A stretch of DNA of 64,000 bases from an uncultured Acidimicrobiales bacterium (lineage in GTDB: Bacteria > Actinomycetota > Geothermincolia > Fen-727 > Anoxymicrobiaceae): assembly GCA_964512645.1 (NCBI GenBank), contig CAZEJS010000001.1, positions 825 to 64,824 of the forward strand, read 5' to 3'. The stretch's first letter is position 1. The number at the start of each line of letters is the position of its first letter. Below are positions 1 through 64,000 of this stretch, one piece after another. The notes under the pieces are model-generated. The model had not been told where the DNA came from. It made no database searches and saw only the letters and a program-made list of their open reading frames with translations. A program made the translations under genes and the position numbers.

Positions 1-1957
1 GGTCCGGCCCGATGGCTTCCTCTCGCGGTGAAGAAGTCGTCGAGTGCAGAAACCCTTCGACGCCGTCGAGGAATATACGCTGGTTGTTGTGCTCGTCCAC
101 CGTGGCGATCACGACGTGGTCGGTGCCGGCCGCCCAGTTCGAGGCGTTGCACTCGATCGCCGTCCAGACCGCTGAGCCGTGAGACCAGGTTCCGATGGCG
201 ACCAGCCCGTAGGCGGTCTTGAGGAGTTCCCACCCGTAAGTGGACGCGACCCCGTCCCGGTTCATGAGCATCAGGTGGGGCATGCCGTCGTCATAAGGCG
301 CGGAGGAGTTGACGACGCAGACGGCGGTGAACGGCATGCCGGGGGTCACCCCCAGGGACGCGCAGGGCCAGGAGCAGGAACCGTATGCGCCCGGGCCTAT
401 CACCGGCGCAACGGCGCCCTTCAGATGGGCGGTCCGCGGAGTGCCGGAAAGGGTCGCGGGGATGTCGTGCGCCAGGTCCCTGACCGAGGGTGTGCCGTCC
501 ATGTAGAGGACGTCGGGCGCCGTTCCGGGGACGGGATCAACACCGCCAGCGAGCGCGAACCCCGCAGCGTCGTGCCCGCCGGTCCAGGCGTTGTAGTCGA
601 AGTACATGGAGCGTTCGACGACGATCGGCCTGTCGGAGGACACCAGCGCGGAGACGTCCTGGCCCTCCCCGACGTCGCTGTTGACGCTCACGGTCAGCCT
701 GGAGTTGGCGCTCACCGTCTTCTGCCTGGCGATCACCCGGGCGCCCGCCGTGAGGTAGCTGACCGTGACCCGGGCTTCTGTGTCCCCGGGGTTCTGCAGG
801 CAGAGCCATTCCTCGAAGTCCACCCTGGTGGTCCCTTCCGCGAGAAACCAGGCGGTCGCGGCGGAGCTTATGCCCGGCACGCTGTGCCCCCCGGTCCAGG
901 CGTTGTGGTAGTCGAAGTACACGGGGCGCTCGGCAATGAAGCCCCGCGGCGACTCGAGGTGGATGCCGCAGTCCCTGTCCGGCCCCACCTCCCGGTTCAC
1001 CGATATCGTGACGCGCTCCCTGGCGGGGACGGAATATTTCCTGGAAACGGGGCCGCCCTGGCCGACCGCCGTCTGGTACGTGGCGGTCACCACCAGGGGA
1101 ACGGCGCCCGGGTTCTGCAGACAGAGCCACTGCTCGAAAGCGCCGTCCACGGGGTTCCTCCTGGTGGTGCCCTCTGCGAAGTACCACTCTCGGCCCGGGG
1201 AGTTTGCCCCCAGCACGTCGTGGCCGCCGGTCCAGTTGTTCCCCGCGAGACCCCGGTAATCGAAATACATGGGACGCTCGGCCACCACCCCACGGGTGCT
1301 CTCGAGGAAAAGGCTCGCGTGTTTCCCGGCCCCGATCTGGTCCCTGGTCTTGAACGTGGCCCGGGAACGTGGCCCCACTTTCCCCGGCACGTTCTTCTCT
1401 CCTTCACCTTCCACCATGTAGTGGAACACCAGGCCGGCCTCCTCGGGGCCGGGGTTGAGAACGGTGACGTACTGGTCGAACTCGGGCAGGGTATTGCCCT
1501 CGGCGAAGTACCAGCGGGTGTCGGGCGCGACCGCTCCCGGGGCGCAGGAGCCGCCGGTCCATGCCCCGTTGTAGTTGAAGTAGATGGGCCTTTCCGCGAC
1601 CAGGCCCGGGGTGCCGGACCGGATCCTTACGGACACGTCCTTCCCCGGCCCCACCTCGCCGTTCACGTCCACGGTGCAACGTGAGTTCGCGGGCACGGGG
1701 TAACTCGCCTCCCTGGTGCCGCCGTCGGTGAACATGTAGGTGGCCCGGGCGACGGTGTCCCGGCTGCCGGGGTTGCCCAGGCACAGGTACTCCTGGAAGC
1801 CGGCGCGAGTGGTGCCTTCGGCGAAATAGAACGTAGCCGGCGGCGTCGAACCCGCGCCTGCCGCCTGAAGCGACAACAGCGGGATGCAGCCGGCTGCGAA
1901 CATGACGATGACAACCGGCATTGTCCCGTATCTCTTGATCTTTCTTGCGCCGTCCAT
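1..1957 (-). CDS. Secreted tandem-repeat protein, 3' end truncated by window edge. N-terminal signal peptide, four ~110-aa repeats, then a distinct C-terminal domain continuing past position 1
   Basis: ATG at 1957 (MDGARKIKRYGTMPVVIVMFAAGCIPLLSLQAAGA...) opens a frame with no stop down to position 1, so it is absent from the ORF track. My own translation shows the repeated unit (W)YFAEGTT..F.EWLCLQNPG...ERP.YFDY.AWTGG four times. The sense-frame signal peptide and domain order contrast with the junk-like 501-aa plus-strand ORF 179..1684. Confidence 0.75.
   Translation of the reverse strand, partial: MDGARKIKRYGTMPVVIVMFAAGCIPLLSLQAAGAGSTPPATFYFAEGTTRAGFQEYLCLGNPGSRDTVARATYMFTDGGTREASYPVPANSRCTVDVNGEVGPGKDVSVRIRSGTPGLVAERPIYFNYNGAWTGGSCAPGAVAPDTRWYFAEGNTLPEFDQYVTVLNPGPEEAGLVFHYMVEGEGEKNVPGKVGPRSRATFKTRDQIGAGKHASLFLESTRGVVAERPMYFDYRGLAGNNWTGGHDVLGANSPGREWYFAEGTTRRNPVDGAFEQWLCLQNPGAVPLVVTATYQTAVGQGGPVSRKYSVPARERVTISVNREVGPDRDCGIHLESPRGFIAERPVYFDYHNAWTGGHSVPGISSAATAWFLAEGTTRVDFEEWLCLQNPGDTEARVTVSYLTAGARVIARQKTVSANSRLTVSVNSDVGEGQDVSALVSSDRPIVVERSMYFDYNAWTGGHDAAGFALAGGVDPVPGTAPDVLYMDGTPSVRDLAHDIPATLSGTPRTAHLKGAVAPVIGPGAYGSCSWPCASLGVTPGMPFTAVCVVNSSAPYDDGMPHLMLMNRDGVASTYGWELLKTAYGLVAIGTWSHGSAVWTAIECNASNWAAGTDHVVIATVDEHNNQRIFLDGVEGFLHSTTSSPREEAIGPD
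560..1885 (-). repeat. Four tandem ~330-bp coding repeats inside the secreted repeat-protein gene
   Basis: Nucleotide-level recurrence of ccggtccaggcgttgtagtcgaagtacatgg-like blocks near 580-640, 890-960, 1225-1305 and 1550-1620. They translate to the YFDY..WTGG / YFAEGTT motif in each unit. Confidence 0.7.
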
Positions 1958-2520
1958 GTCTCACCAGCCGCTTCCGTGCCTGCGGTGCGCGCTCGAACGG
2001 TCCTCCACGCCGGGACCTGCTATGACAAGCATACAAGACCCTGCTGCCGGGGTGACCCTCGCTCTCACGTGTTTTCCAGAAGCCAGGTCCGCGGGCCGTT
2101 TGCCAGTGTGGCGCCCTCCTGGTTGACTTCTGTCGTGTCCTGACAACCGGAGGGCAAGCCGGGACGAGGAGATTGACATGGCATCCCTTGACCAGGGGAT
2201 ATATCGCCGAATGTTGTCTTCGGGGCTTTCCTCCCGATCCGCGTCAGGTGCATATGCTCCACAGGAGCCTGGTCTTCCCGCCTTCGACCAAAGTCAAATG
2301 TTCTGACTTTCGATGCTGCGCCCTGCGGCTCGATCCGTGAGGCGCATGCGTGAAACAGCGCGGAACAATGCCCGAGCTCGTCTCTTTGCCCCGAAGCACC
2401 TCGGAGGGCGGCGCGCGGCGCATCACAATGTCGTCCTTCTCCGTTATCATTGAGTGTCACCGAGCGACGGGGGCCGGTGCGAGAGAACCGCGCCGACCAA
2501 CGACCGAACACCCCTGGGAG

Positions 2521-3351
2521 ATGTTCCTGATGGGCGATACGGGCGAATACAGCGTTCAGAAGATCTCCAGCAGCAGGACTGTAGCTATCGACATGATGCA
2601 CGAGACCGTCAGGAGACATCATGTCAAAGCGCTGGTGGAGGTTGACGTTACTGGCGCCCGAGCATCACTCCGGAGATCCCGGACGGAAAACGGTCCCAAC
2701 ATATCTTTCACCGCCTGGCTCATGAAGTGCATCAGCATCGCCGCGGGGGAATTCCCCGAGGCCTGCGCCTTGAGACGAGGAAAGAAGCTCTACCTTTTCA
2801 AAGATATCGACATATCGACGATGATCGAGTTGCGCCACAAGGGCGTGGTAATGCCTCTCCCGTACGTCGTGCGCCGGACCAACGAGAAGAGCGTCGAACA
2901 GATCAGCGCGGAGATAGACGTCTTCAAGCGCTCACGCGAAGCGGAGGGCGAGATGGTGCTGGGCGACGAGAAGAGCTCCAGGTGGGTAGACCTGTACCTG
3001 CACCTGCCGACTTTCGTCCGAAGGGCCGTCTGGCGCCAGCTCGTGCGCATGCCGAAGACCCTCAAACGCTTTGGCGGCACCATTATCGTCACCTCGGTAG
3101 GCATGTTCGGCAAAAGCGGAGGATGGGCCATCACCTTCGGGCTCCAGTCGCTGGCTTTCGCCATAGGAGGAATCGCTCACAAGCCTTCCGTGACACCTGG
3201 TGGCATCGTACCGAGAGAACTTCTGAGCATGACCATTCTTATCGACCACGACGTCATCGACGGGGCACCTGCGGCGCGGTTCGTAGCGAGGCTTATCGAA
3301 CTCATCGAAAACTCTCACGGCCTGGAGTCGTACGCGGAACCCGGGGGTTGA
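2521..3351 (+). CDS. Stand-alone 2-oxoacid dehydrogenase acyltransferase (E2) catalytic domain protein; no lipoyl or subunit-binding domains
   Basis: ORF 2350..3351. The region from MGDTGEYSVQKISSSRTVAIDMMHETV... onward matches the E2 catalytic-domain pattern, including the catalytic DHDVIDG (DHRxxDG-type) motif near the C-terminus. The upstream 57 codons are Arg/GC-rich and junk-like. ATG 2521 or 2530 follows a GGGAG box. Confidence 0.7.
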   Translation: MFLMGDTGEYSVQKISSSRTVAIDMMHETVRRHHVKALVEVDVTGARASLRRSRTENGPNISFTAWLMKCISIAAGEFPEACALRRGKKLYLFKDIDISTMIELRHKGVVMPLPYVVRRTNEKSVEQISAEIDVFKRSREAEGEMVLGDEKSSRWVDLYLHLPTFVRRAVWRQLVRMPKTLKRFGGTIIVTSVGMFGKSGGWAITFGLQSLAFAIGGIAHKPSVTPGGIVPRELLSMTILIDHDVIDGAPAARFVARLIELIENSHGLESYAEPGG

Positions 3352-3364
3352 TAGGCAGCCGGGC

Positions 3365-4288
3365 TCACTGCCTCAAGTCGATGAACGTCAGTGTCCACAT
3401 CGCGCTCGCGGTGATGCTGAATATGCCCGCGCAGGCGGATGCCGCGGCCCAGGCCGCCGCCAGGGCCAGGATGCTCAGCGCTATCAGAAAGGCGTTGTGG
3501 TGCCGGTCGGCGACGGTGAATATCCAGGAAAGCGGCACACTGAGCACGGTTATGACGATTGCCATCGTAACCGCCCCGAAGATGGTTACCGCCAGAGCGT
3601 AAAACCAGGTCAGCACCACCTCCCTCCAGAAATCCCTGAACAGGATTCCCGCCATCTGGACAGCCTCCACGACTCCCATGCCCTCCAGCACCAGGCACCT
3701 CGCGGCGAGCTCGAAGATGATGCCCGACAAAACCGCAACAAGCACGAACGCAAGCCCCAGCGTCAGGGCGCCCAGGCACGGGAAGATAAATCCCTTCCTC
3801 CCGAGAGCCCACCAGAACAGGTAGGAAGGCGCGGCGAAGACGGCCAGGACCACCAGGTAAGCCAGGACCAGCACCAGGAACCGGGGAAAGCATCTCGCTC
3901 CCCAGCGGAACGCCCCGCCCGGGCCGGAAGGCCGGCCGTGGTCGATGTCGGAGACAGCGCCTATCGCGCACGCCTGGGCGAAGGCGCCCGCGGCGAGGGC
4001 GGCCAACCCCACGAACGCCCCCACGACGAGAAACAGCGCGAGGAAAACGGGATTTCGGTGGGCAAAGTCGCTGATGGCTGTGGCGACGCGGGAGACCGGG
4101 CTGAGACCGGTAAGCCCCCTGGGGAGCGGGCTCTGGACCCACAGGCTGAAGCCCTGGGCGCCGCCGCCGCCCAGAGCGATAACGAAAGCGATGACCCAGA
4201 GGTACCGGTGCCCGCGTACGTGCAGCCACGACCGCTTCAGCGTCTCGAACGCCTCGTTCATCGTCTCCGGGTGTTGCGGATATCCCAT
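3365..4288 (-). CDS. Polytopic integral membrane protein, function unknown
   Basis: 307-aa ORF, strongly hydrophobic with about 8 predicted TM segments (LWVIAFVIALGGG..., FLALFLVVGAFVGLAALAAGAF...). Convergent with the E2-like gene. Confidence 0.65.
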   Translation of the reverse strand: MGYPQHPETMNEAFETLKRSWLHVRGHRYLWVIAFVIALGGGGAQGFSLWVQSPLPRGLTGLSPVSRVATAISDFAHRNPVFLALFLVVGAFVGLAALAAGAFAQACAIGAVSDIDHGRPSGPGGAFRWGARCFPRFLVLVLAYLVVLAVFAAPSYLFWWALGRKGFIFPCLGALTLGLAFVLVAVLSGIIFELAARCLVLEGMGVVEAVQMAGILFRDFWREVVLTWFYALAVTIFGAVTMAIVITVLSVPLSWIFTVADRHHNAFLIALSILALAAAWAAASACAGIFSITASAMWTLTFIDLRQ

Positions 4289-4394
4289 CCTTCTCCCGAC
4301 CGGCTCTTATCACGCCGGCCCCTGTCCGGGCCTGCCCGGCCGTTCCACCAACAGGCCCGCCCGGGCACCGCGCAGGCGCCGTGCCCGCGGTCCT

Positions 4395-5147
4395 TCAAGC
4401 GACTTCCACCTCGAGCGTCCCTATCCCTTCGATCGTCATCGCCACGGCGTCTCCCGGTGAGATCGAGCCGATGCCCGAGGGCGTTCCGGTGAGGATCACG
4501 TCACCGGGACAGAGGGTCATGACCGACGAGACGAACGACACCAGCCGGGGAACGTCGAATATCATCATCGAGGTGTTCGATCTCTGGCGGACCTCGCCGT
4601 TCAGGCTGAGGGATATGTCCAGCGCGCCGGGATCCAGCTCGGTCTCTGCCCAGGGCCCCAGCGGGCAGAAAGTGTCGAACCCCTTCGCTCGCGTCCACTG
4701 TCCGTCCTCGAACTGGAGATCGCGGGCGGTGATGTCCATTCCGCAGGTATAGCCGAAAACGTAAGAGAGCGCGTCCTCGACCGGCACTCGCCTGGCCTCG
4801 ACACCGATGATGACGGCAAGCTCTCCCTCGTAATCGACCTGCCCCGACCTCGCGGGCAGCAGTATCGACCCGCCAGGATCGAGCACCGAACTGGGGGGTT
4901 TCAGGAAGACCGTCGGCTCGGAAGGGGTCTCCATGCCCACCTCGTCGGCGTGCTCCCTGTAGTTGAGGCCGATGCCCACTATCTTGGTCGGGACCACCGG
5001 GGCGAGGAGAGCCGCGTCGGACAGGGGAATTCCCCCGGGAGCGGCCGCCGGCTCTTCGTACGGCTCCCAGGCCACAGGCAGGACGGCCTCGCCGGATAGT
5101 ATCCCGTAGCCGGTGCTGCCCTCGTTAAGAAACCTGACCATCTTCAT
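4395..5147 (-). CDS. Fumarylacetoacetate hydrolase (FAH) family protein (2-keto-4-pentenoate hydratase / HpcE-like)
   Basis: ORF 4395..5216. Internal ATG at 5147 (MKMVRFLNEG...) is preceded by GAGGGGGA. FAH-fold motifs are present (KIVGIGLNYREHA, GEVRQRSNTSMMIFDVPRLVSFVSSVMTLCPGDVILTGTP). Confidence 0.8.
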   Translation of the reverse strand: MKMVRFLNEGSTGYGILSGEAVLPVAWEPYEEPAAAPGGIPLSDAALLAPVVPTKIVGIGLNYREHADEVGMETPSEPTVFLKPPSSVLDPGGSILLPARSGQVDYEGELAVIIGVEARRVPVEDALSYVFGYTCGMDITARDLQFEDGQWTRAKGFDTFCPLGPWAETELDPGALDISLSLNGEVRQRSNTSMMIFDVPRLVSFVSSVMTLCPGDVILTGTPSGIGSISPGDAVAMTIEGIGTLEVEVA

Positions 5148-5414
5148 GCCTGTCCCCCTCGTTTGACACCAGCGGCGCGGCCGCGCCCGGCTGCGGCTGC
5201 GCCAATAAGTAAACACGAAAACGTCCGAACCGACGACCCCCCGAGAAACCGGTCCGGAAGGCTCATTACGGAAGGTATCGCCCGGAACGTCCCCCGGAGC
5301 GCCTCCTCCGGCGCCTTGTGAAGAGCAGGCAACGGGGGTTCTCCAACGGTTGACCGCAGGCGGCTCTCCACGACAAATAACCGGAGTACAGATACGACGC
5401 GGACGGCGCCTGTT

Positions 5415-6983
5415 CTATTGCTGGGGCTTGTGGCTGAGGCCGTATTCGAGGCTGTCGACCAGGGCCTGCCAGGAGGCTTCGATGATATTTTCGTTCACCC
5501 CGATGGTGCCCCACGACTTCTCGCCGTCGCTGGTCTCGATGAGGACCCGGGTCACGGCGGCGGTGCCCTTCTTCTCGTCGAGCACCCGCACCTTGTAGTC
5601 GGTGAGCTCGATGTCCTTGAGTGCGGGATAGCTCCTGCCGATAGCGATCCTTATCGCCCGGTCCAGGGCGTTGACGGGGCCGTTCCCCTCGGCGGTTGCT
5701 ATCAGGCGGCGGCCCCCGACGTGGATCTTCACCGTAGCCTCGGTCATCACTTTGCCGTCCTCGCGCTTCTCCATGATGACACGGAACGACTCCAGCTTGA
5801 AGAACTGCTTGTGGGTCCCCATGGCCTTGCGGACCAGTATCTCGAACGAGCCGTCGGCGGCCTCGAACTGGTAGCCCACGTGCTCGAGGTCCTTTATCTG
5901 GCTGACGATGTCCCTGAGCCGCTCCGGCTCGGCGTCGAGATCGAACCCCATCTCCCTGGCTTTGAGCGTTATCGTGGATTTGCCCGATAGCTCCGAAACC
6001 ACGATCCGCTGTATGTTTCCGACCAGCTCAGGCCTTATGTGCTCGTAAGTCTTCGACTCGCTCTTCACGCCGCTGGCGTGGATGCCGCCTTTGTGGGCGA
6101 ACGCGCTCATCCCCACGAAAGGCTGGTGGGCGTCCGGGTGAATGTTGGCCAGCTCGCTCACGTAGTGGGCCAGGTCGGTGAGGCCTGCCAGCCGGTCCCG
6201 CGGCAGGCAGTCCACGTCCATCTTCAGCACGAGGTTCGGGATCACCGAGCACAGGTTGGCGTTCCCGCAGCGCTCCCCGTAGCCGTTCACGGTGCCGTGG
6301 ACCATCTTCACGCCCTCCCGCACCGCCGCCAGCGTGTTCGCCACGGCGCAGTCGCTGTCGTTATGGGCGTGGATCGCCAGCTTCACCGGGACCCTGCTCC
6401 TCACCTCGCCGACGATGCCGGCCACCTCGTGCGGGAGCGTCCCGCCGTTGGTGTCGCAGAGCGATACCCAGTCCACGCCCCCTTCGGCGGCGGCCTCGAC
6501 CGCCCGCAGCGCGTAGGCGGGGTTGTCCTTGTAAGCGTCAAAGAAATGCTCGGCGTCGAAAACGACCTCGAGCCCCTTCTTCTTGAGGTATTTTACCGAC
6601 TCGGCGATCATGAAGATGTTCTCGTCCAGGGAAATCTTCAGGGCGGTCTCGACGTGGAAATCCCACGCCTTTCCGACAATGCACGCCACCGGCGCGCCCG
6701 AGGCCACCAGCGCCTTCATCTCCTTGTCGCGCGATGCGGAAGTAAGCGCGCGACGGGTCGAACCGAACGCGACCAGCTTCGCGTTCTTCAGTTCCACATC
6801 CCGCGCCGCGGCGAAGAATTCTCTGTCCTTGGGGTTGGACGCGGGATAGCCGCCCTCGACGTAATGCATCCCGAAGGCGTCCAGGCGCTTCAGTATCTTG
6901 ATCTTGTCCTCGAGGGAGAAGGCCACTCCCTCGCGGGCCGCCCCGTCCCTGAGCGTCGTATCGTAGATGACAACGTCCGGCAC
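5415..6983 (-). CDS. cimA: (R)-citramalate synthase
   Basis: ORF 5415..7256. GTG at 6983 is preceded by GGAGG and gives (M)PDVVIYDTTLRDGAAREGVAFSLEDKIKILKRLDAFGMHYVEGGYPASNPKDREFF. This closely matches the Geobacter/Leptospira CimA N-terminus (YDTTLRDGTQAE..ISF..EDKI..LD..GI.YIEGGWPGSNPKD..FF). A C-terminal LeuA-dimer regulatory domain is present; the protein is about 523 aa. Confidence 0.85.
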   Translation of the reverse strand: MPDVVIYDTTLRDGAAREGVAFSLEDKIKILKRLDAFGMHYVEGGYPASNPKDREFFAAARDVELKNAKLVAFGSTRRALTSASRDKEMKALVASGAPVACIVGKAWDFHVETALKISLDENIFMIAESVKYLKKKGLEVVFDAEHFFDAYKDNPAYALRAVEAAAEGGVDWVSLCDTNGGTLPHEVAGIVGEVRSRVPVKLAIHAHNDSDCAVANTLAAVREGVKMVHGTVNGYGERCGNANLCSVIPNLVLKMDVDCLPRDRLAGLTDLAHYVSELANIHPDAHQPFVGMSAFAHKGGIHASGVKSESKTYEHIRPELVGNIQRIVVSELSGKSTITLKAREMGFDLDAEPERLRDIVSQIKDLEHVGYQFEAADGSFEILVRKAMGTHKQFFKLESFRVIMEKREDGKVMTEATVKIHVGGRRLIATAEGNGPVNALDRAIRIAIGRSYPALKDIELTDYKVRVLDEKKGTAAVTRVLIETSDGEKSWGTIGVNENIIEASWQALVDSLEYGLSHKPQQ

Positions 6984-7036
6984 CCTGTGCCTCCAGTCTC
7001 CGGCTCCCGGGCCCCGGCCCGCCGGGCCCCGGTCGG

Positions 7037-7912
7037 TCAGTAGGCCACCCTGCCGTGGCCCCTGGTAAACTCCCCGAACTCCTTCATCAGCCTGGCGGTG
7101 ACGGGCCCGGGCCGCCCGTCGGCGATCGGCCTCTGGTCGATGTACGTCACCGGAGCGATCTCCGCCGCGGTGCCGGTGAGGAAACACTCGTCGGAAGTGT
7201 AGCACTCCACCAGCGACAACTGCTCCTCGCGTATCGGCACGCCCAGCTCCCCGCATAACGCGAACACCACCTGCCTGGTGATACCGTTCAGGGCGCCGCT
7301 GTTCGTCGGGGGAGTGAGCACCACCCCGTCCACGACGATGAAGAAGTTATCAACGACGCACTCGGTTACGTAACCGCTGTCGTTGAGCACCAGCCCCTCG
7401 TCCGCCCCCGCGTGAAGCACCTCGAGGTGGGCGAGTATATGGTTCAGGTAGTTGAGCGATTTGATCTGGGGGCTGAGCGCGTCCGGGTTGCTGCGGCGCG
7501 TCGAGACGGTGACCAGCTTGAGGCCGTGCTCGTACACCTCGTCGGGATATATCTTGATGGTGGAGGCTATGATGATGACGCCGGGGTTCGCGCACTTGGA
7601 CGGGCTCAGGCCCAGGTCTCCCCTGCCCCTGGTGATCACCAGGCGCACGTAGCCGTCGGTGATGCCGTTGCGTTTGACGGTCTCGCACACCGCGTCGGCG
7701 AGATCCTCAGGCTCCATGGGTATTTCCAGGCGTATGACCCTGGCACCCCTGTAGAGCCTCTTGAGGTGCGCGTCCAGCATGAACACGTTCCGGTCGTACA
7801 CCCGTATGCCTTCGAATACTCCGTCCCCGTAGAGCAGCCCGTGGTCGAACACGGACACTTTCGCCTCCTCTTCGGGCACGAACGCGCCGTCTACGTATAC
7901 GGTGAGCCCCAT
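7037..7912 (-). CDS. ilvE: Branched-chain amino acid aminotransferase (class IV)
   Basis: 291 aa. Fold-type IV aminotransferase signature region (LLYGDGVFEGIRVY, ...FLTGTAAEIAPV). Confidence 0.9.
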   Translation of the reverse strand: MGLTVYVDGAFVPEEEAKVSVFDHGLLYGDGVFEGIRVYDRNVFMLDAHLKRLYRGARVIRLEIPMEPEDLADAVCETVKRNGITDGYVRLVITRGRGDLGLSPSKCANPGVIIIASTIKIYPDEVYEHGLKLVTVSTRRSNPDALSPQIKSLNYLNHILAHLEVLHAGADEGLVLNDSGYVTECVVDNFFIVVDGVVLTPPTNSGALNGITRQVVFALCGELGVPIREEQLSLVECYTSDECFLTGTAAEIAPVTYIDQRPIADGRPGPVTARLMKEFGEFTRGHGRVAY

Positions 7913-7921
7913 GTCTCGCCC

Positions 7922-8986
7922 TCAACTCCCCTCTCGGACGTACCCGGCTATCAGGTCGCCCACTTCGTCCGTCCCCATCCCCATCTTCCCGGCGGAGAGG
8001 CTCTTGATCCTGCCCGAGCCCAGCGCACGGACGATCGCCTCCTCCACGCGCACCGCGGCATCGTTCTCGCCCAGGAAATCGAGCATCATCTGGACGGCGG
8101 CGATGGCTGCCAGCGGGTTGATCACGTTCTTGCCGGTGTATTTTGGCGCTGACCCCCCGATCGGCTCGAACATCGACGTACCCTCGGGGTTGATGTTGCC
8201 GCCCGCGGCTATGCCCATCCCGCCCTGTATCATCGCGCCCAGATCGGTGATGATGTCGCCGAACATGTTATCGGTAACGATCACGTCGAACCATTCCGGG
8301 TTTTTCACCATCCACATGCAGGTGGCGTCAACGTGCGCGTAGTCGGTGGTTATGTCGGGATACTCCAGTGCCACCTCGTTGAACGTCCTCTCCCAGAGGT
8401 CGTGCGCGTAGGTCAGCACGTTCGTCTTGCCGCAGAGGGTAACCTTGCGTTCCATGTCCCTCTTCCTGCAGGCCTCGAACGCGTACCTCACGCAGCGCTC
8501 GACGCCCATCCTGGTGTTCACCGATTCCTGCACGGCCACCTCCTGGGGGGTGCCCTTGCGGGTGAAACCTCCGGAACCTACGTACAGGCCTTCGGTGTTC
8601 TCGCGGACGACCACCATGTCTATGTCCTCGGGACCCTTGTCCTTGAGCGGGCAGTCCACCCCCGGATAGAGCTTCACCGGCCGGAGATTCACGTACTGGT
8701 CGAGATCGAACCTCAGCCTGAGGAGTATCCCCTGCTCTAGGATGCCCGGCTTGACGTCCGGGTGCCCTATCGCCCCGAGGTAGATGGCCTTGAACCCTTT
8801 GAGCTCCTCGACGTCTTCGGGGGTTAGAGTCACCCCGGTGGCCAGCCAGCGGTCGCCGCCGTAGTCGAACGTCCTGGCCTGGTAATCGAACCCGCAGGCG
8901 TCCGCCGCCGCCTCGAGGACCTTGAGGCCCTCCCGCACGACCTCTGCCCCGGTGCCGTCCCCTGGTATTACAGCGATCTCGTACAT
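7922..8986 (-). CDS. leuB: 3-isopropylmalate dehydrogenase
   Basis: 354 aa. IPMDH/IDH-family motifs ([31 protein letters not shown]). Confidence 0.9.
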   Translation of the reverse strand: MYEIAVIPGDGTGAEVVREGLKVLEAAADACGFDYQARTFDYGGDRWLATGVTLTPEDVEELKGFKAIYLGAIGHPDVKPGILEQGILLRLRFDLDQYVNLRPVKLYPGVDCPLKDKGPEDIDMVVVRENTEGLYVGSGGFTRKGTPQEVAVQESVNTRMGVERCVRYAFEACRKRDMERKVTLCGKTNVLTYAHDLWERTFNEVALEYPDITTDYAHVDATCMWMVKNPEWFDVIVTDNMFGDIITDLGAMIQGGMGIAAGGNINPEGTSMFEPIGGSAPKYTGKNVINPLAAIAAVQMMLDFLGENDAAVRVEEAIVRALGSGRIKSLSAGKMGMGTDEVGDLIAGYVREGS

Positions 8987-9016
8987 CAGTCTCCCGTCCG
9001 CGCGCCCGGCGCGCTT

Positions 9017-9520
9017 TCAAGTCTGCCGGTTCACGTACTCAATGAGCCCCCCCGCGTCCATAATCCGCCGCATGAACTCCGGGTAGGGGGCCACATCGAA
9101 GGTCAGCCCCGTGGCCAGGTCCTCTATCCTGCCGTTCGCGAGGTCGACCCTCACCCGGTCACCGTCTGAGATGGCCCCGGCGGCCTCCGGCGACTCCACC
9201 AGCGGCAGCCCCACGTTCAGGGCGTTCCGGTAGAAGATGCGGGCAAACGACTTCGCGATGACGCATGATATCCCGCCTCCCTTGATAGCCAGCGGGGCAT
9301 GCTCCCGCGAGGAGCCGGAGCCGAAGTTCTCCCCGCCGACGATGACATCCCCGGGCTCGACCCTGTCCGCGAAATCCGGGTCCTCCCCGGCCATCAAGTG
9401 CCTGCCGAGGACCGCGGGGTCGTTGGACACCAGGTAGGTGGCGGGGATGATTATGTCGGTGTTCACGTGGTCGCCGAACTTGAAGGCCCTTCCCTCGAGC
9501 ACCACTTCCCTGTCGCTCAT
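9017..9520 (-). CDS. leuD: 3-isopropylmalate dehydratase small subunit (short, archaeal-type LeuD)
   Basis: 167 aa, GSGSSREHAPLA motif. Overlaps the leuC stop by 4 nt. Confidence 0.9.
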   Translation of the reverse strand: MSDREVVLEGRAFKFGDHVNTDIIIPATYLVSNDPAVLGRHLMAGEDPDFADRVEPGDVIVGGENFGSGSSREHAPLAIKGGGISCVIAKSFARIFYRNALNVGLPLVESPEAAGAISDGDRVRVDLANGRIEDLATGLTFDVAPYPEFMRRIMDAGGLIEYVNRQT

Positions 9521-10773
9521 ACTATCTCTCCCGGGTCGGTGATCGTGCCGGTGAGGGCCGACGCGGCCGCCACGGCGGGGTTGGAGAGGTACACCTCGCT
9601 GGTCCTGTGTCCCATTCTGCCCACGAAGTTGCGGTTGGTCGTGGAGATCGCCTTCTCACCCGCGGCCAGCACTCCCATGTGCCCGCCCAGGCACGGCCCG
9701 CAGGTCGGCGGCGCGATGACGGCCCCCGCTTCCAGGAACGTGCCGAGAAGCCCTTCGTCCATCGCCCGCCGGTACACATGAGGGCTTCCCGGAATGACAA
9801 TCAGCCTTACACCTGCAGCGGCTTTCTTTCCACTCAGGACTTCGGCGGCCTGGCGCAGATCTTCCATCCGCCCGTTGGTGCACGAGCCGATGACGACCTG
9901 GTCCAGCTTCACGCGCGGCGCTGCGGCCACCGGGACCGCGTTGCTGGGCAGTGACGGAAGGGCCACCTGCGGCTCCAGCGCCGCGAGATCCGTATCGATC
10001 CTGCGCGCGTAGCCGTACTCGTCGGGGACCACCGGCATCGCCTGCGCGGCTACCCCGGCTCCCTCCAGGTACTCGAGGGCGAGGCGGTCGGCCGGGAACA
10101 GCCCGTTCTTCGCGCCGGCCTCGATGGCCATGTTCGCAGCGGTCAGCCTGCCCTCGACGCTCAGGGCCCCGACCCCGTCACCGGTGAACTCCAGCGAGGC
10201 GTAAGTGGCGCCGTCCACGCCCAGCAGTCCGATGAGGTGGACGATGAGGTCCTTGCCGCCCACCCACTTCCGGGGCCTCCCGCTCAGGGCGACCTCTATC
10301 GCCTCCGGGACCTTGAGCCAGGTCCTGCCGGTGGCCATCGCCGCGGCTATGTCCGTAGAACCCATCCCCGTGGCGAAAGCCCCCAGTCCCCCGTACGTGC
10401 AGGTGTGGCTGTCGGCCCCGATTATCACCATGCCCGGGCGCACCAGGCCCTGCTCCGGGAGCAGCACGTGCTCGATGCCGACTTCGCCCCCGTCGTAGAA
10501 GTGGCTGAGCCCCTGCTCGAGCGCGAAGCGCCTCACGAAGGCGCACTGGTCCGCCGAGGCGACGTCCCTGTTGGGGGTGAAGTGGTCGAGCACGAGAACG
10601 ACCCTGTCCCTGTCGAACACCGATTCCCGCCCCAGCTTGCCGAACTCCTCTATGGCCAGCGGAGCGGTTATGTCGTTTGCGAGCACCAGGTCCACCGGGA
10701 TCTCGATGAACTCCCCGGGCTTCACCGAGGCGCGGCCGGAGTGCTCCGCAAGTATTCTTCTGGTCTGACTCAT
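9517..10773 (-). CDS. leuC: 3-isopropylmalate dehydratase large subunit
   Basis: 418 aa. Aconitase-family Fe-S ligand context (GADSHTCTYGGLGAFATGMGSTD, GSCTNGR, CGPCLG). Confidence 0.9.
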   Translation of the reverse strand: MSQTRRILAEHSGRASVKPGEFIEIPVDLVLANDITAPLAIEEFGKLGRESVFDRDRVVLVLDHFTPNRDVASADQCAFVRRFALEQGLSHFYDGGEVGIEHVLLPEQGLVRPGMVIIGADSHTCTYGGLGAFATGMGSTDIAAAMATGRTWLKVPEAIEVALSGRPRKWVGGKDLIVHLIGLLGVDGATYASLEFTGDGVGALSVEGRLTAANMAIEAGAKNGLFPADRLALEYLEGAGVAAQAMPVVPDEYGYARRIDTDLAALEPQVALPSLPSNAVPVAAAPRVKLDQVVIGSCTNGRMEDLRQAAEVLSGKKAAAGVRLIVIPGSPHVYRRAMDEGLLGTFLEAGAVIAPPTCGPCLGGHMGVLAAGEKAISTTNRNFVGRMGHRTSEVYLSNPAVAAASALTGTITDPGEIV

Positions 10774-10856
10774 CTCTTCTCCCGTTGAAACACAGAGCGC
10801 CGGCCGGGCCCTGTTCCATCTGCGAACAACGCGGGGGCGCCTCCGCCGCCGGCCGG

Positions 10857-12365
10857 TTACCTGCGCAGAACCTTGTTCACCGCGTTGAGGTAGGCGCGCG
10901 CGCTGGCCTCGACAATGTCGGTGGAGACGCCCCGTCCCACGACGCGCTCATCGCCAACATCGAGCTGGACCGTGACGTCCCCCAGGGCGTCCAGGCCGCC
11001 GGTTATCGCCTCGACCGTGAACGCGTGAAGCCTGGCGTCGATGTGCAGCGCCTCCCTTATCGCCTTGCACACCGCGTCGACCATCCCGTCGCCGATAGCC
11101 CTCTCGGTGATGCGCTCCCCTTCGCGTTCGATGGTTATAGTGGCGCTCGGCGGCGCCTCCTGCCCGCCACTGTGGACCTCGTAACCTGTCAGCTTCCACT
11201 GCTGCCCCTCGGTGCGTATGTATTCGAGCGCGACAGCCTCGATGTCTTCCCCGGTCAGCGAACTCTTCTTGTCGGCAAGCTCCTTGAACCTGACGAAGGC
11301 CTGGTTCAGCTCTTCTTCTCCCAGGTAGTACCCCAGCCGCTCCAGCTGCTCTTTGAGGGCGTGGCGGCCGGAGTGCTTTCCCAGCACTATGTCGCTCTCG
11401 ATCAGCCCCACCGCGGCGGCGTCCATTATTTCGTAAGTGGCCCGCTCCTTGAGCACCCCGTCCTGGTGTATGCCGGACTCGTGGGCGAAGGCGTTCCTCC
11501 CGACAATGGCCTTGTTCGGCTGAACCGGGTAACCGGTAAGCAGGCTCACCAGGCGGCTGGTGCGGCTTATCTCGGTGGAATCGATGTTGGTCCTCAAGCC
11601 CATGAGGTCGTGCCTGACCTTCAGGGTCATCACGATCTCCTCCATGCTGGCGTTCCCCGCACGCTCTCCCAGCCCGTTGACCGCGCACTCGACCTGCCTG
11701 GCGCCGGCCTTGCACGCCGCCAGCGAGTTCGCGACCGCCAGGCCGAGGTCGTTGTGGCAGTGAACGCTGATCACCACCCCCTCGACACCCTTCACGTTCT
11801 CGCGTATCCCGCGGATCAGGGCGGCGAATTCCTCCGGTATGGCGTATCCCACGGTATCGGGGATGTTGAGCACCCCGGCGCCCTCTTCGATGGCGGCTTC
11901 CAGCACCGCGTACAGGAAGGCGGGGTCGCTCCGGGTAGCGTCCATCGGCGAGAACTCCACGTCCGGGCAGTACCCCCTCGCCCGGCGAACCGACACGCGG
12001 GCCATCTCCAGGACCTGCTCGCGCGTCTTGTGGAGCTGGTGCTCCAGGTGAATGTCGGAGGTGCTTACGAACGTGTGAATACGCGGATGAGCGGCGCCCT
12101 TGACCGCCTCCCACGCCCTGTCGATGTCATCCGGTCGCGCCCTGGCAAGCGCGCACACGGTCGACCTGTCGATCCTGGCGGCAATTCGCTCCACGGCGGT
12201 GAAATCGCCGGGACTGGTCGCCGGGAAACCCGCCTCGATGACGTCTACACCCAGGCGCTGGAGCTGCTCGGCTATCTCCAGCTTTTCCCGCACGCCCAGT
12301 CGTATCCCGGGCGACTGCTCCCCGTCTCGCAACGTGGTATCGAATATGCCGACTACGTCTTCCAT
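10857..12365 (-). CDS. leuA: 2-isopropylmalate synthase
   Basis: 502 aa. FDTTLRDGEQSPG N-terminal motif, HCHNDLGLAVANSLAA, C-terminal LeuA dimerisation domain. Confidence 0.9.
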   Translation of the reverse strand: MEDVVGIFDTTLRDGEQSPGIRLGVREKLEIAEQLQRLGVDVIEAGFPATSPGDFTAVERIAARIDRSTVCALARARPDDIDRAWEAVKGAAHPRIHTFVSTSDIHLEHQLHKTREQVLEMARVSVRRARGYCPDVEFSPMDATRSDPAFLYAVLEAAIEEGAGVLNIPDTVGYAIPEEFAALIRGIRENVKGVEGVVISVHCHNDLGLAVANSLAACKAGARQVECAVNGLGERAGNASMEEIVMTLKVRHDLMGLRTNIDSTEISRTSRLVSLLTGYPVQPNKAIVGRNAFAHESGIHQDGVLKERATYEIMDAAAVGLIESDIVLGKHSGRHALKEQLERLGYYLGEEELNQAFVRFKELADKKSSLTGEDIEAVALEYIRTEGQQWKLTGYEVHSGGQEAPPSATITIEREGERITERAIGDGMVDAVCKAIREALHIDARLHAFTVEAITGGLDALGDVTVQLDVGDERVVGRGVSTDIVEASARAYLNAVNKVLRR

Positions 12366-12380
12366 CGAGAGCGTCTCCTC

Positions 12381-13979
12381 TTACAGGACCAGAAACTCCG
12401 CGGATTCTATGCCTTCCCGCGACCTCAGGTCTTGCAACACTTCCTCGCTCAGCGGGACGTCCAGGTTGAGCCCCATGCCGGCCACACCGCCAATGGACCT
12501 GCGCCCTACCTGCAAACCGCTTATGTTTATGTCACGCTCGCCCAGCACCGTCCCGACCTCTCCGATCATCCCCGGGCGGTCCTGGTAAGTGACGAACGCC
12601 ATGTACTGACTGGGTGCGATCACTATGTCGAAGTCGCGTACGTTGACGAACATCTCCTGGTTGACTCCTACCAGGGTGGCGCCGGCGGTCACCTTGGAGT
12701 CGCCCCCGCCGGCGGTCACACGTATCAAGTTCACGTAATCCAGGGACCTGTTGCTCCTGGCCTCCCTGACATTTATGCCGCGCTCGCCGGCGATAATGGG
12801 GGCATTCACGTAAGTGACGGCGTCCATGGAAACCTTCTCGAAAAACCCCTTGAGAAACGCTACCGTCAGCAGCGAGGTCTCGTGTTCGCTTATCTCGCCG
12901 AGGACCTCGAACTCGATCTCGCTCACCGCGCCTTTTATGAGGTTCACGAACAACCTCCCGAGCTTCTCGCACAGCGGCATGTAGGGCCTGAGCGTCTCCA
13001 CCACTTCCTTCTGGGGCATGGCGATGTTCACCGCCCCGCTGACGAAACCGCCGGTGAGCGCCGCGACAACCTGATCGGCGATCGCTACGCCCGCCTTGTA
13101 CTGCGCCTCCCGGGTGCTCGCCCCCAGGTGCGGGGTCACGATCACCTCCGGCATGCTGCACATCGGGTTGCCCTCTTCTGGGGGCTCGCACTCGAACACG
13201 TCGATGGCCGCGCCGGCGACCTTGCCGTTCGATATCGCCCTTGCCAGCGCGTGTTCGTCTATCACCCCGCCCCGCGAGACGTTGACGAACCTGACACCCG
13301 GTTTCACGATCTCGAATTGACTGTCGGACACCAGGTGGAGCGTGTCCTTGGTCCTGGGAACGTGGAGCGTCACGAAGTCCGCTTCCCGCAGCAGCTCTTC
13401 CATCGACGGCTTCATCTCGATGCCGATCGCATTCGCCCTCTGGGTCGAGATGTACGGGTCGAAGCCGATCAGCTTCATGCCGAAGGCGCCGGCCCGCTCC
13501 GCCACCAGCGCGCCTATTCTCCCGACACCGATGATCCCCAGCGTCTTGCCGTAAAGCTCGACACCCTGGTAGGCGGAGCGCTTCCACTCCCCCTTCTCCA
13601 TCGAGGCGTTGGCGGCGGGGATGTTGCGCGCGACGGCCATTAACATCGCCATGGTGTGCTCGGCCGCGGAGATGATGTTGCTCTCCGGAACGTTCGCCAC
13701 CATGATCCCTTTCATGGTCGCGGCTTCCACATCGATGTTGTCGACGCCTATGCCCGCGCGCCCGACAACCTTGAGCCGCCTGGCCCTGCAGATCGCCTCG
13801 GCGTCGACCATGGTGCCGCTGCGCACGACGAGCCCGTCGTACTCCTCGAGCTTTTCCAGGAATTCCTCCCTGGACATGGCGTCGTACGCGTCCACGAGGA
13901 AATGCTCTTCAAGCCTGGCCAGGCCCTCCGGAGAAATCTTCTCCGCCACGAGCACCCTGTATGGGGATTGTTCTCCCAT
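12381..13979 (-). CDS. serA: D-3-phosphoglycerate dehydrogenase with C-terminal ACT domain
   Basis: 532 aa. GxGxxG NAD-binding fold (GIIGVGRIGALVAERA), D-isomer 2-hydroxyacid dehydrogenase catalytic region, ACT domain at the C-terminus. Confidence 0.9.
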   Translation of the reverse strand: MGEQSPYRVLVAEKISPEGLARLEEHFLVDAYDAMSREEFLEKLEEYDGLVVRSGTMVDAEAICRARRLKVVGRAGIGVDNIDVEAATMKGIMVANVPESNIISAAEHTMAMLMAVARNIPAANASMEKGEWKRSAYQGVELYGKTLGIIGVGRIGALVAERAGAFGMKLIGFDPYISTQRANAIGIEMKPSMEELLREADFVTLHVPRTKDTLHLVSDSQFEIVKPGVRFVNVSRGGVIDEHALARAISNGKVAGAAIDVFECEPPEEGNPMCSMPEVIVTPHLGASTREAQYKAGVAIADQVVAALTGGFVSGAVNIAMPQKEVVETLRPYMPLCEKLGRLFVNLIKGAVSEIEFEVLGEISEHETSLLTVAFLKGFFEKVSMDAVTYVNAPIIAGERGINVREARSNRSLDYVNLIRVTAGGGDSKVTAGATLVGVNQEMFVNVRDFDIVIAPSQYMAFVTYQDRPGMIGEVGTVLGERDINISGLQVGRRSIGGVAGMGLNLDVPLSEEVLQDLRSREGIESAEFLVL

Positions 13980-14057
13980 GACCTCTCCCGTCGGTTGATA
14001 CAGGCGACCCGATTACTACGATACACGAACGGCCGCGAGCCTCAAGGCGCAGGCGGG

Positions 14058-15212
14058 CTATCCCGCGAGAACCCTGAGCGCGGCACCCACCCCCCTGCCG
14101 GGCTCCACGTCGCACCCAAGCCTGGCCAGCGTTATCTCCAGTGCGGCCACCTGGGTGACGATGTCATACTCGTCGAAGTAGCCGACGTGCCCCAGGCGGA
14201 ACACCTTCCCTTTGAGCCTGCCCTGACCGCCGGCGATGAAGATGCCGAAATCGTCCCGCATCTTCCTGGTGATGTCGCCGGCGCCGATACCCTCCGGCGC
14301 CCACACCGAGGTGGTTACGAACGCCCGGCTCCTGTCTCTGGCCAGGAAGCGCAACCCCAAAGCCTCGACGGCGGCCTGCGTCGCCCGGGCGAGCTTCTCA
14401 TGCCTGGCGAAGACCGCTTCCAGCCCTTCCTCGCGGATCATCGACAGGGCGGCGTCCAGCCCCTGGAGTAGCGTGATCGCCGGCGTGTACGGCGTCTCGG
14501 GAGGAACTTTCGACTGCGACTTGCGCGCGGCCTCGAAGGAGAAGTAGTAGGAAGGGCACTTCGCGGACTCCGCCGCTTCCCAGGCCTTTCCGCTAACCGC
14601 GCAGAAAGCAAGGCCGGGGGGAGTCATCAGCGCCTTCTGGGATCCGCTGATGCACAGGTCCACCCCCCACTCGTCCGTCCTCAAGTCGACGGCGCCCAGC
14701 CCGCTGATGGCGTCCACCAGAAACAACGCGTCGGTCCCGGCCACCACGCGCCCGAACGCCTCGACGTCGTTCACCACACCCGTGGACGTCTCGCTCTGGG
14801 TGAGCATCACGCACCTGGCGTCCGGGTTGGCTTCAAGGGCGCTCTCGAGCTGTTCCGGCCTGGCACACTCACCCCACTCGTACTCGACGGTAACGCAATC
14901 GAGGCCGAATGCCCGGCTTATCTCGACCAGCCTCTCGCCGAACTTGCCCCCGGCGAACGCTATGACCTTGTCTCCGGGCGAGAAGCAACTGGAGATAGCC
15001 CCCTCCATTGCGCCGGTTCCGCTGGAGGTGAACAGCAGCACCTCGTTGGAGGTCTGGTAGACGTACTTCAACCCGTCCAGGACCCTGGCCAGCAGCTCGC
15101 CGAACTCGGAGGACCTGTGGTGAATCATCTTCACCTGGGAGAGCCCGACCTTGGTGGGCACGGGCGTCGGACCCGGTGTGAAGATATAATCCTTCTTCAA
15201 CTCGACCTCCAT
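14058..15212 (-). CDS. serC: Class-V aminotransferase, probable phosphoserine aminotransferase (AGXT/archaeal SerC type)
   Basis: ORF 14058..15239; internal ATG 15212 (MEVELKKDYIFTPGPTPVP...). Class-V PLP fold (SGSQKALMTPPGLAF). Sits immediately upstream of serA. Confidence 0.75.
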   Translation of the reverse strand: MEVELKKDYIFTPGPTPVPTKVGLSQVKMIHHRSSEFGELLARVLDGLKYVYQTSNEVLLFTSSGTGAMEGAISSCFSPGDKVIAFAGGKFGERLVEISRAFGLDCVTVEYEWGECARPEQLESALEANPDARCVMLTQSETSTGVVNDVEAFGRVVAGTDALFLVDAISGLGAVDLRTDEWGVDLCISGSQKALMTPPGLAFCAVSGKAWEAAESAKCPSYYFSFEAARKSQSKVPPETPYTPAITLLQGLDAALSMIREEGLEAVFARHEKLARATQAAVEALGLRFLARDRSRAFVTTSVWAPEGIGAGDITRKMRDDFGIFIAGGQGRLKGKVFRLGHVGYFDEYDIVTQVAALEITLARLGCDVEPGRGVGAALRVLAG

Positions 15213-15284
15213 ATGTCGCGCCGCCCCGGGAGCGTGCAACCGCTCCCCGGACCGCTTCCGCCGGCGCCGGTGAAGCGCCCGGCA

Positions 15285-16277
15285 CTACTCGTTCAGCCAG
15301 CTCATCATCGAACGCAGCTTCTTCCCCAGGGGCTCGAGCGGATGCTCCGCCTCCGCCTTTCGCATCGTCGCGAACGACGCCCTGTTCGCCTGGTTCTCGA
15401 GCACCCACTCGGTGGCGAACCCGCCGCTCTGTATCTCCTCGAGTATCTTCTTCATCTCCCCCCGGACCTCCGGGCTGATGACCCTCGGGCCCCTGGTGAG
15501 GTCGCCGTATTCGGCGGTATCGCTCACCGCGGAGCGCATCCCGCTTATCCCGTGGCTGTATATGAGGTCAACGATCAGCTTCAGCTCGTGAAGACATTCG
15601 AAGTAGGCGACCTCGGGCTGGTACCCGGCCTCGACAAGGGTGTCGAAACCAGCCTTGATGAGCTCGGCGGTGCCTCCGCAAAGGACCACCTGTTCACCGA
15701 AGAGGTCCGTCTCCGTCTCTTCCTTGAACGTGGTCTCGAGGACGCCGGCCCTCGCGGCGCCGATCCCCGCGGCGTACGCCAGCCCCCTCTGCAGCGCCTT
15801 GCCGGTGTAGTCACGCTCGATGGCGATCAGCGCCGGGACCCCGCCGCCCTCGAGGAACACCTGCCGGACCATGCGGCCCGGGCCTTTCGGCGCCACCATG
15901 ATGACGTCCACGTCATCGGGCGGGATTATCTGGTTGAAGTGGATGTTGAACCCGTGGGCGAAGAACAGGGCGTTTCCTTCCTTCAGGCCGGGCTTAATGC
16001 ACTCCTCGTAAACGGCCGCCTGCCTGTCGTCCGGGATAAGGACCATGATAACGTCGGCTGCCGCGGCTGCTTCGGAGGGCGTGGCCACGGCCAGGCCGGC
16101 CTCCCCGGCCGTCCCTGCCGACGAGCTGCCCTCGCGGAGCCCAACCACCACGTCCATCCCGCTGTCCTTGAGGTTCAAGGCGTGGGCGTGGCCCTGGCTG
16201 CCGTATCCGATGACCGCTATCTTCCGGCCCTCGAGGATGCCTTTGTCCGCGTCTTTCTCGTAGTACATCGTCGCCAT
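15285..16277 (-). CDS. ilvC: Ketol-acid reductoisomerase
   Basis: 330 aa. N-terminal [21 protein letters not shown] Rossmann motif, class-I KARI length. Confidence 0.95.
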
Positions 16278-16340
16278 TTCAGACCTCCAGTCTGCCTCGG
16301 TCCCCGCCTCGATGCGGCCGCGCGGGCCACGGGTCCTCCG

Positions 16341-16814
16341 TTAACCGCGCGGCAGCGCTATCATGCCCGTCCGCACTACCTCCACGACGCCGTAGGGGCG
16401 CATCAGCTCCTCGAAGGCCCTCAGCTTCGAGGCCGGACCGGTGACCTCGACGCTCAGAGTCCCTTTTCCGACGTCCACGATCTTCCCCCTGAAGATCTCC
16501 ACTATTCCGGCGACGTCCGCCCTGTTCGAGGGCTCGGCCTTGACCTTGACCAGCACCAGCTCACGCTGGACGCTGTTCTCGTCAGGGAGGTCGATCACCT
16601 TGATCACGTTGATGAGCTTGTTGAGCTGCTTGTAGACCTGCTCAAGCGAGTGTTCCTCGACGTCCACTACCACGGTCATGCGGCTAATCTCCGGCTTGTC
16701 TGTCACCCCGACCGCCAGGCTGTCGATGTTGAATCCCCTGCGCGAAAACAGCCCCGCCACCCTCGCCAGGACGCCGGGCTTGTTCTCCACCAGAACCGAA
16801 AGGGTATGCTTCAC
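16341..16814 (-). CDS. ilvN: Acetolactate synthase small (regulatory) subunit
   Basis: C-terminal 157 codons of ORF 16341..18311. (V/M)KHTLSVLVENKPGVLARVAGLFSRRGFNIDSL is the canonical ACT-domain N-terminus. Putative GTG start lies 2 nt after the ilvB stop (translational coupling). Confidence 0.85.
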   Translation of the reverse strand: MKHTLSVLVENKPGVLARVAGLFSRRGFNIDSLAVGVTDKPEISRMTVVVDVEEHSLEQVYKQLNKLINVIKVIDLPDENSVQRELVLVKVKAEPSNRADVAGIVEIFRGKIVDVGKGTLSVEVTGPASKLRAFEELMRPYGVVEVVRTGMIALPRG

Positions 16815-16816
16815 CG

Positions 16817-18514
16817 CTAACCCCCTATCATGTCGTCGAGCGACGCCCCGGGCGCCACCATCGGGAACACGTTCTCCTCCTGCTCGACAATGAAATCTAT
16901 GAGGACCGGCACCTTTTTCTCCTTGAACGCCTCCCTGAGCGCCGGTTCGACCTCGTCCTTCCCGCTTACCCTGAGGCCTTTGGCCCCGTAGGCCTCGGCA
17001 AGCAGCACGAAGTCCGGGGACTCGCCGCGGCGCAGGTGCGTGTGAGAGTAACGCCTGTCGAAGAACATCTCCTGCCACTGCCTGACCATGCCGAGGTAAC
17101 CGTTGTTGATGACGGCTATGACGACCGGGATCTCCTCGAGAACGGCCGTGGCCAGCTCCTGGGAGTTCATCTGCATCGAGCCGTCCCCGGCGATGTTCAC
17201 CACCTGCGCGTCCGGCCTTCCTACCTTCGCCCCGATGGAGGCGGGGAGCCCGAACCCCATCGTGCCCAGACCCCCGGACGAGATGAACCGCCGCGGGCGG
17301 TCGGACTTGTAGAACTGGGCCGCCCACATCTGGTGCTGGCCCACGTCCGTGACCACGGTAGCCTTGCCCCTGGTCACCCGGTAGATCTCGTCGACGACAA
17401 ACTGCGGCCGCAGGGTTTCGCCGGCCGGCACCGTCAGCGGGTATTCTTTCTTCCACTCCCTTATCTGCCGGTGCCAGGGCTTGAGGTCGGGGTACGCGGC
17501 GTCCTGCGTTTTTTCTTTCAGAAAACCGAGCAGCTCCTTCAAGACCGCCCTGGCGTCGCCGACGATCGGAACGGTGACCGGCACGTTCTTGCCTATCTCC
17601 GCCGGGTCCACGTCGATGTGGATGATCTTCGCGTGAGGGGCGAACGCGTCCAGCCTCCCGGTGATGCGGTCGTCGAACCGCGCCCCGATCGCGATGATGA
17701 GGTCGGTCTCCATCATCACGTAATTGGCGTAGGACGTGCCGTGCATCCCCAGCATCCCCAGGGACAGCCTGGAGGTCTCCGGGTAGGCCCCCTTCGCCAT
17801 CAGGGTGGTGGTCACCGGCAGGTCGAGCATGTCCGCAAGCTCCCTCAGTTCGACCGACGCACCGGAGGAGACGACCCCGCCGCCGGCGTAGATGACCGGT
17901 CTCTTCGCCGCGGCCATGAGGCGCGCGGCCTCTTTGATCTGCCTGAGGTGGCCCTTCGTGGTTGGCTTGTACCCGGGAAGCGCCGCGCGCCTCTCCGGGT
18001 ACTTGAAGTCGAACACCGCCCGCTGCACGTCCGAGGGCAGGTCGATGAGGACCGCTCCCGGCCTGCCGGTGGAGGCTATGAGGAACGCCTCCTGCACAGT
18101 GGGGGCGATATCCCGGGGGTCTTTGATGAGGTAGTTGTGCTTTACCACGGGCAGGGTGATTCCGGTGGTGTCGGCCTCCTGGAACGCGTCGGTGCCTATC
18201 ACGTGAGTGGCGACCTGTCCGGAAATCGCCACAAGGGGGACCGAGTCCATGTTGGCGGTAGCGATGCCGGTCACCAGGTTGGTGGCCCCCGGCCCGCTGG
18301 TGGACATGCATACGCCGACCTTGCCGGTGGCTCGCGCGTATCCGTCGGCGGCGTGCGCGGCGCCCTGTTCGTGCCTGGTGAGCACGTGCCGTATCGGGAA
18401 GTCGAGCAGCACGTCATAAGTGGGCATTATGGAACCGCCCGGGTATCCGAAGATGACCTCGACGTCCTCCTTCTCCACGCTCTTCAGGAGCGCCGCCGCG
18501 CCGCTCATCTTCAT
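16817..18514 (-). CDS. ilvB: Acetolactate synthase large subunit
   Basis: ORF 16817..18529; ATG 18514 gives MKMSGAAALLKSVEKEDVEVIFGYPGG (typical AHAS N-terminus). TPP-binding GDGSMQMNSQEL motif. Overlaps ilvD stop region. Confidence 0.9.
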   Translation of the reverse strand: MKMSGAAALLKSVEKEDVEVIFGYPGGSIMPTYDVLLDFPIRHVLTRHEQGAAHAADGYARATGKVGVCMSTSGPGATNLVTGIATANMDSVPLVAISGQVATHVIGTDAFQEADTTGITLPVVKHNYLIKDPRDIAPTVQEAFLIASTGRPGAVLIDLPSDVQRAVFDFKYPERRAALPGYKPTTKGHLRQIKEAARLMAAAKRPVIYAGGGVVSSGASVELRELADMLDLPVTTTLMAKGAYPETSRLSLGMLGMHGTSYANYVMMETDLIIAIGARFDDRITGRLDAFAPHAKIIHIDVDPAEIGKNVPVTVPIVGDARAVLKELLGFLKEKTQDAAYPDLKPWHRQIREWKKEYPLTVPAGETLRPQFVVDEIYRVTRGKATVVTDVGQHQMWAAQFYKSDRPRRFISSGGLGTMGFGLPASIGAKVGRPDAQVVNIAGDGSMQMNSQELATAVLEEIPVVIAVINNGYLGMVRQWQEMFFDRRYSHTHLRRGESPDFVLLAEAYGAKGLRVSGKDEVEPALREAFKEKKVPVLIDFIVEQEENVFPMVAPGASLDDMIGG

Positions 18515-20196
18515 GTCGCCGACCTCCAATCCGCCTCGATGTTCTCCGGGTCCACTACCGCTCCCCCCGCGGCGCTGCCTACCATGCTCTCGTAAACCGA
18601 CAAGACTCCGCGCCTTGCCCCCGGAGCCGGTGTCTTACACGCTGCACGCCTTCTGTCGAGCTCGGCGTCGTCTACCAGGAGGTCCAGGCGCCTGGCGTCC
18701 ATGTCGACCTCGACGGTGTCACCGTCGCGCACCAGCGCTATCGGCCCGCCCGCGGCGGCTTCGGGCGAGACGTGCCCTATCGCGCCGCCCCTGGTCCCCC
18801 CGGAGAAACGTCCGTCGGTGACGAGCAGGACATCGTCGGCCAGCCCCATCCCGGCGATGGCCGAGGTGGGCATCAACATCTCGCGCATGCCGGGACCGCC
18901 TCTCGGGCCTTCGTACCTGATGACCACGACGTCTCCGGGCCGGATCGAGCCCGCCCTTATCGCGGCTATCCCGGCTTCCTCGCCGTCGAAGACGCGCGCC
19001 GGTCCGGCGTGGCGGCGCATCTTCTCTCCCACCGCGGCCTCTTTAACCACGGCGCCCCCGGGAGCGAGGTTCCCCCGCAGCACCGCGAGCCCTCCCCGGG
19101 GAGAGTACGGGTCGCCAGCCGGGCGGATGACGTCGGCGTCGAGGCTCCGGGCCCCGGAGATGTTCTCCCCAAGCGTCCGTCCAGACACGGTGGCCGCATC
19201 CAGGTCCAGCCCGCCGGTCGGAACGAGCTCCGCGAGAACGGCGCTCACCCCGCCGGCCTCGTGCAAGTCCTGCATATGGTACGGCCCCGAGGGGGCGATC
19301 CTGCAGAGGTTGGGCGTCGCCGAACAGATGCGATCCACGTGCTCCAGGTCGAAGAAGATGCCCAGTTCGCGCGCTATCGCCGGCAGGTGCAGCAGCGAGT
19401 TCGTCGAGCCGCCGATGGCCATGTCCAGGGCGAGCGCGTTGTCGAAGGCCCCCGGCGTGAGAATAGCGTCAGGTGTCGTTCCCGCTTCCACCAGGTCCAC
19501 CAGCGCCTGTCCGGTCTCCCTGGCGAGCCGGAGCCGGTCCGGGCTCACCGCCGGGATGGTGCCGTTGCCGGGGAGCGCGATCCCCAGCGCCTCGGAGAGG
19601 CAGTTCATGCTGTTGGCGGTGAAGAGTCCCGAGCAGCACCCCGGGCCCGGGCAGGCGCACCTCTCGTAGGCGCCGAGCTCTTCATCGCTCACCGCGGCGG
19701 AAGCCGCGGCTTCCATCACTTTTATCAAGTCCAGATCGGTCTCCCCCAGCCTGCCGGTTGCCATCGGCCCGCCGGAAACCATGGCCGCGGGGACGTTCAT
19801 CCTGGCAACGGCCATGAGCATCCCCGGCACCACCTTGTCGCAGTTGGGGATTATCAGCACGCCGTCGAGGGCGTGGGCCATGACCATGATCTCCACCGTG
19901 TAGCTTATTATCTCCCGGGACGGCAGGGAGTACTTCATCCCTTCGTGCCCCATGGCGATCCCGTCACAGACTCCGATGGTGTTGAAGAGCATCGGCGTCG
20001 CCCCGGCAAGCCTGATGCCCTCGCACGCGGCTTCGTTGACCTCGCCGAGGTGGACGTGCCCCGGGACGAGCCCGTTCGCCGACCCCGCCACCCCGATCAG
20101 CGGGCGGGCGATTTCCTCGTCGGTAAGGCCAAGAGCGCGAAGAAGCGAGCGCTGGCCCGCTTTCTCCCGTCCCACCTTGATTATGTCACTGCGCAT
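18511..20196 (-). CDS. ilvD: Dihydroxy-acid dehydratase
   Basis: ORF 18511..20205, ATG 20196 (MRSDIIKVGREKAGQRSLLRALG...). ILVD/EDD family motifs (CDGIAMG, Fe-S cysteines CDKVVPG). Confidence 0.9.
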   Translation of the reverse strand: MRSDIIKVGREKAGQRSLLRALGLTDEEIARPLIGVAGSANGLVPGHVHLGEVNEAACEGIRLAGATPMLFNTIGVCDGIAMGHEGMKYSLPSREIISYTVEIMVMAHALDGVLIIPNCDKVVPGMLMAVARMNVPAAMVSGGPMATGRLGETDLDLIKVMEAAASAAVSDEELGAYERCACPGPGCCSGLFTANSMNCLSEALGIALPGNGTIPAVSPDRLRLARETGQALVDLVEAGTTPDAILTPGAFDNALALDMAIGGSTNSLLHLPAIARELGIFFDLEHVDRICSATPNLCRIAPSGPYHMQDLHEAGGVSAVLAELVPTGGLDLDAATVSGRTLGENISGARSLDADVIRPAGDPYSPRGGLAVLRGNLAPGGAVVKEAAVGEKMRRHAGPARVFDGEEAGIAAIRAGSIRPGDVVVIRYEGPRGGPGMREMLMPTSAIAGMGLADDVLLVTDGRFSGGTRGGAIGHVSPEAAAGGPIALVRDGDTVEVDMDARRLDLLVDDAELDRRRAACKTPAPGARRGVLSVYESMVGSAAGGAVVDPENIEADWRSAT

Positions 20197-20254
20197 CCGT
20201 CTCACCCGCCGGCGTTGCGGCGCACGGGTCCCCGGCCTGCCCGGTCCCGTCTCG

Positions 20255-21268
20255 CTAGAGGTTCTCTATCGCTTTCACCATGGCGTCAGCCATCTCGCTC
20301 GTCTTCGCGTCCCCGCCGATGTCGTAGGTTACCGTCTTCCCCTCGCCGATAACCGCGGAGACGCCCGCGAGCACCCGTTCGGCTGCCTCGTCCTGTCCGA
20401 TATGCTTCAGCATCAGGTAACCGGAGAGTATCTGCGCGGTGGGGTCGACCTTGTCCAGCCCCGTATACTTTGGCGCGCTGCCGTGGGCCGGCTCGAAGAC
20501 GGCCAGGTCGCCGTCCCCCAGGTTCGAGCTGGGCGCGATACCCAGCCCGCCAATGAGTCCGGCGCAGAGGTCGCTGAGCATGTCGCCGTAAAGATTGGCC
20601 ATGACCATCACGTCGTACAGATGGGGTTTCTGCACGAGCTGCATGCACATGTTGTCGACTATCCGTTCCTCGAACTCCACATCCGGATACTCCTCGGACA
20701 TCCGCCTCCCTACCTCCAGGAAAAGGCCGTCGGTCATCTTCATGATGTTGGCTTTGTGAACAATGGTGAGTTTCCTGCGTTTGTTGCGCCTCACGTACTC
20801 GAAGGCGAACCTGATGATCCTCTCGGAGCCCTGGCGGGTTATGACCTTGATGGACTCGGCAACGTCCGGCGTGACCATATGCTCGATGCCAGCGTAGAGG
20901 TCTTCCATGTTCTCGCGAACGACCACGAGGTCTATGTCCGTGTAAGGCGTCTTCACGCCGGGGATGTAGAACGCGGGGCGCACGCACGCGTAAAGGTCCA
21001 GTTCCTTGCGAAGGGCCACGTTTACGCTGCGGAAGCCGCTTCCCACGGGGGTGGTGATGGGCCCCTTGTAGGCAACCCGGTTCTCCCGGATGTTGTCCAG
21101 CACCGCTTCCGGGAGAGGGGTGCCGTACTTCTCCATTACGTCCGCGCCCGCCTCCTGGCGGTCCCACTCCACCCGGGCGCCCGCGGCGTCCATCACACGG
21201 AGCGCCGCCTCGACGAGCGAGGGCCCCACGCCGTCGCCGGGTATCAGGGTTACTCTTCTCCTGGTCAT
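20255..21268 (-). CDS. NAD-IDH-like beta-decarboxylating dehydrogenase (isocitrate/homoisocitrate/3-methylmalate dehydrogenase family)
   Basis: ORF 20255..21274 begins on GTG; ATG 21268 is preceded by [40 protein letters not shown] is near-identical in pattern to NAD-IDH subunits ([31 protein letters not shown]). Paralogous to the leuB at 7922..8986. Confidence 0.8.
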
Positions 21269-21292
21269 TTTCACCTTTCTCCGATCGGTCGT

Positions 21293-21787
21293 TCACTCAA
21301 CGGCAAGACGCCCGTGCTTCTTCATGTACTCCACCAGGCCGCCCTCGGAAAGGATGTCCAGCATCACCCCCGGGAGGGGAGGCGACTCGATCGTCACGTC
21401 TTTCGTCAGGTTCAGGATGACGCCGTTCTCCAGGTCGACCTCCAGGGTGTCCCCGTCGCCGATCCCCGACGTGTCGCACACAAGCGCGGGCAGCCCGTTG
21501 TTGATAGAGTTCCGGAAGTAGATCCTGGCGAACGACTCCGCCAGGACCGCCGCCACCCCCGCGCATTTGAGCGCCAGGGGAGCCTGTTCCCGGGAGGACC
21601 CGCAGCCGAAGTTCTTTCCGGCCACGATGAAGTCCCCCTCCTTGAGCCTCTTCACGAAATCCGGGTCGAGGTCCTCCATCACGTGGCAGGCGAGCTCGTC
21701 CATGTCCAGCGTCTTGAATTTGTGCCGGCCGGAGATGATGTAGTCGGTGTTGACGTCGTCTTCGAACCTGTGCGCTTCTCCTCGCAT
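21293..21787 (-). CDS. Second LeuD-like aconitase-family small subunit
   Basis: 164 aa, GCGSSREQAPLALK motif. Start is 1 nt after the stop of the upstream large subunit. Confidence 0.85.
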   Translation of the reverse strand: MRGEAHRFEDDVNTDYIISGRHKFKTLDMDELACHVMEDLDPDFVKRLKEGDFIVAGKNFGCGSSREQAPLALKCAGVAAVLAESFARIYFRNSINNGLPALVCDTSGIGDGDTLEVDLENGVILNLTKDVTIESPPLPGVMLDILSEGGLVEYMKKHGRLAVE

Positions 21788-21788
21788 G

Positions 21789-23042
21789 TCAGACGACCTT
21801 TCTCGGGTCGGTTATCTCCCCGGTCAAACAGCTCGCCGCCACCGTCGCCGGGGAAGCGAGGTAAATGAAGGCTTCGGGGTTGCCCATCCGCCCCTTGAAG
21901 TTGCGGTTGGCGGTCGAGATGACGTTCTCGCCGTCGGCGGGAACCCCCTGGTGCGTGCCCACGCAGGACGCGCAGCCCGGACACATCACAGACGCGCCCG
22001 CTTCAGTGAAGACCTCTATCAGGCCTTCACGCAGGGCCGCCAGCATGACCTCTCTCGAGGCGGGAGCGACTATCATCCTCACTCCCCTGGCCACGCTCTT
22101 GCCCCTGACTATCGAGGCCGCCGCCCGAAGGTCGTCGAGCCTCCCGTTGGTACAGGTGCCTATGAGCCCCTCGGCAATCTCGGTGCCCTCCACTTCGCCC
22201 ACCGGGCAGACGTTGTCGACGGCATGCGGCCGGGCTACCTGGGGCTCCAGGTCGCTTATGTCGTACCGGCGCTCTTCGACGTAGACCGCGTCGGCGTCGG
22301 GGTACACCGGCGTCACGGGCCCAGGAGCGCGCCCCTTCAGAAAAGCGAGCGTCTTCTCGTCCGCTTCCATGAGCCCCGCCTTCGCTCCCATCTCCACCGC
22401 CAGGTTGCTGATGGTCAGGCGGCCGTCGAGACTCAGCTCGGAGATCGCAGAACCGCCTATCTCCAGCGCCATGTAAGTAGCGCCGTCGGCGGTCACGTCA
22501 CCCACCATCATCAGCGCGATGTCCTTGGAGTGGACCCCCCGGGGCAGCTTACCCTCCACCGCCACCTTCATCGTCTCGGGCACCCGGAACCAGAGCGAGC
22601 CCGATAGGAGCCCCGCGGCCAGGTCGGTCGAACCCACGCCGGTGGCGAACGCGTTGACCGCCCCGTACGTGCAGGTGTGAGAGTCCGCTCCTATCACCAG
22701 GTTGCCCGGAAGAGCGTGCCCCCTGTCGAGCATCACCTGGTGGCACACGCCCTCACCGACGTCGTTCAACTCGAGCCCGTGCCTTTCCGCGAAGGCGCGC
22801 ATCAGCGCGTGCAGCTCGGAAATCGACCTCAGCGGGCTGGGGGCGCTGTGATCTATGCAGAACGCCGCCCTGCCGGCCATGGATATCCCCGCGCCTCCCA
22901 TGCCCTCGAAGGAGCGTATCGCCAGCGGCGCCGTGCCGTCCTGGGCCATCACGTAGTCGAGCTCGGCGATCACAATGTCACCAGCGGCGGCGTCCCGGCC
23001 GGAGTGCGCCGAGAAGATTTTCTCGGAAATCGTCTTTCCCAC
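21789..23042 (-). CDS. Second LeuC-like aconitase-family large subunit
   Basis: ORF 21789..23066. GTG at 23042 is preceded by GGAGG and gives (M)GKTISEKIFSAHSG, the canonical LeuC N-terminus. GADSHTCTYGAVNAFATGVGSTD, GTCTNGR, CPGCASCVG cysteine motifs. Confidence 0.85.
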   Translation of the reverse strand: MGKTISEKIFSAHSGRDAAAGDIVIAELDYVMAQDGTAPLAIRSFEGMGGAGISMAGRAAFCIDHSAPSPLRSISELHALMRAFAERHGLELNDVGEGVCHQVMLDRGHALPGNLVIGADSHTCTYGAVNAFATGVGSTDLAAGLLSGSLWFRVPETMKVAVEGKLPRGVHSKDIALMMVGDVTADGATYMALEIGGSAISELSLDGRLTISNLAVEMGAKAGLMEADEKTLAFLKGRAPGPVTPVYPDADAVYVEERRYDISDLEPQVARPHAVDNVCPVGEVEGTEIAEGLIGTCTNGRLDDLRAAASIVRGKSVARGVRMIVAPASREVMLAALREGLIEVFTEAGASVMCPGCASCVGTHQGVPADGENVISTANRNFKGRMGNPEAFIYLASPATVAASCLTGEITDPRKVV

Positions 23043-23116
23043 CGTGATATTTCCTCCAATAATCACTGTTCCCCCCTAAGGCTTCACGCCTTTGGTGGGG
23101 AACTGTTCGAAAGACC

Positions 23117-23144
23117 ATTTTATTTCTTTTGCCGCTCTTTTGAA
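23117..23144 (-). promoter_or_regulatory. Candidate sigma70-like promoter (TTCAAA-16-TAAAAT) heading the leuC2...cimA supercluster
   Basis: In the only AT-rich stretch of the 114-bp gap upstream of leuC2. Read on the minus strand: ttcaaaagagcggcaaaagaaaTAAAATggtc. Sequence match only. Confidence 0.35.
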
Positions 23145-23180
23145 AGATAACGGGATTCCAGCCGCTTTTTCGGCCTTGCC

Positions 23181-24260
23181 TCACGGGCCCCACGACAGGG
23201 GGGGCGACCAGCTCCCCGGACCCAGTTCCACCTTCCGGCTGAACCTGCCTCCCGCACCGTACACGAACACCGAGTCGCGTGATCCCGCCGCGGGGTCGGC
23301 TTCGAACAGCAACGCGAACCGTGACCCCGAAGGCGCGGCGCTGATGTCAGTGAACCGGCCGCCGGAAGGAGGCTCGACGGCAAGCCGCAGGCGGGCCGCG
23401 CCACCGGTGCCTGTCACGAAGTAAACGGCGGTCGGCCTCGAGGGCCCCGGCCTCTCAACCAGGACCGCGAGTACGTCCTCGCCTGTCCAGGCCATTGACC
23501 TCACCCGGCCTTCCACCACCTCGCCGTCGGCATCCCGCGTGCTGCCCGGCACCAGCACCGTCCTCTGCCGTATGGAGCTCTCGTTCCGGCCGGAGGCGAG
23601 ACCGGTCACTACCGTCGCTCCGCCTTTACGGGCATAGGCGAGCTTGCCGCTTACCGGCGAGAACGCCGCGCAGGTTACGAAATCGGGCGCCTGGACCTCT
23701 CCCCTGCCCTCCGGGCCTCGGAACGGAAGGTCCGATATCAGGCTGCTCTTGATGTCGATCTGCCGGAGCTTTCCGCCGGACAGGAACCAGATCTGGTTGT
23801 GCCTGGGAAGGAAGCCGAGCTGGCGGACCCGCGAATCGCCGGCCCGGACCGGTATGGTCCACTCCGCGTGCTGGCGCCCGCTGAACGCGCTCTTGCTCCG
23901 TATGCTGACTTCCTCGACCTTGCCGCCAGCCCTGCGGTACCAGCCCACGATCACCTCTTCGCGGCTCCCGGAGATTGCCCAGGAGGAGTACCCCTGAGAG
24001 CCGGCCGGGGCCGCTACGAACTCGCGAGAGGGTCCGCCCGACAGCGGCACCAGCCTTACCGCGCCGTTGTGACCGACCAGCGCCTCCGACGTCTTCACCG
24101 TCCCGGGGAGCAACCTGGGCACAAAGAACGCCGAGAGCGCCATGGCGGCCAGCATCACCGCGAGGTATTCGACCGTGCGACGCTGAGGGCGCCACCGCTT
24201 GTTCTTCTCGACGAACTTCTTCGCCTGCTCGTATCGCTGTTCGACAGGTGCATCGGGCAT
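23181..24260 (-). CDS. Membrane-anchored protein with a probable beta-propeller (TolB/PD40-like) ectodomain, function unknown
   Basis: 359 aa. Charged N-terminus, one TM helix (YLAVMLAAMALSAFFV), then a Gly/Ser/Arg-rich repeat-like soluble region. Confidence 0.6.
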   Translation of the reverse strand: MPDAPVEQRYEQAKKFVEKNKRWRPQRRTVEYLAVMLAAMALSAFFVPRLLPGTVKTSEALVGHNGAVRLVPLSGGPSREFVAAPAGSQGYSSWAISGSREEVIVGWYRRAGGKVEEVSIRSKSAFSGRQHAEWTIPVRAGDSRVRQLGFLPRHNQIWFLSGGKLRQIDIKSSLISDLPFRGPEGRGEVQAPDFVTCAAFSPVSGKLAYARKGGATVVTGLASGRNESSIRQRTVLVPGSTRDADGEVVEGRVRSMAWTGEDVLAVLVERPGPSRPTAVYFVTGTGGAARLRLAVEPPSGGRFTDISAAPSGSRFALLFEADPAAGSRDSVFVYGAGGRFSRKVELGPGSWSPPLSWGP

Positions 24261-24328
24261 GTGTCAATTATACAGGCAGCCGCGGGAGGCCGGCCCGTCG
24301 GTGCGCCGCCGGGCGGCGCACGATGGGT

Positions 24329-24357
24329 TTGAATTAGATATTTCCATTTGATATATT
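24329..24357 (+). promoter_or_regulatory. Candidate sigma70-like promoter for gcvH (TTGAAT-17-TATATT)
   Basis: tttGAATtagatatttccatttgaTATATTcc lies 24 nt upstream of the AGGAGGGAG RBS and ATG 24381, in an AT-rich island. Confidence 0.45.
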
Positions 24358-24380
24358 CCTCTGGGACTACTAGGAGGGAG

Positions 24381-24770
24381 ATGGCCATGGAAAACTTTCC
24401 TGAGGATCTGAAGTATCACAAAGAGCACATGTGGGTGCGCGGCGACGGCACCATTGGGATAACTTTCTACGCCCAGGACCAGCTGGGCGAGATCGTCTTC
24501 ATCGAAGTGCCCGAGCCCGGGGCCGACGTCGAGGCCGGGGAAGGCTTCGGGGAGATCGAGTCGCGCAAGTCGGTCTCGGACCTCATCGCCCCGGTGACGG
24601 GCACCATCAAAGAGGTCAACGCCGAAGTGCAGGACGCCCCCGAGATCATCAACGAAGACCCCTACGGCAAGGGATGGGTCGCCATTATCGACGTGGCCGA
24701 CGCCGCGGAGATCGAAGGCCTCATGACAGCGGCCGAGTACAACGAGCTCGTTTCCGGAGAGGAAGGCTGA
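24381..24770 (+). CDS. gcvH: Glycine cleavage system H protein (lipoyl carrier)
   Basis: ORF 24348..24770. ATG 24381 follows AGGAGGGAG. MAMENFPEDLKYHKEHMWVRGDGT...GEIESRKSVSDLIAPVTG contains the lipoyl-lysine context (ESVK-like SRKS). Confidence 0.9.
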   Translation: MAMENFPEDLKYHKEHMWVRGDGTIGITFYAQDQLGEIVFIEVPEPGADVEAGEGFGEIESRKSVSDLIAPVTGTIKEVNAEVQDAPEIINEDPYGKGWVAIIDVADAAEIEGLMTAAEYNELVSGEEG

Positions 24771-24790
24771 GCGCCGACAGGCAACAAACC

Positions 24791-24822
24791 AAAGGCGGGC
24801 GGCGACGCCCGCCTTTTTCTTT
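24791..24822. terminator. Rho-independent terminator after gcvH, possibly bidirectional (gatB converges)
   Basis: GGCGGGCG-gcga-CGCCCGCC stem followed by TTTTTCTTT on plus. The minus strand gives the same hairpin followed by UUUGGUUUGUU. Confidence 0.7.
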
Positions 24823-24914
24823 GCACGATCTCATCTGGCCGGGAGAACCCCGGCGCGGGTGAGGTGACCGCCCCCAGCCCACCCCCCCCGGGGGGGGTTG
24901 ACCTCGGAAACCGC

Positions 24915-26354
24915 TCAGGTGAGCTTCCTGCGGATGAGGTCTGAGGCCATCTCCGGGTTGGCTTTGCCGCGGGTCTTCTTCATGACCTGGCCCATCAGGA
25001 ACTTCAAAGCCTGCTCTTTGCCCTCGCGCAGGTCGCCGGCGGCCTCGGGGTTCTCGGAGATGACCTCTTCAACAACGGATTCGATCTCCGAGCCGTCGGA
25101 TATCTGGGCCAGGCCCTTCCCTTCGACTATCTCCTCGGGTCCCCTGCCGGAGTCGAACGCCTCGCGCAACACATCCTTGGCCATCTTCCCGGAGATCACC
25201 CCCCGGGTTACCAGGGACACCAGCTCCCCGAGTCCCCGGGGCTTGAGCGGGCAGGCGCTGATGGGAACGACGGCGTCCTTGAGCATCGCCGAGAGGTCCC
25301 CGGCGATCCACTTCGCGAGCGCCTTCGGGTCCTGGCCTGTCGACACCGCTTCCTCGAAATAGTCGGCCATCGCCTTCTCGCCGGTCAGCATCGAAGCGAT
25401 CTCGGGCTGGAGCCCGTACTCGGTCTCGAAGCGCCTGAGCCTCTCGGCGGGCAGTTCGGGCATCCTGGCCCTTAAGGATTCGAGCCACTCGCGGTCGGGT
25501 TCGATAGGCACGAGGTCGGGCTCCGGAAAATAGCGGTAGTCGAACGCCTCTTCCTTGCTGCGCAGGGGGCTGGTCATTCCCGCGTCGTCGTCCCAGTGTC
25601 TCGTCTCCTGCACGATCCGCTCGCCCCGGTCGAGCGCGGAGCGCTGGCGCCCCTCCTCGTAGATCAGCGCGCGATACAGCGCGCGGAACGAGTTCATGTT
25701 CTTGATCTCCACCTTGGTACCCGCGACCCCATCGACGGAGATAGAGATATTAGCGTCGCACCGCAGCGAGCCTTCCTCCATCTTGCAGTCGCTGATGTCC
25801 AGGTACTCGATAGTCGCACGCAGCAACTGCAGGAAGACACGCGCTTCCTCCGGGCTCCTCAGGTCGGGCTCGGTCACAATCTCCGCAAGCGGGATCCCGG
25901 CGCGATTGAAATCCTCGAGGCTGTGTTCCGCCCCATGGATGCGGCCGCTGGCGCCGACGTGGATGCTCTTGCCGGTATCCTCCTCGAGGTGGACGCGGGT
26001 GATCCCCACCCGGCGGCGGTAATCCCCCATCTCCACGTCGAGCCATCCGTCGTGGCTCAGGGGGCGGTCGTACTGCGATATCTGGAAGTGCTTGGGCATG
26101 TCGGGGTAGAAGTAGTTCTTGCGGTGGAATATCGAGCGGGCGGCTATCTCACAGTTCAACGCCAGCGCCAGCAGGATGGTGTCCCCCACCGCGCGGCGGT
26201 TCGTGACGGGAAGCGAGCCGGGGTGGCCCAGGCAGACCGGGCAGGTCTTGGTGTTGGGGTCACCGCCGAAAGACGCCTCGCAGCCGCAGAACATCTTCGA
26301 CCTGGTGCTGAGCTCGGTGTGTATCTCCAACCCGATTATCGTCTCTCGGTCCAT
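24915..26354 (-). CDS. gatB: Asp/Glu-tRNA(Asn/Gln) amidotransferase subunit B
   Basis: 479 aa, MDRETIIGLEIHTELSTRSKMFCGC... canonical GatB N-terminus. Confidence 0.95.
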   Translation of the reverse strand: MDRETIIGLEIHTELSTRSKMFCGCEASFGGDPNTKTCPVCLGHPGSLPVTNRRAVGDTILLALALNCEIAARSIFHRKNYFYPDMPKHFQISQYDRPLSHDGWLDVEMGDYRRRVGITRVHLEEDTGKSIHVGASGRIHGAEHSLEDFNRAGIPLAEIVTEPDLRSPEEARVFLQLLRATIEYLDISDCKMEEGSLRCDANISISVDGVAGTKVEIKNMNSFRALYRALIYEEGRQRSALDRGERIVQETRHWDDDAGMTSPLRSKEEAFDYRYFPEPDLVPIEPDREWLESLRARMPELPAERLRRFETEYGLQPEIASMLTGEKAMADYFEEAVSTGQDPKALAKWIAGDLSAMLKDAVVPISACPLKPRGLGELVSLVTRGVISGKMAKDVLREAFDSGRGPEEIVEGKGLAQISDGSEIESVVEEVISENPEAAGDLREGKEQALKFLMGQVMKKTRGKANPEMASDLIRRKLT

Positions 26355-26366
26355 CTCTCCACCCTC

Positions 26367-27836
26367 TCAGGCCGCCTCGAGGCCCGTGGGACGCGGGTCG
26401 AAGCCGACCGCGCGCTCGAGGGCCAGGGCGGCGTCCAGTATCTTCCGTTCCGAAAGGGGCGGGCCCATGAGCTGCAAGCCGACGGGCAGCCCTCCGGCGA
26501 GCCCGCAGGGCAGGCTCAGCGCCGGGATTCCGGCCAGATTGACCGGTATCGTGCATTTGTCGGACAGGTACATGGTCAGCGGGTCATCGACCTTCTCCCC
26601 GAGCTTGAACGCGGTTGTCGGGGACGTCGGGGATACCAGCAGGTCGTACTGGTCGAACGCCCGCCCGCAATCCCTGATGATAAGGGTGCGGACCTTCTGC
26701 GCTTTGGCGTAGTACTCGTCGTAGCAGCCCGCCGACAGCGCGTAAGTGCCGAGCATGATCCGGCGCTTGACCTCGGGGCCGAAGCCCCGGGCCCGCGTCT
26801 CGTCGTACATCTCCCATACGTCGCCGAACTCCCCCTCCGCGCGGAAGCCGTACCTCACCCCGTCGAACCTCGCGAGGTTGCTCGAGGCCTCGGCCGGGGC
26901 GATGAGGTAGAAGGAGGAGAGTCCGTACTCGAAGCTTGGGAGCGACACCTCGTCGCAGGACACCCCCATCCCCTCGAGGGCGTCCATGGCCTCCCGGACA
27001 CGCTGTAGCACCTCCGGGTCTATCCCCTCGCCGGACAACTCCTTGACGATGGCCACCTTCATCCCCTGGACCTCTCCGGTGAGCCCGTCGAGGTAATCGC
27101 GGGCGGGCTCTTCGATGGAGGTGGAGTCGCAAGGATCGTGACCCGCTATGACCCCCAGGAGGGCGGCGCAGTCGGTCACGTTCAGCGCCATCGGGCCGAC
27201 CTGGTCAAGAGAAGAGGCGAACGCCACCAGGCCATACCTCGAGACGAGCCCGTAGGTCGGCTTCATCCCCACTATTCCGCACAGCGAGGCCGGCTGGCGT
27301 ATGCTCCCCCCGGTGTCGGAACCCAGCGCCCAGGGGGCCTCACCCGCGGACACCGCCGCGGCGGAGCCTCCGCTGGAACCCCCGGGGACCCTCTCCAGGT
27401 CCCAGGGATTGGCGGTGTTCCCGAAAAAGGAGTTCTCGGTCGAAGAGCCCATGGCGAACTCGTCCATGTTCGTCTTTCCCAGCACAACCATGCCCGAACC
27501 CTTCACCCGCTCCACGACGGTCGCGTCCCATGTCGGCACGTAGTTCGCGAGCATGCGCGAAGCGCAGGTGGTACGTATGCCCTTCGTGGAGAGCGCGTCC
27601 TTGACGGCGATGGGAACGCCGGCGAACCGGCCCGCGTCCCGGCCCCGGGCGATATCCTCGTCTATCCGCCTGGCCTCCCTGAGGGCGCCTTCCGGGTCGG
27701 TGTTGATATAGGCCCCGACAACCTCCTCCAGGGACTCGATCCGCCGGAGGAACGCTTCGGTGACCTCCTGCGCCGAGACCTCCCGCCTGTCGATCAGCCG
27801 CGCCGTCTCGACGGCGCTTTTGTAGAGCATCTCCAT
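26367..27836 (-). CDS. gatA: Glutamyl-tRNA(Gln) amidotransferase subunit A
   Basis: 489 aa, amidase signature (GGSSGGSAAAVSAG). Confidence 0.95.
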   Translation of the reverse strand: MEMLYKSAVETARLIDRREVSAQEVTEAFLRRIESLEEVVGAYINTDPEGALREARRIDEDIARGRDAGRFAGVPIAVKDALSTKGIRTTCASRMLANYVPTWDATVVERVKGSGMVVLGKTNMDEFAMGSSTENSFFGNTANPWDLERVPGGSSGGSAAAVSAGEAPWALGSDTGGSIRQPASLCGIVGMKPTYGLVSRYGLVAFASSLDQVGPMALNVTDCAALLGVIAGHDPCDSTSIEEPARDYLDGLTGEVQGMKVAIVKELSGEGIDPEVLQRVREAMDALEGMGVSCDEVSLPSFEYGLSSFYLIAPAEASSNLARFDGVRYGFRAEGEFGDVWEMYDETRARGFGPEVKRRIMLGTYALSAGCYDEYYAKAQKVRTLIIRDCGRAFDQYDLLVSPTSPTTAFKLGEKVDDPLTMYLSDKCTIPVNLAGIPALSLPCGLAGGLPVGLQLMGPPLSERKILDAALALERAVGFDPRPTGLEAA

Positions 27837-27845
27837 CTCCCCCGC

Positions 27846-28130
27846 CTATACGATCCTCGGCACCTTGAAGGCGCCGCCCTCCGCGTCAGGCGCGCCGCCG
27901 GTGGCCTCCTCTACCGGAAGTGACGGGCGCACCTCGTCCTCACGGAATACGTTGACCACCGGCAGGGCATGACTGGTGGGCGGCACGCCCGCCGTGTCCA
28001 GTTCGCCGATGACCCTCGCATGCTCCAGTATCCCGGAGAGCTGGTCCCGGTAGGTCTCCTTTTCTTCGTCGTCCAGCCTGAGCCTCGCCAGCCTGGCCAC
28101 GTGTTCAACATCCTCGACGGTTATCGCCAT
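27846..28130 (-). CDS. gatC: Glutamyl-tRNA(Gln) amidotransferase subunit C
   Basis: 94 aa, MAITVEDVEHVARLARLRLDDEE typical GatC. Confidence 0.9.
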   Translation of the reverse strand: MAITVEDVEHVARLARLRLDDEEKETYRDQLSGILEHARVIGELDTAGVPPTSHALPVVNVFREDEVRPSLPVEEATGGAPDAEGGAFKVPRIV

Positions 28131-28154
28131 CCTTGCCCCCTCCAGGTCCGCGCC

Positions 28155-30865
<2,711 letters not shown>

Positions 30866-30933
30866 CTGCGAACCCCCGAGCTCGTGGAAGGTTTGTGGCG
30901 CCCTCTCTCGGGCGCCTGTGCTGACTGCCCTGA

Positions 30934-31686
30934 TTATAGCAGCGTGCGGTGACCATGCCCCCCGCCGACTACCCGGAGGCTTCCCCAGATGCCCAGCGAA
31001 CCCTCCACCTGTATTACCGCGCCCAGCACCGATTCGTGGCCCCTCGCCACCTCCAGCCCCGCCTCTATGTCACCCGGAACCAGGACCCTGTTCCCGATCG
31101 CTGAAGCGGCGGCGTCGGCGCAGGAGGCCGTCCTCGCCAGCACGGTGACCGCGTCCGCCGCTCCCAGGGACAGCGACGGGCCTACCTTAGCGCTGCTGGT
31201 GCAGAGGCCGATTCCCTCCCGCTCCACGTTCACTGCCATGTCGAGGTCGACACCCCCCGTACCGGCGAATACCCTGACGGTCCTCTGTCCCGTCCCGGCC
31301 AGGAAGATATCGCCGCCGTTCTCGACTATCACCTCCGGCGAGAGCCCGAGCAGGTCCGTTCCCACGTGCTGGGCGATCGCCCCGGCCACCGCGGCCATCG
31401 GCCCCACGTCGAACTCCGCCGCGGCTTCGGCCATCGCCCTGACTATCGCGGGAGCTTCGCGGTCGACCGGGACCGGACGGAACGAGGTCCCGAAATCCAC
31501 GTGCCTGGAAAGGTAGGCCTCGAGGTCTTTCCTGTGGCGCTCAAGGGAACCGGCCGCGTCTTCGCGGAGGTCGCCGCGGGTGCATACGTAGAGGTCGCTT
31601 TCGCCGATGACGACCGTATAGCACTCCAGGCCCCGGGGCTCCATCACACCACGGTATGCTCGCTCCACCTGAACTTCGTCCCCCAT
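30934..31686 (-). CDS. UPF0280 / COG2122 ApbE-like family protein (start uncertain; alternative ATG 31644)
   Basis: ORF 30934..31860. Conserved-looking core (VVIGESDLYV..., GPMAAVAGAIAQHVGTDL, VIVENGGDIFL). The upstream third is Cys/Pro/Arg-rich, probably non-coding read-through. Confidence 0.55.
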   Translation of the reverse strand: MGDEVQVERAYRGVMEPRGLECYTVVIGESDLYVCTRGDLREDAAGSLERHRKDLEAYLSRHVDFGTSFRPVPVDREAPAIVRAMAEAAAEFDVGPMAAVAGAIAQHVGTDLLGLSPEVIVENGGDIFLAGTGQRTVRVFAGTGGVDLDMAVNVEREGIGLCTSSAKVGPSLSLGAADAVTVLARTASCADAAASAIGNRVLVPGDIEAGLEVARGHESVLGAVIQVEGSLGIWGSLRVVGGGHGHRTLL

Positions 31687-32053
31687 CCCTGACGGAGCGG
31701 CCCGACCGCGTCGGCCCGCGGGTCCCCCGGCCCCGGCGGGGCACGAAGGCCCGCAGATCGAGCACCGGGGCGGCCGGTCGCACGAAAAGGCACTTGCGAG
31801 TGGAGTATAATTGGCATGGATGGATCTGTCGACGAGACAGGGAGGGGACCCAACGGGCAATCCCCGCCGCCTGCCGAACGCTCGCCGCCATCCCGGTCAC
31901 CTCCGGCCGCCGGTGCCTTGACCGGTCCCCCGAAGGACCGGCTTCACCCGGGCTCGTTCGCTCATCGACCGTGCGCGCCGGATGTGATAGAAACTCCGTG
32001 AGGCGCATGGAAAGCGCGGGGCCCTGGGAAGGGCCCCGACACGAGGGGGGACG

Positions 32054-32575
32054 ATGGAGAACGAGTGCACCTGTGCCAACAGGTTCGCGGACGTAGACGA
32101 CCTGGGCCCCATAGAGGAGATACTCGAGAGGTACGGCAGGGAAAAAGGTGCCCTGATACCTCTCCTCCAGGAGGCCCAGGACGCCTACGGCTACCTGGAC
32201 GAGAAGATCATGCGCGAGATATCCCGCGGGGCGGGATACCAGATGAGCCAGGTCTATGGGGTGGCGACCTTTTTCGCGCAGTTCAGGTTGAAACCGGTCG
32301 GCGAGCACCTGATCAAAGTCTGCCACGGGACCGCCTGCCACGTGGCGGGGGCCACCCAGATCACCGACGAGATCGCCAACCAGCTCGGAATCAAGGAGGG
32401 CGAGACCACCCCGGACAATAAATTCACCCTCGAATCGGTGATGTGCCTGGGAGCCTGCGCGCTCGCCCCGATCATGGTGGTCGGGGACGACACCCACGGC
32501 AAGCTCAAGCCCACCGGCATCAAGAAAATCCTCAAGAAATACTCCGGCGACGGCTCGCGGGAAGAGGAAGAGTGA
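32054..32575 (+). CDS. NuoE-like [2Fe-2S] thioredoxin-fold subunit (24-kDa / HndA-type)
   Basis: 173 aa. Cys motif CHGTAC...CLGACALAP typical of NuoE/HoxF-N. Confidence 0.85.
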   Translation: MENECTCANRFADVDDLGPIEEILERYGREKGALIPLLQEAQDAYGYLDEKIMREISRGAGYQMSQVYGVATFFAQFRLKPVGEHLIKVCHGTACHVAGATQITDEIANQLGIKEGETTPDNKFTLESVMCLGACALAPIMVVGDDTHGKLKPTGIKKILKKYSGDGSREEEE

Positions 32576-32577
32576 CA

Positions 32578-34368
32578 ATGAGCGGCAACGGAAAGAAACA
32601 CAAGGTGGTCCTGGGCTACGGCACCTGCGGCATCGCGGCGGGGGCCACCGCCGTAAAGGAAGCGCTTGAAGAAGAGGTCAGGGCCGGCGGCTACGACGTC
32701 GACCTGGATATCGCCGGCTGCATGGGCCTCTGTTTCAAGGAACCGGTCGTCGAGATATTCGACCGGGACGGCGGCTCGGTCATCTACGGGGACATCACGC
32801 CCAAGAAAGTCGGCCGGCTCCTGGCGGAGCACGTCGGGAAGGGCGAGCTCGTCGAGGAGTGGATTATCAGGAAGAGCTCCGACCCGGAGTCCATCGAGGG
32901 CGATTTCCTGGAGAACCAGCACCGGATAGTCCTGCGCAACTGCGGCAAGATCAACCCCGAGAGCATCGAGGAGTACATCGAGGCTGGCGGCTACGAGGCG
33001 GCCGGGAAGGCGCTTTCCTCGATGACGCCGGAGGATGTGATCGAGGAGGTCTCCGGCTCCGGCATCAGGGGCAGGGGCGGCGCCGGGTTCCCCACCGGCA
33101 CCAAGTGGGGTTTCGCGCGCAAGTCGCCCGGGGAGGAGAAGTACCTCATATGCAACGCCGACGAGGGCGACCCCGGGGCGTTCATGGACCGGAGCGTCCT
33201 CGAGGGCGACCCTCATTCTGTCATCGAGGGAATGATACTCGCGGGCTACGCGATCGGTGCGAAGTACGGGCTGATCTACTGCCGCGCGGAGTACCCTCTC
33301 GCCCTTAAGCGCCTGGACATCGCGATAGAGGCGTGCCACCGGAAGGGGTACCTCGGGGAGAACATCTTCGGCAGCGGCTGGGATTTCGACCTCAAGGTCA
33401 AGAAAGGCGCCGGCGCGTTCGTCTGCGGGGAGGAGACCGCGATGATGGCCTCCATCGAGGGAATGCGCGGCATGCCGCGTCCGCGTCCCCCGTTCCCGGC
33501 GAACTCGGGCCTGTGGGGCAAGCCGACGAACATCAACAACGTCGAGACCCTTGCGGCCATCCCCTGGATCGTCTCCAACGGAGGCGCCGCCTACGCGGCC
33601 GTCGGCACTGAGAAAAGCAAGGGGACGAAGGTGTTCTGCCTGGCCGGCAAGGTGAGGCGGACGGGCCTGGCCGAAGTCCCGATGGGCTACACGCTCAAGC
33701 AGGTCATCTTCGACGTCGGCGGAGGCATCGCCGGCGGCAAGGAGTTCAAGGCGGTCCAGATGGGCGGCCCTTCCGGGGGCTGCCTCCCCGCCGAGAAGCT
33801 GGACACGCAGGTCGACTACGACCAGATCACCGCCGCCGGGGCCATCATCGGTTCGGGCGGGATGATAGTGGCGGACGACCGCACGTGCATGGTCGACCTG
33901 GCGCGCTACTTCCTCTCGTTCACCCAGGACGAGTCCTGCGGCAAGTGCACGCCCTGCCGCATCGGGACCAAGCGCATGCTGGAGATACTCGAGCGCATAT
34001 GCGAGGGCAGGGGGAAGCCCGACGATATCGAGCGCCTGCTGGCGCTGGCCGAAGATATCAAGGCGGCGAGCCTCTGCGCGCTCGGGGGCACCGCGCCCAA
34101 CCCGGTCCTCACCACCCTGCGGTACTTCCGTAACGAGTACGAGGACCACATCTTCAACCACAGGTGCACCGCCGGGGCGTGCCCGGCGCTGATAACCCTG
34201 TCGATAGACCCGGAGACGTGCACCGGCTGCGGCGCCTGCGTCAAGGTCTGCCCGGTCGACGCCATCTCCGGCGAGAAGAAAGAGGCGCACATCATCGACG
34301 AAGACGCCTGCATCAGGTGCAAGATGTGCCTGTCCAGGTGCCCGTCCGAATCGATAATCGCACGGTAG
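32578..34368 (+). CDS. NuoF-like FMN/NAD(P)H-binding subunit with N-terminal [2Fe-2S] domain and C-terminal 2x[4Fe-4S] ferredoxin domain (HndC/HylB-type)
   Basis: Internal ATG 32578 (MSGNGKKHKVVLGYGTCGIAAG...) follows the AGGAAGAG RBS right after the nuoE-like stop. GRGGAGFPTGTKW FMN site, CxxCxxC NuoF cluster, then CTGCGACVKVCP / CIRCKMCLSRCP. Confidence 0.85.
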   Translation: MSGNGKKHKVVLGYGTCGIAAGATAVKEALEEEVRAGGYDVDLDIAGCMGLCFKEPVVEIFDRDGGSVIYGDITPKKVGRLLAEHVGKGELVEEWIIRKSSDPESIEGDFLENQHRIVLRNCGKINPESIEEYIEAGGYEAAGKALSSMTPEDVIEEVSGSGIRGRGGAGFPTGTKWGFARKSPGEEKYLICNADEGDPGAFMDRSVLEGDPHSVIEGMILAGYAIGAKYGLIYCRAEYPLALKRLDIAIEACHRKGYLGENIFGSGWDFDLKVKKGAGAFVCGEETAMMASIEGMRGMPRPRPPFPANSGLWGKPTNINNVETLAAIPWIVSNGGAAYAAVGTEKSKGTKVFCLAGKVRRTGLAEVPMGYTLKQVIFDVGGGIAGGKEFKAVQMGGPSGGCLPAEKLDTQVDYDQITAAGAIIGSGGMIVADDRTCMVDLARYFLSFTQDESCGKCTPCRIGTKRMLEILERICEGRGKPDDIERLLALAEDIKAASLCALGGTAPNPVLTTLRYFRNEYEDHIFNHRCTAGACPALITLSIDPETCTGCGACVKVCPVDAISGEKKEAHIIDEDACIRCKMCLSRCPSESIIAR

Positions 34369-34407
34369 GAGGCCCGCTGACCACCGTTGCCCTACGGGAG
34401 GTTCGAG

Positions 34408-37185
34408 TTGGAAGAGATCACGGTCCGGATCGACGGGACTGAGGTGGTCGGGCCGAAAGGCTCGACGATACTGGACATGGCGAAAGCCGGCGGGATTGAC
34501 ATACCGACGCTGTGCTACGACCCGAGGCTGTCGCCTTACGGGGCCTGCAGGCTCTGCCTGGTGGAGGTCGAGGGCGCGCGGGGCCTGCTGCCGGCGTGCT
34601 ACGCCGAGGCTACCGACGGCATGGTCGTCCGGACCGCCACCGAGCAGCTAGAGCGCATCAGGAAGACCCTGGTCGAGCTCCTGGTTTCGGACCACCCCAT
34701 GGAGTGCCAGGGTTGCACGAAATCGGGACGCTGCGAACTGCAGAGACTGGCCGACCGGTACGGGGTCACCGACGACTCCGCCTTCGAGGGAGAGGTGCAC
34801 GAGTACGATCTCCTGCAGGAGAACCCTTTCATCATCCGGGACTACAACAAGTGCGTCATGTGCGGCCGCTGCATCCGGATATGCCGCGAAGTCCAGGGGG
34901 TCGGGGTTTACGACTTCGTCAACCGGGGATTCAAGGCGGTTCCCGGCACCCCCTACTCCAACCCGATGACCGAGACTCCGTGCGAGTTCTGCGGGCAGTG
35001 CATCTCGACCTGCCCGACAGGCGCGCTCAAGGCGCGCCCGTACGAGGCCGAGGGGCGCGTGGCCGCGCGGGACCTGCTGCGCAACGCCTGCGCCTTCTTC
35101 AAGATGAGCGAGGACGAGATGATGGAGGCGCTGGGCCTCGAAGGCTGGAAGGTCCGTACGACCTGCGCCTACTGCGGCTGCGGCTGCCAGCTCGACCTCC
35201 ACGTCATCGACAACAAGGTCGTCGAGGTGACCTCCCCCCTGATGGTGGGTCCCGGGCAGGGCAACCTCTGCGTCAAGGGACGGTTCGGCTACGACTTCAT
35301 CGACAGCGACGACAGGCTGACCAGGCCGCTGATCCGCAAGGAGGGGCGTTTCGTCGAGGCCGGATGGGACGAGGCCCTCGACCTTATCGCCGCCAGGCTG
35401 GGGGAGGTGAAGGCGAAGAGCGGCCCCGACTCCATCGGCATCCTGTCCTCGGCGAGGGCCACCAACGAGGACAACTACGTGGTGCAGAAGTTCGCCCGGG
35501 CCTGCGTCGGCACCAACAACGTCGACCACTGCGCACGTTTGTGACACGCTCCAACCGTCGCCGGTCTGGCGAAAACGTTCGGAAGCGGAGCGATGACCAA
35601 CACCATCGATGACCTCGAGGAAGCCGGGGCGATACTGGTCATCGGGTCCAACACCACCGAGGCCCACCCCATCATAGGCCTGCGGATCAAGAAAGCGGTA
35701 ATGCAGAACGACTGCAAGCTGATCGTCGCCGAGCCGAGGCGCATCAGGCTCTCGCACTACGCCGACAGGGTCCTGCAGCACAGACCCGGCACCGACGTCG
35801 CCCTGCTCAACGGGTTCATGAACGTCATCATAGAGGAAGGCCTTTACGACGAGGCGTTCGTGGCGGAAAGGTGCGAAGGTTTCGAGGAGCTCAAGGAGCT
35901 CGTGAAGGAGTACCCCCCCGAAAAGGTGGCGGAGATCTGCGAGGTGGAGGCGGAAGAGATACGCCAGGCCGCGCGGACCTTTGCCGCCGCCGACAGCGCC
36001 GCCATCCTGTACGCCATGGGCATCACCCAGCACACCACCGGCACCGACAACGTCGTTACCGTGGCCAACCTGTCGATGCTCACCGGCAACATCGGCAAGC
36101 GCGGCGCGGGCGTCAACCCATTGAGGGGACAGAACAACGTCCAGGGCGCCTGCGACATGGGGGCGCTTCCCAACGTGTTCACCGGCTACCGCCCTGTGAG
36201 CGACGAGGAGACGCGCCGGAAGTTCGAGGAGGCCTGGGGCGTCGAACTGCCCTCCGAACCGGGGATGACCGCCACCGCGATGATGGAGGCCGCCGCGGAG
36301 GGCGGAATCAAGGCGATGTATATCGTCGGTGAGAACCCCATGGTCAGCGACCCCAACCTCCGCCACGCCGAGAGCGCCCTGGGGAACCTCGATTTCCTGG
36401 TGGTCCAGGACATATTCATGACCGAGACCGCGGCCCTTGCCGACGTGGTGCTGCCGTCGGCCTCCTTCGCGGAGAAGGAGGGCACCTTCAGCGCCACCGA
36501 CCGGCGCGTGCAGAGGGTGCGCAAGGCGGTGGAGCCGCCCGGCGAAGCCCGGGCCGACTTCGAGATAGTCGCGGACCTCTCGAGGAGAATGGGTTACGAC
36601 ATGGGCACTCCGGAGCCCGCGGAGATCATGGAAGAGGCGGCGTCTCTTACGCCGCATTACGGCGGCATCAGCCACGCCCGGCTCGATTCCCTGCCGGAGA
36701 ACGAGGCGCTGCACTGGCCTTGTCCGGACCCCGGGCACCCTGGGACACCCATACTGCACACCGCGCAGTTCACCCGCGGCAAGGGCTGGTTCTGCCCGGT
36801 GCTCTACCGGGCGCCGGCGGAGCTGCCGGACGCGGAGTACCCGCTGGTCCTCACCACCGGGCGCGTCCTCTGGCAGTACCATACCGGTACGATGACCCGC
36901 CGAGTCGACGGCATCAACGAACTCGACCCCCACGGGAAGGCCTGGATCAACCCCGAGGACGCCGAGGAGGCCGGCATCGAGATCGGCGGGGACGTGCGCA
37001 TAGCCACCCGCAGGGGAGAGATCGAGATGGAGGCGCTGGTCACCAGGCGCATACCGAAGGGAATGATCTTCGTTCCGTTCCATTACTCCGAGGCGGCCGC
37101 CAACGTCCTCACCAACGACGCCCTCGACCCGGTAAGCCGGGTCCCGGAATTCAAGGTCAGCGCCGCCAGGATCAGCGCGAAATGA
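34408..37185 (+). CDS. fdhA: Formate dehydrogenase catalytic subunit, probably a selenoprotein (in-frame UGA at 35542..35544 read as Sec). N-terminal [2Fe-2S]/[4Fe-4S] NuoG-like domain fused to a Mo/W-bis-PGD domain
   Basis: Track ORFs 34387..35544 and 35593..37185 are in the same frame. The sequence across the TGA reads [36 protein letters not shown]..., which aligns with the E. coli FdhF active-site region (VDNCARV-U-HGPSVAGL...). The rest matches FdhF along its length. Probable TTG start at 34408 is 6 nt after GGGAGG. Confidence 0.85.
35548..35580 (+). ncRNA. SECIS-like mRNA hairpin directing Sec insertion at the fdhA UGA
   Basis: CGCC-GGUCU-GGCG hairpin about 15-30 nt 3' of the UGA, with the GGUCU apical loop as in the E. 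coli fdhF SECIS. Sequence match only. Confidence 0.6.
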
Positions 37186-37212
37186 GCCGCACCCCGATAC
37201 CAGGAGCTTGAG

Positions 37213-38601
37213 ATGGAAGACACCCTAGTCGAAACGGAAGCCAAGACGGAGGCGGGGTCAGCGGACGTGCAGGACGTCAGGATCCTCGCGTTCCTGTGCA
37301 ACTGGTGCTCTTACGCCGGGGCGGACCTGGCGGGCGTCTCCCGGATGCAGTACCCCTCCAACGTGATCGACATACGTGTGATGTGTACCGGGACGATCTC
37401 CCCGTACTACGTGCTGAAGGCGTTTCAGGAGGGTATCGACGGCGTCCTCATCGCCGGGTGTCACATCGGGGACTGCCACTACGACAAGGGCAACTACGCC
37501 ACTGCCAGGAGGTTCCGGGTCATCAAGGACATCCTCACCGGCGTAGGAATAGACCCGAGGCGCCTTCGGCTGGAGTGGGTAAGCGCCGCTGAGGGCGCCA
37601 AGTTCCAGGACGTCATAACTTCGTTCACCGAGCAGGTGCGCGAGGCCGGCAGGTCCCCGCTGATGAGCGGCTCATCGAAAGGCCTGGCCGACACGGCCGC
37701 CGGGCCCGCGGTAGCCCCAGAGAGACTCCTCGACGTGAAGGCCGGCGACTGGCGCCCCGGGCCCACCGAGGAGGCCGTGGCGCGGGCGCTGCGGGGAGCG
37801 ATCGAAAGCGGTGAGGCTTCCGCCGCTGTATTGCTGACGGAAAGCGACGGGCTGCTGGTGCCGCGGGTGGCCAGAAGCGCGGACGACCCCGCGTTCGAGC
37901 GGTTGTACGCCGGAGATTCCCGTTACCCCATGGCCTCCTTCGCGCTGATGGTCCTCCCGCTGGTCGAGGGAAGGCTGGCCCTCCCGGTGCGGGAGTGCGA
38001 CAGGCGCATGATAGTCGAGCTGAAGAAGCACAACCAGGTGGATCCCGACAGGCTGCTGCTGCTGGGGGTGCCCTGCTCCCAGGAGCGCGCCGACACCTGC
38101 GGATGCGATCACCCGTTCACCTCCGCGGAGATCGCCGTGGCCCCGGCGCTGGCCGAGCCCGTGCTTCAGGAGACGGCGGACGGCGAACTGCCGGAGACGC
38201 CGGGGGAACTCCTCGAATACTGGATGGGCCACTTCTCGCGCTGCATCAAGTGCATGGGCTGCCGGAACGTTTGCCCGCTGTGCTACTGCAGCGAGTGCGC
38301 GCTGGACGACCCGGACCTCGTGGGACCGGACTCCAAACCTCCCGACATCCCGATATTCCACCTGATCCGCGCCGCGGATATGTCGGACCGATGCGTGGAT
38401 TGCGGCATGTGCGAGGAGATCTGCCCGGCAGGCATACCCCTGCGCCGCCTCTACCGGCAGGCCCGCGACGTGGTCAGAGAAGCGTTCGGGTACGACCCGG
38501 GCGTCGACCCCGACGCCAGCAGCCCGGTCAAGATGCTGGGCGAGCCCGCCGACCTGGGCGGCATGAGGGATGGGTACCGGGCCTCCGATCAGGAGCGGTA
38601 G
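37213..38601 (+). CDS. MvhD-domain / 2x[4Fe-4S] ferredoxin fusion protein (FlpD-like electron-transfer subunit)
   Basis: N-terminal MvhD/FlpD pattern (ILAFLCNWCSYAGADLAG...MCTGTISPYYVLKAFQEGIDGVLIAGCHIGDCHY). C-terminal CIKCMGCRNVCP and CVDCGMCEEICP motifs. Confidence 0.8.
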   Translation: MEDTLVETEAKTEAGSADVQDVRILAFLCNWCSYAGADLAGVSRMQYPSNVIDIRVMCTGTISPYYVLKAFQEGIDGVLIAGCHIGDCHYDKGNYATARRFRVIKDILTGVGIDPRRLRLEWVSAAEGAKFQDVITSFTEQVREAGRSPLMSGSSKGLADTAAGPAVAPERLLDVKAGDWRPGPTEEAVARALRGAIESGEASAAVLLTESDGLLVPRVARSADDPAFERLYAGDSRYPMASFALMVLPLVEGRLALPVRECDRRMIVELKKHNQVDPDRLLLLGVPCSQERADTCGCDHPFTSAEIAVAPALAEPVLQETADGELPETPGELLEYWMGHFSRCIKCMGCRNVCPLCYCSECALDDPDLVGPDSKPPDIPIFHLIRAADMSDRCVDCGMCEEICPAGIPLRRLYRQARDVVREAFGYDPGVDPDASSPVKMLGEPADLGGMRDGYRASDQER

Positions 38602-38679
38602 TCGAAGAGCATCTCGATCATGCCGCAGTCGAGCGAGGCATCCCCTTTTCCTTCGATAGCGGCACGAACCCCGGGCGTC

Positions 38680-38713
38680 CGTAATAAAACGAGGGCGGAC
38701 AACGCCCGCCCTC
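38680..38713 (-). terminator. Rho-independent terminator ending the Wood-Ljungdahl operon after acsE (convergent junction with the fdh block)
   Basis: GAGGGCGG-acaacgc-CCGCCCTC stem. The U-rich tract GUUUUAUUA follows only on the minus-strand reading. Confidence 0.65.
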
Positions 38714-38777
38714 GCCGTCTTCAATCAGAGCACGGGCGCCGGCGGGACGCTGCAAAGTCCCCGCACCCGCATTCGCT

Positions 38778-39659
38778 TTAGAGCTCGAGGTAGGAGGCCG
38801 CGAAGAGGGTCTCCTCGTGGAAGAGCTTGACGGTCTTCTTGATCGCCAGCTGCAGCGGGTCGCTCAGGTCGAGCTCGCCCTCCTTGAGCCCCTCGGCGAT
38901 CTGCACCAGGTCGTACTCCGGGCTCTCCATGCGCGCGACCGCCATCAGTTTCTCGTCATTGGGGTCGACGATCGCCGCGTCCATGCCGTGGCCCATCAGG
39001 GCCGCAAGGTAGATACGGTTGACGAACTCGGCGTTCTCGGTGGTGAGCCCACACTTGTTGCTGACGTTGGACAGGCCGCAAACGAGGTGCGGCTTGTCCG
39101 GGAGCTCGGAGAACATCTGGGTCGCCACCAGGAGGGCGTGCACCTGGTCCTGGGCTACCCCAATGGGGAGCACGATCGGGTCGATCCAGTAATCGTCGTG
39201 CCCGATCCCCGCCGCCTCGAACGCCATCATCAGGTTGTAGCCGTTGGTGACACGCTCCTCGGCGTCACGGGGCACACCGGCCTCGCTTGTGCACAGTCCC
39301 ACCACCTTGGCGTTGTACTCCAGGGCCAGCGGGATGAGACGGTCCATCCGCTCCTGGACGTTGGAGATCGAGTTGATTATCTTGGGGTTCTTGCCCACCT
39401 TGAGGCCGGCTTCCATCGCGTCCATGTTCATCGTGTCCAGCGACAGCGGCAGGTCGGTGACCTCCTCTATCGTCTCCACCATCCACTGCATGAGCTCGGG
39501 GCCGTTCTTGGTGGCCGGCCCGAGGTTGATGTCTATGCAGTCGGGCTTGCCCTCGAGCTGGATCGTCACCATGTCCTGGATGGGGCCCTTTTCGCGGGCG
39601 TTCATGGCCTCCTTGATCTTCGTGGTGATCACGTTGACCTTCTCGGCGATGATGTACAT
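38778..39659 (-). CDS. acsE: Methyltetrahydrofolate:corrinoid iron-sulfur protein methyltransferase (pterin-binding / DHPS-like fold)
   Basis: 293 aa pterin-binding TIM barrel. Last gene of the acs operon. Confidence 0.85.
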   Translation of the reverse strand: MYIIAEKVNVITTKIKEAMNAREKGPIQDMVTIQLEGKPDCIDINLGPATKNGPELMQWMVETIEEVTDLPLSLDTMNMDAMEAGLKVGKNPKIINSISNVQERMDRLIPLALEYNAKVVGLCTSEAGVPRDAEERVTNGYNLMMAFEAAGIGHDDYWIDPIVLPIGVAQDQVHALLVATQMFSELPDKPHLVCGLSNVSNKCGLTTENAEFVNRIYLAALMGHGMDAAIVDPNDEKLMAVARMESPEYDLVQIAEGLKEGELDLSDPLQLAIKKTVKLFHEETLFAASYLEL

Positions 39660-39712
39660 CTCTACCTCCTTGCCATCTCCCTGTTCATACGTCCGTCGTA
39701 TGCGCCATCGCG

Positions 39713-40543
39713 CTATTCCAACATCCTGTGGGCGAAGTACGAACTCCGCACCAGGGGCCCGGCGGCAACCGCCTCGAACCCCATCGCCAGCGCAGCCTCC
39801 TCGAGCGAAGCGAACTCCTCCGGTTCCCAGTAGCGCTCCACCGGCACGTTCGCCGCGCCCGGCCTGAGGTACTGTCCGACGGTCAGGAGCCTGCAGCCGG
39901 ACTCCAGCAGGTCCTGCATCAGGGCGAGGACCTCGTCCCGGCTCTCCCCGAGCCCGACCATCAGTCCGCTCTTGGTCCGGAACCCCGCCCCGGCGGCCCT
40001 GGATAGCACCCCCAGTGACCTGGAGTAGGCGGCCTGCGGCCTTGCCGTGGCGTAGAGCCTCTCCACCGTCTCCACGTTGTGGTTGAAGACGTCGGGCCCG
40101 GCGGCCAGCACCGTGTCCACGTCGCCGCTCCGCCCGGCGAAATCGGGTACCAGCACCTCGGTCGTCACCCCGGGCGCCGCGTCCCTGACGGCCTCCACCA
40201 CGGCGGCGAAATGCCCCGCCCCCCCGTCGGGCAGGTCGTCCCTGGTCACCGACGTCACCACGACGTGCCTCAGGCCCATCTCCGCGGCCGCTTTCGCCAC
40301 CCTCTCAGGCTCGTCTTCCTCGAGCGGACCGGGCGTCCCCCCGGGGACCGCGCAGAACCCGCAGTCCCTGGTGCACCTGTCGCCCATTATCATGAACGTC
40401 GCGGTCCCCGCTTCGAAGCATTCCCCGCGGTTCGGGCACTTGGCCCCTTCACAGACCGTGTTCAGGCGTTGCTCCGCGAGGACTCCTTCAACCCTGGACA
40501 CCTGCGGCCCGCACCTGACAGGCCTCAGCAGCCAGCGGGGCAT
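39713..40543 (-). CDS. lipA: Lipoyl synthase
   Basis: ORF 39713..40573. ATG 40543 gives MPRWLLRPV... (compare E. coli KPEWMKIKLP). CEGAKCPNRGEC auxiliary-cluster cysteines and radical-SAM CTRDCGFC motif. Confidence 0.85.
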   Translation of the reverse strand: MPRWLLRPVRCGPQVSRVEGVLAEQRLNTVCEGAKCPNRGECFEAGTATFMIMGDRCTRDCGFCAVPGGTPGPLEEDEPERVAKAAAEMGLRHVVVTSVTRDDLPDGGAGHFAAVVEAVRDAAPGVTTEVLVPDFAGRSGDVDTVLAAGPDVFNHNVETVERLYATARPQAAYSRSLGVLSRAAGAGFRTKSGLMVGLGESRDEVLALMQDLLESGCRLLTVGQYLRPGAANVPVERYWEPEEFASLEEAALAMGFEAVAAGPLVRSSYFAHRMLE

Positions 40544-40573
40544 CCGGTCCCTGGAGCGAGGCTCCGACAGCAT

Positions 40574-41626
40574 CTACGAGTACCTCGCCCGCATCGCCTC
40601 CGAGACCTCCCGGGTCAGCACCAGCGCCCTCTCGGCGACCTCCATGCTCGCGGGCCCCAGCCCGCAGGACGGTGAGACCAGCGACCTTGCCGCGACAAGG
40701 CCCCTGTCGATCCCCTGCCCCTCCAGCACGTCGAACCCGCTCTCCAGCATCGAGACCAGCTCGGCAGATGTGATGCTGGTAACGCTCTCGTCCTTGGGGA
40801 TGACCCCCCAGGCCAGAGAGCCACCGCGCTCGAGGTGCCTGGCGATGTCGGGACCGTACGCAACGAACGGCTCCATGTACTCGAACGCATCGAAGTGGAC
40901 CACGTCCACCCCAGTGGCGAACACGAGCGACCAGTCCGTGTTCCCGCAACAGTGCACGCCCGTGATATCCGCGCCGCACCCCGCGAGGCACTCGGTGATG
41001 TCGTTGACGACCTGCTCCCTGCTGACGCTTATGAGCGCAGAGCCCACTGAATGCAGGTAAGGCTCGTCGTAGAACATCACCACTTTCGCCCCGGGCGCGG
41101 CCTTTCTCAGCTCTCGGCTCTGCCACGCGCCCTTGAGCGCGAGCCCCTTCACTATCGCCTGCTCCAGGTCAGGATGGTAGATGCTCGCCTTCCTGTTCTG
41201 GTCGGTGACGGTGAGCCCGAACGAGGCAGGGCCCGTAACGTGGCCTTTCACATATGGCCTGCTCTCGAGGTCGCTCGCGAAAGCTCCCCCGAGGAACGCC
41301 GCAAGCCCGTGTGCGTACTCGCCCGATATCGCGAACCTGTCCAGGTCTTCGGCGATGACGGCCTCGTAGAAACTCTCGAGCTCCTCCGGAAGCGCGTCGT
41401 CCACCTGGAACCACAAGCGCTTGGCGGCCTCGTCAACCCTGATCCCCGGAAGGCCCTGCGAGTACTGGGCGTACATGTTCTCGAGGAAGCCTATCTTCGG
41501 CAGCTGCGGCCAGGCCGCTACCTCGCCGAAGGCTTCCAACATGAGCTTCACGGCCTGCTCAGCATCCGTGTGCGGCAGGCTACCGATAGCTATCATCGCG
41601 AACCACGGTTCGAAATCACCAGTCAT
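40574..41626 (-). CDS. Core-MetE-like protein: stand-alone cobalamin-independent-methionine-synthase catalytic (C-terminal) domain of the URO-D/CIMS fold. Candidate methylcorrinoid:homocysteine methyltransferase
   Basis: 350 aa. Motifs parallel the MetE C-terminal domain: VKGHVTGPASF (MetE ...GP.T.), VVMFYDEPYL (IQIDEPA), GVHCCGNTDW (HMCYS Zn ligands), SPSCGLGP (PDCGLK). No N-terminal folate-binding half. Confidence 0.7.
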   Translation of the reverse strand: MTGDFEPWFAMIAIGSLPHTDAEQAVKLMLEAFGEVAAWPQLPKIGFLENMYAQYSQGLPGIRVDEAAKRLWFQVDDALPEELESFYEAVIAEDLDRFAISGEYAHGLAAFLGGAFASDLESRPYVKGHVTGPASFGLTVTDQNRKASIYHPDLEQAIVKGLALKGAWQSRELRKAAPGAKVVMFYDEPYLHSVGSALISVSREQVVNDITECLAGCGADITGVHCCGNTDWSLVFATGVDVVHFDAFEYMEPFVAYGPDIARHLERGGSLAWGVIPKDESVTSITSAELVSMLESGFDVLEGQGIDRGLVAARSLVSPSCGLGPASMEVAERALVLTREVSEAMRARYS

Positions 41627-41718
41627 AGGGCCCGGCCCCTTCCCGCCTTCTGACCACTCTGCATCACCAGATGTCTGCTATGCGCAAAGGGGTCTGACCC
41701 CGACTGCGATCAGTGCCC

Positions 41719-42669
41719 TTAAAGGGCGTTGATATCCAGCTCTGCCTCTTCGAGGATCCTCGGTACGACGTCCTCCTTGCCGATGGCCATGATGTGCACG
41801 CCGTCAGCGAGGTTCTCTTCGCGGATCCGCTTGATGTGCCGCGCCATGATCTTGATGCCAACATCGATGCCTTTGCCCTTCTCGGCAGCCGACATCTCTT
41901 CGATGAGGTCATCGGGCACGAAGACGCCAGGTACGTTCTTGTTCATGTACTTGGCCATGCCCGCCGACGTGAGCAGAACCAGGCCCGCCTGCATCTTGAT
42001 CGGGTACTGGCGCGCGATCTTCATGAACTTGGCGAAGTTGTCCATGTCGTAGATCGCCTGGGTCTGGAACCACTCGGCTCCGGCCTCGACCTTCTTCTCG
42101 AACTTGATGAGCTGCGGCTCGATGGGCACGGCCTCGGGCGTCACGATGGCGCCCTTGTAGAACTTGACGGGAGCGTTCATCTCGTTCCCGCCGAGGTCCT
42201 TGCCCTCCTCCATCAGGCGGATCATGTTCAGGAGCTGGACCGACTCGAGGTCGAATACCGCCTTGCACTCCTTGTGGTCGCCCGTGGGGACGCTGTCGCC
42301 GGTGAGGCACAGCACGCTGCGGACGCCCCGGGTGTAGGCGAAGAGCATCTCGTTCTCCAGCGACATGCGGTTGCGGTCACGGCAGGTGACCTGCAGGTTC
42401 GGCTCGCCGCCTCTCTCGAGGATTATCAGCGCGGTAGCCAGCGACGGGTAGCGCATCACCGAGCTCTGGTTGTCGGTGATGTTCATCGCGTGCACCTTGT
42501 CCTTGAGGAGGTCGACGTGCTCGATGACCTCCTCGATGTCAGGTCCCTTGGGGGGCCCGATCTCGCCGGAGACCAGGAACTTGCCGGACTCCAGAACCTC
42601 CTGAATGGAAGGCTTAGAGTTCTTGACCTTGAGTTCTTCCCATACCTTCTCTACGCTCATCCTATTCAC
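41719..42669 (-). CDS. metF: Methylenetetrahydrofolate reductase, acetogen-type large subunit (alternative ATG start 42660)
   Basis: MTHFR TIM-barrel (AEWFQTQAIYD, ...LVLLTSAGMAKYMNKNVPGVFVP). Overlaps the metV stop. Confidence 0.85.
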   Translation of the reverse strand: MNRMSVEKVWEELKVKNSKPSIQEVLESGKFLVSGEIGPPKGPDIEEVIEHVDLLKDKVHAMNITDNQSSVMRYPSLATALIILERGGEPNLQVTCRDRNRMSLENEMLFAYTRGVRSVLCLTGDSVPTGDHKECKAVFDLESVQLLNMIRLMEEGKDLGGNEMNAPVKFYKGAIVTPEAVPIEPQLIKFEKKVEAGAEWFQTQAIYDMDNFAKFMKIARQYPIKMQAGLVLLTSAGMAKYMNKNVPGVFVPDDLIEEMSAAEKGKGIDVGIKIMARHIKRIREENLADGVHIMAIGKEDVVPRILEEAELDINAL

Positions 42670-43324
42670 CGCCCTTCACGCGCTCGATCACCAGGCGGCC
42701 CGGCTTCATGACCGGGTTCCAGTTCTTGGGCGGCTGGTATTCCTTCATCTTGGACAGCTTGCCCTCCCGCTCGAGCTGCTGATAAATGAGGGTCCACGCG
42801 CAGTCCTTCTCGGGGTCCACCTCGCACTTCCCGTCGTTGGTTCCGCCGCACGGCCCGTTGAGGATGCCCTTGTGGCAGCGGGTCACCGGGCATATCGCGC
42901 CGGTCATCTCCAGCACGCAGTCTCCGCACAACTGGCACTTCTCCTCGAACTGGCCGACCCGCATCACGTTGCCGAGGAACAACGTATCGTTGGAAGGAAA
43001 CACGGGTTTGTCCGTGGCGTTCCTCGCCGCCTGGGTACCCGCCCCGCAGGACATGACAAGGAAGGCGTCGGCCTTCTCGACCTCGTCCTTGTGGGCGCGG
43101 AACTCCTTCTTGATGTCCAGCTCCTGGCAGCCGGTCTCGGGGACGAAGCCGCCGGTAACGACCTTGCCCTCGGCCGTGAGCTTCTCGGTCATCTCCTTAA
43201 TCTGGTCTTCGCCACCGGTCTGGCACGCGGTGGCACAGTCGCCGCAGCCGATCAGGAAAACGCTCTTGGCGTCTTCAAGCTCTTTGAGGATGGCCTCAAA
43301 GGCTTTCTGCTTGGTTATGATCAC
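42662..43324 (-). CDS. metV: Methylenetetrahydrofolate reductase small Fe-S subunit
   Basis: 220 aa, Cys-rich (CGDCATAC, CQLCGDCVLEMTGAICPVTRC, CGGTNDGKCEV). GTG start preceded by AAGGAGGAG. Confidence 0.85.
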   Translation of the reverse strand: MIITKQKAFEAILKELEDAKSVFLIGCGDCATACQTGGEDQIKEMTEKLTAEGKVVTGGFVPETGCQELDIKKEFRAHKDEVEKADAFLVMSCGAGTQAARNATDKPVFPSNDTLFLGNVMRVGQFEEKCQLCGDCVLEMTGAICPVTRCHKGILNGPCGGTNDGKCEVDPEKDCAWTLIYQQLEREGKLSKMKEYQPPKNWNPVMKPGRLVIERVKGGE

Positions 43325-43360
43325 CTGCTCCTCCTTTCAATGTCCGCTCCTTCGAACGCT

Positions 43361-44713
43361 CTATGAGCTCGCCACGTAGTTGCGCAGGTAAGAGGAAATG
43401 TCCGCCGCCTCGCGCGGCCCTATCAGTATCTCCCAGTCGGCGAGCTCCTCGTCGAGCTCTCCGGATATCTGCGCCACGTACCCGGGGATGATCAGCTTCC
43501 GGTGGCCGACCTTCTCGGCGATCCCCGAGGTGTTGACGAACTTGGCAATTATGTCCGGCACGAACTTGCCGGCGGCCCAGGCGGTAAGCACCGACTGCCC
43601 CTCGGAATCGACCACGCCGAGCCAGGCGTCGACCTTGGAGGCCTCGATCTCCCCGGAGACGATGAAGTACGTCAGCGAGAAGTTGGTGGTGACCATCACC
43701 GGCGAATCGGGACCGGGGCTGCCGATCTCGTAGAACTTGGCGTCGACCGCCATCGGCTTCTGGGGGTCGGTGTACACGTTCTGGATCTCCACCTGCAGCG
43801 GGTACTGCAGCCACGCCTCGGCGCTGGAGAGCACCACGATGTCCGCGTACTTGGCGATGTAGACCCCGGCGTACGCGCCCTGGAGGAACTCGTCGTCGGT
43901 CTCCTCCGCCGGGAGCGTGATGATCGGGAACCCGAACGGCTTGAACTTGGCGGTAAGGGCGCCCTTCCTTATCTGGATAACGGCCTCGAAAGTCTCCTTG
44001 AGGGTCCTGGTGCCGGGGTCGAGGACCAGGTCCTTGAGCTCCATGCCGGCCGCCTTCTCGGACAGGTCGGCCAGGTCGTCCAGGGAAGCCCCTTTCAGCA
44101 CCAGCGGCAAGCCCTTCTCCTTCGCCAGCGCGCCCATGGCGTCAATGTTTGCCGCCGTCGCGCAGTACATCAGCGGGTTCTTGTCGCCGATCTTCTCCAG
44201 CGCGGCCTTCATGACCCCGGCGTCCTCGGTCATGGGCATCAGCGCGCAGTCGGTCATGCCCGCGACCTTTCCGGCGAAGTCGGCGAACTTCCCGGCGTCC
44301 CCGGACTCGCACTTCAGCGCCACCAGCTTGACCTCGAGGTGCTGGCCCACGCGGTCCCAGGAGTCCGCGTTCACCGCTTCGATCTTGACCTTGAGCTCGT
44401 CCTCGGACATCGCGTCCGAGACCAGCACTCCCATGCCCGGAGGGTTCATGAACCGCTTCTCGTGCCTGAAGAGCACCAGCTCCTCGCCTGTGGTGAACTC
44501 CTTGGCCCCCTGTCCGATTATTACTCCCCTCACCGGCGGGGCGGCCGCGTCGGCCAGGGCCGCCTTCGCCTCGTCCGAGACGTGCGGGCAGTCTTCGAGC
44601 TTCGCCTGGCCGCCCGCGAGCTTCATCGCGAACGCGAGACAGGTGGGTAGCTTGCACTCACCGCAGTTCGTCTTCGGGAGCAGCTTGAAAATATCGAGAC
44701 CGCTCAGTGCCAT
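43361..44713 (-). CDS. acsC: Corrinoid iron-sulfur protein large subunit
   Basis: 450 aa. N-terminal [4Fe-4S] motif CGECKLPTC, cobalamin-binding C-terminal Rossmann region. Confidence 0.9.
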   Translation of the reverse strand: MALSGLDIFKLLPKTNCGECKLPTCLAFAMKLAGGQAKLEDCPHVSDEAKAALADAAAPPVRGVIIGQGAKEFTTGEELVLFRHEKRFMNPPGMGVLVSDAMSEDELKVKIEAVNADSWDRVGQHLEVKLVALKCESGDAGKFADFAGKVAGMTDCALMPMTEDAGVMKAALEKIGDKNPLMYCATAANIDAMGALAKEKGLPLVLKGASLDDLADLSEKAAGMELKDLVLDPGTRTLKETFEAVIQIRKGALTAKFKPFGFPIITLPAEETDDEFLQGAYAGVYIAKYADIVVLSSAEAWLQYPLQVEIQNVYTDPQKPMAVDAKFYEIGSPGPDSPVMVTTNFSLTYFIVSGEIEASKVDAWLGVVDSEGQSVLTAWAAGKFVPDIIAKFVNTSGIAEKVGHRKLIIPGYVAQISGELDEELADWEILIGPREAADISSYLRNYVASS

Positions 44714-44819
44714 CTCCCTACTCCTTTCGTCCCATCTTTACCGGTCCTATTCGTTTTGCGTACCATCCCGCTCGCCCTCCCCCCCGTGGGGGAGGGCCGG
44801 CGGGGGTGTTCCATATCGC

Positions 44820-47006
44820 TTACGCGAGCATCGGGTCCATCGTGAGCGCGGGGTGCTCCTTCTCCGTCAGGAACGGCAGGATCTCCTCCTCGGTCACCCC
44901 GACGGTCTCGTCGGCGATCTTGTCGATGAAGTCGGGAGTTCCCAGCTCCTCGGCCCGCCTGTCGAGCTGCTCGCGCAGTGTCTCCTTGAGCTCCTTCGGC
45001 ATCCAGACGATGCGGTGGAAGCCGCCGTCGGCGCTGATGAACTTCTTGGAGGTTATGTAAACTTTGCCGATGCCGACGAATCCCGGGGTGACGTTCCCTC
45101 CGCCAACCGAGCCGGCGAGCGTCGAGAAGGACATGCCGCATGGAGTCTCCTTGCCGGTGAACTCCCTGTTGACGATCATGACCCCGTTGCATATCGGCAG
45201 GAACGCCACAATGCACTCGAAGCAGCCGCACGACGTCATCGGATCTTCCATCATCGTGTAGGCGTTGAACTTGTCCAGCTTCTGCCCGGAGTTATCGTAA
45301 ACGAACTTGTTGACGTTGACCCACTGGCCCTTGTCCTCGTCGATAGCGTCGCCCTTGGGGATGGGCTGGTTGGGTCCGGTGGGGTCGATCTCGTAGGCCG
45401 CCTTGCAGTCGAGCCAGTTGTAGGCTCCGCAGAGCCCGAGGCGCTCGGGCGTGACCACGCAAACGTGGGTGGGCGCGAACGACTGGCAAAGCGTGCACGA
45501 GTAGTAGATGTCCGTGGTCTCGTCGGTCATGCCGGCGGTGCGCTCGTCGCGCTCCGCGTACTTGGCGCGCGCATTGGCCAGCCACTCTTTGCACGGAGCC
45601 TCCTCTGTGTAGAGAGTGACCTCGACCTTGTCGACTATCGCCGGGAACTCGCCCAGCAGCTTGGCGTGGAGTATCTCGCCGTAGTCCTTGATCTTGAAGC
45701 CCTTGGACTGGGCCTTCTTGCTGATGCGCGTCCAGACGATATCGCGCTGGCCCATGTGCCAGATGCCCTCGGCCCCGTTGATGAGGTGGTGGCACTGGCG
45801 CTCGAGGATCGACTCGAAATCCTCCTGCATCTTCCGGCCGGCCACGTGGATCACGATTCCCAGCGGAAGGGCCGCGCCGGCCTCGATGTCGTCGATCTCC
45901 GGCCCGACCACGGTGATCTTGCCGTCCTCGACCTCGTCCATCTCCTTCATCTCCACGAACTCGAACGCCGGAGTGATGTTGCCTCCGAACTGGCAGTACA
46001 TGTCCTCCTTGCGGATGCGCTCGCCCTCGAAGGCCGGCCCGTAGGCCATGGGGATGGGGACCTTGGTGACCTGTATCTTCAGACCGCGAACCTCGACCGC
46101 CTTCTGGACGATCTGGTCGTGGGGTATGTTGGAAACCACGTGCTCGTAGGTGCAGACTCCCGTTGGCAGGATCTCCGGTATGGGCGTGTCGGCGATCGTC
46201 GGGAAGCCGTAGTTGATAGCGCCCGCGGCGTTCGCGTACCACTCGTCGGTGACCTCGCCCAGCGCCATGACAAACGCGAATATCCGGTTCTTGTTGTAGA
46301 GCAGGACCTTGCGGTAGTCGCCCGGCTGCGCGCCCCCGAAGCTCATCGCCGCGCGGGCGGCGAACCCCAGCGAGTACACCGCGGAGCCTATCTCGCGCCC
46401 GTAGGGCACGATGCGGGTCTCCCAGCCGAGCTGGACCCCGATGCTGTCGAGCTGCTCGGCCACCGTGGTGCCGTTGAAATTGCCGCTCGTCCAGACGTAG
46501 AGGTTCTTCTCCTGGAGTTCCTTGACTATGCTCTCGGCGGTCTGGGGATCGGGCGCCGAACCTGCGAGCGCGCAGAAACCGGGCGCCGATCCGTCGACGA
46601 ACTCGACGCCCCTCTCGCGCATTATCACGTCGTCGGCGGCGCCCAGCCATATCCCGTCGACCGGGTTGGGGCCGTCGATGTACTTGATGGCCTCTTCGAG
46701 CTCCTCCATGAACAGGGTCGCCATCCCCGCGTCCAGCCCCGGCCCCAGGTAAGGGGTCCAGAGGCCGTCCCTGGGGAGAGGGGGGATCAGGTCCTCGGCG
46801 ATCTTCATGACCTTGCCGAAATCACCGAGTTTCTCGACCTTCTCGCCGGTCATGGCGTAGATTATCGGGAGGTAGTAGGCGGTGTTGGGAAACGCCACCT
46901 CCTGGTTCTCCCCGTGCTTCTGCAGGGCCTCGTCGATCCGCGCAGCTACCCTGTCGTGGATGGCGTGCGCTCCTCTGATCGCGGCACTTAGAATTATCTT
47001 GGACAT
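44820..47006 (-). CDS. acsB: Acetyl-CoA synthase (A-cluster subunit)
   Basis: 728 aa, collinear with Moorella AcsB along its whole length (AYYLP..., CTLCQSFAPTHVCVVTPERLGLCGA, MTSCGCFECIVAFLP, FIDKIADETVG). RBS AAGGAGGAG. Confidence 0.95.
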   Translation of the reverse strand: MSKIILSAAIRGAHAIHDRVAARIDEALQKHGENQEVAFPNTAYYLPIIYAMTGEKVEKLGDFGKVMKIAEDLIPPLPRDGLWTPYLGPGLDAGMATLFMEELEEAIKYIDGPNPVDGIWLGAADDVIMRERGVEFVDGSAPGFCALAGSAPDPQTAESIVKELQEKNLYVWTSGNFNGTTVAEQLDSIGVQLGWETRIVPYGREIGSAVYSLGFAARAAMSFGGAQPGDYRKVLLYNKNRIFAFVMALGEVTDEWYANAAGAINYGFPTIADTPIPEILPTGVCTYEHVVSNIPHDQIVQKAVEVRGLKIQVTKVPIPMAYGPAFEGERIRKEDMYCQFGGNITPAFEFVEMKEMDEVEDGKITVVGPEIDDIEAGAALPLGIVIHVAGRKMQEDFESILERQCHHLINGAEGIWHMGQRDIVWTRISKKAQSKGFKIKDYGEILHAKLLGEFPAIVDKVEVTLYTEEAPCKEWLANARAKYAERDERTAGMTDETTDIYYSCTLCQSFAPTHVCVVTPERLGLCGAYNWLDCKAAYEIDPTGPNQPIPKGDAIDEDKGQWVNVNKFVYDNSGQKLDKFNAYTMMEDPMTSCGCFECIVAFLPICNGVMIVNREFTGKETPCGMSFSTLAGSVGGGNVTPGFVGIGKVYITSKKFISADGGFHRIVWMPKELKETLREQLDRRAEELGTPDFIDKIADETVGVTEEEILPFLTEKEHPALTMDPMLA

Positions 47007-47045
47007 GTAAACTCCTCCTTTTCTTTCTCGTCAGTGCCTCAGAGG

Positions 47046-48998
47046 CTATTCGATCGACAGTTCGCGTCTCATGGCCATGTCGTAAAGCACGCGTTCGCGC
47101 TTGCCCAGTATTCCAAGCGCATCCCGCTTCATGTCGATAAGGCTCAGCAGCTTCCCGACCATCTTGTCGGGGTCGGGCTCGTAGTGCCAGGAGTTGCCGT
47201 ACTGCTCGAACATGCCCTCGAACAGGTAATCGGTCAGCTCGCTGCTGCCGGTGGTCGGCCAGGTGGTCCCGAACACGACCGCCGCGCCCGAAGCCACGAA
47301 GTACTGCCCGATGGATATCGCCTTCTCGCTCATCCACTCGGGCGCGCACCCCACGGCGGGCAGGTCCGATATGTCGTCGCCCAGGCCACCCTCGTTGACC
47401 ATCGCGGTAAGAGCCACCAGGATGCGGCTGTTGTCCACGCAGGAACCGACGTGGAGCACCGGAGGTATGCCCACGGCCTCACAGATTTCCCGAAGGCCCT
47501 GGGGCATTACGCCCTCCTTGTACGCGATCTCCGGCGTCATGAGTCCGGTCTTGGCCACCGCCTGCGCCGCGCAGCCGGTCATGACCACCAGGCAGCCGTT
47601 GGCCACCAGCTCACTGACAACCCTCACGTGCACGGCGTCATGCGCGACCCTGGGGTTGTTGCACCCTACCACACCCACGACCCCGCGTATGCGGCCGTCG
47701 ATGATCCCGTCGTTGAGGGGCCTGTAGGAGGCGCGGAACTTGCCGCCCAGCATGTAGTTGATGTACTCGTGATCGTACCCGGCGATGAAATCGCTGGTCA
47801 CGTCGGGGATGTCCACCTTTCCCCTGTTGGGGAAATTGTCGATGGCCATCTCGACGATCTTCTTGGCGCTGGAGAGCCCTGTTTCCTCGTGGAACTCGAT
47901 GTGCTCCGCCAGCGGCATCCTGCCCTTGGGGCTGGTGGTGATGACCTTGGTATGGAAGCACTTGGACAGTTCCCCGATCGCCTGGTAGATGCACTGCACG
48001 TCCACCACCATGGCGTCGATCGCGCCGGTCATGATGGCAAGCTCCTGCTGGAGGACGTTCCCGGCCACGGGAATGCCGTGCCTGGAGAGGATCTCGTTGG
48101 CCGTGCAGCAGATCCCGGCGATGTTGATGCCCTTGGCGCCCTTCTCCTCGGCCCTCTTGAGCAGACTCCCGTCCTGGGAGGCCAGGAGTATCATCTCCGA
48201 GAGGAGAGGCTCGTGGCCGTGGACGATTATGTTCACCTGGTCCTCGGAGAGCACCCCCAGGTTGATCTTCGCCTGGAGGGGCGTCGGCGTCCCGAACATG
48301 ATGTCCTGGAGCTCCGTCCCTATCATCGAGCCGCCCCAGCCGTCAGCCAGCGCCGTGCGGGAGCCCTGGCGCATGATGTTCTCCATCTCCTGGTCGACCC
48401 CGATATGGGTACGGTGCATGACCTCGACGACCTCGCGGTCGATTCCGCGGGGGAATATGCCCAGCTTCCTCCATATCTCCTTGCGCTTCTCGGGGGCGCG
48501 CAACCCGAAAGCGAGTTCGCCCTCCTGCTGGCCGAACATCGCCAGGCACTTCTCTCCGACCTCGAGCGCTATCTCCTCCACCGGCCGGTCGCCGACCTCG
48601 ACGTCCAGGTCCGCCGCCACTTCCAGCAGCTTGATCCGGTCCTTGATCTGGTACCCCTCGGCTTCTCCCTTCGCGGCCATGATGAACGTGTGCGCCACCG
48701 CCCTGCCGTGGTCGGAGTGGGCCGCCGCGCCGGCGGCGATCATCCGGCAGAAGTTGCGCGCCGCCACCACACCCGCTGTCGCGCCGCAGATTCCCCGCTT
48801 CTCCTCTTCGCCCTCCTTCTTGGGGGGCGTGAGCCTGCATGGCCCCATAGCGCAGTTCTTGCAGCAGATACCGCTCGCGCCGATCGTGCAGACCTTCATC
48901 GACTCCGTCCGGCTGAAGGCGGTTGACCGTTTTTCCGCCTCAGCCTTCTTGAGCATCTCGACCGACGCTTCACAGGCCGTCCTTTCTTCAAAATCCAA
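47046..48998 (-). CDS. acsA: Carbon monoxide dehydrogenase catalytic subunit (Ni-Fe C-cluster)
   Basis: 650 aa. B/D-cluster N-terminus GICCKNCAMGPCR...GICGATAGVVAARN and C-cluster motifs (GICCTANE, HVGSCVDNSR). The ORF starts on TTG. Confidence 0.9.
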   Translation of the reverse strand: MDFEERTACEASVEMLKKAEAEKRSTAFSRTESMKVCTIGASGICCKNCAMGPCRLTPPKKEGEEEKRGICGATAGVVAARNFCRMIAAGAAAHSDHGRAVAHTFIMAAKGEAEGYQIKDRIKLLEVAADLDVEVGDRPVEEIALEVGEKCLAMFGQQEGELAFGLRAPEKRKEIWRKLGIFPRGIDREVVEVMHRTHIGVDQEMENIMRQGSRTALADGWGGSMIGTELQDIMFGTPTPLQAKINLGVLSEDQVNIIVHGHEPLLSEMILLASQDGSLLKRAEEKGAKGINIAGICCTANEILSRHGIPVAGNVLQQELAIMTGAIDAMVVDVQCIYQAIGELSKCFHTKVITTSPKGRMPLAEHIEFHEETGLSSAKKIVEMAIDNFPNRGKVDIPDVTSDFIAGYDHEYINYMLGGKFRASYRPLNDGIIDGRIRGVVGVVGCNNPRVAHDAVHVRVVSELVANGCLVVMTGCAAQAVAKTGLMTPEIAYKEGVMPQGLREICEAVGIPPVLHVGSCVDNSRILVALTAMVNEGGLGDDISDLPAVGCAPEWMSEKAISIGQYFVASGAAVVFGTTWPTTGSSELTDYLFEGMFEQYGNSWHYEPDPDKMVGKLLSLIDMKRDALGILGKRERVLYDMAMRRELSIE

Positions 48999-49046
48999 CT
49001 GTCCTCAACTCCTCGCTCTTCGTGAGCTTCCGTGGCCTCGTCGGGC

Positions 49047-49985
49047 CTATCCCTTCAGTTCGTCGATGACCTTCCTTACCGTCCTGATGGCATCCGGGTG
49101 CCTCATGATGATCACATCGGCGCCGGCCACGAGAAGGGTGGTCGCGGTGAGTATCTCCCACATGACCCCGCGCTTCTTCTCGTCGCCCCACTGCGGCTCG
49201 TCGGCCGCGGGGGCCTTCGCTTCCTTCGCCTTCCACGCCTCGGGACCGACGTCCGCCAGAAGCGGCATCTGGGTCATGCCGTCGTCCTGGCGCAGTGCGG
49301 CGATCTTGAACCGCTCCATGATGGAGTAGGTGTACTCCAGGCCGTAACCGAGGGCGCCGGTGGTGGGATCGACGAGGATCTTCCCTACGTCCACGCCGAG
49401 GTTGGAGAGAAGGATGTTCAGCTGCTTCGCCAGGTTGACGTCGATGGGCGACTTGGCCGCCACCGTCTGGTTGTATCCGAGCGCCGCCGCTCCGATGGTC
49501 TTGAAGTTGTCCTCCTTCGCCGGCCCCATGACCACGTTCAGCCCTTCGCAGGCCGTCGCCACCGCCTTGAGCACCTCTCCGTCCTTCTCGACGTCCTCCG
49601 AACCGTAGACTATCACCGGTATGCTCACGGCTTCGGCGACCGCCCTGGTGGTCTGCGCGGCGTCGGCGGCGGGCCTGTCGGCGCCCTTGGGATCGGTGCT
49701 CTGCAGACGGAGCGCTATAACGTCGGCCCCCCACTCGTCCTGAGCCTTCTTCGCCCAGGCGACGGGGTCCGACAGGACGTCCTTGAGGGGCTCGGTGACC
49801 GCTTCGGGCCACTCCTCGGGGTTGTCGTCGTAAACCTCGACGGCGATGAGCGGCCGCCTCGGCATGTCGCCTTCCCAGAGATAGAACGGCAGGATGTTCT
49901 CCCCGCCCGCCTTCACATCACCGGTCCCCAGCACGACCTCGCGTATTCTCGAGTCGCTGGTTTCCTTGATCGCCTCAAACGCCAT
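49047..49985 (-). CDS. acsD: Corrinoid iron-sulfur protein small subunit
   Basis: 312 aa TIM-barrel CFeSP small subunit, adjacent to acsA/acsB/acsC. Confidence 0.85.
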   Translation of the reverse strand: MAFEAIKETSDSRIREVVLGTGDVKAGGENILPFYLWEGDMPRRPLIAVEVYDDNPEEWPEAVTEPLKDVLSDPVAWAKKAQDEWGADVIALRLQSTDPKGADRPAADAAQTTRAVAEAVSIPVIVYGSEDVEKDGEVLKAVATACEGLNVVMGPAKEDNFKTIGAAALGYNQTVAAKSPIDVNLAKQLNILLSNLGVDVGKILVDPTTGALGYGLEYTYSIMERFKIAALRQDDGMTQMPLLADVGPEAWKAKEAKAPAADEPQWGDEKKRGVMWEILTATTLLVAGADVIIMRHPDAIRTVRKVIDELKG

Positions 49986-50065
49986 GTGATTCCACTTCCT
50001 TTCTACGGTTCAACCACCGTGCGCCGCATTGATATATGTCAAACACGCTCGGCGCGCGCGCCTCG

Positions 50066-50974
50066 TCAGTCCCCCGCCTGCATCTTGCAGGCGGTCAGCG
50101 CGTTCTTGAGCAGCATCATGTTGGTTACCGCCCCGACCCCGCCGGGGACGGGGGTGATCGCCCTGGCCTTCTCCTTCACGTTGTCGAAGTCCACGTCTCC
50201 GACCGTCCTTGTCTTCGGCTTGCCCTTGTCGTTCAAAACGGGGTTGCCCTCGTCGTCGAGCACCTTGACCCGGTTGATGCCGACGTCGATGACCACGGCG
50301 CCCTCCTTCACCAGGTCGGCGGTGACCAGCCCCGCCTTGCCGGCGGCGACTATCAGGATGTCCGCGCCGGTGGTGTGCCTGGCCAGGTTGCCCGCCTGGG
50401 AAGTGAAGATATGGGTAACCGTGACGGTTGCGTTGCGGTTCAGGGCGAGCATCGCGACCGGCTTTCCGACTATGTTCGAGTGCCCGACGACGACAATCTC
50501 GGCGCCCTCGAACTCGACGCCCACCCTGTCCAGCAGCTCGATGCATGCCGACGGGGTTGCCGGGGCCAGCGTGGGCTCGCCCAGCAGCAGGCGTCCCATG
50601 TTGGCCGGGTGGAAGCAGTCGATGTCCTTGTCCTCGCGGATGTTGCGGATTACCGCCGAGTCGCTGATGTGCTCGGGGTACGGGCGGAGCGGCAATATCC
50701 CGCTGACGGCGGGGTCCCCGTTCAATTCCTTGACGATATCGATGACCTGCTCTTCGGTGGTCTCCGCGGGCAGCGTCTTCTCGATGTAGTTGAAGCCTAC
50801 CAGCTCGCAGTTCTTCTCCACCTGGCCCCGGTACATCTTCGACCCGAAGTCGTCGCCCACCAGCAGCGTCGCTATCCCGGGGGCGAGCCCTTTGGCCTTG
50901 AGGCTCTCGGTCTCGGACACTATCTCCGCTTTGATCTCGTCCGCTATGGCATTCCCGTCTATGATCTCCGCCAT
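50066..50974 (-). CDS. folD: Bifunctional methylene-THF dehydrogenase / methenyl-THF cyclohydrolase
   Basis: 302 aa (ATPSACIELLDRVGVEFEGAEIVVVGHSNIVGKP..., TPVPGGVGAVT). Confidence 0.9.
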   Translation of the reverse strand: MAEIIDGNAIADEIKAEIVSETESLKAKGLAPGIATLLVGDDFGSKMYRGQVEKNCELVGFNYIEKTLPAETTEEQVIDIVKELNGDPAVSGILPLRPYPEHISDSAVIRNIREDKDIDCFHPANMGRLLLGEPTLAPATPSACIELLDRVGVEFEGAEIVVVGHSNIVGKPVAMLALNRNATVTVTHIFTSQAGNLARHTTGADILIVAAGKAGLVTADLVKEGAVVIDVGINRVKVLDDEGNPVLNDKGKPKTRTVGDVDFDNVKEKARAITPVPGGVGAVTNMMLLKNALTACKMQAGD

Positions 50975-50984
50975 TCCATACCTC

Positions 50985-51623
50985 CTAGCCGAGTTTCTCG
51001 TAGGTCACTCTGACAACCCTGTCCTTGAGCTCGAGCGCCCGTGCAAGTATATCTTGAACGCCCGTCCATTTCTCCTCGTTGAAAGCGCCGTCCTTGATGG
51101 TCCCGAGGTTGATCTTCACGTTGAGGGCGGCGCACTGCGCGCACGCCTCCGCCAGCAGGGCTGCCACACCCGCGTCGCTCACCGCGTTGACGTTTCCTAT
51201 CTCCGCCGCGACCTCCGATAGTTTCGCGACCTCCAGGCACTGCTCCACGATGGCGTAGGGGACCATGGTGGCTTCTTTGCAGGCCGCCTGGACGGCTTCG
51301 TCCCTCTTCCGCTTCTCCTCCTCGGTTCCGCGCGGCATCTTGAAAGCTTTCGCCAGGACGGCGTACACCTCGGTGTCCTCCTGCACCAGCTCCTGGAGCC
51401 GGGCGCGCACCCTCTCCGAATCCGCGAGCAGCTCCTCGATGCGGTCCTGGACGCCTGAGTACTTCTCCTTGCCCACGGTCAGGTTCGCCACCATGCCAAC
51501 CAGGGCCGCCCCGACGGCCGCGGCAAGCGCGCTGGCCGAGCCGCCCCCGGGCTCCGGCGCGCCGGAAGCCAGCCTGTCGAGGTAGTCCACCATCGGACCT
51601 TTCACGTACATCCTGCCCTTCAC
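50985..51623 (-). CDS. fchA: Methenyl-THF cyclohydrolase (formiminotransferase-cyclodeaminase family). ORF starts on GTG 51623; ATGs at 51611 and 51593 are alternatives
   Basis: MVDYLDRLASGAPEPGGGSASALAAAVGAALVGMV matches the cyclodeaminase-domain N-terminus. Confidence 0.85.
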   Translation of the reverse strand: MKGRMYVKGPMVDYLDRLASGAPEPGGGSASALAAAVGAALVGMVANLTVGKEKYSGVQDRIEELLADSERVRARLQELVQEDTEVYAVLAKAFKMPRGTEEEKRKRDEAVQAACKEATMVPYAIVEQCLEVAKLSEVAAEIGNVNAVSDAGVAALLAEACAQCAALNVKINLGTIKDGAFNEEKWTGVQDILARALELKDRVVRVTYEKLG

Positions 51624-51661
51624 CCCCTGTAGCGCCCCCGTTCGAGGCGGCAGTCAGCTCT

Positions 51662-52426
51662 TCAACGTTCCAGCAAGCCGTCCATCATCCGCCGTACCGC
51701 CTGGAGGGCGGCCGAATCGGCGCCGATTTCCACCAGCGGTCTCCCCAGCTCGTCCAGCTCGGACACCTCCGGGTCGTCCGGCACTATCCCCGCCAGGTCG
51801 ATGTCGAGTCCCGCCACCTCCGCTGCCACCGCCTCCGACAGCTCGCCCCTCACCCGCGAGAGCACCAGGCGGTAGCGCCCGACACCGATGTCCATCTCCC
51901 GGGCGAGGTCCCTTATCCTCATCGCCGTGGCCAGCCCCCTGTGCGATGGGTCGCTCACTATGAACAGCACATCGACACCGCGGGTGGTGCGCCGGCTGAG
52001 GTGCTCCATTCCCGCCTCGTTATCAATTACCAGATACTGGTAGTTCTTGTTGAGCCTTTCCAGGAACACCCTGAGCATGTTGTTGATCGCGCAGTAACAC
52101 CCCGGGCCTTCGGGCCTGCCCATGCTTATGAGGTCGACGTCCGGCGTCTCGATGAGCGCCTGTTCGATCTGCATTTCCAGGATGTCCTGCTTGGCCATTC
52201 CGGCCGGTATCTGGCCCTTCCGGGTCTTCTCGCTCATCTCTTCGCGGACGGACCCTACCGTACTCTCCAGGCTGAGGCCCAGGGCGAGGTCGAGGTTGCT
52301 GTTGGAGTCCGCGTCGACGGCGAGCACCGGCCCGAGCCCTTTTTCGACCAGGTACTTGACGACCAGGGAAGCGAAGGTGGTCTTGCCCACTCCGCCCTTG
52401 CCGCTGACGGCGAGCACCGTGGTCAA
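51662..52426 (-). CDS. cooC: CODH nickel-insertion accessory ATPase (CooC/AcsF). TTG start overlaps the RACo stop; GTG 52417 is an alternative
   Basis: P-loop AVSGKGGVGKTT, MinD/ParA-type ATPase, 254 aa. Confidence 0.85.
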   Translation of the reverse strand: MTTVLAVSGKGGVGKTTFASLVVKYLVEKGLGPVLAVDADSNSNLDLALGLSLESTVGSVREEMSEKTRKGQIPAGMAKQDILEMQIEQALIETPDVDLISMGRPEGPGCYCAINNMLRVFLERLNKNYQYLVIDNEAGMEHLSRRTTRGVDVLFIVSDPSHRGLATAMRIRDLAREMDIGVGRYRLVLSRVRGELSEAVAAEVAGLDIDLAGIVPDDPEVSELDELGRPLVEIGADSAALQAVRRMMDGLLER

Positions 52427-54399
52427 GCGGTCTCACCCCCGCCGTCCCGGCCCAGCTTCGCGCGCTCTCGCGACTCGGCCAGCCTCTCCATGACCGTCGG
52501 GAACTCCCGCGTATGGGTGTGCGGGAAGAACATCGCCGCCATGTACTGGTCCATGAACTTGGAGCTGGTCGAGAGCTCCAGGTAAGTCATCATCTTGGCT
52601 ATGCGGTCGGCCTCGCCTATCAGGCTCTTGGAGAGGGCCATCAGGTAGCTGCCGAGCAGCGACCCGTTCCCAACGAACTTGATCTTCTCGACGTCGACGT
52701 CCGGGAGCAGCCCGATGATTATCGCCTTGTCTATCTCGAGGTAGCGCCCGAAGGCCCCGGCTATGAGGATCTCCTCCACCATGTCGATGGTCATGCCGAC
52801 TTCCTCCAGGAGGATGTTGATGCCGGCGAAGATCGCGGCCTTGGCCCTCATCAGGTTGTCGATGTCCACGTCGGTTATGACGATGTCACGGTTGGTGCCG
52901 CTCTCGTCGGCCCACGCGAGCACGTACTCCCCGCCAGAATCGCTCCCACGGACCCTGGGCGTGTCCAGCTCGGTGTCGATCTTGCCCCTCTCGTCCATGA
53001 TGCCGGTGAGGAACAGCTCGGCCAGGGTGTCGATCAGCCCGGAGCCGCAGATGCCGATAGGCCGGCGGTTCCCTACGGTGATGATCATCGGCTCGAGCGT
53101 GACCTCGTTGATCCGCACCTGCTCGATCGCCCCCCTGGTGGCCCGCATCCCGTGCTTGACCCCCGCGCCCTCGAACGCCGGGCCGGCGGAGCACGAGCAG
53201 GTCATCAGCCAGTCCTTGTTGCCGAGGGCCATCTCGCCGTTGGTGCCGATGTCGATATAGAGAGTCACTTTCTCGGAATTGAACATCCCCGAGGCCAGCA
53301 CCCCGGCGACTATGTCCCCTCCAACGTAAGAGGCCACGCACGGGGTGCACCGCATGTAGACACCGGAGGCGATGCGGATGCCGATGTTGGAGGCCTTGAT
53401 CCACGGGAAGAACTGGGCCACCGGGATATAGGGGTCAACCCTGATGTAGCGGGGGTCCAGCCCCAGCAGGAGGTGGATCATGGTGGTGTTGCCCGAGATC
53501 ACCAGGTCGGTAATGCTGCAGAACTGCGTGTTCGTCTTCTCCACGACCTGCTGGATCAGGTTCCAGATGGTCTGAACCGCCGCCGACTGGAGCTTCGCCA
53601 GGCCGGTGGAACGCGTGGAATATATTATCCGGCTGATGATGTCCTCGCCGTAAGAGATCTGGCCGTTGTAGTCCGACGCCTCCGCGGTAACCTCGCCGGT
53701 CTGGAGGTCCACGAGCTGGACCGAGACCGTGGTGGTCCCCAGGTCCACTGCGAGCGCCGCCTGGCGCGGGGACGTGTCTCCCTTCTCGATTCGCACCGCC
53801 CTGAGCTCCTGGCCGCGGTCGAGCACCGTCACGGTGACGTCGAAGCTCGAGGCCCTGATGAGCCCGGGCAGCGCCTGGAGCATCGGGAAATCGATAACGA
53901 CGTCCTTCAGGCCGGCCAGGCGAGACAGCTCCCGCTTGATCCTCTCGGAGTCGCTGAGGTTATCTTCCAGTGTCGGCGGATCCATCACCAGGTGGAACTT
54001 GGTGGTGGGAGGGTTGAGCTCCCACTGGGGGAGCCTCTCCGCCCAGTCCTCCGCGGAGAGCGTGTACCCCTTGAGCGGTATCGGGGGACGGCGGGTGAGG
54101 GCGCTCTTGTCGCCCAACTGGGTCTCTATGGGCACCCGGACGTCGGCGTCGCTCTCGATGGTCGCGGAGCAGGCAAGCACGTAACCGCGCTTCACCTCCT
54201 CCTCGGAGAGCTTGGCCGCGAGCTTCTGCTTGACCTCGCCCTTCTCGACGATGACCCTGCACTTGCCGCAGTAGCCCTCGCCCCCGCAGGAAGCGTTGAT
54301 GTGCACGTCCGCCTTCATCGCCGCCCGGAGCAGGTTCTCGCCCTTGTCGACTTCTATGCACCTGTTCTCCGGGTAGAAGCAGACCCTCACTTTTTCCAT
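52423..54399 (-). CDS. Corrinoid-FeSP reductive activase (RACo-like, COG3894): [2Fe-2S] ferredoxin domain + ASKHA ATPase domain
   Basis: ORF 52423..54444. ATG 54399 (MEKVRVCFYPENRC...) is preceded by GGGAGGACGG. Plant-type ferredoxin cysteines (CGGEGYCGKCRV) then an actin-like ATPase core (AVDLGTTTV...). Located inside the acs operon. Confidence 0.8.
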   Translation of the reverse strand: MEKVRVCFYPENRCIEVDKGENLLRAAMKADVHINASCGGEGYCGKCRVIVEKGEVKQKLAAKLSEEEVKRGYVLACSATIESDADVRVPIETQLGDKSALTRRPPIPLKGYTLSAEDWAERLPQWELNPPTTKFHLVMDPPTLEDNLSDSERIKRELSRLAGLKDVVIDFPMLQALPGLIRASSFDVTVTVLDRGQELRAVRIEKGDTSPRQAALAVDLGTTTVSVQLVDLQTGEVTAEASDYNGQISYGEDIISRIIYSTRSTGLAKLQSAAVQTIWNLIQQVVEKTNTQFCSITDLVISGNTTMIHLLLGLDPRYIRVDPYIPVAQFFPWIKASNIGIRIASGVYMRCTPCVASYVGGDIVAGVLASGMFNSEKVTLYIDIGTNGEMALGNKDWLMTCSCSAGPAFEGAGVKHGMRATRGAIEQVRINEVTLEPMIITVGNRRPIGICGSGLIDTLAELFLTGIMDERGKIDTELDTPRVRGSDSGGEYVLAWADESGTNRDIVITDVDIDNLMRAKAAIFAGINILLEEVGMTIDMVEEILIAGAFGRYLEIDKAIIIGLLPDVDVEKIKFVGNGSLLGSYLMALSKSLIGEADRIAKMMTYLELSTSSKFMDQYMAAMFFPHTHTREFPTVMERLAESRERAKLGRDGGGETA

Positions 54400-54552
54400 A
54401 CTGTCACGTCCGTCCTCCCGGCCCGCAGGTGCGCCACCCCGCAACTCGGCAGGTGGCGCACCCTGGCAACGCTCTTCTTCGAAGGCCCCTGCGCCACCAT
54501 GGTCGCGGCCCGATGGCGCATGGCCGCCTGCATCGGTAAGCCTGCGTACCGC

Positions 54553-56268
54553 CTAGAACAGGCCGACAACGCGGCCGCCCTCGACCAGGTCCACCTTGTT
54601 CCCGGCGGGCTCGCTGGGAAGCCCGGGCATGGTCTTCATCTCACCGCAGAGCGGGTAGAGGAAGCCCGCGCCCACCGAGGGCCTGATCTCCCTGATGGGC
54701 AGGCGCCACCCCGTCGGACGCCCCTTCAGGTTGGGATCGTGCGAGAGCGAGAGGTGGGTCTTGGCCATGCACAGGGGCAGGTTGTCGTACCCGGCCTCGG
54801 TGAAACGCTTGATGTCGGCTTCGGCGACCGGCGAGTAATCCACCCCGTCCGCCCCGTATATCTTGGTTGCCACGGTCTCGATCTTCTCCTTGATGGAGCT
54901 GCCGAGGTCGTACAGGTACTTGAAATCTTTGGGCATGTCGCACGCCTTGACGATCGCTTCGGCGGCTTCCTTGCCACCCTCGCCACCCTTCGCCCAGACC
55001 TCGATGGGCTCGCAGAAGTCGGCCCCGGCCTTCAAGGCCAGGTCCTGCACCATCGCGACCTCCTTGTCGGTGTCGGTCGTGCGGCGGTTGACGGTGACCA
55101 CGACCGGCAGCCCGAAGAGCTTCATGTTCTCGATGTGCTTCACCAGGTTCTGGCAGCCGTCCTCGAGGGCGGGCATGTTCTCGGCGGCCTGGAGCTTCTC
55201 GTCGATCTTCTTGCCGGGCTTGGCCTCGAACGCGCCGCCGTGCATCTTGAGCGCCCTCACCGTGCTGGTGATGACCACGCAGTCGGGGGTGATGCCGTAC
55301 TTCTCCAGCACCCTGACCTTGATGTCCATCATCTTCTCGGCGCCGCAGTCCGCCCCGAACCCGCTCTCGGTGAACACGTAGTCGCACAGCTTCACCGCTA
55401 TGAGGTCCTCGACCACCGAGTTATTGCCCTGGGCTATGTTGGCGAACGGGCCGCCGTGCATGAAGCAGGCGTTGCCCTCGAGGGTCTGGATGAGGTTGGG
55501 CATGATCGCGTCCTTCAGCAGGACGGCCATGGAGCCCGCGCACTTGAGGTCGGAGGTGGTCACCGGCTTGCCGTCGTACGTCTGGGCGACGACGATGCGT
55601 GACAGCCTCTCCTTCAGGTCGTCGAGGTTCTCGGCAAGCGCCAGGATGGCCATGACCTCGGAGGCCACGGTGATGTCGAAGCCGGTCTGGCGAGGATAGC
55701 CGTTCTGCTTGCCCCCCAGCCCTACCACGATGTCGCGCAGCGCGCGGTCGCTTATATCGACCACCCTCCGCCAGGAGATCGTCATCGGGTCTATGTTCAA
55801 GGGGTTACCCAGCAGAATGCTGGTGTCTATATACGCCGCGCAGAGGTTGTTCGCCGCGCCTACCGCGTGTATGTCGCCGGTGAAATGCAGGTTCAGGTCC
55901 TCCATGGGCACCACCTGGCTGTATCCGCCCCCGGCGGCGCCTCCCTTGATCCCGAACACCGGGCCCATGCTCGGCTCCCGGATGTTGATGATCGAGCTCC
56001 TCCCGATCTTGTTCATTGCCTCCGTGAGCCCGATCGAGGTGACGGTCTTACCCTCGCCCAGGGGCGTAGGAGTTATCGCCGTGACATCGATGTACTTGGC
56101 GTTCGGGCGGTCTTTCAACCGCTCGATGACGTCGAGGTGGACCTTCGCCTTGTAGTTGCCGTAAAGCTCGAGGTCGTCCTCCTCCAGCCCGATCTTTTTG
56201 GCGATCTCGACAATCGGCTTCATCTTCGCAGCCTGCGCGATTTCGAGGTCACTTGGAACTGCTGCCAT
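54553..56268 (-). CDS. fhs: Formate--tetrahydrofolate ligase
   Basis: 571 aa (SDLEIAQAAKMKPIVEIA, PLGEGKTVTSIGL P-loop). RBS AAGGAGGGG. Confidence 0.95.
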   Translation of the reverse strand: MAAVPSDLEIAQAAKMKPIVEIAKKIGLEEDDLELYGNYKAKVHLDVIERLKDRPNAKYIDVTAITPTPLGEGKTVTSIGLTEAMNKIGRSSIINIREPSMGPVFGIKGGAAGGGYSQVVPMEDLNLHFTGDIHAVGAANNLCAAYIDTSILLGNPLNIDPMTISWRRVVDISDRALRDIVVGLGGKQNGYPRQTGFDITVASEVMAILALAENLDDLKERLSRIVVAQTYDGKPVTTSDLKCAGSMAVLLKDAIMPNLIQTLEGNACFMHGGPFANIAQGNNSVVEDLIAVKLCDYVFTESGFGADCGAEKMMDIKVRVLEKYGITPDCVVITSTVRALKMHGGAFEAKPGKKIDEKLQAAENMPALEDGCQNLVKHIENMKLFGLPVVVTVNRRTTDTDKEVAMVQDLALKAGADFCEPIEVWAKGGEGGKEAAEAIVKACDMPKDFKYLYDLGSSIKEKIETVATKIYGADGVDYSPVAEADIKRFTEAGYDNLPLCMAKTHLSLSHDPNLKGRPTGWRLPIREIRPSVGAGFLYPLCGEMKTMPGLPSEPAGNKVDLVEGGRVVGLF

Positions 56269-56420
56269 TGCCCCTCCTTAAATCCTTGCCATCAGCCCTG
56301 AAAAACCCCCGCCAGGGGGTCGTATCCAACCATGTCGGTCTGTTACCCCGGATTTCTTGTGCGCACCAACCCCTTTCGGTACTGATTCCTCATGGTATGT
56401 AACCTGCGATTTTGCCTGCC

Positions 56421-56449
56421 CACACAAATAAAGCCTCCATGATGGAGGC
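56421..56449 (-). promoter_or_regulatory. Intrinsic-terminator-like hairpin + U-tract inside the fhs 5' leader: candidate riboswitch expression platform / attenuator
   Basis: Minus strand reads GCCUCCAUCAUGGAGGC followed by UUUAUUUGUGUG, about 150 nt upstream of fhs. The AU-rich segment immediately 5' (TTGCAA-N19-TATAAT) could instead be a promoter. Confidence 0.4.
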
Positions 56450-56740
56450 ACAGGCGAGATTATATAGTGTCCATCCATCTTATTGCAAGGGAACCAGGGC
56501 AGGCCCGGAGCCGTTCCCGGCACCGTGCCACGGGGCGCCCCCGGCGATGATCCCGCAGGGGTCCCGCCGGGCGCGGGCGCGACGCCTGGCCCGGCCGAAG
56601 CGGGACGGATTCGGGGCTTCGCGCGAAGGCGTAACCGGGGGGAAGGGGCTCGTTGACTGGGAGGGCCGCCATGTGATTGAGTGGTTGGCGCTGATTTCGC
56701 GTACTTACACTCCGGTGAGACCAAACAGGGGGGCTGAAAA

Positions 56741-58150
56741 ATGGCAGAAGAAGGGAAGTTCGACGTAGTGGTCATCGGGGCCGGTCCAGGCGGGTACCCC
56801 GCCGCGATCAGGGCGGCGCAGCGCGGCGCCAGGGTAGCCATCGTCGAGAAGGAGAAGGTGGGAGGCACATGCCTCAACTGGGGATGCATTCCCACCAAGA
56901 CCCTGCTCGCTTCCACCGAGCTCATCTCCCAGGCAAGGGAGGCCGAGAAGTTCGGCGTCAAGATCACCGGCGTAGAGGCGGACTGGCCGGCGATAATCGA
57001 GCGCAAGCAGAGCGTGACCGACACCCTCGTCGGCGGGATACTCCAGCTGCTCAAGGCGAACGGCATCGAGCTCGTCAACGGCAGCGGACGCATCGGCGCC
57101 GACAGGAGCGTCGTGGTCAAGACCCCCGAGGGGGAGCGGGTCCTGAGCGCGGACAAGATCATCATCGCCACCGGTTCCGACCCCGCGGAGCTGCCTGCGT
57201 TCGACTTCTCGCAGGCGGCGGTCATGACCTCGACCGACGCCCTGGCGCTCGACCACGTCCCGAAAAGCCTCATCATCGTCGGGAGCGGCGTCATCGGCAG
57301 CGAGTTCGCCTGCATCTTCTCCACCCTCGGCACGGAGATAGTCATGCTCGAGCTGATGGACCGAATGCTGCCGACCGAGGACAGCCGGGTCGCAAAACAG
57401 ATGAAGAGCACCTTCCGCAAACAGGGCATAGACGTCCGCACCAAGACGACGGTGGAGGAGGTCCTGGAGTACCGGCCCGACGGCATCCGGGTCAAGCTCT
57501 CCACCGGTGACGAACTGGAGGCGGAGAAGCTGCTCGTCTCCATCGGGAGGAAGTTCAACTCCGCCGGTCTCGGCCTGGACGAACTCGGGGTCGAAACCGA
57601 CGAGCGCGGCCGCATCGTTGTTGACCAGACGATGGAGACCACCGTTGACGGCATATACGGCGTGGGAGACGTGGTTGGCGGCATCCTGCTTGCCCACACC
57701 GCGACGTTCGAAGGCCTGGTGGCGGCGGAAAACGCCACCGGGGGCAACGCCACGATGAACTACCACGTGGTGCCCGCGTGTATTTTCACCACGCCGGAGA
57801 TCGGCAGCGTCGGCATCAACTCCGACAAGGCGGCCGAACAGGGCATCGACGTCAATATCAGCAGGTTCTCCTTCGGAGCCCTGGGCAAGGCCCTGGCCAT
57901 GGGAGAGGACTACGGGTTCGTCCAACTGGTCATAGACGCCAAGACCGACAGGGTCCTGGGCGCCCAGATCATGGGGCCGCACGCGTCGGACCTGGTGCAC
58001 GAGGTGGCCGTCGCGATGCACATGGGCGCTACCGCAGGTGACATCGCCGGGACCATACACGCCCACCCTTCGCTCCCCGAGGCGATCATGGAAGCGGCGG
58101 AGGCGGCCCACGGCAAGGCGATACACGTGGCGCCCCCCAGGAAGAAGTAA
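56741..58150 (+). CDS. lpdA: Dihydrolipoyl dehydrogenase (E3)
   Basis: 469 aa (GGTCLNWGCIPTK redox disulfide, HAHPSLPE dimer-interface His-Pro-Glu). Divergent from fhs. Confidence 0.9.
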   Translation: MAEEGKFDVVVIGAGPGGYPAAIRAAQRGARVAIVEKEKVGGTCLNWGCIPTKTLLASTELISQAREAEKFGVKITGVEADWPAIIERKQSVTDTLVGGILQLLKANGIELVNGSGRIGADRSVVVKTPEGERVLSADKIIIATGSDPAELPAFDFSQAAVMTSTDALALDHVPKSLIIVGSGVIGSEFACIFSTLGTEIVMLELMDRMLPTEDSRVAKQMKSTFRKQGIDVRTKTTVEEVLEYRPDGIRVKLSTGDELEAEKLLVSIGRKFNSAGLGLDELGVETDERGRIVVDQTMETTVDGIYGVGDVVGGILLAHTATFEGLVAAENATGGNATMNYHVVPACIFTTPEIGSVGINSDKAAEQGIDVNISRFSFGALGKALAMGEDYGFVQLVIDAKTDRVLGAQIMGPHASDLVHEVAVAMHMGATAGDIAGTIHAHPSLPEAIMEAAEAAHGKAIHVAPPRKK

Positions 58151-58213
58151 GCCGGCCTCTACCAGGACCGGCCAGACAAGGAAACGCGGGCCGCGGGGGC
58201 CGGCCGTGACGGC

Positions 58214-58939
58214 TCAGGAAGCGGTAAGGCCGTCTTCGCCGGTCCCGCCGTCGCCGTCCCGGGCCGCCCCGGAGGTCCGGGAGGAAGCCTCGGCGAACTC
58301 CACGGTCAGTTCGGACACCATCTCTTCCCGCCCGGCGAGGAAGTGGTCCGTCGAGGGCAGTACCATCGTGTTCGCTGAGTCGCGCTCGCCGGCGGCGCCG
58401 GTGAAAGCCCGGAGGGATTCGAGCGGGCAGAGGCGATCATCGGCGCCCGCTATGTAATGCCGCTCGACGGTCGAGGCGGCGATGGCTGGCGCCGCGCTTC
58501 GCCAGTCGTAGAGCGCCAGGGGCGGGGAAACGGCGACGCAACATGCGGCTTCAAGCCCCTCCCCCAGGGCCAGCAACGCCATCCATGCGCCGAACGACCA
58601 CCCGGCAACGGCCAACTTCGACGGGTCGACCTCCCCCAGTCCCCGCACGAACCCGCACGCGGCGGCCACGTCGCACGGCTCATCGAGGCCGTCGGTAAAG
58701 GCGCCGGAACTCCTCCCGACGCCGGCGAAGTCGAAGCGCAGGACCGCGAATCCCGCCCTTGACGCCCTGGTCTCCATCGTCTCCAGCAGGCCGACATCCA
58801 TGGAACCCCCGCCCGCGGGGTGGGGGTGGCACAGGACCAGACTCCTCCCGCCGGCACACCTGTCCGGCAGCGCCAGCAGTCCCCGGAGCTCCACCGCTCC
58901 GCCGGGTCTCGGGGATTCGAACCTCACCTCATAACGCAT
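58214..58939 (-). CDS. Alpha/beta-hydrolase fold protein (dienelactone-hydrolase-like)
   Basis: 241 aa with nucleophile elbow GWSFG. Catalytic Asp/His candidates are present near the C-terminus. Confidence 0.6.
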   Translation of the reverse strand: MRYEVRFESPRPGGAVELRGLLALPDRCAGGRSLVLCHPHPAGGGSMDVGLLETMETRASRAGFAVLRFDFAGVGRSSGAFTDGLDEPCDVAAACGFVRGLGEVDPSKLAVAGWSFGAWMALLALGEGLEAACCVAVSPPLALYDWRSAAPAIAASTVERHYIAGADDRLCPLESLRAFTGAAGERDSANTMVLPSTDHFLAGREEMVSELTVEFAEASSRTSGAARDGDGGTGEDGLTAS

Positions 58940-58997
58940 CCGTCCACCTTTCGACCGCGGGGACCGCCCCGGTCGAGCGCCTTCCGACGGCCACAGC

Positions 58998-59405
58998 TCA
59001 GAACTTCACCTTGATGAGCTGCAGGGGGCAGGCGTCCACGCAGAAACCGCACAGGATGCAGCGGTCCCTGTCGAGCACCAGTTCCCAGTCCGGCGCCCCG
59101 ACCTTGAGCGCCCGGGGCTGGCAGACGGCGGTGCAGGCGCCGCACGAGATACAGAGCTTGTCGTCGAGCTCGATGTCCCTTATGGCATCCTCGACCTGGA
59201 CCCCCAGCTCCTGGAGGTGCCGCACCCCCGCCTTGATGCGCGCCGCCGGCCCCTCCAGCTCGACCAGCATGCGCCCTATCTCGCCCTCGCTTATCTCCGC
59301 GCGCAGGATGTTGGTGATCACGTCGTAGTCCCTGACCATCATCGCCACCACCGGCCTCTCCACGACCTCGGGAGGGAATGTCAGCACGAGCCTCTTCTTC
59401 GCCAT
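58998..59405 (-). CDS. NIL-domain / 2x[4Fe-4S] ferredoxin protein (homocysteine-biosynthesis partner, MA1822-like)
   Basis: 135 aa. N-terminal NIL-like region, then CISCGACTAVCQP and CILCGFCVDACP. Start abuts the stop of the DUF39 gene. Confidence 0.75.
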   Translation of the reverse strand: MAKKRLVLTFPPEVVERPVVAMMVRDYDVITNILRAEISEGEIGRMLVELEGPAARIKAGVRHLQELGVQVEDAIRDIELDDKLCISCGACTAVCQPRALKVGAPDWELVLDRDRCILCGFCVDACPLQLIKVKF

Positions 59406-60572
59406 CTACTCCCCCTCCCCGGTCCGAATCTCCAGCGGGAGCGTAACCCCACCGGACGGGAGCGGCTCCACAGGCGCGGTCAGCAGGAACGCGCCTTCCC
59501 GGATCCAGGCCTTCAGGTTCGCCGCTATCTGCCGGGCCACCTTGTAGCTGGAGAGCGGCGCCGTGGGGACTTTCCTGTCCCCCAGCCGCACCGACCCGCT
59601 CCGGAGTTCCGCGTAACTGACCCGCCGCAGCGGCTCGCGAGCCCTCGTCGGCTGGCTGTAGTCGAAGACCGAGGTCTCGATTTCGGAATCGGCCACCCCG
59701 GTAAACGCCGCCATCTCTTCGTCGAGCACCGGTATGGGGATTCCCACCCCGACGTAAAGCGTCACGCCGTAGCGGTGAAACCTGGCACCTCTGATGAACC
59801 TGGAATCCATCTGCTTGAGGTCGCCGATGAGGGCGAGGCTCGCGGCGGGGCCAACCGGGGTGCCCCCCGGCGAACGCTCCACGCTTCCCTTGTGCTGGGT
59901 CCCCTGCCAGGCCACGTACCCCGCGGTTCCGCCGAGGAATATCCTGGTGCCGACACCGACGGCCCTGTACAGCGGGTCGTTGAGCAGAGGGCTCATCTGG
60001 CCCGCGCTGCAGTAGGTGACGCTGCCGAAGTTCGGCAGCAGGACTCCCATGTAAGTGTAGATCGTCCGCTGTGAGCCGTTGGTAGCGGAGGCGTAGTTCT
60101 GGTAGGCGTTGCGCGGATTGAACAGGTAAGCCTGGTTCACGGTATCTTTGCTCACCAGGGTCTCTATCTCCTTGCGGGGATAGCAATCCGTGCCGTAGGC
60201 AGAGGCCCGCAGCCTTATGCTCTTTCCCTCCACCAGGTCCTGTATCACGTGCGCGCCGCCGTAGGCGATCCCCTCGGTCTCGGAGCTGGCGGTGGCCCCT
60301 ACGTACGCGTCGACGGCGGCGAGGTCGGCGCAGACGGGGACGTCGTTCAGCCAGACCCTCGACATCTTGATCGGGGGCTCGCTGTGGCCGAAGTTGATGA
60401 ACGCCCCCGAGGAACACATGGGCCCGAACGTCCCGGTAGTCACGACGTCCACCCGGCGCGCGGCCTTCCGTGCGCCCTCGGACTTCACGATCTCCGTCAT
60501 CTCGTCGGCGGTGACGACGACGGCCTCGCCTTTCCTGATCCTCTCGTTTATCTCCTCGTACGTCTTGACCAC
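59406..60572 (-). CDS. DUF39 / COG1900 family protein (sulfide-dependent homocysteine biosynthesis, MA1821-like)
   Basis: ORF 59406..60773. Probable GTG start at 60572, 6 nt after the strong SD GGAGGGAGGTGGG, gives (M)VKTYEEINERIRKGEAVVVTADEM, the canonical COG1900 N-terminus. The upstream 60 codons are junk-like. Confidence 0.75.
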   Translation of the reverse strand: MVKTYEEINERIRKGEAVVVTADEMTEIVKSEGARKAARRVDVVTTGTFGPMCSSGAFINFGHSEPPIKMSRVWLNDVPVCADLAAVDAYVGATASSETEGIAYGGAHVIQDLVEGKSIRLRASAYGTDCYPRKEIETLVSKDTVNQAYLFNPRNAYQNYASATNGSQRTIYTYMGVLLPNFGSVTYCSAGQMSPLLNDPLYRAVGVGTRIFLGGTAGYVAWQGTQHKGSVERSPGGTPVGPAASLALIGDLKQMDSRFIRGARFHRYGVTLYVGVGIPIPVLDEEMAAFTGVADSEIETSVFDYSQPTRAREPLRRVSYAELRSGSVRLGDRKVPTAPLSSYKVARQIAANLKAWIREGAFLLTAPVEPLPSGGVTLPLEIRTGEGE

Positions 60573-60669
60573 GAGCCCACCTCCCTCCGGCGGTGTTGAT
60601 GTGTCCATTCTAGCCGAACCGGCCCGGCCGCCGGAGGCTCCCGGGTACGACTCGGCGGAGGGCCCGCAT

Positions 60670-60724
60670 AAAAAAGGCCTTCCGTCCTCATGGGGACGAA
60701 AGGCACGCTTCCGTGGTACCACCC
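60670..60724 (-). promoter_or_regulatory. Leader element upstream of the DUF39 gene: T-box-like sequence (GGGUGGUACCACGG) immediately followed by an intrinsic terminator
   Basis: Minus strand: GAAGUGGGGUGGUACCACGGAAGCGUG-CCUUUCGUCC-CCAUGA-GGACGGAAGG-CC-UUUUUU. The stem is 10 bp with one G-U, U6 tract, about 100 nt before the GTG start. 12/13 match to the T-box consensus GGGUGGNACCGCG. A candidate TTGACA-17-TAGGTT promoter lies at 60997..61025. Confidence 0.4.
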
Positions 60725-61082
60725 CACTTCGCCCGCGCCTCGCGGCGCCGGGCCTCACCGGGTACGCCCCCACGTGCAGGGAATATACCCCGGCCCTGTT
60801 ACGGGGGCGTCCGCCCGGTTCTACTCGCCCGGCGGCGCCGGGTTTTCTTCCGGGAGCTCGGGGGCCATGTTCGAGGAGCGCCCGCGGCGCCGGCTCCCAC
60901 CGTCCCGGCTCGCTTCGGCCCGGCTTCCACCTCTACTCTTCCCCTTCAAAGCCTTTCACTGGTGTTCAGTTGTAAAGCGTCACTGCGTTCACCATGAACC
61001 TACCCATGCCCGGTGGATCTGTCAAGGAAAGCCCCGACAGCGCACGGAGGTAGGCGGGCCCGGCGGTCGAATTCCAGAACAG

Positions 61083-62621
61083 ATGAACGTCGAAAAAACA
61101 CCCGGCCCGATGGCGACAAGCGCGGTACTGGCATGCCTAGGGGTGGCTTCGGGTCTCCTCTACTGGACGCTGATCTCGATATCTCTGGACCCCGCGCTGG
61201 GCATTGTCCACGGAATGCGGGACGCGACCTGCACTGGCCCGCTCACCTGGCCGGCCAGCTTTCTCCGCGTCACCGGCACCGGGCCGGAGATGGCCCAGGC
61301 TGCCTATATCATTCTGATCGTCCTGCTGTCCGGCCTCTGGTACGCCGGCATCCACATCGTGAAGCGCGAGCGAGGCCACGCGGCCACGGCGGTGATCGCC
61401 TGCGGCTTCGCGGTCTTCGCTACGCTGCTGGTGCTGGCCCCGGTCTTCCAGTCGTCCGACATCTTCAACTACGTGTTCGGAGGCCGGGCGATGTCGGTCT
61501 ACCGCTCCAACCCCTATACGCTCCTCCCGTCCATGCGACCGCACGACCCGTTCTACGGGTTGATCGCCTGGAAAGACGCCGCAAGCGTCTACGGCCCTAT
61601 TTTCAGTTACCTCTCCTGCCTGCTCACCAGGATCGCCGGGAACAGCGTCACCGCCAACGTCATCTGTTTCAAGGTTATGGCGGCGCTGTCCTACGCGGCG
61701 TGTCTGCCCCTGGTCTACCACCTGGCGCGCAGGGTCTCTCCCGGACGTGAGAACCAGGCGCTGATGCTCGGCGCCTGGTGCCCGCTCCTGCTGCTGCACA
61801 TCCCCGGGGGAGCGCACAACGACATGTTGGCAGTCACGCTGGTCCTCGGGGGCTACCTGCTGTACCGGAAAGGCCACCTGCTGTGGGGCCTGGCGCTGGT
61901 GGCGCTGGCGCTGGACGTGAAGCTGACCGCGGGGCTCGCCCTGGTGCCGCTTCTCGTCCTGTACATCAGGGACAGGTGCGGCGTCCCGCTGAATAGACTG
62001 GCGCTCGGAAGCCTCACCTGCGCCGCGGCCGTCGCCGTCCCGTACGCGGGCCTGTGGCGGGGGAGCCGCACCTTCGAGAGCACCGGGAAGGTGGCTTCGC
62101 TGTACTCCGCCTCGTCTGTTCCCGACCTCTTCAGGCAGCCCCTGGAACGCCTGCTCACCGCGAAAGGCGTCTCCCCGGCGACGGCCGACACCATCGCGAG
62201 GGGCTCGATTCGCCTGGTCTTCCTCGTGGTCTTTCTCGTCGGAGCGTTCGTCCTGCTCCGCCGGGTCACCGACTTCGGCTCCATGGCCCGCGCCGCCGCC
62301 GCGCTGGCCCTGCTGTGGCTCCTCACATCGACTTACGTCCTTCCGTGGTACGCGACCCTCGGGGTAATGCTGGTGTCCTTCTCCGCCTGGAACCTCACCA
62401 CCGTCATGACGCTCGGCGCGGCGACGGTACTGCTGCTGTACAGGTTGCCGCTCAGCGGCGAACCCGGCGGTGGCGCGACACTCTATATCGCGCTCCCGCT
62501 CCTGCTGATTGCCGCGGGCTGGGCCCTGCTGGGCGCATTGACGCGCGCGACGCGCGCGCGAAGCGCCTTCAACGGTACCGATGGCCGGAGAATCGCCCCC
62601 TCCGCGCCGGGTGGCGGGTGA
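61083..62621 (+). CDS. Polytopic membrane glycosyltransferase-like protein (GT87 / DUF2029 mannosyltransferase-like)
   Basis: Tail of ORF 60690..62621, starting at ATG 61083 or 61110 (MATSAVLACLG...). About 12 TM helices, conserved-looking loop motifs (DIFNYVFGGRA, HNDMLAV). The preceding 130 codons of the ORF overlap the divergent leader and look non-coding. Confidence 0.6.
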   Translation: MNVEKTPGPMATSAVLACLGVASGLLYWTLISISLDPALGIVHGMRDATCTGPLTWPASFLRVTGTGPEMAQAAYIILIVLLSGLWYAGIHIVKRERGHAATAVIACGFAVFATLLVLAPVFQSSDIFNYVFGGRAMSVYRSNPYTLLPSMRPHDPFYGLIAWKDAASVYGPIFSYLSCLLTRIAGNSVTANVICFKVMAALSYAACLPLVYHLARRVSPGRENQALMLGAWCPLLLLHIPGGAHNDMLAVTLVLGGYLLYRKGHLLWGLALVALALDVKLTAGLALVPLLVLYIRDRCGVPLNRLALGSLTCAAAVAVPYAGLWRGSRTFESTGKVASLYSASSVPDLFRQPLERLLTAKGVSPATADTIARGSIRLVFLVVFLVGAFVLLRRVTDFGSMARAAAALALLWLLTSTYVLPWYATLGVMLVSFSAWNLTTVMTLGAATVLLLYRLPLSGEPGGGATLYIALPLLLIAAGWALLGALTRATRARSAFNGTDGRRIAPSAPGGG

Positions 62622-62695
62622 CACGCGCGGGCCGCAATCAGATATGATAACTGGGCGCCTGGTCGAACCCGGGGAATATGCAAGGAGGGCCGGTC

Positions 62696-63874
62696 ATGGG
62701 AATGGTCGAGTGGTTCGAGTTCCAGATTCCGGGAAAGGTGATCTGCGCGGAACACTGCGTCGACAGCATCGGCACGGAACTCGAGAAGGTCGGAGCGTCG
62801 AAGGTGCTCATCGTCACCGACCGGGGGGTCGAGGACGCCGGCCTCTGCGAAACGGTCAAAGAGGGGCTCGAGAGCGGGACGGCTCAGCTCGTCGGCACTT
62901 TCGCGGATGTGCCCCCGAACTCCGAGATTAAGGTGGTCCAGAACTGCTATGAGACCGCGAAGGAAGCGGGCGCGGACGCGCTCGTCTCGGTGGGCGGCGG
63001 CAGCGTCATCGACACCGCCAAGGGGACGACCATACTGATGGTCGAGGGCGGAGACCTGCTCGACCACCAGAGCGCGGTTTACACGCCGTCGGGCCCGATG
63101 CCGCCGCACATCGCGGTGCCGACAACGGCGGGAACCGGTTCTGAATCGACGTTCGCCGCGGTCATCGCCGACCACGAGCAGATGATGAAGCTCATCTTCC
63201 AGGGGCCCGAGCTGGCCCCCACCGTCGCCATGCTCGATCCGGTCATGACCAGGACCCTGCCTCCCGGGCTGTCCGCGTCCACCGGAATGGACGCGCTGAC
63301 CCACTGCGTTGAGGCGCTCCATTCGGAGATGCACGAGCCGATATGCGACGGGCTGGCCCTGCACGCCATAAGGCTCATCGCCGAGTACCTGCCGCGCGCC
63401 GTCAAGGACGGCGGCGACATGGAAGCGAGGACGATGATGCTGATCGCCGCCAACATGGGCGGTGTGGCGTTCGCCAACGCGTTCGTCGGGATAGTCCACG
63501 CGATGGCGCACTCGGTCGGCGGCAAGTTCGGGATACCTCACGGCGTTGCTAACGCCATACTCCTGCCTTACGGGATGGAGTTCAACCTCCGCTACGTCGA
63601 GGAGGGCGTCCCGGGCAAGTACAGGATGGTCGCGGAAGCCATGGGCATCGACGTCAGAGGTGACGACGACGAGGCCGCGGCGCGCAAGGCCATAGCCCGC
63701 CTCAAGGACCTGACCGCCGAGCTCGGCCTGCCCACCCGGCTGGGAGAGGTGGGACTTCCCGAGGACGGCCTGGAGGCGGTAACCGATGACGCGATGATCG
63801 ACGGTTCCATGTTCAACAACCCCGGGGAACCGGAGTTCGAAGAAGTGCTGGAGCTGTTCAAGCGGGCCCTCTAG
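62696..63874 (+). CDS. Iron-containing alcohol dehydrogenase
   Basis: ORF 62678..63874. ATG 62696 follows AGGAGGG. Fe-ADH motifs (GGGSVIDTAKG, metal-binding His cluster HAMAHSVGGKFGIPHGVANA). Confidence 0.85.
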   Translation: MGMVEWFEFQIPGKVICAEHCVDSIGTELEKVGASKVLIVTDRGVEDAGLCETVKEGLESGTAQLVGTFADVPPNSEIKVVQNCYETAKEAGADALVSVGGGSVIDTAKGTTILMVEGGDLLDHQSAVYTPSGPMPPHIAVPTTAGTGSESTFAAVIADHEQMMKLIFQGPELAPTVAMLDPVMTRTLPPGLSASTGMDALTHCVEALHSEMHEPICDGLALHAIRLIAEYLPRAVKDGGDMEARTMMLIAANMGGVAFANAFVGIVHAMAHSVGGKFGIPHGVANAILLPYGMEFNLRYVEEGVPGKYRMVAEAMGIDVRGDDDEAAARKAIARLKDLTAELGLPTRLGEVGLPEDGLEAVTDDAMIDGSMFNNPGEPEFEEVLELFKRAL

Positions 63875-64000
63875 GGAAACGCGCCGGAAGTACCCGGACC
63901 ACGGGCCGCCGACGGCTCGACAGTGGAGTGCCCGGCGGTCGGGGCTGTGTCGGTCTCTCGCGGGAGCGGTTGCCGGCGTTCGGAGGTGATGCTCTGTGAC

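Follow-up and report, generated by a model that had tools for sequence, protein, structure and literature searches.

A probable two-subunit aconitase and short isocitrate dehydrogenase encoded at the head of a branched-chain amino acid operon in Geothermincolia

Background

Among the closest described systems is an operon of Dehalococcoides mccartyi, which we take to be DET0448-0450, with DET0450 as the isocitrate dehydrogenase (IDH) gene. This operon encodes a putative aconitase's large and small subunits and an NADP-isocitrate dehydrogenase, followed by malate dehydrogenase and fumarase, and the IDH, annotated as NAD-dependent, was measured to be 65-fold more active with NADP (PMC4720418). 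The TCA branch of Dehalococcoides, an anaerobe, is anabolic and incomplete, as is proposed for the source of the locus described here, and both have a separate leuCD-leuB set in a leucine operon with a second LeuA-family synthase gene at its end.

Two-subunit enzymes of the same fold occur in M. jannaschii, namely homoaconitase, presumably MJ1003/MJ1271 (structures compared here, 4kp2/2pkp), and the isopropylmalate/citramalate isomerase (IPM isomerase), presumably MJ0499/MJ1277 (4kp1/3vba). In Clostridium kluyveri and C. thermocellum, clusters of Re-citrate synthase, aconitase and IDH genes follow the same pathway logic, with the synthase gene beside an aconitase gene in an anaerobe, and each of these aconitases is a single polypeptide of about 640 aa. 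No heterodimeric true aconitase appears in the classification of the aconitase superfamily published in 2021.

Here we describe a locus in a 64-kb stretch of DNA (the window, meaning the whole stretch analysed) from a Wood-Ljungdahl anaerobe, an organism of a kind whose TCA branch is incomplete and anabolic. Its three genes most likely belong to a known, under-annotated module that is common in anaerobes and usually mislabelled as leucine enzymes. Judged from sequence and genomic context, they most probably encode a two-subunit aconitase and an NADP-type IDH that make 2-oxoglutarate for glutamate.

Results and discussion

Three genes at the head of the operon

Three co-directional minus-strand genes (the trio) stand first in a 16-gene ilv/ser/leu/cimA operon, which carries canonical leuC-leuD-leuB as well. 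They encode a LeuC-type [4Fe-4S] hydro-lyase of 417 aa, proposed as an aconitase large subunit (21789..23042; Pfam Aconitase, 1.4e-95), a LeuD-type protein of 164 aa, proposed as the aconitase small subunit (21293..21787; Pfam Aconitase_C, 2.8e-19), and a short IDH of 339 aa, predicted to prefer NADP (20255..21274; Pfam Iso_dh, 1.4e-103). The large-subunit ORF spans 21789-23066 on the minus strand, and its likeliest start is the GTG at 23042, nine bases past a GGAGGA at 23057-23052; this start gives the 417-aa product, a length that matches database relatives. The dehydrogenase would have 337 aa if it started at the ATG at 21268.

Downstream of the trio, translations and family scans identified, all on the minus strand, ilvD (18511-20205), ilvB (16817-18529), ilvN (about 16341-16814), ilvC (15285-16277), a class-V aminotransferase gene (14058-15239), serA (12381-13979), leuA (10857-12365), canonical leuC (9517-10773; above the TIGR02083 equivalog cut-off, 628.8 vs 610.65), canonical leuD (9017-9520), leuB (7922-8986; PRK03437, 534.5 vs 393), ilvE (7037-7912) and cimA (5415-6983; TIGR00977, 753.6 vs 450). 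Intergenic gaps in this co-directional string (5415..20205) are at most about 83 nt, a terminator scan revealed no convincing minus-strand terminator between the dehydrogenase gene and cimA, and the gene order from ilv to cimA recurs in relatives. The trio is probably co-transcribed with the ilv/ser/leu genes.

The preliminary description of this DNA had noted an extra LeuC/LeuD/dehydrogenase set at the operon head beside canonical leuA-leuC-leuD-leuB and cimA, and ORFs, Pfam matches and family models establish that this set is real. It had also spoken of a duplication inside one operon. However, the trio members are 36-45% identical to the local Leu enzymes, and the two sets, which fall in different old clades, are old paralogues and not the product of a recent duplication inside the operon. 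Nor is the arrangement unusual, as it was first called: the trio forms a conserved unit in different phyla, and 10 of 37 informative metagenome loci have it fused to ilv genes.

Large and small subunits

The large subunit passes subfamily models only (NF001614, 550 bits with a cut-off of 385; TIGR01343, 543 bits), and fails both the LeuC equivalog TIGR02083 (436.9 vs 610.65) and the HacA (homoaconitase) equivalog. Against the single-chain aconitase model PRK07229 it reaches 344 bits over the model's N-terminal 415 positions, and against either M. jannaschii large subunit about 372-380 bits. Its GTCTNG and CPGCASC motifs align with the cluster-ligand cysteines of pig aconitase and of the M. jannaschii enzymes. 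Phylogenetic placement, run for the large subunit, put it in a distinct clade (94% neighbour-joining bootstrap), apart from M. jannaschii homoaconitase and from leucine-operon LeuC, which the window LeuC joins at 100%. All 16 sampled members of this clade carry [AG]QDGT (AQDGT in the window), with Gln in the column of pig aconitase Gln72 (AMQDATAQ), whereas both M. jannaschii enzymes have His there (THDGT in homoaconitase, HDIT in IPM isomerase) and bacterial LeuC, including that of the window, reads ANDIT. Gln72 and Arg580 of mitochondrial aconitase are the residues that bind the third carboxylate.

The small subunit likewise passes one subfamily model only (TIGR02087, 201 bits; cut-off 109). 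It fails the LeuD equivalog TIGR02084 (176.6 vs 245.85), a miss that does not discriminate because the canonical LeuD of the window (210.0) is also below the cut-off, and it fails the HacB (homoaconitase) equivalogs. The homoaconitase equivalogs missed by the trio subunits are NF040615 (438.2 vs 550), NF040625 and NF040604 (191.6 and 176.1 vs 230) and NF010629 (142.7 vs 229). As in the M. jannaschii enzymes, with which the trio shares two-subunit architecture, fold, Cys ligands and the GSSRE motif, specificity would be set by the recognition loop of the small subunit. In the window this loop is SGRHKFKTLD, of which GxxKFKTLD is basic, with two invariant lysines. It is one residue longer than the loops of M. 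jannaschii homoaconitase and IPM isomerase, and also different in sequence (YLRT in homoaconitase, YLVY in IPM isomerase). The pattern G..KFKTLD is invariant in 15 clade members, and GCGSSREQ, containing the GSSRE catalytic-serine motif, is invariant in the small-subunit clade. Arg580 of mitochondrial aconitase sits in GPWLKFRGHLD, which resembles GRHKFKTLD, but hhalign leaves the small-subunit loop unaligned, and objective alignment gives no support for equating the loop lysine with Arg580.

The chances seem evenly balanced that the clade defined by the Gln large subunit and the GxxKFKTLD small subunit is a true, uncharacterised lineage of heterodimeric aconitases outside the eight-subfamily picture, and the 'missing aconitase' of many anaerobes; a measured aconitase activity was found in the literature for no enzyme of this clade.

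The dehydrogenase

The best matches of the dehydrogenase are IDH families and structures, with 411 bits to PDB 6lky and 347 to human IDH3 alpha, compared with 262 for the homoisocitrate dehydrogenase of Thermus and 165-227 for 3-isopropylmalate dehydrogenases. By these overall scores the enzyme is closer to isocitrate than to 3-isopropylmalate dehydrogenases, in line with the earlier suggestion, made from a 31-letter peptide that is indeed present in the 339-aa protein, of a greater likeness to NAD-isocitrate/homoisocitrate dehydrogenases than to the local LeuB. It lies under every curated IDH equivalog cut-off (PRK08997, 414.8 vs 510; TIGR00175, 389.6 vs 432.4; PRK09222, 380.8 vs 509), and NCBI names its relatives only 'isocitrate/isopropylmalate dehydrogenase family protein'.

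In the alignment with E. coli Icd, all of that enzyme's isocitrate-binding residues are kept, the substrate and metal residues being S113, N115, R119, R129, R153, Y160, K230, D283, D307 and D311. Ser113 and Asn115, the E. coli residues for the isocitrate gamma-carboxylate, fall within RSVNV; the methanogen-type dehydrogenases that adjoin YLRT small subunits have RSVL, without Asn, and LeuB proteins have unrelated sequence at this segment. K344/Y345 are kept too (HGSAPKYTG vs HGTAPKYAG in E. coli Icd), as is Y391, but not R395. At the K344/Y345 position, both NAD-dependent enzymes, 6lky and IDH3 alpha, carry Asp-Ile (APDIA). The Lys-Tyr pair predicts a preference for NADP over NAD, and argues against the NAD-dependence first proposed. 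In Dehalococcoides, as in the window, the genes for a two-subunit aconitase-family enzyme precede that of a short IDH labelled NAD-dependent by pipelines, a likeness of gene types and gene order; the kinetics of the Dehalococcoides IDH have been measured, whereas the window IDH is known from its sequence.

These residues also bear on the first of two readings offered in the preliminary description, namely that the trio is a citramalate/citraconate isomerase plus 3-methylmalate dehydrogenase dedicated to the CimA route to isoleucine and kept separate from the leucine enzymes. The operon does contain cimA, the subunits have the LeuCD fold, and public pipelines call their relatives '3-isopropylmalate/(R)-2-methylmalate dehydratase'. 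However, the isocitrate-specific Ser113/Asn115 are unlike either LeuB type in that segment, and the loop is basic, where IPM/citramalate isomerases have a neutral or hydrophobic YLV/YLN. Furthermore, cimA lies at the far end of the operon, by canonical leuCD-leuB-ilvE and 13 kb from the trio, and the deposited entry for the M. jannaschii IPM isomerase describes a dual isopropylmalate/citramalate isomerase, so that one enzyme suffices for both routes. In Carboxydothermus and Thermosyntropha, moreover, orthologous trios adjoin a Re-citrate-synthase-like gene without cimA. Contradicted by residues, phylogeny and gene neighbourhoods alike, a dedicated citramalate set is extremely improbable, and the canonical LeuCD and LeuB beside leuA, ilvE and cimA would work in leucine synthesis as well as in the citramalate route to isoleucine. 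The second reading, a LeuCD-type aconitase substitute with an IDH supplying 2-oxoglutarate, is the one that residues, clade and neighbourhoods support, with NADP in place of NAD as the predicted coenzyme.

Related clusters in other genomes

A metagenome scan for the small-subunit loop motif gave 120 loci. An IDH-family gene comes next in 58 of the 74 loci with at least 900 bp downstream (49 of the short type and nine of the E. coli type), and a NifV-like synthase gene is directly upstream in 26 of the 51 with room upstream, counts that overstate the number of events because the loci are not independent lineages. The Ser-x-Asn signature is present in every adjoining dehydrogenase read through that region.

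The cluster of C. hydrogenoformans Z-2901 has the order ligA-gatCAB-Re-citrate-synthase-like gene-large subunit-small subunit-short IDH, and its last three products are each 64% identical to their orthologues in the window. In Thermosyntropha lipolytica the order is NifV-like synthase, large subunit (65% identical), small subunit and a bona fide NADP-IDH (PRK07006, 793 bits vs a cut-off of 490). C. hydrogenoformans and the Syntrophomonadaceae (T. lipolytica and Ca. Syntrophocurvum alkaliphilum) share with the window the ligA-gatCAB frame, the Gln and the KFKT loop. Their clusters differ from that of the window in having a Re-citrate-synthase-like gene directly upstream and no ilv genes after, and Thermosyntropha and Syntrophocurvum have a long, E. 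coli-type IDH, in contrast to the short one here. In Dehalococcoides the module is joined to malate dehydrogenase and fumarase genes, whereas that of the window is joined to ilv/ser/leu genes. The coupling of the clade to IDH and a Re-citrate-synthase-like gene holds across genomes, and in the window it is the IDH that adjoins.

The identity of the upstream synthase matters for another interpretation, in which the trio is a homoaconitase plus homoisocitrate dehydrogenase leading to 2-oxoadipate, in the alpha-aminoadipate lysine or 2-oxoacid elongation pathway, and the NifV-like neighbour elsewhere is a true homocitrate synthase. These neighbours do pass the TIGR02660 homocitrate synthase cut-off. 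However, identity to HM1_2993, which deletion and complementation identified as the Heliomicrobium Re-citrate synthase, is 69-75% in the two copies compared, and identity to Heliomicrobium NifV is only 43-46%. They are much nearer to a Re-citrate synthase with genetic support than to a NifV. The Re-citrate synthase of C. kluyveri, CKL_0973, belongs to a different branch, being 27-29% identical to the synthase that adjoins the trio clade. The 'homoaconitate hydratase family' model TIGR01343 is among the top matches of the large subunit, the small subunit is slightly nearer M. jannaschii homoaconitase (158.7 bits) than IPM isomerase (153.8 bits), and its loop ends in K-T where that of homoaconitase ends in R-T. 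Thermus homoisocitrate dehydrogenase, for its part, also turns over isocitrate. Against this, every homoaconitase equivalog cut-off is missed, the clade is apart from M. jannaschii homoaconitase, Gln replaces His in the large subunit, and the adjoining dehydrogenases have the Asn115 that methanogen-type dehydrogenases lack. The large-subunit clade is separate from both M. jannaschii enzymes, and the window subunits adjoin an IDH in place of AksF or LeuB. An E. coli-type IDH adjoins in nine loci, and the one scored, that of T. lipolytica, is far over its equivalog cut-off. None of the alpha-aminoadipate lysine genes lysW/X/Y/Z was found among the Pfam-annotated neighbours in five contexts examined. 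We regard a homoaconitase system as very unlikely, and an aconitase-IDH module accounts better for these neighbourhoods.

Physiological role and flanking genes

As an aconitase-IDH module, the trio would encode the steps from citrate to 2-oxoglutarate in an incomplete oxidative TCA branch. The two subunits would form a heterodimeric LeuCD-fold [4Fe-4S] hydro-lyase converting citrate to isocitrate by way of cis-aconitate, and the short IDH would convert isocitrate to 2-oxoglutarate by oxidative decarboxylation, probably with NADP. The 2-oxoglutarate would feed the synthesis of glutamate, the usual amino donor for aminotransferases of the IlvE type and class V, both of which are encoded downstream in the same operon; co-transcription with the ilv/ser/leu genes would be explained by this supply of glutamate. 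For the host, the probable transcription unit for making branched-chain amino acids and serine would then include the supply of 2-oxoglutarate.

Upstream of the trio, Pfam and translations identified, as a conserved frame on the minus strand, ligA (28155-30182), gatC (27846-28130), gatA (26367-27836) and gatB (24915-26354); in Carboxydothermus hydrogenoformans and Ca. Syntrophocurvum, too, ligA-gatCAB stands ahead of the orthologous cluster. The slot 23181..24770, which in other lineages contains the Re-citrate-synthase-like gene, is filled in the window by a gene for a 359-aa protein without Pfam or NCBIfam match (23181-24260, minus strand) and by gcvH (24348-24770, plus strand; GCV_H was called on contigs carrying an identical small subunit). 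No citrate synthase of either type is present in the 64-kb window, in which tblastn with HM1_2993 found only leuA and cimA. As part of a heterodimeric aconitase lineage, the Geothermincolia module, lacking an adjacent Re-citrate synthase gene, would depend on citrate from an unrecognised synthase, or would have gained a second role.

The filled slot and the missing citrate synthase favour, to some extent, tricarboxylate enzymes in another role, such as the reductive direction (NADP-IDH is reversible), the handling of 2-methylcitrate or some other substituted tricarboxylate, or partial redundancy as a back-up for a canonical aconitase and IDH encoded elsewhere. Such a role is unlikely, given that the trio is kept together, 64% identical to its counterpart in genomes where the synthase gene is adjacent, that it is placed among biosynthetic genes, and that a Wood-Ljungdahl organism has no evident need of a reductive citrate branch.

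If the trio clade is a heterodimeric aconitase, it would serve Carboxydothermus, Syntrophomonadaceae, Desulfofundulus, Geothermincolia and many uncultured lineages, and the Geothermincolia module would have lost its adjacent Re-citrate synthase and become wired into a branched-chain and serine operon. Annotation pipelines name genes of this type leucine enzymes and NAD-dependent IDH, with the effect that metabolic reconstructions of uncultured genomes and of anaerobes are apt to show a missing aconitase and a broken glutamate route; one Chloroflexi genome has been described as having Re-citrate synthase but no aconitate hydratase. Two sequence marks, the Gln of large-subunit [AG]QDGT and the small-subunit GxxKFKTLD loop, could mend such annotation. 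Both would also be mutagenesis targets for switching the LeuCD fold among isopropyl, carboxyethyl and carboxymethyl substrates.

A strong terminator-like hairpin after gatB (24791..24816, minus strand; 11 pairs, eight of them G-C), found by the terminator scan, parts the gatCAB unit from the trio unit. On the 5' side of the large-subunit gene, a consensus scan located a promoter-like TTCAAA-16 nt-TAAAAT site (23117..23144, minus strand), a pattern match with 9/12 matches. The end coordinate 23144 of the preliminary description coincides with this site (23144-23117).

Organization of the operon

Sixteen co-directional genes, spaced no more than about 83 nt apart, occupy the minus strand from 23042 to 5415. 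The first three (hereafter the trio) encode a LeuC-like large subunit (21789–23042), a LeuD-like small subunit (21293–21787) and a dehydrogenase (20255–21274). They are followed, in order, by ilvD, ilvB, ilvN, ilvC, a class-V aminotransferase gene and serA, and then by leuA, leuC, leuD, leuB, ilvE and cimA at the distal end. The large subunit most plausibly starts at the GTG at 23042, which is preceded by GGAGGA. A promoter-like site (23144–23117) lies 5' of this gene, a strong terminator-like hairpin (24816–24791) ends the upstream gatCAB unit, and no convincing minus-strand terminator was found between the dehydrogenase gene and cimA. Searching the entire window against Rfam, for T-box and other leaders, gave no family at gathering thresholds; a split of the trio from the ilv genes by a regulatory RNA is unsupported. 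These features confirm the preliminary description, in which the trio heads the cluster. The G+C content of the window is 65%, and the nearest protein relatives belong to uncultured Actinomycetota named Candidatus Geothermincolia, Anoxymicrobium or Anoxymicrobiaceae. The G+C and third-codon-position G+C of the trio are like those of its neighbours, giving no compositional sign of recent horizontal insertion.

Paralogy of the two Leu-like sets

The trio proteins are 43.5% (large subunit/LeuC), 45% (small subunit/LeuD) and 36% (dehydrogenase/LeuB) identical to the local Leu enzymes. Of the local Leu enzymes, LeuC scores above the cut-off of the curated LeuC equivalog, as LeuB does for PRK03437. 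The trio proteins clear broad subfamily models only, and fall below every LeuC, LeuD, homoaconitase and isocitrate dehydrogenase (IDH) equivalog cut-off. Phylogenetic placement of the LeuC and LeuD paralogues, proposed earlier as a check, was carried out with neighbor-joining distance trees (300 bootstraps; not likelihood). The trio large subunit fell in a separate clade (94% bootstrap) and the local LeuC grouped with leucine-operon LeuC proteins (100%); the corresponding small-subunit clade was recovered at only 64%. The trio and the canonical Leu set are old paralogues, and both a recent duplication and simple redundancy were rejected because of the 36–45% identities. The label of an unusual duplication, given previously, does not hold in view of these identities, the different clades of the two large subunits and the recurrence of the ilv fusion described below.

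The dehydrogenase

Compared with proteins of known structure, the dehydrogenase scored 411 bits against 6lky, 347 against IDH3 alpha, 262 against Thermus homoisocitrate dehydrogenase and 165–227 against 3-isopropylmalate dehydrogenases; it is, as had been suspected, nearer to isocitrate dehydrogenases than to LeuB. In alignment with Escherichia coli Icd it keeps S113, N115, R119, R129, R153, Y160, K230, D283, D307 and D311. Ser113 and Asn115 of Icd bind the gamma-carboxylate of isocitrate. Among the collected loci, the Ser-x-Asn signature occurs in every dehydrogenase adjoining the clade that is readable across that region, whereas dehydrogenases adjoining homoaconitase-type (YLRT) small subunits have RSVL, without the Asn, and the LeuB proteins have a segment unrelated in sequence. 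The coenzyme positions are Lys-Tyr, like K344/Y345 of E. coli Icd, and Asp-Ile in both NAD-dependent structures. Judged from these residues, the trio dehydrogenase is an isocitrate dehydrogenase, and probably an NADP-linked one. Its relatives carry the JGI label 'isocitrate dehydrogenase (NAD+)'; the Dehalococcoides IDH, likewise annotated as NAD-type, was measured to be 65 times more active with NADP (PMC4720418).

Lys-Tyr also occupies the coenzyme positions of the local LeuB (7922–8986; GGSAPKYTG) and of many PRK03437-type LeuB proteins of the collected loci, which might therefore use NADP.

The hydro-lyase

In the Methanocaldococcus jannaschii enzymes, specificity within the LeuCD fold is governed largely by a small-subunit loop (PMC7308503). 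This loop is SGRHKFKTLD in the trio, PGPY-LRTTD in M. jannaschii homoaconitase, PARYLVYTK in the M. jannaschii isopropylmalate (IPM)/citramalate isomerase and PATYLVSND in the local LeuD. G..KFKTLD is invariant across 15 small subunits of the clade, the overall identity of which is 60–84%. In other enzymes this loop lies opposite an isopropyl or methyl group, and its two lysines, K23 and K25 in the trio, argue for an acidic substrate side chain. In the large subunit, the column of pig aconitase Gln72 (AMQDATAQ) holds Gln in 16 of 16 sampled clade members, His in homoaconitase and the methanogen IPM isomerase, and Asn in bacterial LeuC. Both Gln72 and Arg580 take part in binding substrate carboxylates in mitochondrial aconitase, and the Arg580 segment of the pig enzyme, GPWLKFRGHLD, resembles the clade loop GRHKFKTLD. 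Since a profile alignment of the small-subunit clade with pig aconitase domain 4 aligned the GSSRE core alone and stopped short of the loop, the KFK/KFR equivalence, in which a loop lysine would correspond to Arg580, is only a lead. At the sequence level, then, the trio hydro-lyase bears aconitase-like marks, namely the Gln and the KFKTLD loop.

Sister groups of the clade (L015 and L054 of Nitrososphaeria, L006 of Thermoprotei, and loci L020, L022, L052 and L074), likewise annotated as LeuCD, have other loops, one residue longer: YKYRTQ with a large-subunit His, YKARTLD with Gln, and YTYT with His. These loops may represent further specificities, perhaps including the homoaconitase of archaeal lysine synthesis. 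The loop of the canonical LeuD (9017–9520), ATYLVSND, is nearer to that of the methanogen IPM/citramalate isomerase (YLVY) than to the common bacterial ARYLNTSD, and might be connected with a dual function, in the leucine and citramalate routes, that the presence of cimA in this operon leads one to expect.

Gene neighborhoods

The strongest evidence for the role of the clade comes from its gene neighborhoods. A search of metagenome contigs with the loop motif yielded 120 loci, with small subunits 53–87% identical to that of the window. An IDH-family gene lies immediately 3' in 58 of the 74 loci with a downstream flank of 900 bp or more (49 of the short type and nine of the long E. coli type), a NifV-like synthase gene lies directly upstream in 26 of the 51 with upstream room, and gatA/gatB occur farther upstream in 15 of 24. 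The gatCAB genes of Thermosyntropha lipolytica are followed by those for a NifV-like synthase, the large subunit (65% identical), the small subunit and a clear-cut NADP-IDH, which scores 793 bits where the cut-off is 490. In Carboxydothermus hydrogenoformans Z-2901, whose genome paper does not discuss the TCA branch, the gene order is ligA, gatCAB, synthase, large subunit, small subunit and short IDH; both subunits and the IDH share 64% identity with their respective counterparts in the trio, and the ligA-gatC-gatA-gatB frame also lies upstream of the trio in the window. Complete genomes with members of the clade are those of C. hydrogenoformans Z-2901 (CP000141), Desulfofundulus kuznetsovii DSM 6115, Syntrophothermus lipocalidus and Ca. 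Syntrophocurvum alkaliphilum (CP046457). The NifV-like neighbors are 69–75% identical to Heliomicrobium HM1_2993 but only 43–46% to Heliomicrobium NifV. Deletion and complementation indicate that HM1_2993 serves the oxidative branch as its Re-citrate synthase; in that study the mutants were hard to grow without yeast extract, and a glutamine requirement was examined. Two IDH types beside one hydro-lyase clade, together with a Re-citrate synthase-like gene, point to the sequence citrate, isocitrate, 2-oxoglutarate.

Two functions had been put forward for the trio. A citramalate/citraconate isomerase with a 3-methylmalate dehydrogenase is rejected, given the retained Ser113/Asn115, the basic KFKTLD loop, and the Re-citrate synthase-like and IDH neighbors in related loci. 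The alternative, a LeuCD-type aconitase substitute with an NAD-IDH supplying 2-oxoglutarate, is supported by residues, clade and neighborhoods as to the aconitase-type pair and the IDH; the Lys-Tyr positions predict NADP in place of NAD.

In five loci (L003, L004, L108, L125 and L189) glyA follows the small-subunit gene in place of IDH, and in Thermosyntropha and Syntrophocurvum (L081 and L210) a methylenetetrahydrofolate reductase gene follows IDH; such neighbors are a recurrent link of the module to one-carbon metabolism.

Features of Geothermincolia

Relatives in Geothermincolia have ilvD-ilvB-ilvN-ilvC-aminotransferase-serA-leuA immediately after the trio. An ilv gene follows IDH in 10 of 37 informative loci, some from lineages only 52–54% identical, and the trio-ilv fusion is therefore recurrent. 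As a plausible rationale for the fusion, both IlvE and the class-V aminotransferase of the serine pathway would use glutamate and release 2-oxoglutarate. The slot that holds the Re-citrate synthase-like gene elsewhere (23181–24770; compared with 5585–6727 of L209 and 7581–8750 of L081, of the Carboxydothermus/Syntrophomonadaceae frame) contains here gcvH, on the opposite strand, and a gene for a conserved 359-aa protein that matches neither Pfam nor NCBIfam. Within the window no HM1_2993-like genes were found beyond leuA and cimA.

Comparison with known systems

Dehalococcoides has an operon of like gene order, with a putative two-subunit aconitase followed by IDH, and a leuCD-leuB set in a separate operon; its IDH has been assayed (PMC4720418). 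Malate dehydrogenase lies beside IDH there, an arrangement seen in none of the 120 motif loci. The likeness is one of gene order and gene types, Dehalococcoides sequences having been absent from all sequence searches of this analysis. At least one submitted genome names a clade member 'Aconitate hydratase small subunit', and almost all others use IPM dehydratase. In an overview from 2021 the superfamily comprises AcnA, AcnB, mAcn, cAcn/IRP, AcnD, HACN, IPMI and AcnX, with subunits described as separate for HACN, IPMI and AcnX type II alone; our literature search found no report of a characterized or assayed two-subunit aconitase. This kind of enzyme is thus known by annotation and operon logic, not biochemically, and the window contributes a putative member from Actinomycetota.

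Wood-Ljungdahl and other genes

The window carries a Wood-Ljungdahl cluster (CODH/ACS, folD, fhs, metF, corrinoid activator and formate dehydrogenase), and the source organism is therefore an anaerobe of the type in which an incomplete TCA branch serves biosynthesis; the papers on Wood-Ljungdahl Actinobacteria do not treat that branch. The complete-looking block at 37213–56268 encodes CODH, ACS and both proteins of the CdhD family (CO dehydrogenase/acetyl-CoA synthase delta subunit). Also encoded there are FolD, Fhs, MetF with its C-terminal partner protein, a cyclodeaminase-like protein, a pterin-binding protein, a protein with an MvhD/FlpD domain, RACo as corrinoid activator, and a CooC-like ATPase. 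The formate dehydrogenase catalytic subunit (34387–37185, plus strand) appears as two ORFs separated by an in-frame TGA at 35542–35544 (VDHCARL*HAPTVAGL). Such a TGA is the usual selenocysteine site in these formate dehydrogenases, so this is probably one selenoprotein gene, not two genes. A homocysteine-biosynthesis sulfur-incorporation protein (Pfam HcyBio, 3.4e-152) is encoded at 59406–60773 on the minus strand, followed by a small ORF (58998–59405, minus strand); it represents the methanogen-type homocysteine route, here in an actinobacterial genome.

Follow-up and report, generated by a model that had tools for sequence, protein, structure and literature searches.

Does the in-frame TGA that divides a formate dehydrogenase gene in this stretch of DNA mark a broken gene, or is it the selenocysteine (Sec) codon of an intact one? 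We address this in a 64 kb window (the whole stretch of DNA that was analysed), whose host is a Geothermincolia (Actinomycetota) MAG. A sequence-only reading of the window had taken the open-reading frames at 34387..35544 and 35593..37185 to be a single frame, and they are: the distance between their starts (35593−34387) is divisible by 3, and translation of 34387..37185 gives one 933-codon frame in which the TGA at 35542-35544 is the sole internal stop. Automated annotation was expected to cut such a gene in two and does so, public calls consisting of a 385- or 378-aa product plus one of 530 aa; UGA-interrupted selenoprotein genes of this sort are well known, and gene callers mis-split them routinely. 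The start of the gene, which we refer to as fdhA, is probably the TTG at 34408, as GGGAGG lies 6 nt upstream and the position agrees with the 378-aa N-terminal fragments called on other contigs, giving a joined protein of 925 aa. An alternative TTG at 34387 gives the longest open-reading frame. The features of the locus are collected in Table 1.

Table 1 Features of the fdhA locus, in window coordinates.
Feature	Position	Strand	Basis or remark
nuoE-like 2Fe-2S subunit, first gene of the operon	32054..32575	+	Pfam 2Fe-2S_thioredx; NCBIfam NuoE, HoxE, FDH-gamma; ATG with G-rich RBS
nuoF-like FMN/NAD(P)H subunit extended at its C-terminus by a 2x[4Fe-4S] domain (HydB/BfuB type)	32578..34368	+	Pfam Complex1_51K, NADH_4Fe-4S, Fer4
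fdhA, formate dehydrogenase alpha subunit, predicted Sec at codon 379	34408..37185	+	Single 925-codon gene
fdhA domains	34408..37185	+	NuoG-like 2Fe-2S/4Fe-4S N-terminus, then Mo/W-bis-PGD catalytic domains
In-frame UGA, predicted selenocysteine codon, residue 379	35542..35544	+	Homologue alignment; kept in L001-L003
SECIS upper hairpin, 5-bp stem UCGCC/GGCGA, loop GGUCU 35563-35567	35558..35572	+	Comparative tests
Full SECIS-like match	35539..35597 (Rfam RF01989 SECIS_3); 35545-35598 (custom model R1)	+	Covariance models
Possible lower helix CGCUCC 35547-35552 / GGAGCG 35587-35592 around the upper hairpin	35547..35592	+	Predicted fold; uncertain
MvhD domain fused to FdhB-C-terminus-like Fe-S region, separate gene	37213..38601	+	Pfam FlpD + Fer4; PDB MvhD chains, FdhB C-termini

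With Cys put in place of Sec in the query, the joined protein matched NCBIfam TIGR01591 over profile positions 1-672 of 672, at 875.6 bits (cut-off 666.25). The Pfam Molybdopterin domain is split by the TGA, with profile positions 1-81 in the N-terminal part and 96-352 in the C-terminal part; in the joined protein the Pfam domains run continuously across the TGA and Molybdop_Fe4S4 is matched too. Among PDB structures, FdsA (6tg9) was matched at E 6e-226 and E. coli FdhH (1aa6) at E 6e-173, the latter over residues 248-922. The proposal that the TGA occupies the selenocysteine position also holds in these alignments: residue 379 lies opposite the catalytic Cys/Sec in formate dehydrogenases of known structure, U379-H380 falling on Cys386-His387 of chain 6tg9_A. 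Every family-invariant Cys, Arg and His column is kept in fdhA (alignment A1), including the Arg of the LRGQNNVQG stretch and the 4Fe-4S Cys motif of the catalytic domain. Judged by its sequence, fdhA encodes the alpha subunit of a metal-dependent formate dehydrogenase, and we consider it very probable that 34408..37185 functions as a single gene, the product being Sec-containing and Mo- or W-dependent. We infer the metal of this enzyme (Mo or W), the actual insertion of Sec and the electron partners.

The same TGA is found outside this assembly. Three contigs from three samples (L001, L002 and L003), whose identity to the window is 99.7, 99.9 and 98.7%, respectively, all keep it; the independent assemblies (ENA ERZ778037, ENA ERZ27257459 and JGI 3300009673) all differ from the window elsewhere. 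A sequencing error at the TGA was considered and is excluded by these contigs, and a sequencing or assembly artefact in general, an a priori possibility with nothing further in its favour, is exceedingly improbable, given that the TGA and its flanks are identical in all three contigs, each of which was assembled on its own from a different sample. The fdhA differences among the strain contigs number six in all, four synonymous and two conservative, with no frameshift and no extra stop, and across the four assemblies, which diverge by up to 1.3%, the gene carries no further lesions.

Alignment with Cys- and Sec-type homologues, which had been suggested as a check, placed the UGA codon opposite Cys in proteins and TGA or TGY in genome loci. 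Cys occupies the position in 117/117 full-length database homologues, whilst of 80 related genome loci roughly two in three have TGA there and the others TGY; related sites matched by the covariance model described below comprise 55 with TGA (window included) and 30 with TGY. The closest full-length relatives of the protein (64-77% identity) are all Cys-type, the nearest being that of Ca. Anoxymicrobium japonicum at 77%, a distribution that implies a change between Sec and Cys inside Ca. Anoxymicrobiaceae. As TGC is one base away from TGA, this pattern would also fit a pseudogene, in which a recent TGY to TGA nonsense mutation in a Cys-type fdhA has left two decaying remnants, and the Sec machinery of this organism is moreover something that we infer. 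However, both halves of fdhA retain the full coding signature (GC3 0.88-0.90), the invariant residues are all kept, the four assemblies show no other lesion, and the order to which the organism belongs has another Sec-type fdhA, that of Ca. Solincola (L004). A newly arisen nonsense mutation would furthermore bring no SECIS element with it, so the mRNA structure following the UGA counts against decay.

A CGCC-GGUCU-GGCG hairpin had been noted at SECIS distance, and it is found at 35559-35571, where a flanking U-A pair extends the stem to 5 bp. It begins 13 nt, and its loop 18 nt, past the UGA, inside the codons for V-A-G-L-A-K. Of the 140 GGTCT sites that the window has on its two strands, the one in fdhA alone is closed by a stem of 5 bp or more, which exceeds what chance would give. 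GGT makes up 7 of the 82 Gly codons in fdhA, yet it is the codon used in the hairpin loop. The stem is short for a Sec-type gene (range 5–8 bp) because the Lys codon AAA follows GCG; L055, another gene of this type in which Lys occupies this position, has the same 5 bp. The folding energy is unexceptional (−17 kcal/mol, z = −1.18), 26/200 shuffled sequences folding equally well. A lower helix was tried as a family feature in two registers, that of the predicted fold and that of Rfam, and was rejected, with just 58–60% of cells paired.

Comparison between Sec- and Cys-type genes separated the two classes sharply. A stem of at least 5 bp closing a loop at UGA+18 was present in 44/47 Sec-type but 1/20 Cys-type genes (Fisher p = 1.2e-12), and the loop was GGUCU in 40/47 and 5/20, respectively. 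The Sec set was 85% paired and its covariation reached 0.319 against a shuffle mean of 0.154 (0/500 shuffles as high), with columns 18-30, both third codon positions, occupied by GC in 29 sequences, CG in 12, AU in four and UA in two, and never unpaired; the Cys set was 54% paired, with no excess over shuffles. A covariance model (R1), built with the window sequence held out and the UGA left out, scored the window at 65.5 bits (E 2.5e-14), close to the Sec-type median of 66.8 and above both the median (34.4) and the maximum (59.2) of 30 Cys-type sites, whilst Sec-type fdhA genes of other bacteria scored 52–76 bits. The nearest Cys-type relatives encode a ten-residue peptide identical to that of the window, but do so with GCG-GGC or GCC-GGC codons, giving a GGCCU loop, stems of 0–3 bp and R1 scores of 50.8–53.0 bits; Ca. 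Anoxymicrobium japonicum is one such case, with the same peptide yet neither hairpin nor GGUCU loop. One Cys-type gene (L090) has a 5-bp stem by chance, thus the hairpin by itself is not diagnostic. These comparisons support the view that the hairpin behaves as a SECIS, as first suggested from the window alone, rather than simply arising from the coding of the VAGLA peptide. With the Sec-type hairpin and GGUCU loop created by synonymous codons that are not used in the Cys-type relatives, we regard decay of a Cys-type gene as very unlikely, and the intact selenoprotein gene as the reading to follow.

The relationship of the element to the curated SECIS_3 family is less close. A local search with Rfam SECIS_3 (RF01989) matched the window over the full length of the model at 44.5 bits (E 1.8e-9), with the gathering score of 63 not reached, and a scan of the whole window against Rfam at gathering thresholds returned no match. 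Model positions 1-59 are matched, with the UGA, the spacing and the GUC of the apical loop all in register; the mismatches to RF01989 fall near the bulge and in the lower helix, and the clade model R1 fits the window better. The sub-threshold score should be set beside the finding that the Rfam lower helix and bulge are unconserved in this fdhA clade, in which no sequence pairs columns 16-31 as the Rfam register requires. Unlike the E. coli/Rfam architecture, the window hairpin is a continuous 5-bp helix in which the bulged U is absent. By function-level tests the element would thus qualify as a SECIS, yet apparently not as a curated RF01989 member.

The best-known counterpart is E. coli fdhF (FDH-H), which has a UGA at the homologous catalytic position with His next to it, and whose peptide lines up with that of the window in the register U-H-x-P-[ST]-V-A-G-L. 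In the fdhF mRNA, the Gly-Leu codons GGU-CUG presumably form the apical GGUCU 18 nt past the UGA, as in the window, and the colinear register would place this loop at UGA+18 in both. The window gene had initially been set beside FdhF. The assignment to formate dehydrogenase alpha subunits stands, but the gene does not encode an E. coli FdhF-type hydrogenlyase subunit, since the product is an FdhA lengthened by a NuoG-like Fe-S N-terminal extension of ~245 residues and has NuoE-/NuoF-like partners; unlike fdhF it has no hydrogenlyase context. The best solved-structure match to the alpha subunit is the FdsABG-type NAD-dependent formate dehydrogenase (6tg9/6tga, 9wxb; E 1e-226), which shares both the NuoG-like N-terminus and the NuoE-/NuoF-like partner genes. 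FdsABG-type enzymes are however Cys-type where the window is Sec-type, and their beta subunit is without the C-terminal 2x[4Fe-4S] domain. In the position of the TGA, the position of the hairpin and the loop, the window resembles the Sec-type fdhA genes of Ca. Solincola quzhuomuensis (L004) and of many Thermodesulfobacteriota, Chloroflexota and Nitrospirota MAGs. An actinobacterial precedent is the formate dehydrogenase selenoprotein of mycobacteria, with a SECIS directly 3′ of the UGA, in a study that used an Rfam bit threshold of 45 and noted that such genes are often missed by standard annotation; this is a different type of formate dehydrogenase (fdhA/fdoG-like) from that of the window, in an aerobic host, with sel genes found in the genomes (PMC13449736).

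We propose the following mechanism for the window gene. Sec-tRNA(Sec) would read the UGA in translation, brought there by the elongation factor SelB, which the mRNA hairpin UCGCC-GGUCU-GGCGA would tether, and the resulting Sec379-His380 pair would sit at the metal centre, in place of the Cys of Cys-type relatives. It is also conceivable that the UGA is not, or not solely, decoded as Sec, but by near-cognate insertion of Cys or Trp, or by Cys carried on tRNA(Sec) when selenium is scarce, yielding a Cys-type or inactive enzyme. Cys is able to replace Sec at UGA under selenium limitation, and Sec insertion in this organism is a prediction from sequence. We nevertheless give such decoding little credence, as the conserved SelB-type hairpin points to a dedicated pathway, and as TGA also serves as an ordinary stop in the window (for example in fdhA at 37183-37185 and nuoE at 32573-32575), which rules out a reassigned code. 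The internal UGA of fdhA is, on the comparative evidence, almost certainly decoded as selenocysteine.

Genes for the machinery itself were sought around the locus. Pfam and NCBIfam scans of ~55 open-reading frames detected no SelA, SelB or SelD in the 64 kb window, ARAGORN finds no tRNA genes there and so no selC (tRNA-Sec), and the ~4 kb past its right end are likewise free of sel genes; SelA, SelB, SelC and SelD would be encoded elsewhere in the genome. A tblastn search with E. coli SelA/B/D queries placed sel genes beside fdhA in two of the related loci alone (L009 and L031). These are distant loci, and their sel genes are uninformative on the genome of the window organism.

The neighbouring genes indicate how the enzyme may be used. 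The operon runs nuoE-nuoF-fdhA-mvhD, the nuoF-like ATG lying 2 nt past the nuoE stop, and adjoins a complete Wood-Ljungdahl cluster, so that the fdhA enzyme is most likely the CO2-reducing (or formate-oxidising) entry to this pathway. The NuoF-like subunit is far closer to electron-bifurcating B subunits of HydB/NfnB/StnB type, its best PDB matches (E 1e-220 to 1e-245), than to FdsB (1e-115). Together with the NuoE-like C subunit, this NuoF-like B subunit with its Fer4 dicluster gives the gene set of a Bfu-type (HydABC-like) enzyme beside fdhA. The electron partner of the enzyme is probably NAD(P)H, with ferredoxin as a possible second one. More tentatively, and as a composite that we think less likely than not to hold, the locus could represent the first documented use of Sec in Ca. 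Geothermincolia, in a Bfu-type, possibly bifurcating NAD(P)H/ferredoxin formate dehydrogenase feeding the Wood-Ljungdahl pathway, with the MvhD-FdhB-like fusion as an extra electron outlet. If so, the Cys-type gene of Ca. Anoxymicrobium japonicum would imply that the Cys/Sec switch inside one family was recent. In the literature searched we found no report of selenocysteine in Anoxymicrobium, Geothermincolia or OPB41-type Wood-Ljungdahl actinobacteria; one paper on Wood-Ljungdahl actinobacteria mentions fdhF, but not Sec.

Seen as two fragments, fdhA could lead reconstructions of this Wood-Ljungdahl actinobacterium to treat the CO2-to-formate step as absent or defective, whereas the joined pieces give back a complete pathway. 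A need for selenium and for Sec machinery is implied for the organism, which would be useful in cultivation attempts, and the family offers a natural Sec/Cys pair in which synonymous-site differences make or destroy the SECIS. The gene adds one more case to the known selenoprotein formate dehydrogenases and leaves the current understanding of selenoprotein biology unchanged, its value being chiefly practical.

At the 3′ end of fdhA, read-through of the terminal TGA into the mvhD gene, which lies in the same frame, was considered as well, and was ruled out: homologues stop at this position, and the TGA is followed by a ribosome-binding site (AGGAG) and then by the ATG of the mvhD fusion.

The two open-reading frames at 34387..35544 and 35593..37185 had been taken as one gene split by automatic annotation, and translation of 34387..37185 does give a single 933-codon frame, whose sole internal stop is the TGA at 35542-35544 (context [27 protein letters not shown]). 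In Pfam searches, Fer2_4, NADH-G_4Fe-4S_3, Fer4_Nqo3 and Molybdop_Fe4S4 lie before this TGA and Molydop_binding after it; the Molybdopterin profile runs across the TGA, with its positions 1-81 on the near side and 96-352 on the far side, and the stop therefore interrupts one domain and does not part two genes. The best start for the gene, fdhA, is the TTG at 34408 (GGGAGG 6 nt upstream, 925-aa product), in agreement with homologue N-termini and with a 378-aa N-fragment called on other contigs, where a 530-aa C-fragment is likewise called, the split annotation that had been anticipated. The terminal TGA (37183-37185) is a genuine stop, followed by AGGAG and the ATG at 37213 of a separate gene. 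The joined protein, with Cys typed at the stop position, passes the NCBIfam TIGR01591 (Fdh-alpha) cut-off of 666.25 with 875.6 bits. Among solved structures the best matches are to FdsA-type NAD-linked formate dehydrogenases (6tg9/9wxb, E about 1e-226) and to E. coli FDH-H (1aa6, E 6e-173). The alignment puts the UGA residue (379) and His380 opposite Cys386-His387 of 6tg9_A, in the literature on that enzyme the metal ligand and its partner, and so puts the TGA at the FdhF-type selenocysteine (Sec) position, as proposed.

The exact 530-aa C-fragment was found on three contigs from three samples (ENA ERZ778037, ENA ERZ27257459 and JGI 3300009673, with 99.7, 99.9 and 98.7% identity to the window), and the TGA is present in 3/3, which rules out a sequencing error at this codon. 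Within fdhA the contigs depart from the window at six places only, four of the changes synonymous and two conservative, too few for a dN/dS test, and no frameshift, extra stop or sign of decay was found in their fdhA. A reassigned genetic code is excluded because TGA also serves as a normal stop in the window, nuoE and fdhA itself being two of the genes that end in it.

The sequence-only reading had also placed a CGCC-GGUCU-GGCG hairpin after the TGA, and it is found at 35559-35571. GGTCT pentamers occur 140 times on both strands of the window, and the fdhA site alone is closed by a stem of 5 bp or more. The hairpin lies inside the conserved V-A-G-L-A codons, and the main thing to test was therefore whether it is a by-product of the peptide rather than a SECIS, the hairpin bound by SelB. 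In homologues with TGA at the catalytic codon (Sec-type), a stem of ≥5 bp closing a 5-nt loop at UGA+18 is present in 44/47 distinct sequences and the loop is GGUCU in 40/47, whereas in those with TGT/TGC (Cys-type) the stem is found in 1/20 and the loop in 5/20 (Fisher p = 1.2e-12); among sequences encoding VAGLA alone, the hairpin occurs in 37/38 Sec-type versus 1/7 Cys-type. The Sec-type alignment supports an 8-bp helix (85% paired) with covariation of 0.319 versus 0.154 in shuffles, 0/500 of which were as high, slid controls being far lower; columns 18-30, both codon third positions, pair as GC 29, CG 12, AU 4 and UA 2, with none unpaired. Placed on the Cys-type sequences, this structure reaches 54% pairing, no different from shuffles.

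A covariance model built from 46 Sec-type sequences, leaving out the window's sequence and the UGA codon, scores the window at 65.5 bits (rank 35/55 among Sec-type sites, median 66.8); the 30 Cys-type sites reach at most 59.2 bits (median 34.4). The three nearest Cys-type relatives compared as DNA score 50.8, 53.0 and 51.9 bits, and two of them carry a peptide, [10 protein letters not shown], identical to that of the window. These relatives use GTC-GCG-GGC-CTG or GTC-GCC-GGC-CTG, giving a GGCCU loop and stems of 0-3 bp, whereas the window uses GTC-GCC-GGT-CTG-GCG, GGT being 7/82 Gly codons in the GC3-rich fdhA; the differences at the hairpin are synonymous and coincide exactly with the expected SelB contacts. 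The Rfam SECIS_3 model is matched from end to end (E 1.8e-9) at 44.5 bits, short of its gathering score of 63; its lower helix and bulged-U architecture are not conserved in the window's clade, and nor is a second register for the lower helix; a perfect lower pairing of 6 bp (CGCUCC/GGAGCG) is present in the window's own sequence, and the folding stability of the segment is unremarkable (z = -1.18). The Sec-type-specific hairpin, its covariation and the held-out model together support the proposal of a selenoprotein, with the window gene a Sec-type fdhA that carries a bona fide SECIS-like element and was mis-split by automatic annotation.

All 117 full-length database homologues carrying the motif have Cys at the aligned position, a count biased toward Cys because gene callers split Sec forms; the closest, from Ca. 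Anoxymicrobium japonicum (77% identity), is Cys-type. A tblastn-based scan with one genome per species (80 loci, many phyla) avoids this bias, and covariance-model search gave TGA at 55 aligned sites, window included, and TGT/TGC at 30. The best genome match in the scan, Ca. Solincola quzhuomuensis, is TGA-type and belongs to the same order as Anoxymicrobium, Geothermincolales. Among bacterial selenoproteins, Sec-containing formate dehydrogenases are the most common. Actinobacterial examples are already documented (PMC13449736), and the worth of the present case lies in the corrected annotation and in the apparent Sec/Cys switch inside one family, between the window and Ca. A. japonicum. Two related loci hold a second TGA-type site picked up by the SECIS model (L061 14582..14635 (+), 29.5 bits; L055 4941..4994 (+), 65.2 bits), a sign that their genomes may have another Sec-type molybdopterin oxidoreductase paralogue close to fdhA.

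No tRNA genes were found in the 64-kb window, which is part of a 193,488-bp contig; no SelA, SelB or SelD turned up when nearly all its genes were scanned with Pfam and NCBIfam, and no sel genes in ~4 kb past its right end. Selection keeping a SelB-type hairpin at synonymous sites is indirect evidence that the genome has Sec machinery. Elsewhere, in Perlabentimonas gracilis (L031 556..7611), the Sec-type fdhA is directly preceded by selA, selB and selD, and in a deltaproteobacterial MAG (L009 16160..17188) selD lies ~4 kb downstream of it.

Features of the fdhA region and of the remaining window
Feature	Position	Strand	Remarks
307-aa ORF	3365..4288	-	coding-like GC3 signature; no Pfam match
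359-aa ORF	23181..24260	-	coding-like GC3 signature; no Pfam or NCBIfam match
GcvH	24333..24770		near Wood-Ljungdahl cluster
nuoE-like	32054..32575	+	operon gene
nuoF-like	32578..34368	+	operon gene; extra C-terminal 2x[4Fe-4S] domain
Upper hairpin	35558-35572	+	5-bp stem UCGCC/GGCGA including flanking U-A pair; loop begins 18 nt past UGA
MvhD fusion, 462 aa	37213..38601	+	operon gene; MvhD domain and FdhB-C-terminus-like Fe-S region
Complete Wood-Ljungdahl cluster	38778..56268	-	directly downstream of fdhA operon, opposite strand
Lipoyl synthase gene (lipA)	39713..40573	-	inside Wood-Ljungdahl cluster
350-aa ORF	40574..41626	-	between lipA and metF; good coding signature; no Pfam/NCBIfam match
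Dihydrolipoamide dehydrogenase-like gene	56741..58150		near Wood-Ljungdahl cluster

fdhA is the third gene of a tightly packed operon. The NuoF-like protein is near the B subunits of electron-bifurcating HydABC/NfnABC/Stn-type enzymes (9bov_B, 8oh5_B, NfnB 9n5u_B and HydB 7q4v_B; E 1e-220 to 1e-245) and much farther from the non-bifurcating FdsB (6tg9_B, E 1e-115); with this closeness the formate dehydrogenase may be linked to NAD(P)H and ferredoxin, and may be a bifurcating, Bfu-type complex. In the MvhD fusion the MvhD domain covers residues about 20-150 and the C-terminal Fe-S region, residues 333-436, resembles the C-terminal end of the beta subunit of F420-dependent FDH. Ca. Anoxymicrobium japonicum (L089) has two separate genes (160 and 222 aa) in this place. 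In another related locus (L090), a Cys-type fdhA is preceded by hdrCBA-like genes and mvhD in place of nuoEF.

The Wood-Ljungdahl cluster comprises acsE, lipA, metF, metV, acsC, acsB, CODH, acsD, folD, fchA, cooC, RACo and fhs. By the names given to the 90%-identity clusters that contain its Fhs and AcsB, the organism falls in Ca. Anoxymicrobiaceae (Geothermincolia, Actinomycetota). The ligA-lipA-nuo-fdh neighbourhood resembles that of Wood-Ljungdahl actinobacteria (PMC7325909), a paper whose text makes no mention of selenocysteine. ligA, gatC, gatA and gatB (24915..30182, -) lie head-to-tail in one frame with single stops between them (TGA, TAG, TGA), and were rejected as further recoding candidates: with a start and a set of domains for each, they are ordinary neighbouring genes. 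Two paralogous sets (5415..12365 and 20255..23066, both -) encode aconitase-family large and small subunits and an isopropylmalate/isocitrate-type dehydrogenase, along with two HMGL-like synthases of the LeuA/CimA/homocitrate synthase type; they lie on either side of ilvC, ilvB, ilvD and serA, and are probably parallel leucine and citramalate/isoleucine branches.

Follow-up and report, generated by a model that had tools for sequence, protein, structure and literature searches.

The minus-strand gene string at 38778-56268 in DNA from an uncultured Acidimicrobiales bacterium is best explained, with good confidence, as a complete Wood-Ljungdahl (WL) operon with a built-in methionine branch point provided by the core methionine synthase MesB. 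The window, that is, the whole stretch analysed, comprises 64,000 nt (GCA_964512645.1 CAZEJS010000001.1:825-64824); the nearest relatives carry the labels Candidatus Anoxymicrobiaceae and Actinomycetota MAGs. Fourteen tightly packed genes were found in the string by Pfam and NCBIfam searches, all with the strand, coordinates and order that a sequence-only reading of this DNA had given them. They are listed from fhs to acsE, together with the elements at both ends.

56459..56488 (-), promoter-like site ahead of fhs, in the gap between the divergent lpdA and fhs: TTGCAA-18-nt spacer-TATAAT, 10/12 consensus positions
56269..56455 (-), ~190-nt fhs leader containing two hairpin/U-tract elements (56449-56433, 56318-56306)
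54553..56268 (-), fhs, formate-tetrahydrofolate (THF) ligase; PF01268 FTHFS, 834 bits
52423..54444 (-), RACo, reductive activator of corrinoid Fe-S protein; Fer2 + RACo_linker + Raco_middle + RACo_C_ter
51662..52426 (-), CooC/AcsF-like P-loop ATPase, nickel-insertion accessory, named from context; CbiA/ParA/AAA_31
50985..51623 (-), fchA, methenyl-THF cyclohydrolase-type protein; PF04961 FTCD_C, 216 bits
50066..50974 (-), folD, methylene-THF dehydrogenase/cyclohydrolase; PF00763 + PF02882
49047..49985 (-), acsD, small subunit of the corrinoid Fe-S protein (CoFeSP); PF03599 CdhD, 146 bits
47046..48998 (-), acsA, CO dehydrogenase subunit; PF03063 Prismane/CODH, 549 bits
44820..47006 (-), acsB, acetyl-CoA synthase subunit; CODH_A_N + CdhC + ACS_CODH_B_C
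43361..44713 (-), acsC, CoFeSP large subunit (corrinoid + 4Fe-4S cluster); PF04060 FeS + PF03599 CdhD, 320 bits
42662..43324 (-), metV, Fe-S subunit of MetVF methylene-THF reductase; PF12225 DUF5981, 124 bits
41719..42669 (-), metF, methylene-THF reductase catalytic subunit; PF02219 MTHFR, 124 bits
40574..41626 (-), mesB, putative core-MetE-type methionine synthase, 350 aa; proposed Zn ligands H224, C226, D245, C320; homocysteine equivalents S15, D186; KGH128xxG motif
39713..40573 (-), lipA, lipoyl synthase; TIGR00510, 332 bits vs. cut-off 310
38778..39659 (-), acsE, methyl-THF:CoFeSP methyltransferase (MeTr), C-terminal extension of ~50 aa; PF00809 Pterin_bind
38693..38707 (-), terminator-like hairpin GGGCG-TTGTC-CGCCC, then TCGTTTTATT, located where acsE and an flpD-like gene converge

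The gene set of bacterial WL clusters (fhs, fchA/folD, metF(V), acsA-E, cooC/RACo) is complete in this one minus-strand string. Judged from its sequence, the string is a full WL operon of the bacterial type, belonging to an anaerobic actinobacterium that is uncultured. The CooC-like ATPase matched no specific NCBIfam equivalog, and its homologs adjoin acsA in many other loci. The acsE product aligns over its full length with solved MeTr structures (residues 1-242 against 1-239; E = 2.3e-50 for 2e7f/4djd and 1.1e-48 for 1f6y). It is regarded as a divergent member of this group because its NCBIfam scores lie under the curated cut-offs (218 vs. 259).

The intergenic gaps range from -8 to +108 nt; metF and metV overlap by 8 nt, and the TAG stop of mesB directly abuts the ATG of lipA. 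These spacings, together with the promoter-like and terminator-like ends, predict a single operon of 14 genes, although a promoter that escaped recognition may lie in the 92 nt between metF and mesB. The operon had been described as bracketed by a structured leader and a terminator. A promoter-like site and, ~70 nt past the acsE stop, a terminator-like hairpin with a U-tract do lie at its ends, but support for a structured leader is weak: no Rfam family matched it, either above the gathering threshold or with the limit relaxed to E <= 10, which leaves no known riboswitch, and its minimum free energy of -64.1 kcal/mol corresponds to z = -1.51 against shuffles. The position of the promoter-like site is suggestive but not significant, since two such sites were seen in 19 kb against 2.4 expected by chance. 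Over the whole region, promoter-like and terminator-like matches are no commoner than in shuffled sequence. A selenocysteine formate dehydrogenase gene adjoins the WL string on the opposite strand.

Four more genes of the window enter the interpretation.

24348..24770 (+), gcvH; PF01597; TIGR00527, 145 bits vs. cut-off 116
56741..58150 (+), lpdA, dihydrolipoyl dehydrogenase, divergent from fhs; TIGR01350, 557 bits vs. cut-off 409; Pyr_redox_2 + Pyr_redox_dim
58998-59405 (-), NIL + 4Fe-4S ferredoxin, homocysteine biosynthesis; PF09383 + Fer4
59406-60773 (-), DUF39/HcyBio, homocysteine biosynthesis; PF01837, 507 bits; true start probably internal

The divergent lpdA and the nearby DUF39/NIL-ferredoxin homocysteine genes had been recognised from the sequence, and the Pfam and NCBIfam matches agree; the homocysteine pair (58998..60773) lies 2.7 kb beyond the operon's promoter-like site. 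The only recognised lipoyl-carrier gene within the window, gcvH, had been placed 30 kb away. This holds for the distance from the fhs start (31.5 kb), but the gene lies 14 kb from acsE.

The 350-aa protein very probably belongs to the MesB family, although the case is indirect and runs through Dehalococcoidia homologs that match published residue positions. With an AF2 model of pLDDT 95, it is a single MetE-catalytic-type (beta/alpha)8 barrel without the Meth_synt_1 folate-binding domain, and it is shorter than the MesB size limit of ~386 aa. Its own match to Pfam Meth_synt_2 reached only E = 0.14, and no NCBIfam model matched at E <= 1. Canonical MetE (TIGR01371), a two-barrel protein of ~750 aa with an N-terminal folate domain, was rejected as an identity on the grounds of length and the missing NCBIfam match. 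Among 82 homologs, H224, C226 and D245 of the proposed zinc site are invariant and C320 is conserved in at least 90%; for the homocysteine residues, D186 is invariant and S15 is again conserved in at least 90%. The zinc ligands are spaced by 2, 19 and 75 residues, compared with 2, 19 and 76 in Q3Z939. Asp replacing MetE Glu665 as a zinc ligand is a signature of MesB (Price 2021, PMC7857596; Deobald 2020, PMC7005905). The 343-aa Dehalococcoidia homologs carry S15, D177, H214, C216, D235 and C311, exactly the positions given for D. mccartyi 195 MesB by Price et al. 2021 (PMC7857596), where 15 and 177 are the equivalents of the homocysteine-binding MetE Ser433 and Asp599. The same authors delimit the family by phmmer scores of at least 130-173 bits to DET0516/Q3Z939 (PMC7857596). 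The 350-aa protein matched the Dehalococcoidia "methionine synthase" P0114 with 316 bits and 45% identity, a proxy rather than DET0516 itself; the characterised D. mccartyi enzyme was not among the matches listed in the homolog searches. CoFeSP in the genome, a further criterion for MesB, is encoded here by acsC and acsD in the same string as mesB. Biochemically, this folate-independent family is defined by methyl transfer from methylcobalamin to homocysteine and by inactivity on methyl-THF.

The neighbourhoods of mesB homologs were surveyed at 80 loci from GTDB genomes, with a 10-kb reach for CODH/ACS genes. Such genes were found at 17 loci, from Actinomycetota, Bryobacterales/Acidobacteria, Clostridia, LCP-89 and unclassified bacteria. 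MtnA lies upstream in 22 of the 80 and AhcY downstream in 15, while two types of SAM synthetase occur nearby (8 and 6 loci). At L009 and L041, HcyBio, NIL/Fd and mesB form a single string. All or part of the order metV-metF-mesB-lipA-acsE is seen again at L001, L002, L006, L019, L050 and L053, where MesB identity falls as low as 43%; mesB adjoins acs genes in differing arrangements in Acidobacteria, Clostridia and LCP-89. For most homologs from Chloroflexi, the surrounding 10 kb contain no WL genes, so clustering of mesB with the WL pathway is lineage-specific. These contexts (SAM cycle, DUF39/NIL-Fd, CODH/ACS) fit the earlier proposal that a methionine synthase is tied here to the WL pathway.

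By homology, Fhs, FchA, FolD and MetVF can convert formate to methyl-THF, AcsE is the enzyme that loads CoFeSP (AcsCD) from it, AcsAB is CODH/ACS, and RACo and CooC serve maturation and repair. MesB would accept its methyl from methyl-Co(III)-CoFeSP that AcsE has just charged, and would pass it to homocysteine activated by zinc bound to His224/Cys226/Asp245/Cys320. Methionine synthesis would thus tap the methyl carrier that also supplies acetyl-CoA synthase. Homocysteine is probably supplied by the DUF39/NIL-ferredoxin pair. [quoted passage not shown] The operon fits a published prediction on the methyl source of core methionine synthases and does not represent a system of a new kind. The analysis covered the 64-kb window, and MetH or MetE may be encoded elsewhere in the genome.

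It is unlikely that MesB here makes methionine with another corrinoid protein or a free methylcobamide as donor, its place in the operon being due to nothing more than shared regulation of C1 and methionine metabolism. The Dehalococcoides enzyme does use free methylcobalamin in vitro, but with a Km of ~240 uM, a value said to lie far above the concentrations to be expected in cells (Deobald 2020, PMC7005905). MesB paralogs may bind other corrinoid proteins, yet AcsC or AcsD occurs in 123 of 123 MesB-bearing proteomes (Price et al. 2021, PMC7857596). Most Chloroflexi homologs lie in SAM-cycle rather than acs operons; against this, mesB clusters with acs genes in at least five lineages, and in the window it lies between the methyl-THF-producing genes and the CoFeSP-loading one, sharing a predicted operon with acsC, acsD and RACo.

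The methionine branch shares its slot between metF and acsE with lipA, and TIGR00510 and the MetE-type barrel bear out the original assignment of both genes. By its motifs, the lipA product is a canonical lipoyl synthase, with a CX4CX5C auxiliary-cluster motif (C41/C46/C52), a CX3CX2C radical-SAM motif (CTRDCGFC) and the C-terminal RSSY (VRSSY). Together with lpdA and gcvH, lipA most likely adjusts GcvH, and hence the glycine cleavage/synthase system that acts on methylene-THF, to the C1 flux. This is the least certain step of the scheme, a guess that parallels the clostridial gcvH/lpdA arrangement. In unrelated lineages (the window, L030, L041 and clostridia), lipoyl genes lie inside WL or mesB strings; lipA and lpdA occur together again, independently, at L030 (lpdA-lipB-lipA between metV and metF) and L041. 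It is quite unlikely that GcvH and LpdA, rather than working in ordinary glycine cleavage, are a dedicated redox/sulfur partner of the methyl or methionine branch, which might bring electrons to the NAD(P)H-blind MetVF or reductant/sulfur to DUF39/NIL-Fd homocysteine synthesis. Such a role would explain why lipA, lipB, lpdA and gcvH recur in WL/mesB strings.

Assigning the 350-aa protein to the MT2-type corrinoid:thiol methyltransferases (MtaA/MtbA-like, URO-D), which would methylate another thiol or feed methyls into the WL pathway, is very unlikely to be correct. The best 24 Foldseek matches are all MetE, and MetE, MesD and 1ypx outscore MtaA and URO-D in both fold searches. Weak Meth_synt_2 matches occur in 18 of the 82 family members and URO-D matches in none, so that a URO-D/MtaA/MtbA identity was rejected on both profile and nearest fold, and the grouping with the MetE catalytic domain suggested earlier stands. 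The family also conserves the Ser and Asp equivalents for homocysteine, its genes occur in SAM-cycle operons and directly behind DUF39/NIL-Fd genes, and no methyl-substrate-specific MT1 or corrinoid-protein genes adjoin the gene in the window. That mesB and lipA are passengers, placed by neutral gene-order drift in a compact genome and uncoupled from the acs genes, is highly improbable: no part in the WL pathway is known for lipA and gene order varies between lineages, but the slot is kept in Actinomycetota with MesB merely 43% identical (L019, L050, L053), mesB-acs adjacency recurs in other arrangements in Acidobacteria, Clostridia and LCP-89, and lipoyl genes reappear in the unrelated L030 operon and at L041.

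A methionine branch point within a WL operon can be compared with several known systems. The window protein is only 13-18% identical to canonical MetE (T. maritima 1t7l) and MesD (Shewanella 3rpd), and it has Asp for their Glu zinc ligand. [quoted passage not shown] Clostridial acetogen WL clusters with lpdA and gcvH (C. ljungdahlii; Oppinger et al. 2021, PMC8760232) likewise place lipoyl-system genes beside metVF, whereas the window embeds lipA, has lpdA divergent from the promoter-like site and gcvH 14 kb off, and L030 has lpdA-lipB-lipA. The gene composition had been thought undescribed, which overstated its novelty: the order is conserved in related Actinomycetota MAGs, and the legend of Fig 2B in Merino et al. 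2020 (PMC7325909) names lipA, met, ftcD, fhs, folD, nuo, fdh and ligA around CODH/ACS in Actinobacteria UBA1414, RBG-13-55-18 and UBA9087. This is the gene set of the window, a likeness that the legend gives for content and not for gene order; the 350-aa gene is apparently unnamed there, since the legend contains no methionine synthase abbreviation.

In methanogens, mesB-acsC-acsD operons argue for CoFeSP as donor (Price et al. 2021 Fig 3B, PMC7857596). The window shares this physical linkage, but in a bacterial, full 14-gene WL operon, and the 80-locus survey extends it to several bacterial phyla, where the text of Price et al. describes methanogens only (PMC7857596). The nearest parallel in kind is D. 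mccartyi MesB (cbdbA481/DET0516; PMC7005905, PMC7857596), also a single MetE-type barrel of ~345 aa with a His-x-Cys...Asp...Cys zinc site, the Ser/Asp homocysteine residues and a KGHxxG motif whose His is present in the window protein too; its host has AcsCD, and CoFeSP is the predicted methyl donor. The window protein, compared with Dehalococcoidia homologs rather than with the reference enzyme, shows ~41-45% identity and falls in a separate actinobacterial subclade. D. mccartyi lacks metF and acsE and carries its gene in a SAM-cycle operon, whereas mesB of the window stands in a WL operon beside both. Because methyl-THF and AcsE are available, MesB of the window would act as a branch point and not as a bypass for missing enzymes.

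The minus strand carries an unbroken string of genes from 56268 down to 38778, as judged from an ORF listing combined with third-position GC filtering, in a window with a G+C content of 62–69%. Most of the genes were named from Pfam and NCBIfam matches, and all fourteen stand in the order proposed in the sequence-only reading:

54553-56268, minus strand, fhs (Pfam/NCBIfam)
52423-54444, minus strand, RACo, reactivator of the corrinoid iron-sulfur protein (CoFeSP) (Pfam/NCBIfam)
51662-52426, minus strand, CooC-like P-loop ATPase (Pfam/NCBIfam)
50985-51623, minus strand, fchA (Pfam/NCBIfam)
50066-50974, minus strand, folD (Pfam/NCBIfam)
49047-49985, minus strand, acsD (Pfam/NCBIfam)
47046-48998, minus strand, acsA (Pfam/NCBIfam)
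44820-47006, minus strand, acsB (Pfam/NCBIfam)
43361-44713, minus strand, acsC (Pfam/NCBIfam)
42662-43324, minus strand, metV (Pfam/NCBIfam)
41719-42669, minus strand, metF (Pfam/NCBIfam)
40574-41626, minus strand, 350-aa protein, mesB (fold, residues and homologues)
39713-40573, minus strand, lipA (TIGR00510 equivalog cut-off passed)
38778-39659, minus strand, acsE (full-length alignment to MeTr/AcsE structures)

Neighbouring genes overlap by as much as 8 nt or stand up to 108 nt apart, and the ATG of lipA directly abuts the mesB stop codon. AcsE scored under the NCBIfam cut-offs and was identified by its alignment to solved structures (E = 2e-50), while LipA is a canonical lipoyl synthase with the CX4CX5C, CX3CX2C and RSSY motifs. 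Homology shows the predicted products to cover all steps from formate to methyl-THF, the AcsE methyltransferase, CoFeSP, CODH/ACS and repair or maturation factors. A repeat search over the operon returned nothing beyond codon-usage-level matches.

A promoter-like TTGCAA-18-TATAAT lies 190 nt upstream of fhs, and a GC hairpin with a U-tract is found about 70 nt past the acsE stop. These sites are plausible rather than proven operon bounds because promoter-like and terminator-like sites were no more numerous in the scan than in shuffled sequence. The fhs leader (56269-56455, minus strand) contains two hairpin/U-tract elements downstream of the promoter-like site, at 56449-56433 and 56318-56306. 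Support for the structured leader of the sequence-only reading is weak, its folding z-score being an unremarkable -1.5. Rfam gave no match to the leader, neither at its gathering threshold nor with the limit relaxed to E <= 10, and a known riboswitch was rejected on these two grounds. The related loci end short of the 5' end of fhs. It is possible, judging from the hairpins, that the leader acts as an attenuator.

The 350-aa protein gave no Pfam match at E <= 0.001 (the sole weak match was Meth_synt_2, E = 0.14) and no NCBIfam match, and PDB sequence searches with the protein alone or with a 20-sequence profile returned nothing meaningful. MetE was reached by fold comparison only. The AlphaFold model built from the 20-sequence alignment has a mean pLDDT of 95, and in a Foldseek search of the PDB its first 24 places are all taken by MetE (best E = 5.7e-10), followed by MesD 3rpd (5e-7), MtaA (9.6e-7) and URO-D (about 1e-6). 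When 82 family members were scanned singly, weak Meth_synt_2 matches appeared in 18 (best 8e-5) and URO-D in none. On this evidence the protein does not group with MtaA/MtbA-type proteins or uroporphyrinogen decarboxylases, the outcome named as refuting in the sequence-only reading, and the MetE-type identity suggested there is supported. A word-indexed search found 1698 relatives, and an exhaustive search found 1936 cluster representatives (50% identity) at E <= 1e-3 and 381 at E <= 1e-30. Some sources name these relatives "methionine synthase" or "methionine synthase II (cobalamin-independent)". The family matches no precomputed Pfam domain or NCBIfam model, and "hypothetical protein" is the label on many of its MAG copies. 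The result is an annotation gap, with about 1900 clusters (50% identity) lying below the Pfam and NCBIfam thresholds.

MesB was defined from a characterised Dehalococcoides enzyme. In the D. mccartyi protein (DET0516, Q3Z939), the zinc ligands are at positions 214, 216, 235 and 311, homocysteine is bound at positions 15, 69 and 177, and Asp replaces Glu665 of MetE (Price et al. 2021, PMC7857596). The 343-aa CBDB1 protein has His215/Cys217/Asp236/Cys312 and a His122-x-x-Gly motif (Deobald et al. 2020, PMC7005905). Four residues of the window protein (H224, C226, D245, D186) do not vary in the 82-sequence alignment, and S15 and C320 reach at least 90% conservation; KGH128VTG is also present. The comparison with D. 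mccartyi MesB was made by residue-number concordance. Eight 343-aa Dehalococcoidia members of the family have Asp177, His214, Cys216, Asp235 and Cys311, the same residue numbers as in Q3Z939, and position 15 is Ser in seven and Thr in one. No Dehalococcoides entry was among the listed matches to the window protein, a Dehalococcoidales locus protein or a 343-aa Dehalococcoidia protein. The window protein matches a Dehalococcoidia "methionine synthase" at 316 bits and 45% identity, well over the published family threshold of 130-173 bits, which is relative to DET0516. Membership of the MesB/core-MetE family is strongly, though indirectly, supported.

Within the family, average-linkage clustering places the window protein in a separate actinobacterial subclade, with members at least 54% identical to the window protein and all others at 38-46%. 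The conserved metF-mesB-lipA-acsE slot was compared with the actinobacterial loci L019, L050 and L053. Identity is 71-73% for MetF, 56-58% for LipA and 52-53% for AcsE, but no more than 43% for MesB (L050, L053). The low value for MesB could reflect either faster evolution or replacement of one deep MesB subclade by another in this slot.

The gene context was compared across 80 loci from species-representative genomes, which were screened with the window's proteins. CODH/ACS subunit genes lie within 10 kb of the mesB homologue in 17 of them. The string metV-metF-mesB-lipA-acsE recurs, whole or in part, in six Actinomycetota loci (L001, L002, L006, L019, L050, L053), and L053 (fchA-folD-acsD-acsA-acsB-acsC-metV-metF-mesB-lipA-acsE) matches the window. 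In known MAG clades, this arrangement is conserved within the lineage. Outside this group, mesB-cooC-cooC-acsA-acsB-acsD(-acsC) is found in Bryobacterales/Acidobacteria (L033, L040, L064, L078), LCP-89 (L021) and L004, and mesB-cooC-acsA in Clostridia (L005, L027). In two Actinomycetota MAGs (L009, 8322-11020; L041, 8150-13962), mesB directly follows the homocysteine-biosynthesis pair DUF39/HcyBio and NIL-ferredoxin, and L041 has no Wood-Ljungdahl genes within 10 kb. All-against-all clustering of neighbouring ORFs, together with Pfam, places the Chloroflexi homologues in methionine-salvage/SAM-cycle strings, with MtnA-type IF-2B upstream (22 loci), adenosylhomocysteinase downstream (15), an MTAP-type phosphorylase (10), SAM synthetases (8 and 6) and a PfkB kinase (6). 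Taken together, the neighbourhoods favour a role as methionine synthase and link the gene repeatedly to the Wood-Ljungdahl pathway.

Several further genes lie near the operon:

56741-58150, plus strand, lpdA (TIGR01350, 557 bits), divergent from fhs
58998-60773, DUF39/HcyBio and NIL-ferredoxin
24348-24770, gcvH
32054-32575, plus strand, NuoE-like protein
32443-34368, plus strand, NuoF-like protein
34387-37185, plus strand, FdhA
37213-38601, plus strand, FlpD/MvhD and 4Fe-4S protein

The divergent lpdA and the nearby homocysteine genes of the sequence-only reading were both recovered, and gcvH is indeed distant, with 14 kb separating it from acsE and 31.5 kb from the start of fhs. The gene at 37213-38601 was rejected as the lpdA in question, being an FlpD/MvhD-type Fe-S protein. 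It belongs to a formate dehydrogenase module (32054-38601, plus strand) convergent with the operon. An in-frame TGA in fdhA (35542-35544), inside the motif HCARL*HAPT, suggests selenocysteine. The nuoF-fdhA block appears to be inverted in the window's lineage because it follows acsE on the same strand in L019, L050 and L053. Farther away, genes resembling LeuA (HMGL), LeuC/LeuD (aconitase) and LeuB (Iso_dh) are present as two paralogous sets (5415-12365 and 20255-23066, minus strand) and suggest a second 2-oxoacid chain-elongation pathway, e.g., citramalate/isoleucine, beside leucine synthesis. A 333-aa protein (2350-3351, plus strand) resembles E2 acyltransferases of 2-oxoacid dehydrogenases in the catalytic domain only, and no lipoyl domain was detected in it.

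The position of lipA is kept in the actinobacterial loci, and lipoyl genes recur elsewhere. L041 reads HcyBio-NIL/Fd-mesB-lpdA-lipA, with an lpdA-like gene; its 550-nt mesB-lpdA gap holds no operon-strand ORF of at least 90 aa, hence no gcvH was found there. In L030 (1-16310), from an unrelated, unclassified bacterium where MesB clusters with Clostridia-type sequences, the order is fhs-metV-lpdA-lipB-lipA-metF-fchA-folD-...-mesB-pabB-pabC-cooC-acsA, with lpdA-lipB-lipA inside the Wood-Ljungdahl operon between metV and metF. Around its mesB stand UPF0047, an OMPdecase/RraA fusion and pabB- and pabC-like genes, then cooC-acsA. This operon embeds cofactor-synthesis genes for lipoate and possibly for pABA/folate. 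In clostridial clusters, lpdA adjoins metVF and gcvH genes are present; LpdA/GcvH were weighed as redox partners of MetVF and judged unlikely (Oppinger et al. 2021, PMC8760232). The Fig 2B legend of Merino et al. 2020 (PMC7325909) includes lipA, uncommented there, in CODH/ACS neighbourhoods of related Actinobacteria. These genes are most simply read as keeping a lipoyl protein (GcvH, of the glycine cleavage/synthase system acting on methylene-THF) co-regulated with C1 flux; a narrower redox role is less likely. The window is another instance of lipoyl genes found together with those of the Wood-Ljungdahl pathway, a small puzzle.

In the proposed mechanism, MesB, without a folate-binding domain, would draw a methyl group from methyl-Co(III)-CoFeSP and pass it to zinc-activated homocysteine, which the nearby DUF39/NIL-Fd pair would provide. 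In this bacterial case metF and acsE are present and flank mesB, and MesB is a branch point rather than a bypass for missing enzymes. Since MesB is found in organisms that have MetF and AcsE, it can act as a shortcut out of central C1 metabolism, and its role is not limited to patching missing folate enzymes.

The MesB family and its predicted CoFeSP link are already published, and the functional reading of the operon is supported. The Chloroflexi SAM-cycle setting is that given for cbdbA481 (Deobald et al. 2020, PMC7005905), and CoFeSP has been proposed as the methyl donor of MesB (Deobald 2020, PMC7005905; Price 2021, PMC7857596). No paper with a biochemical test of CoFeSP as the in vivo donor was found in the literature searched. 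Methanogens have conserved mesB-acsCD operons, and AcsC or AcsD occurs in 123 of 123 MesB-containing proteomes (Price et al. 2021, PMC7857596). The window brings MesB, AcsE, AcsCD and RACo together in one transcription-unit-sized block of one organism, a convenient set of genes with which to reconstitute methionine synthesis dependent on methyl-CoFeSP. Beside the Acidobacteria, Clostridia and LCP-89 loci, it adds independent bacterial gene-context support for the CoFeSP donor.
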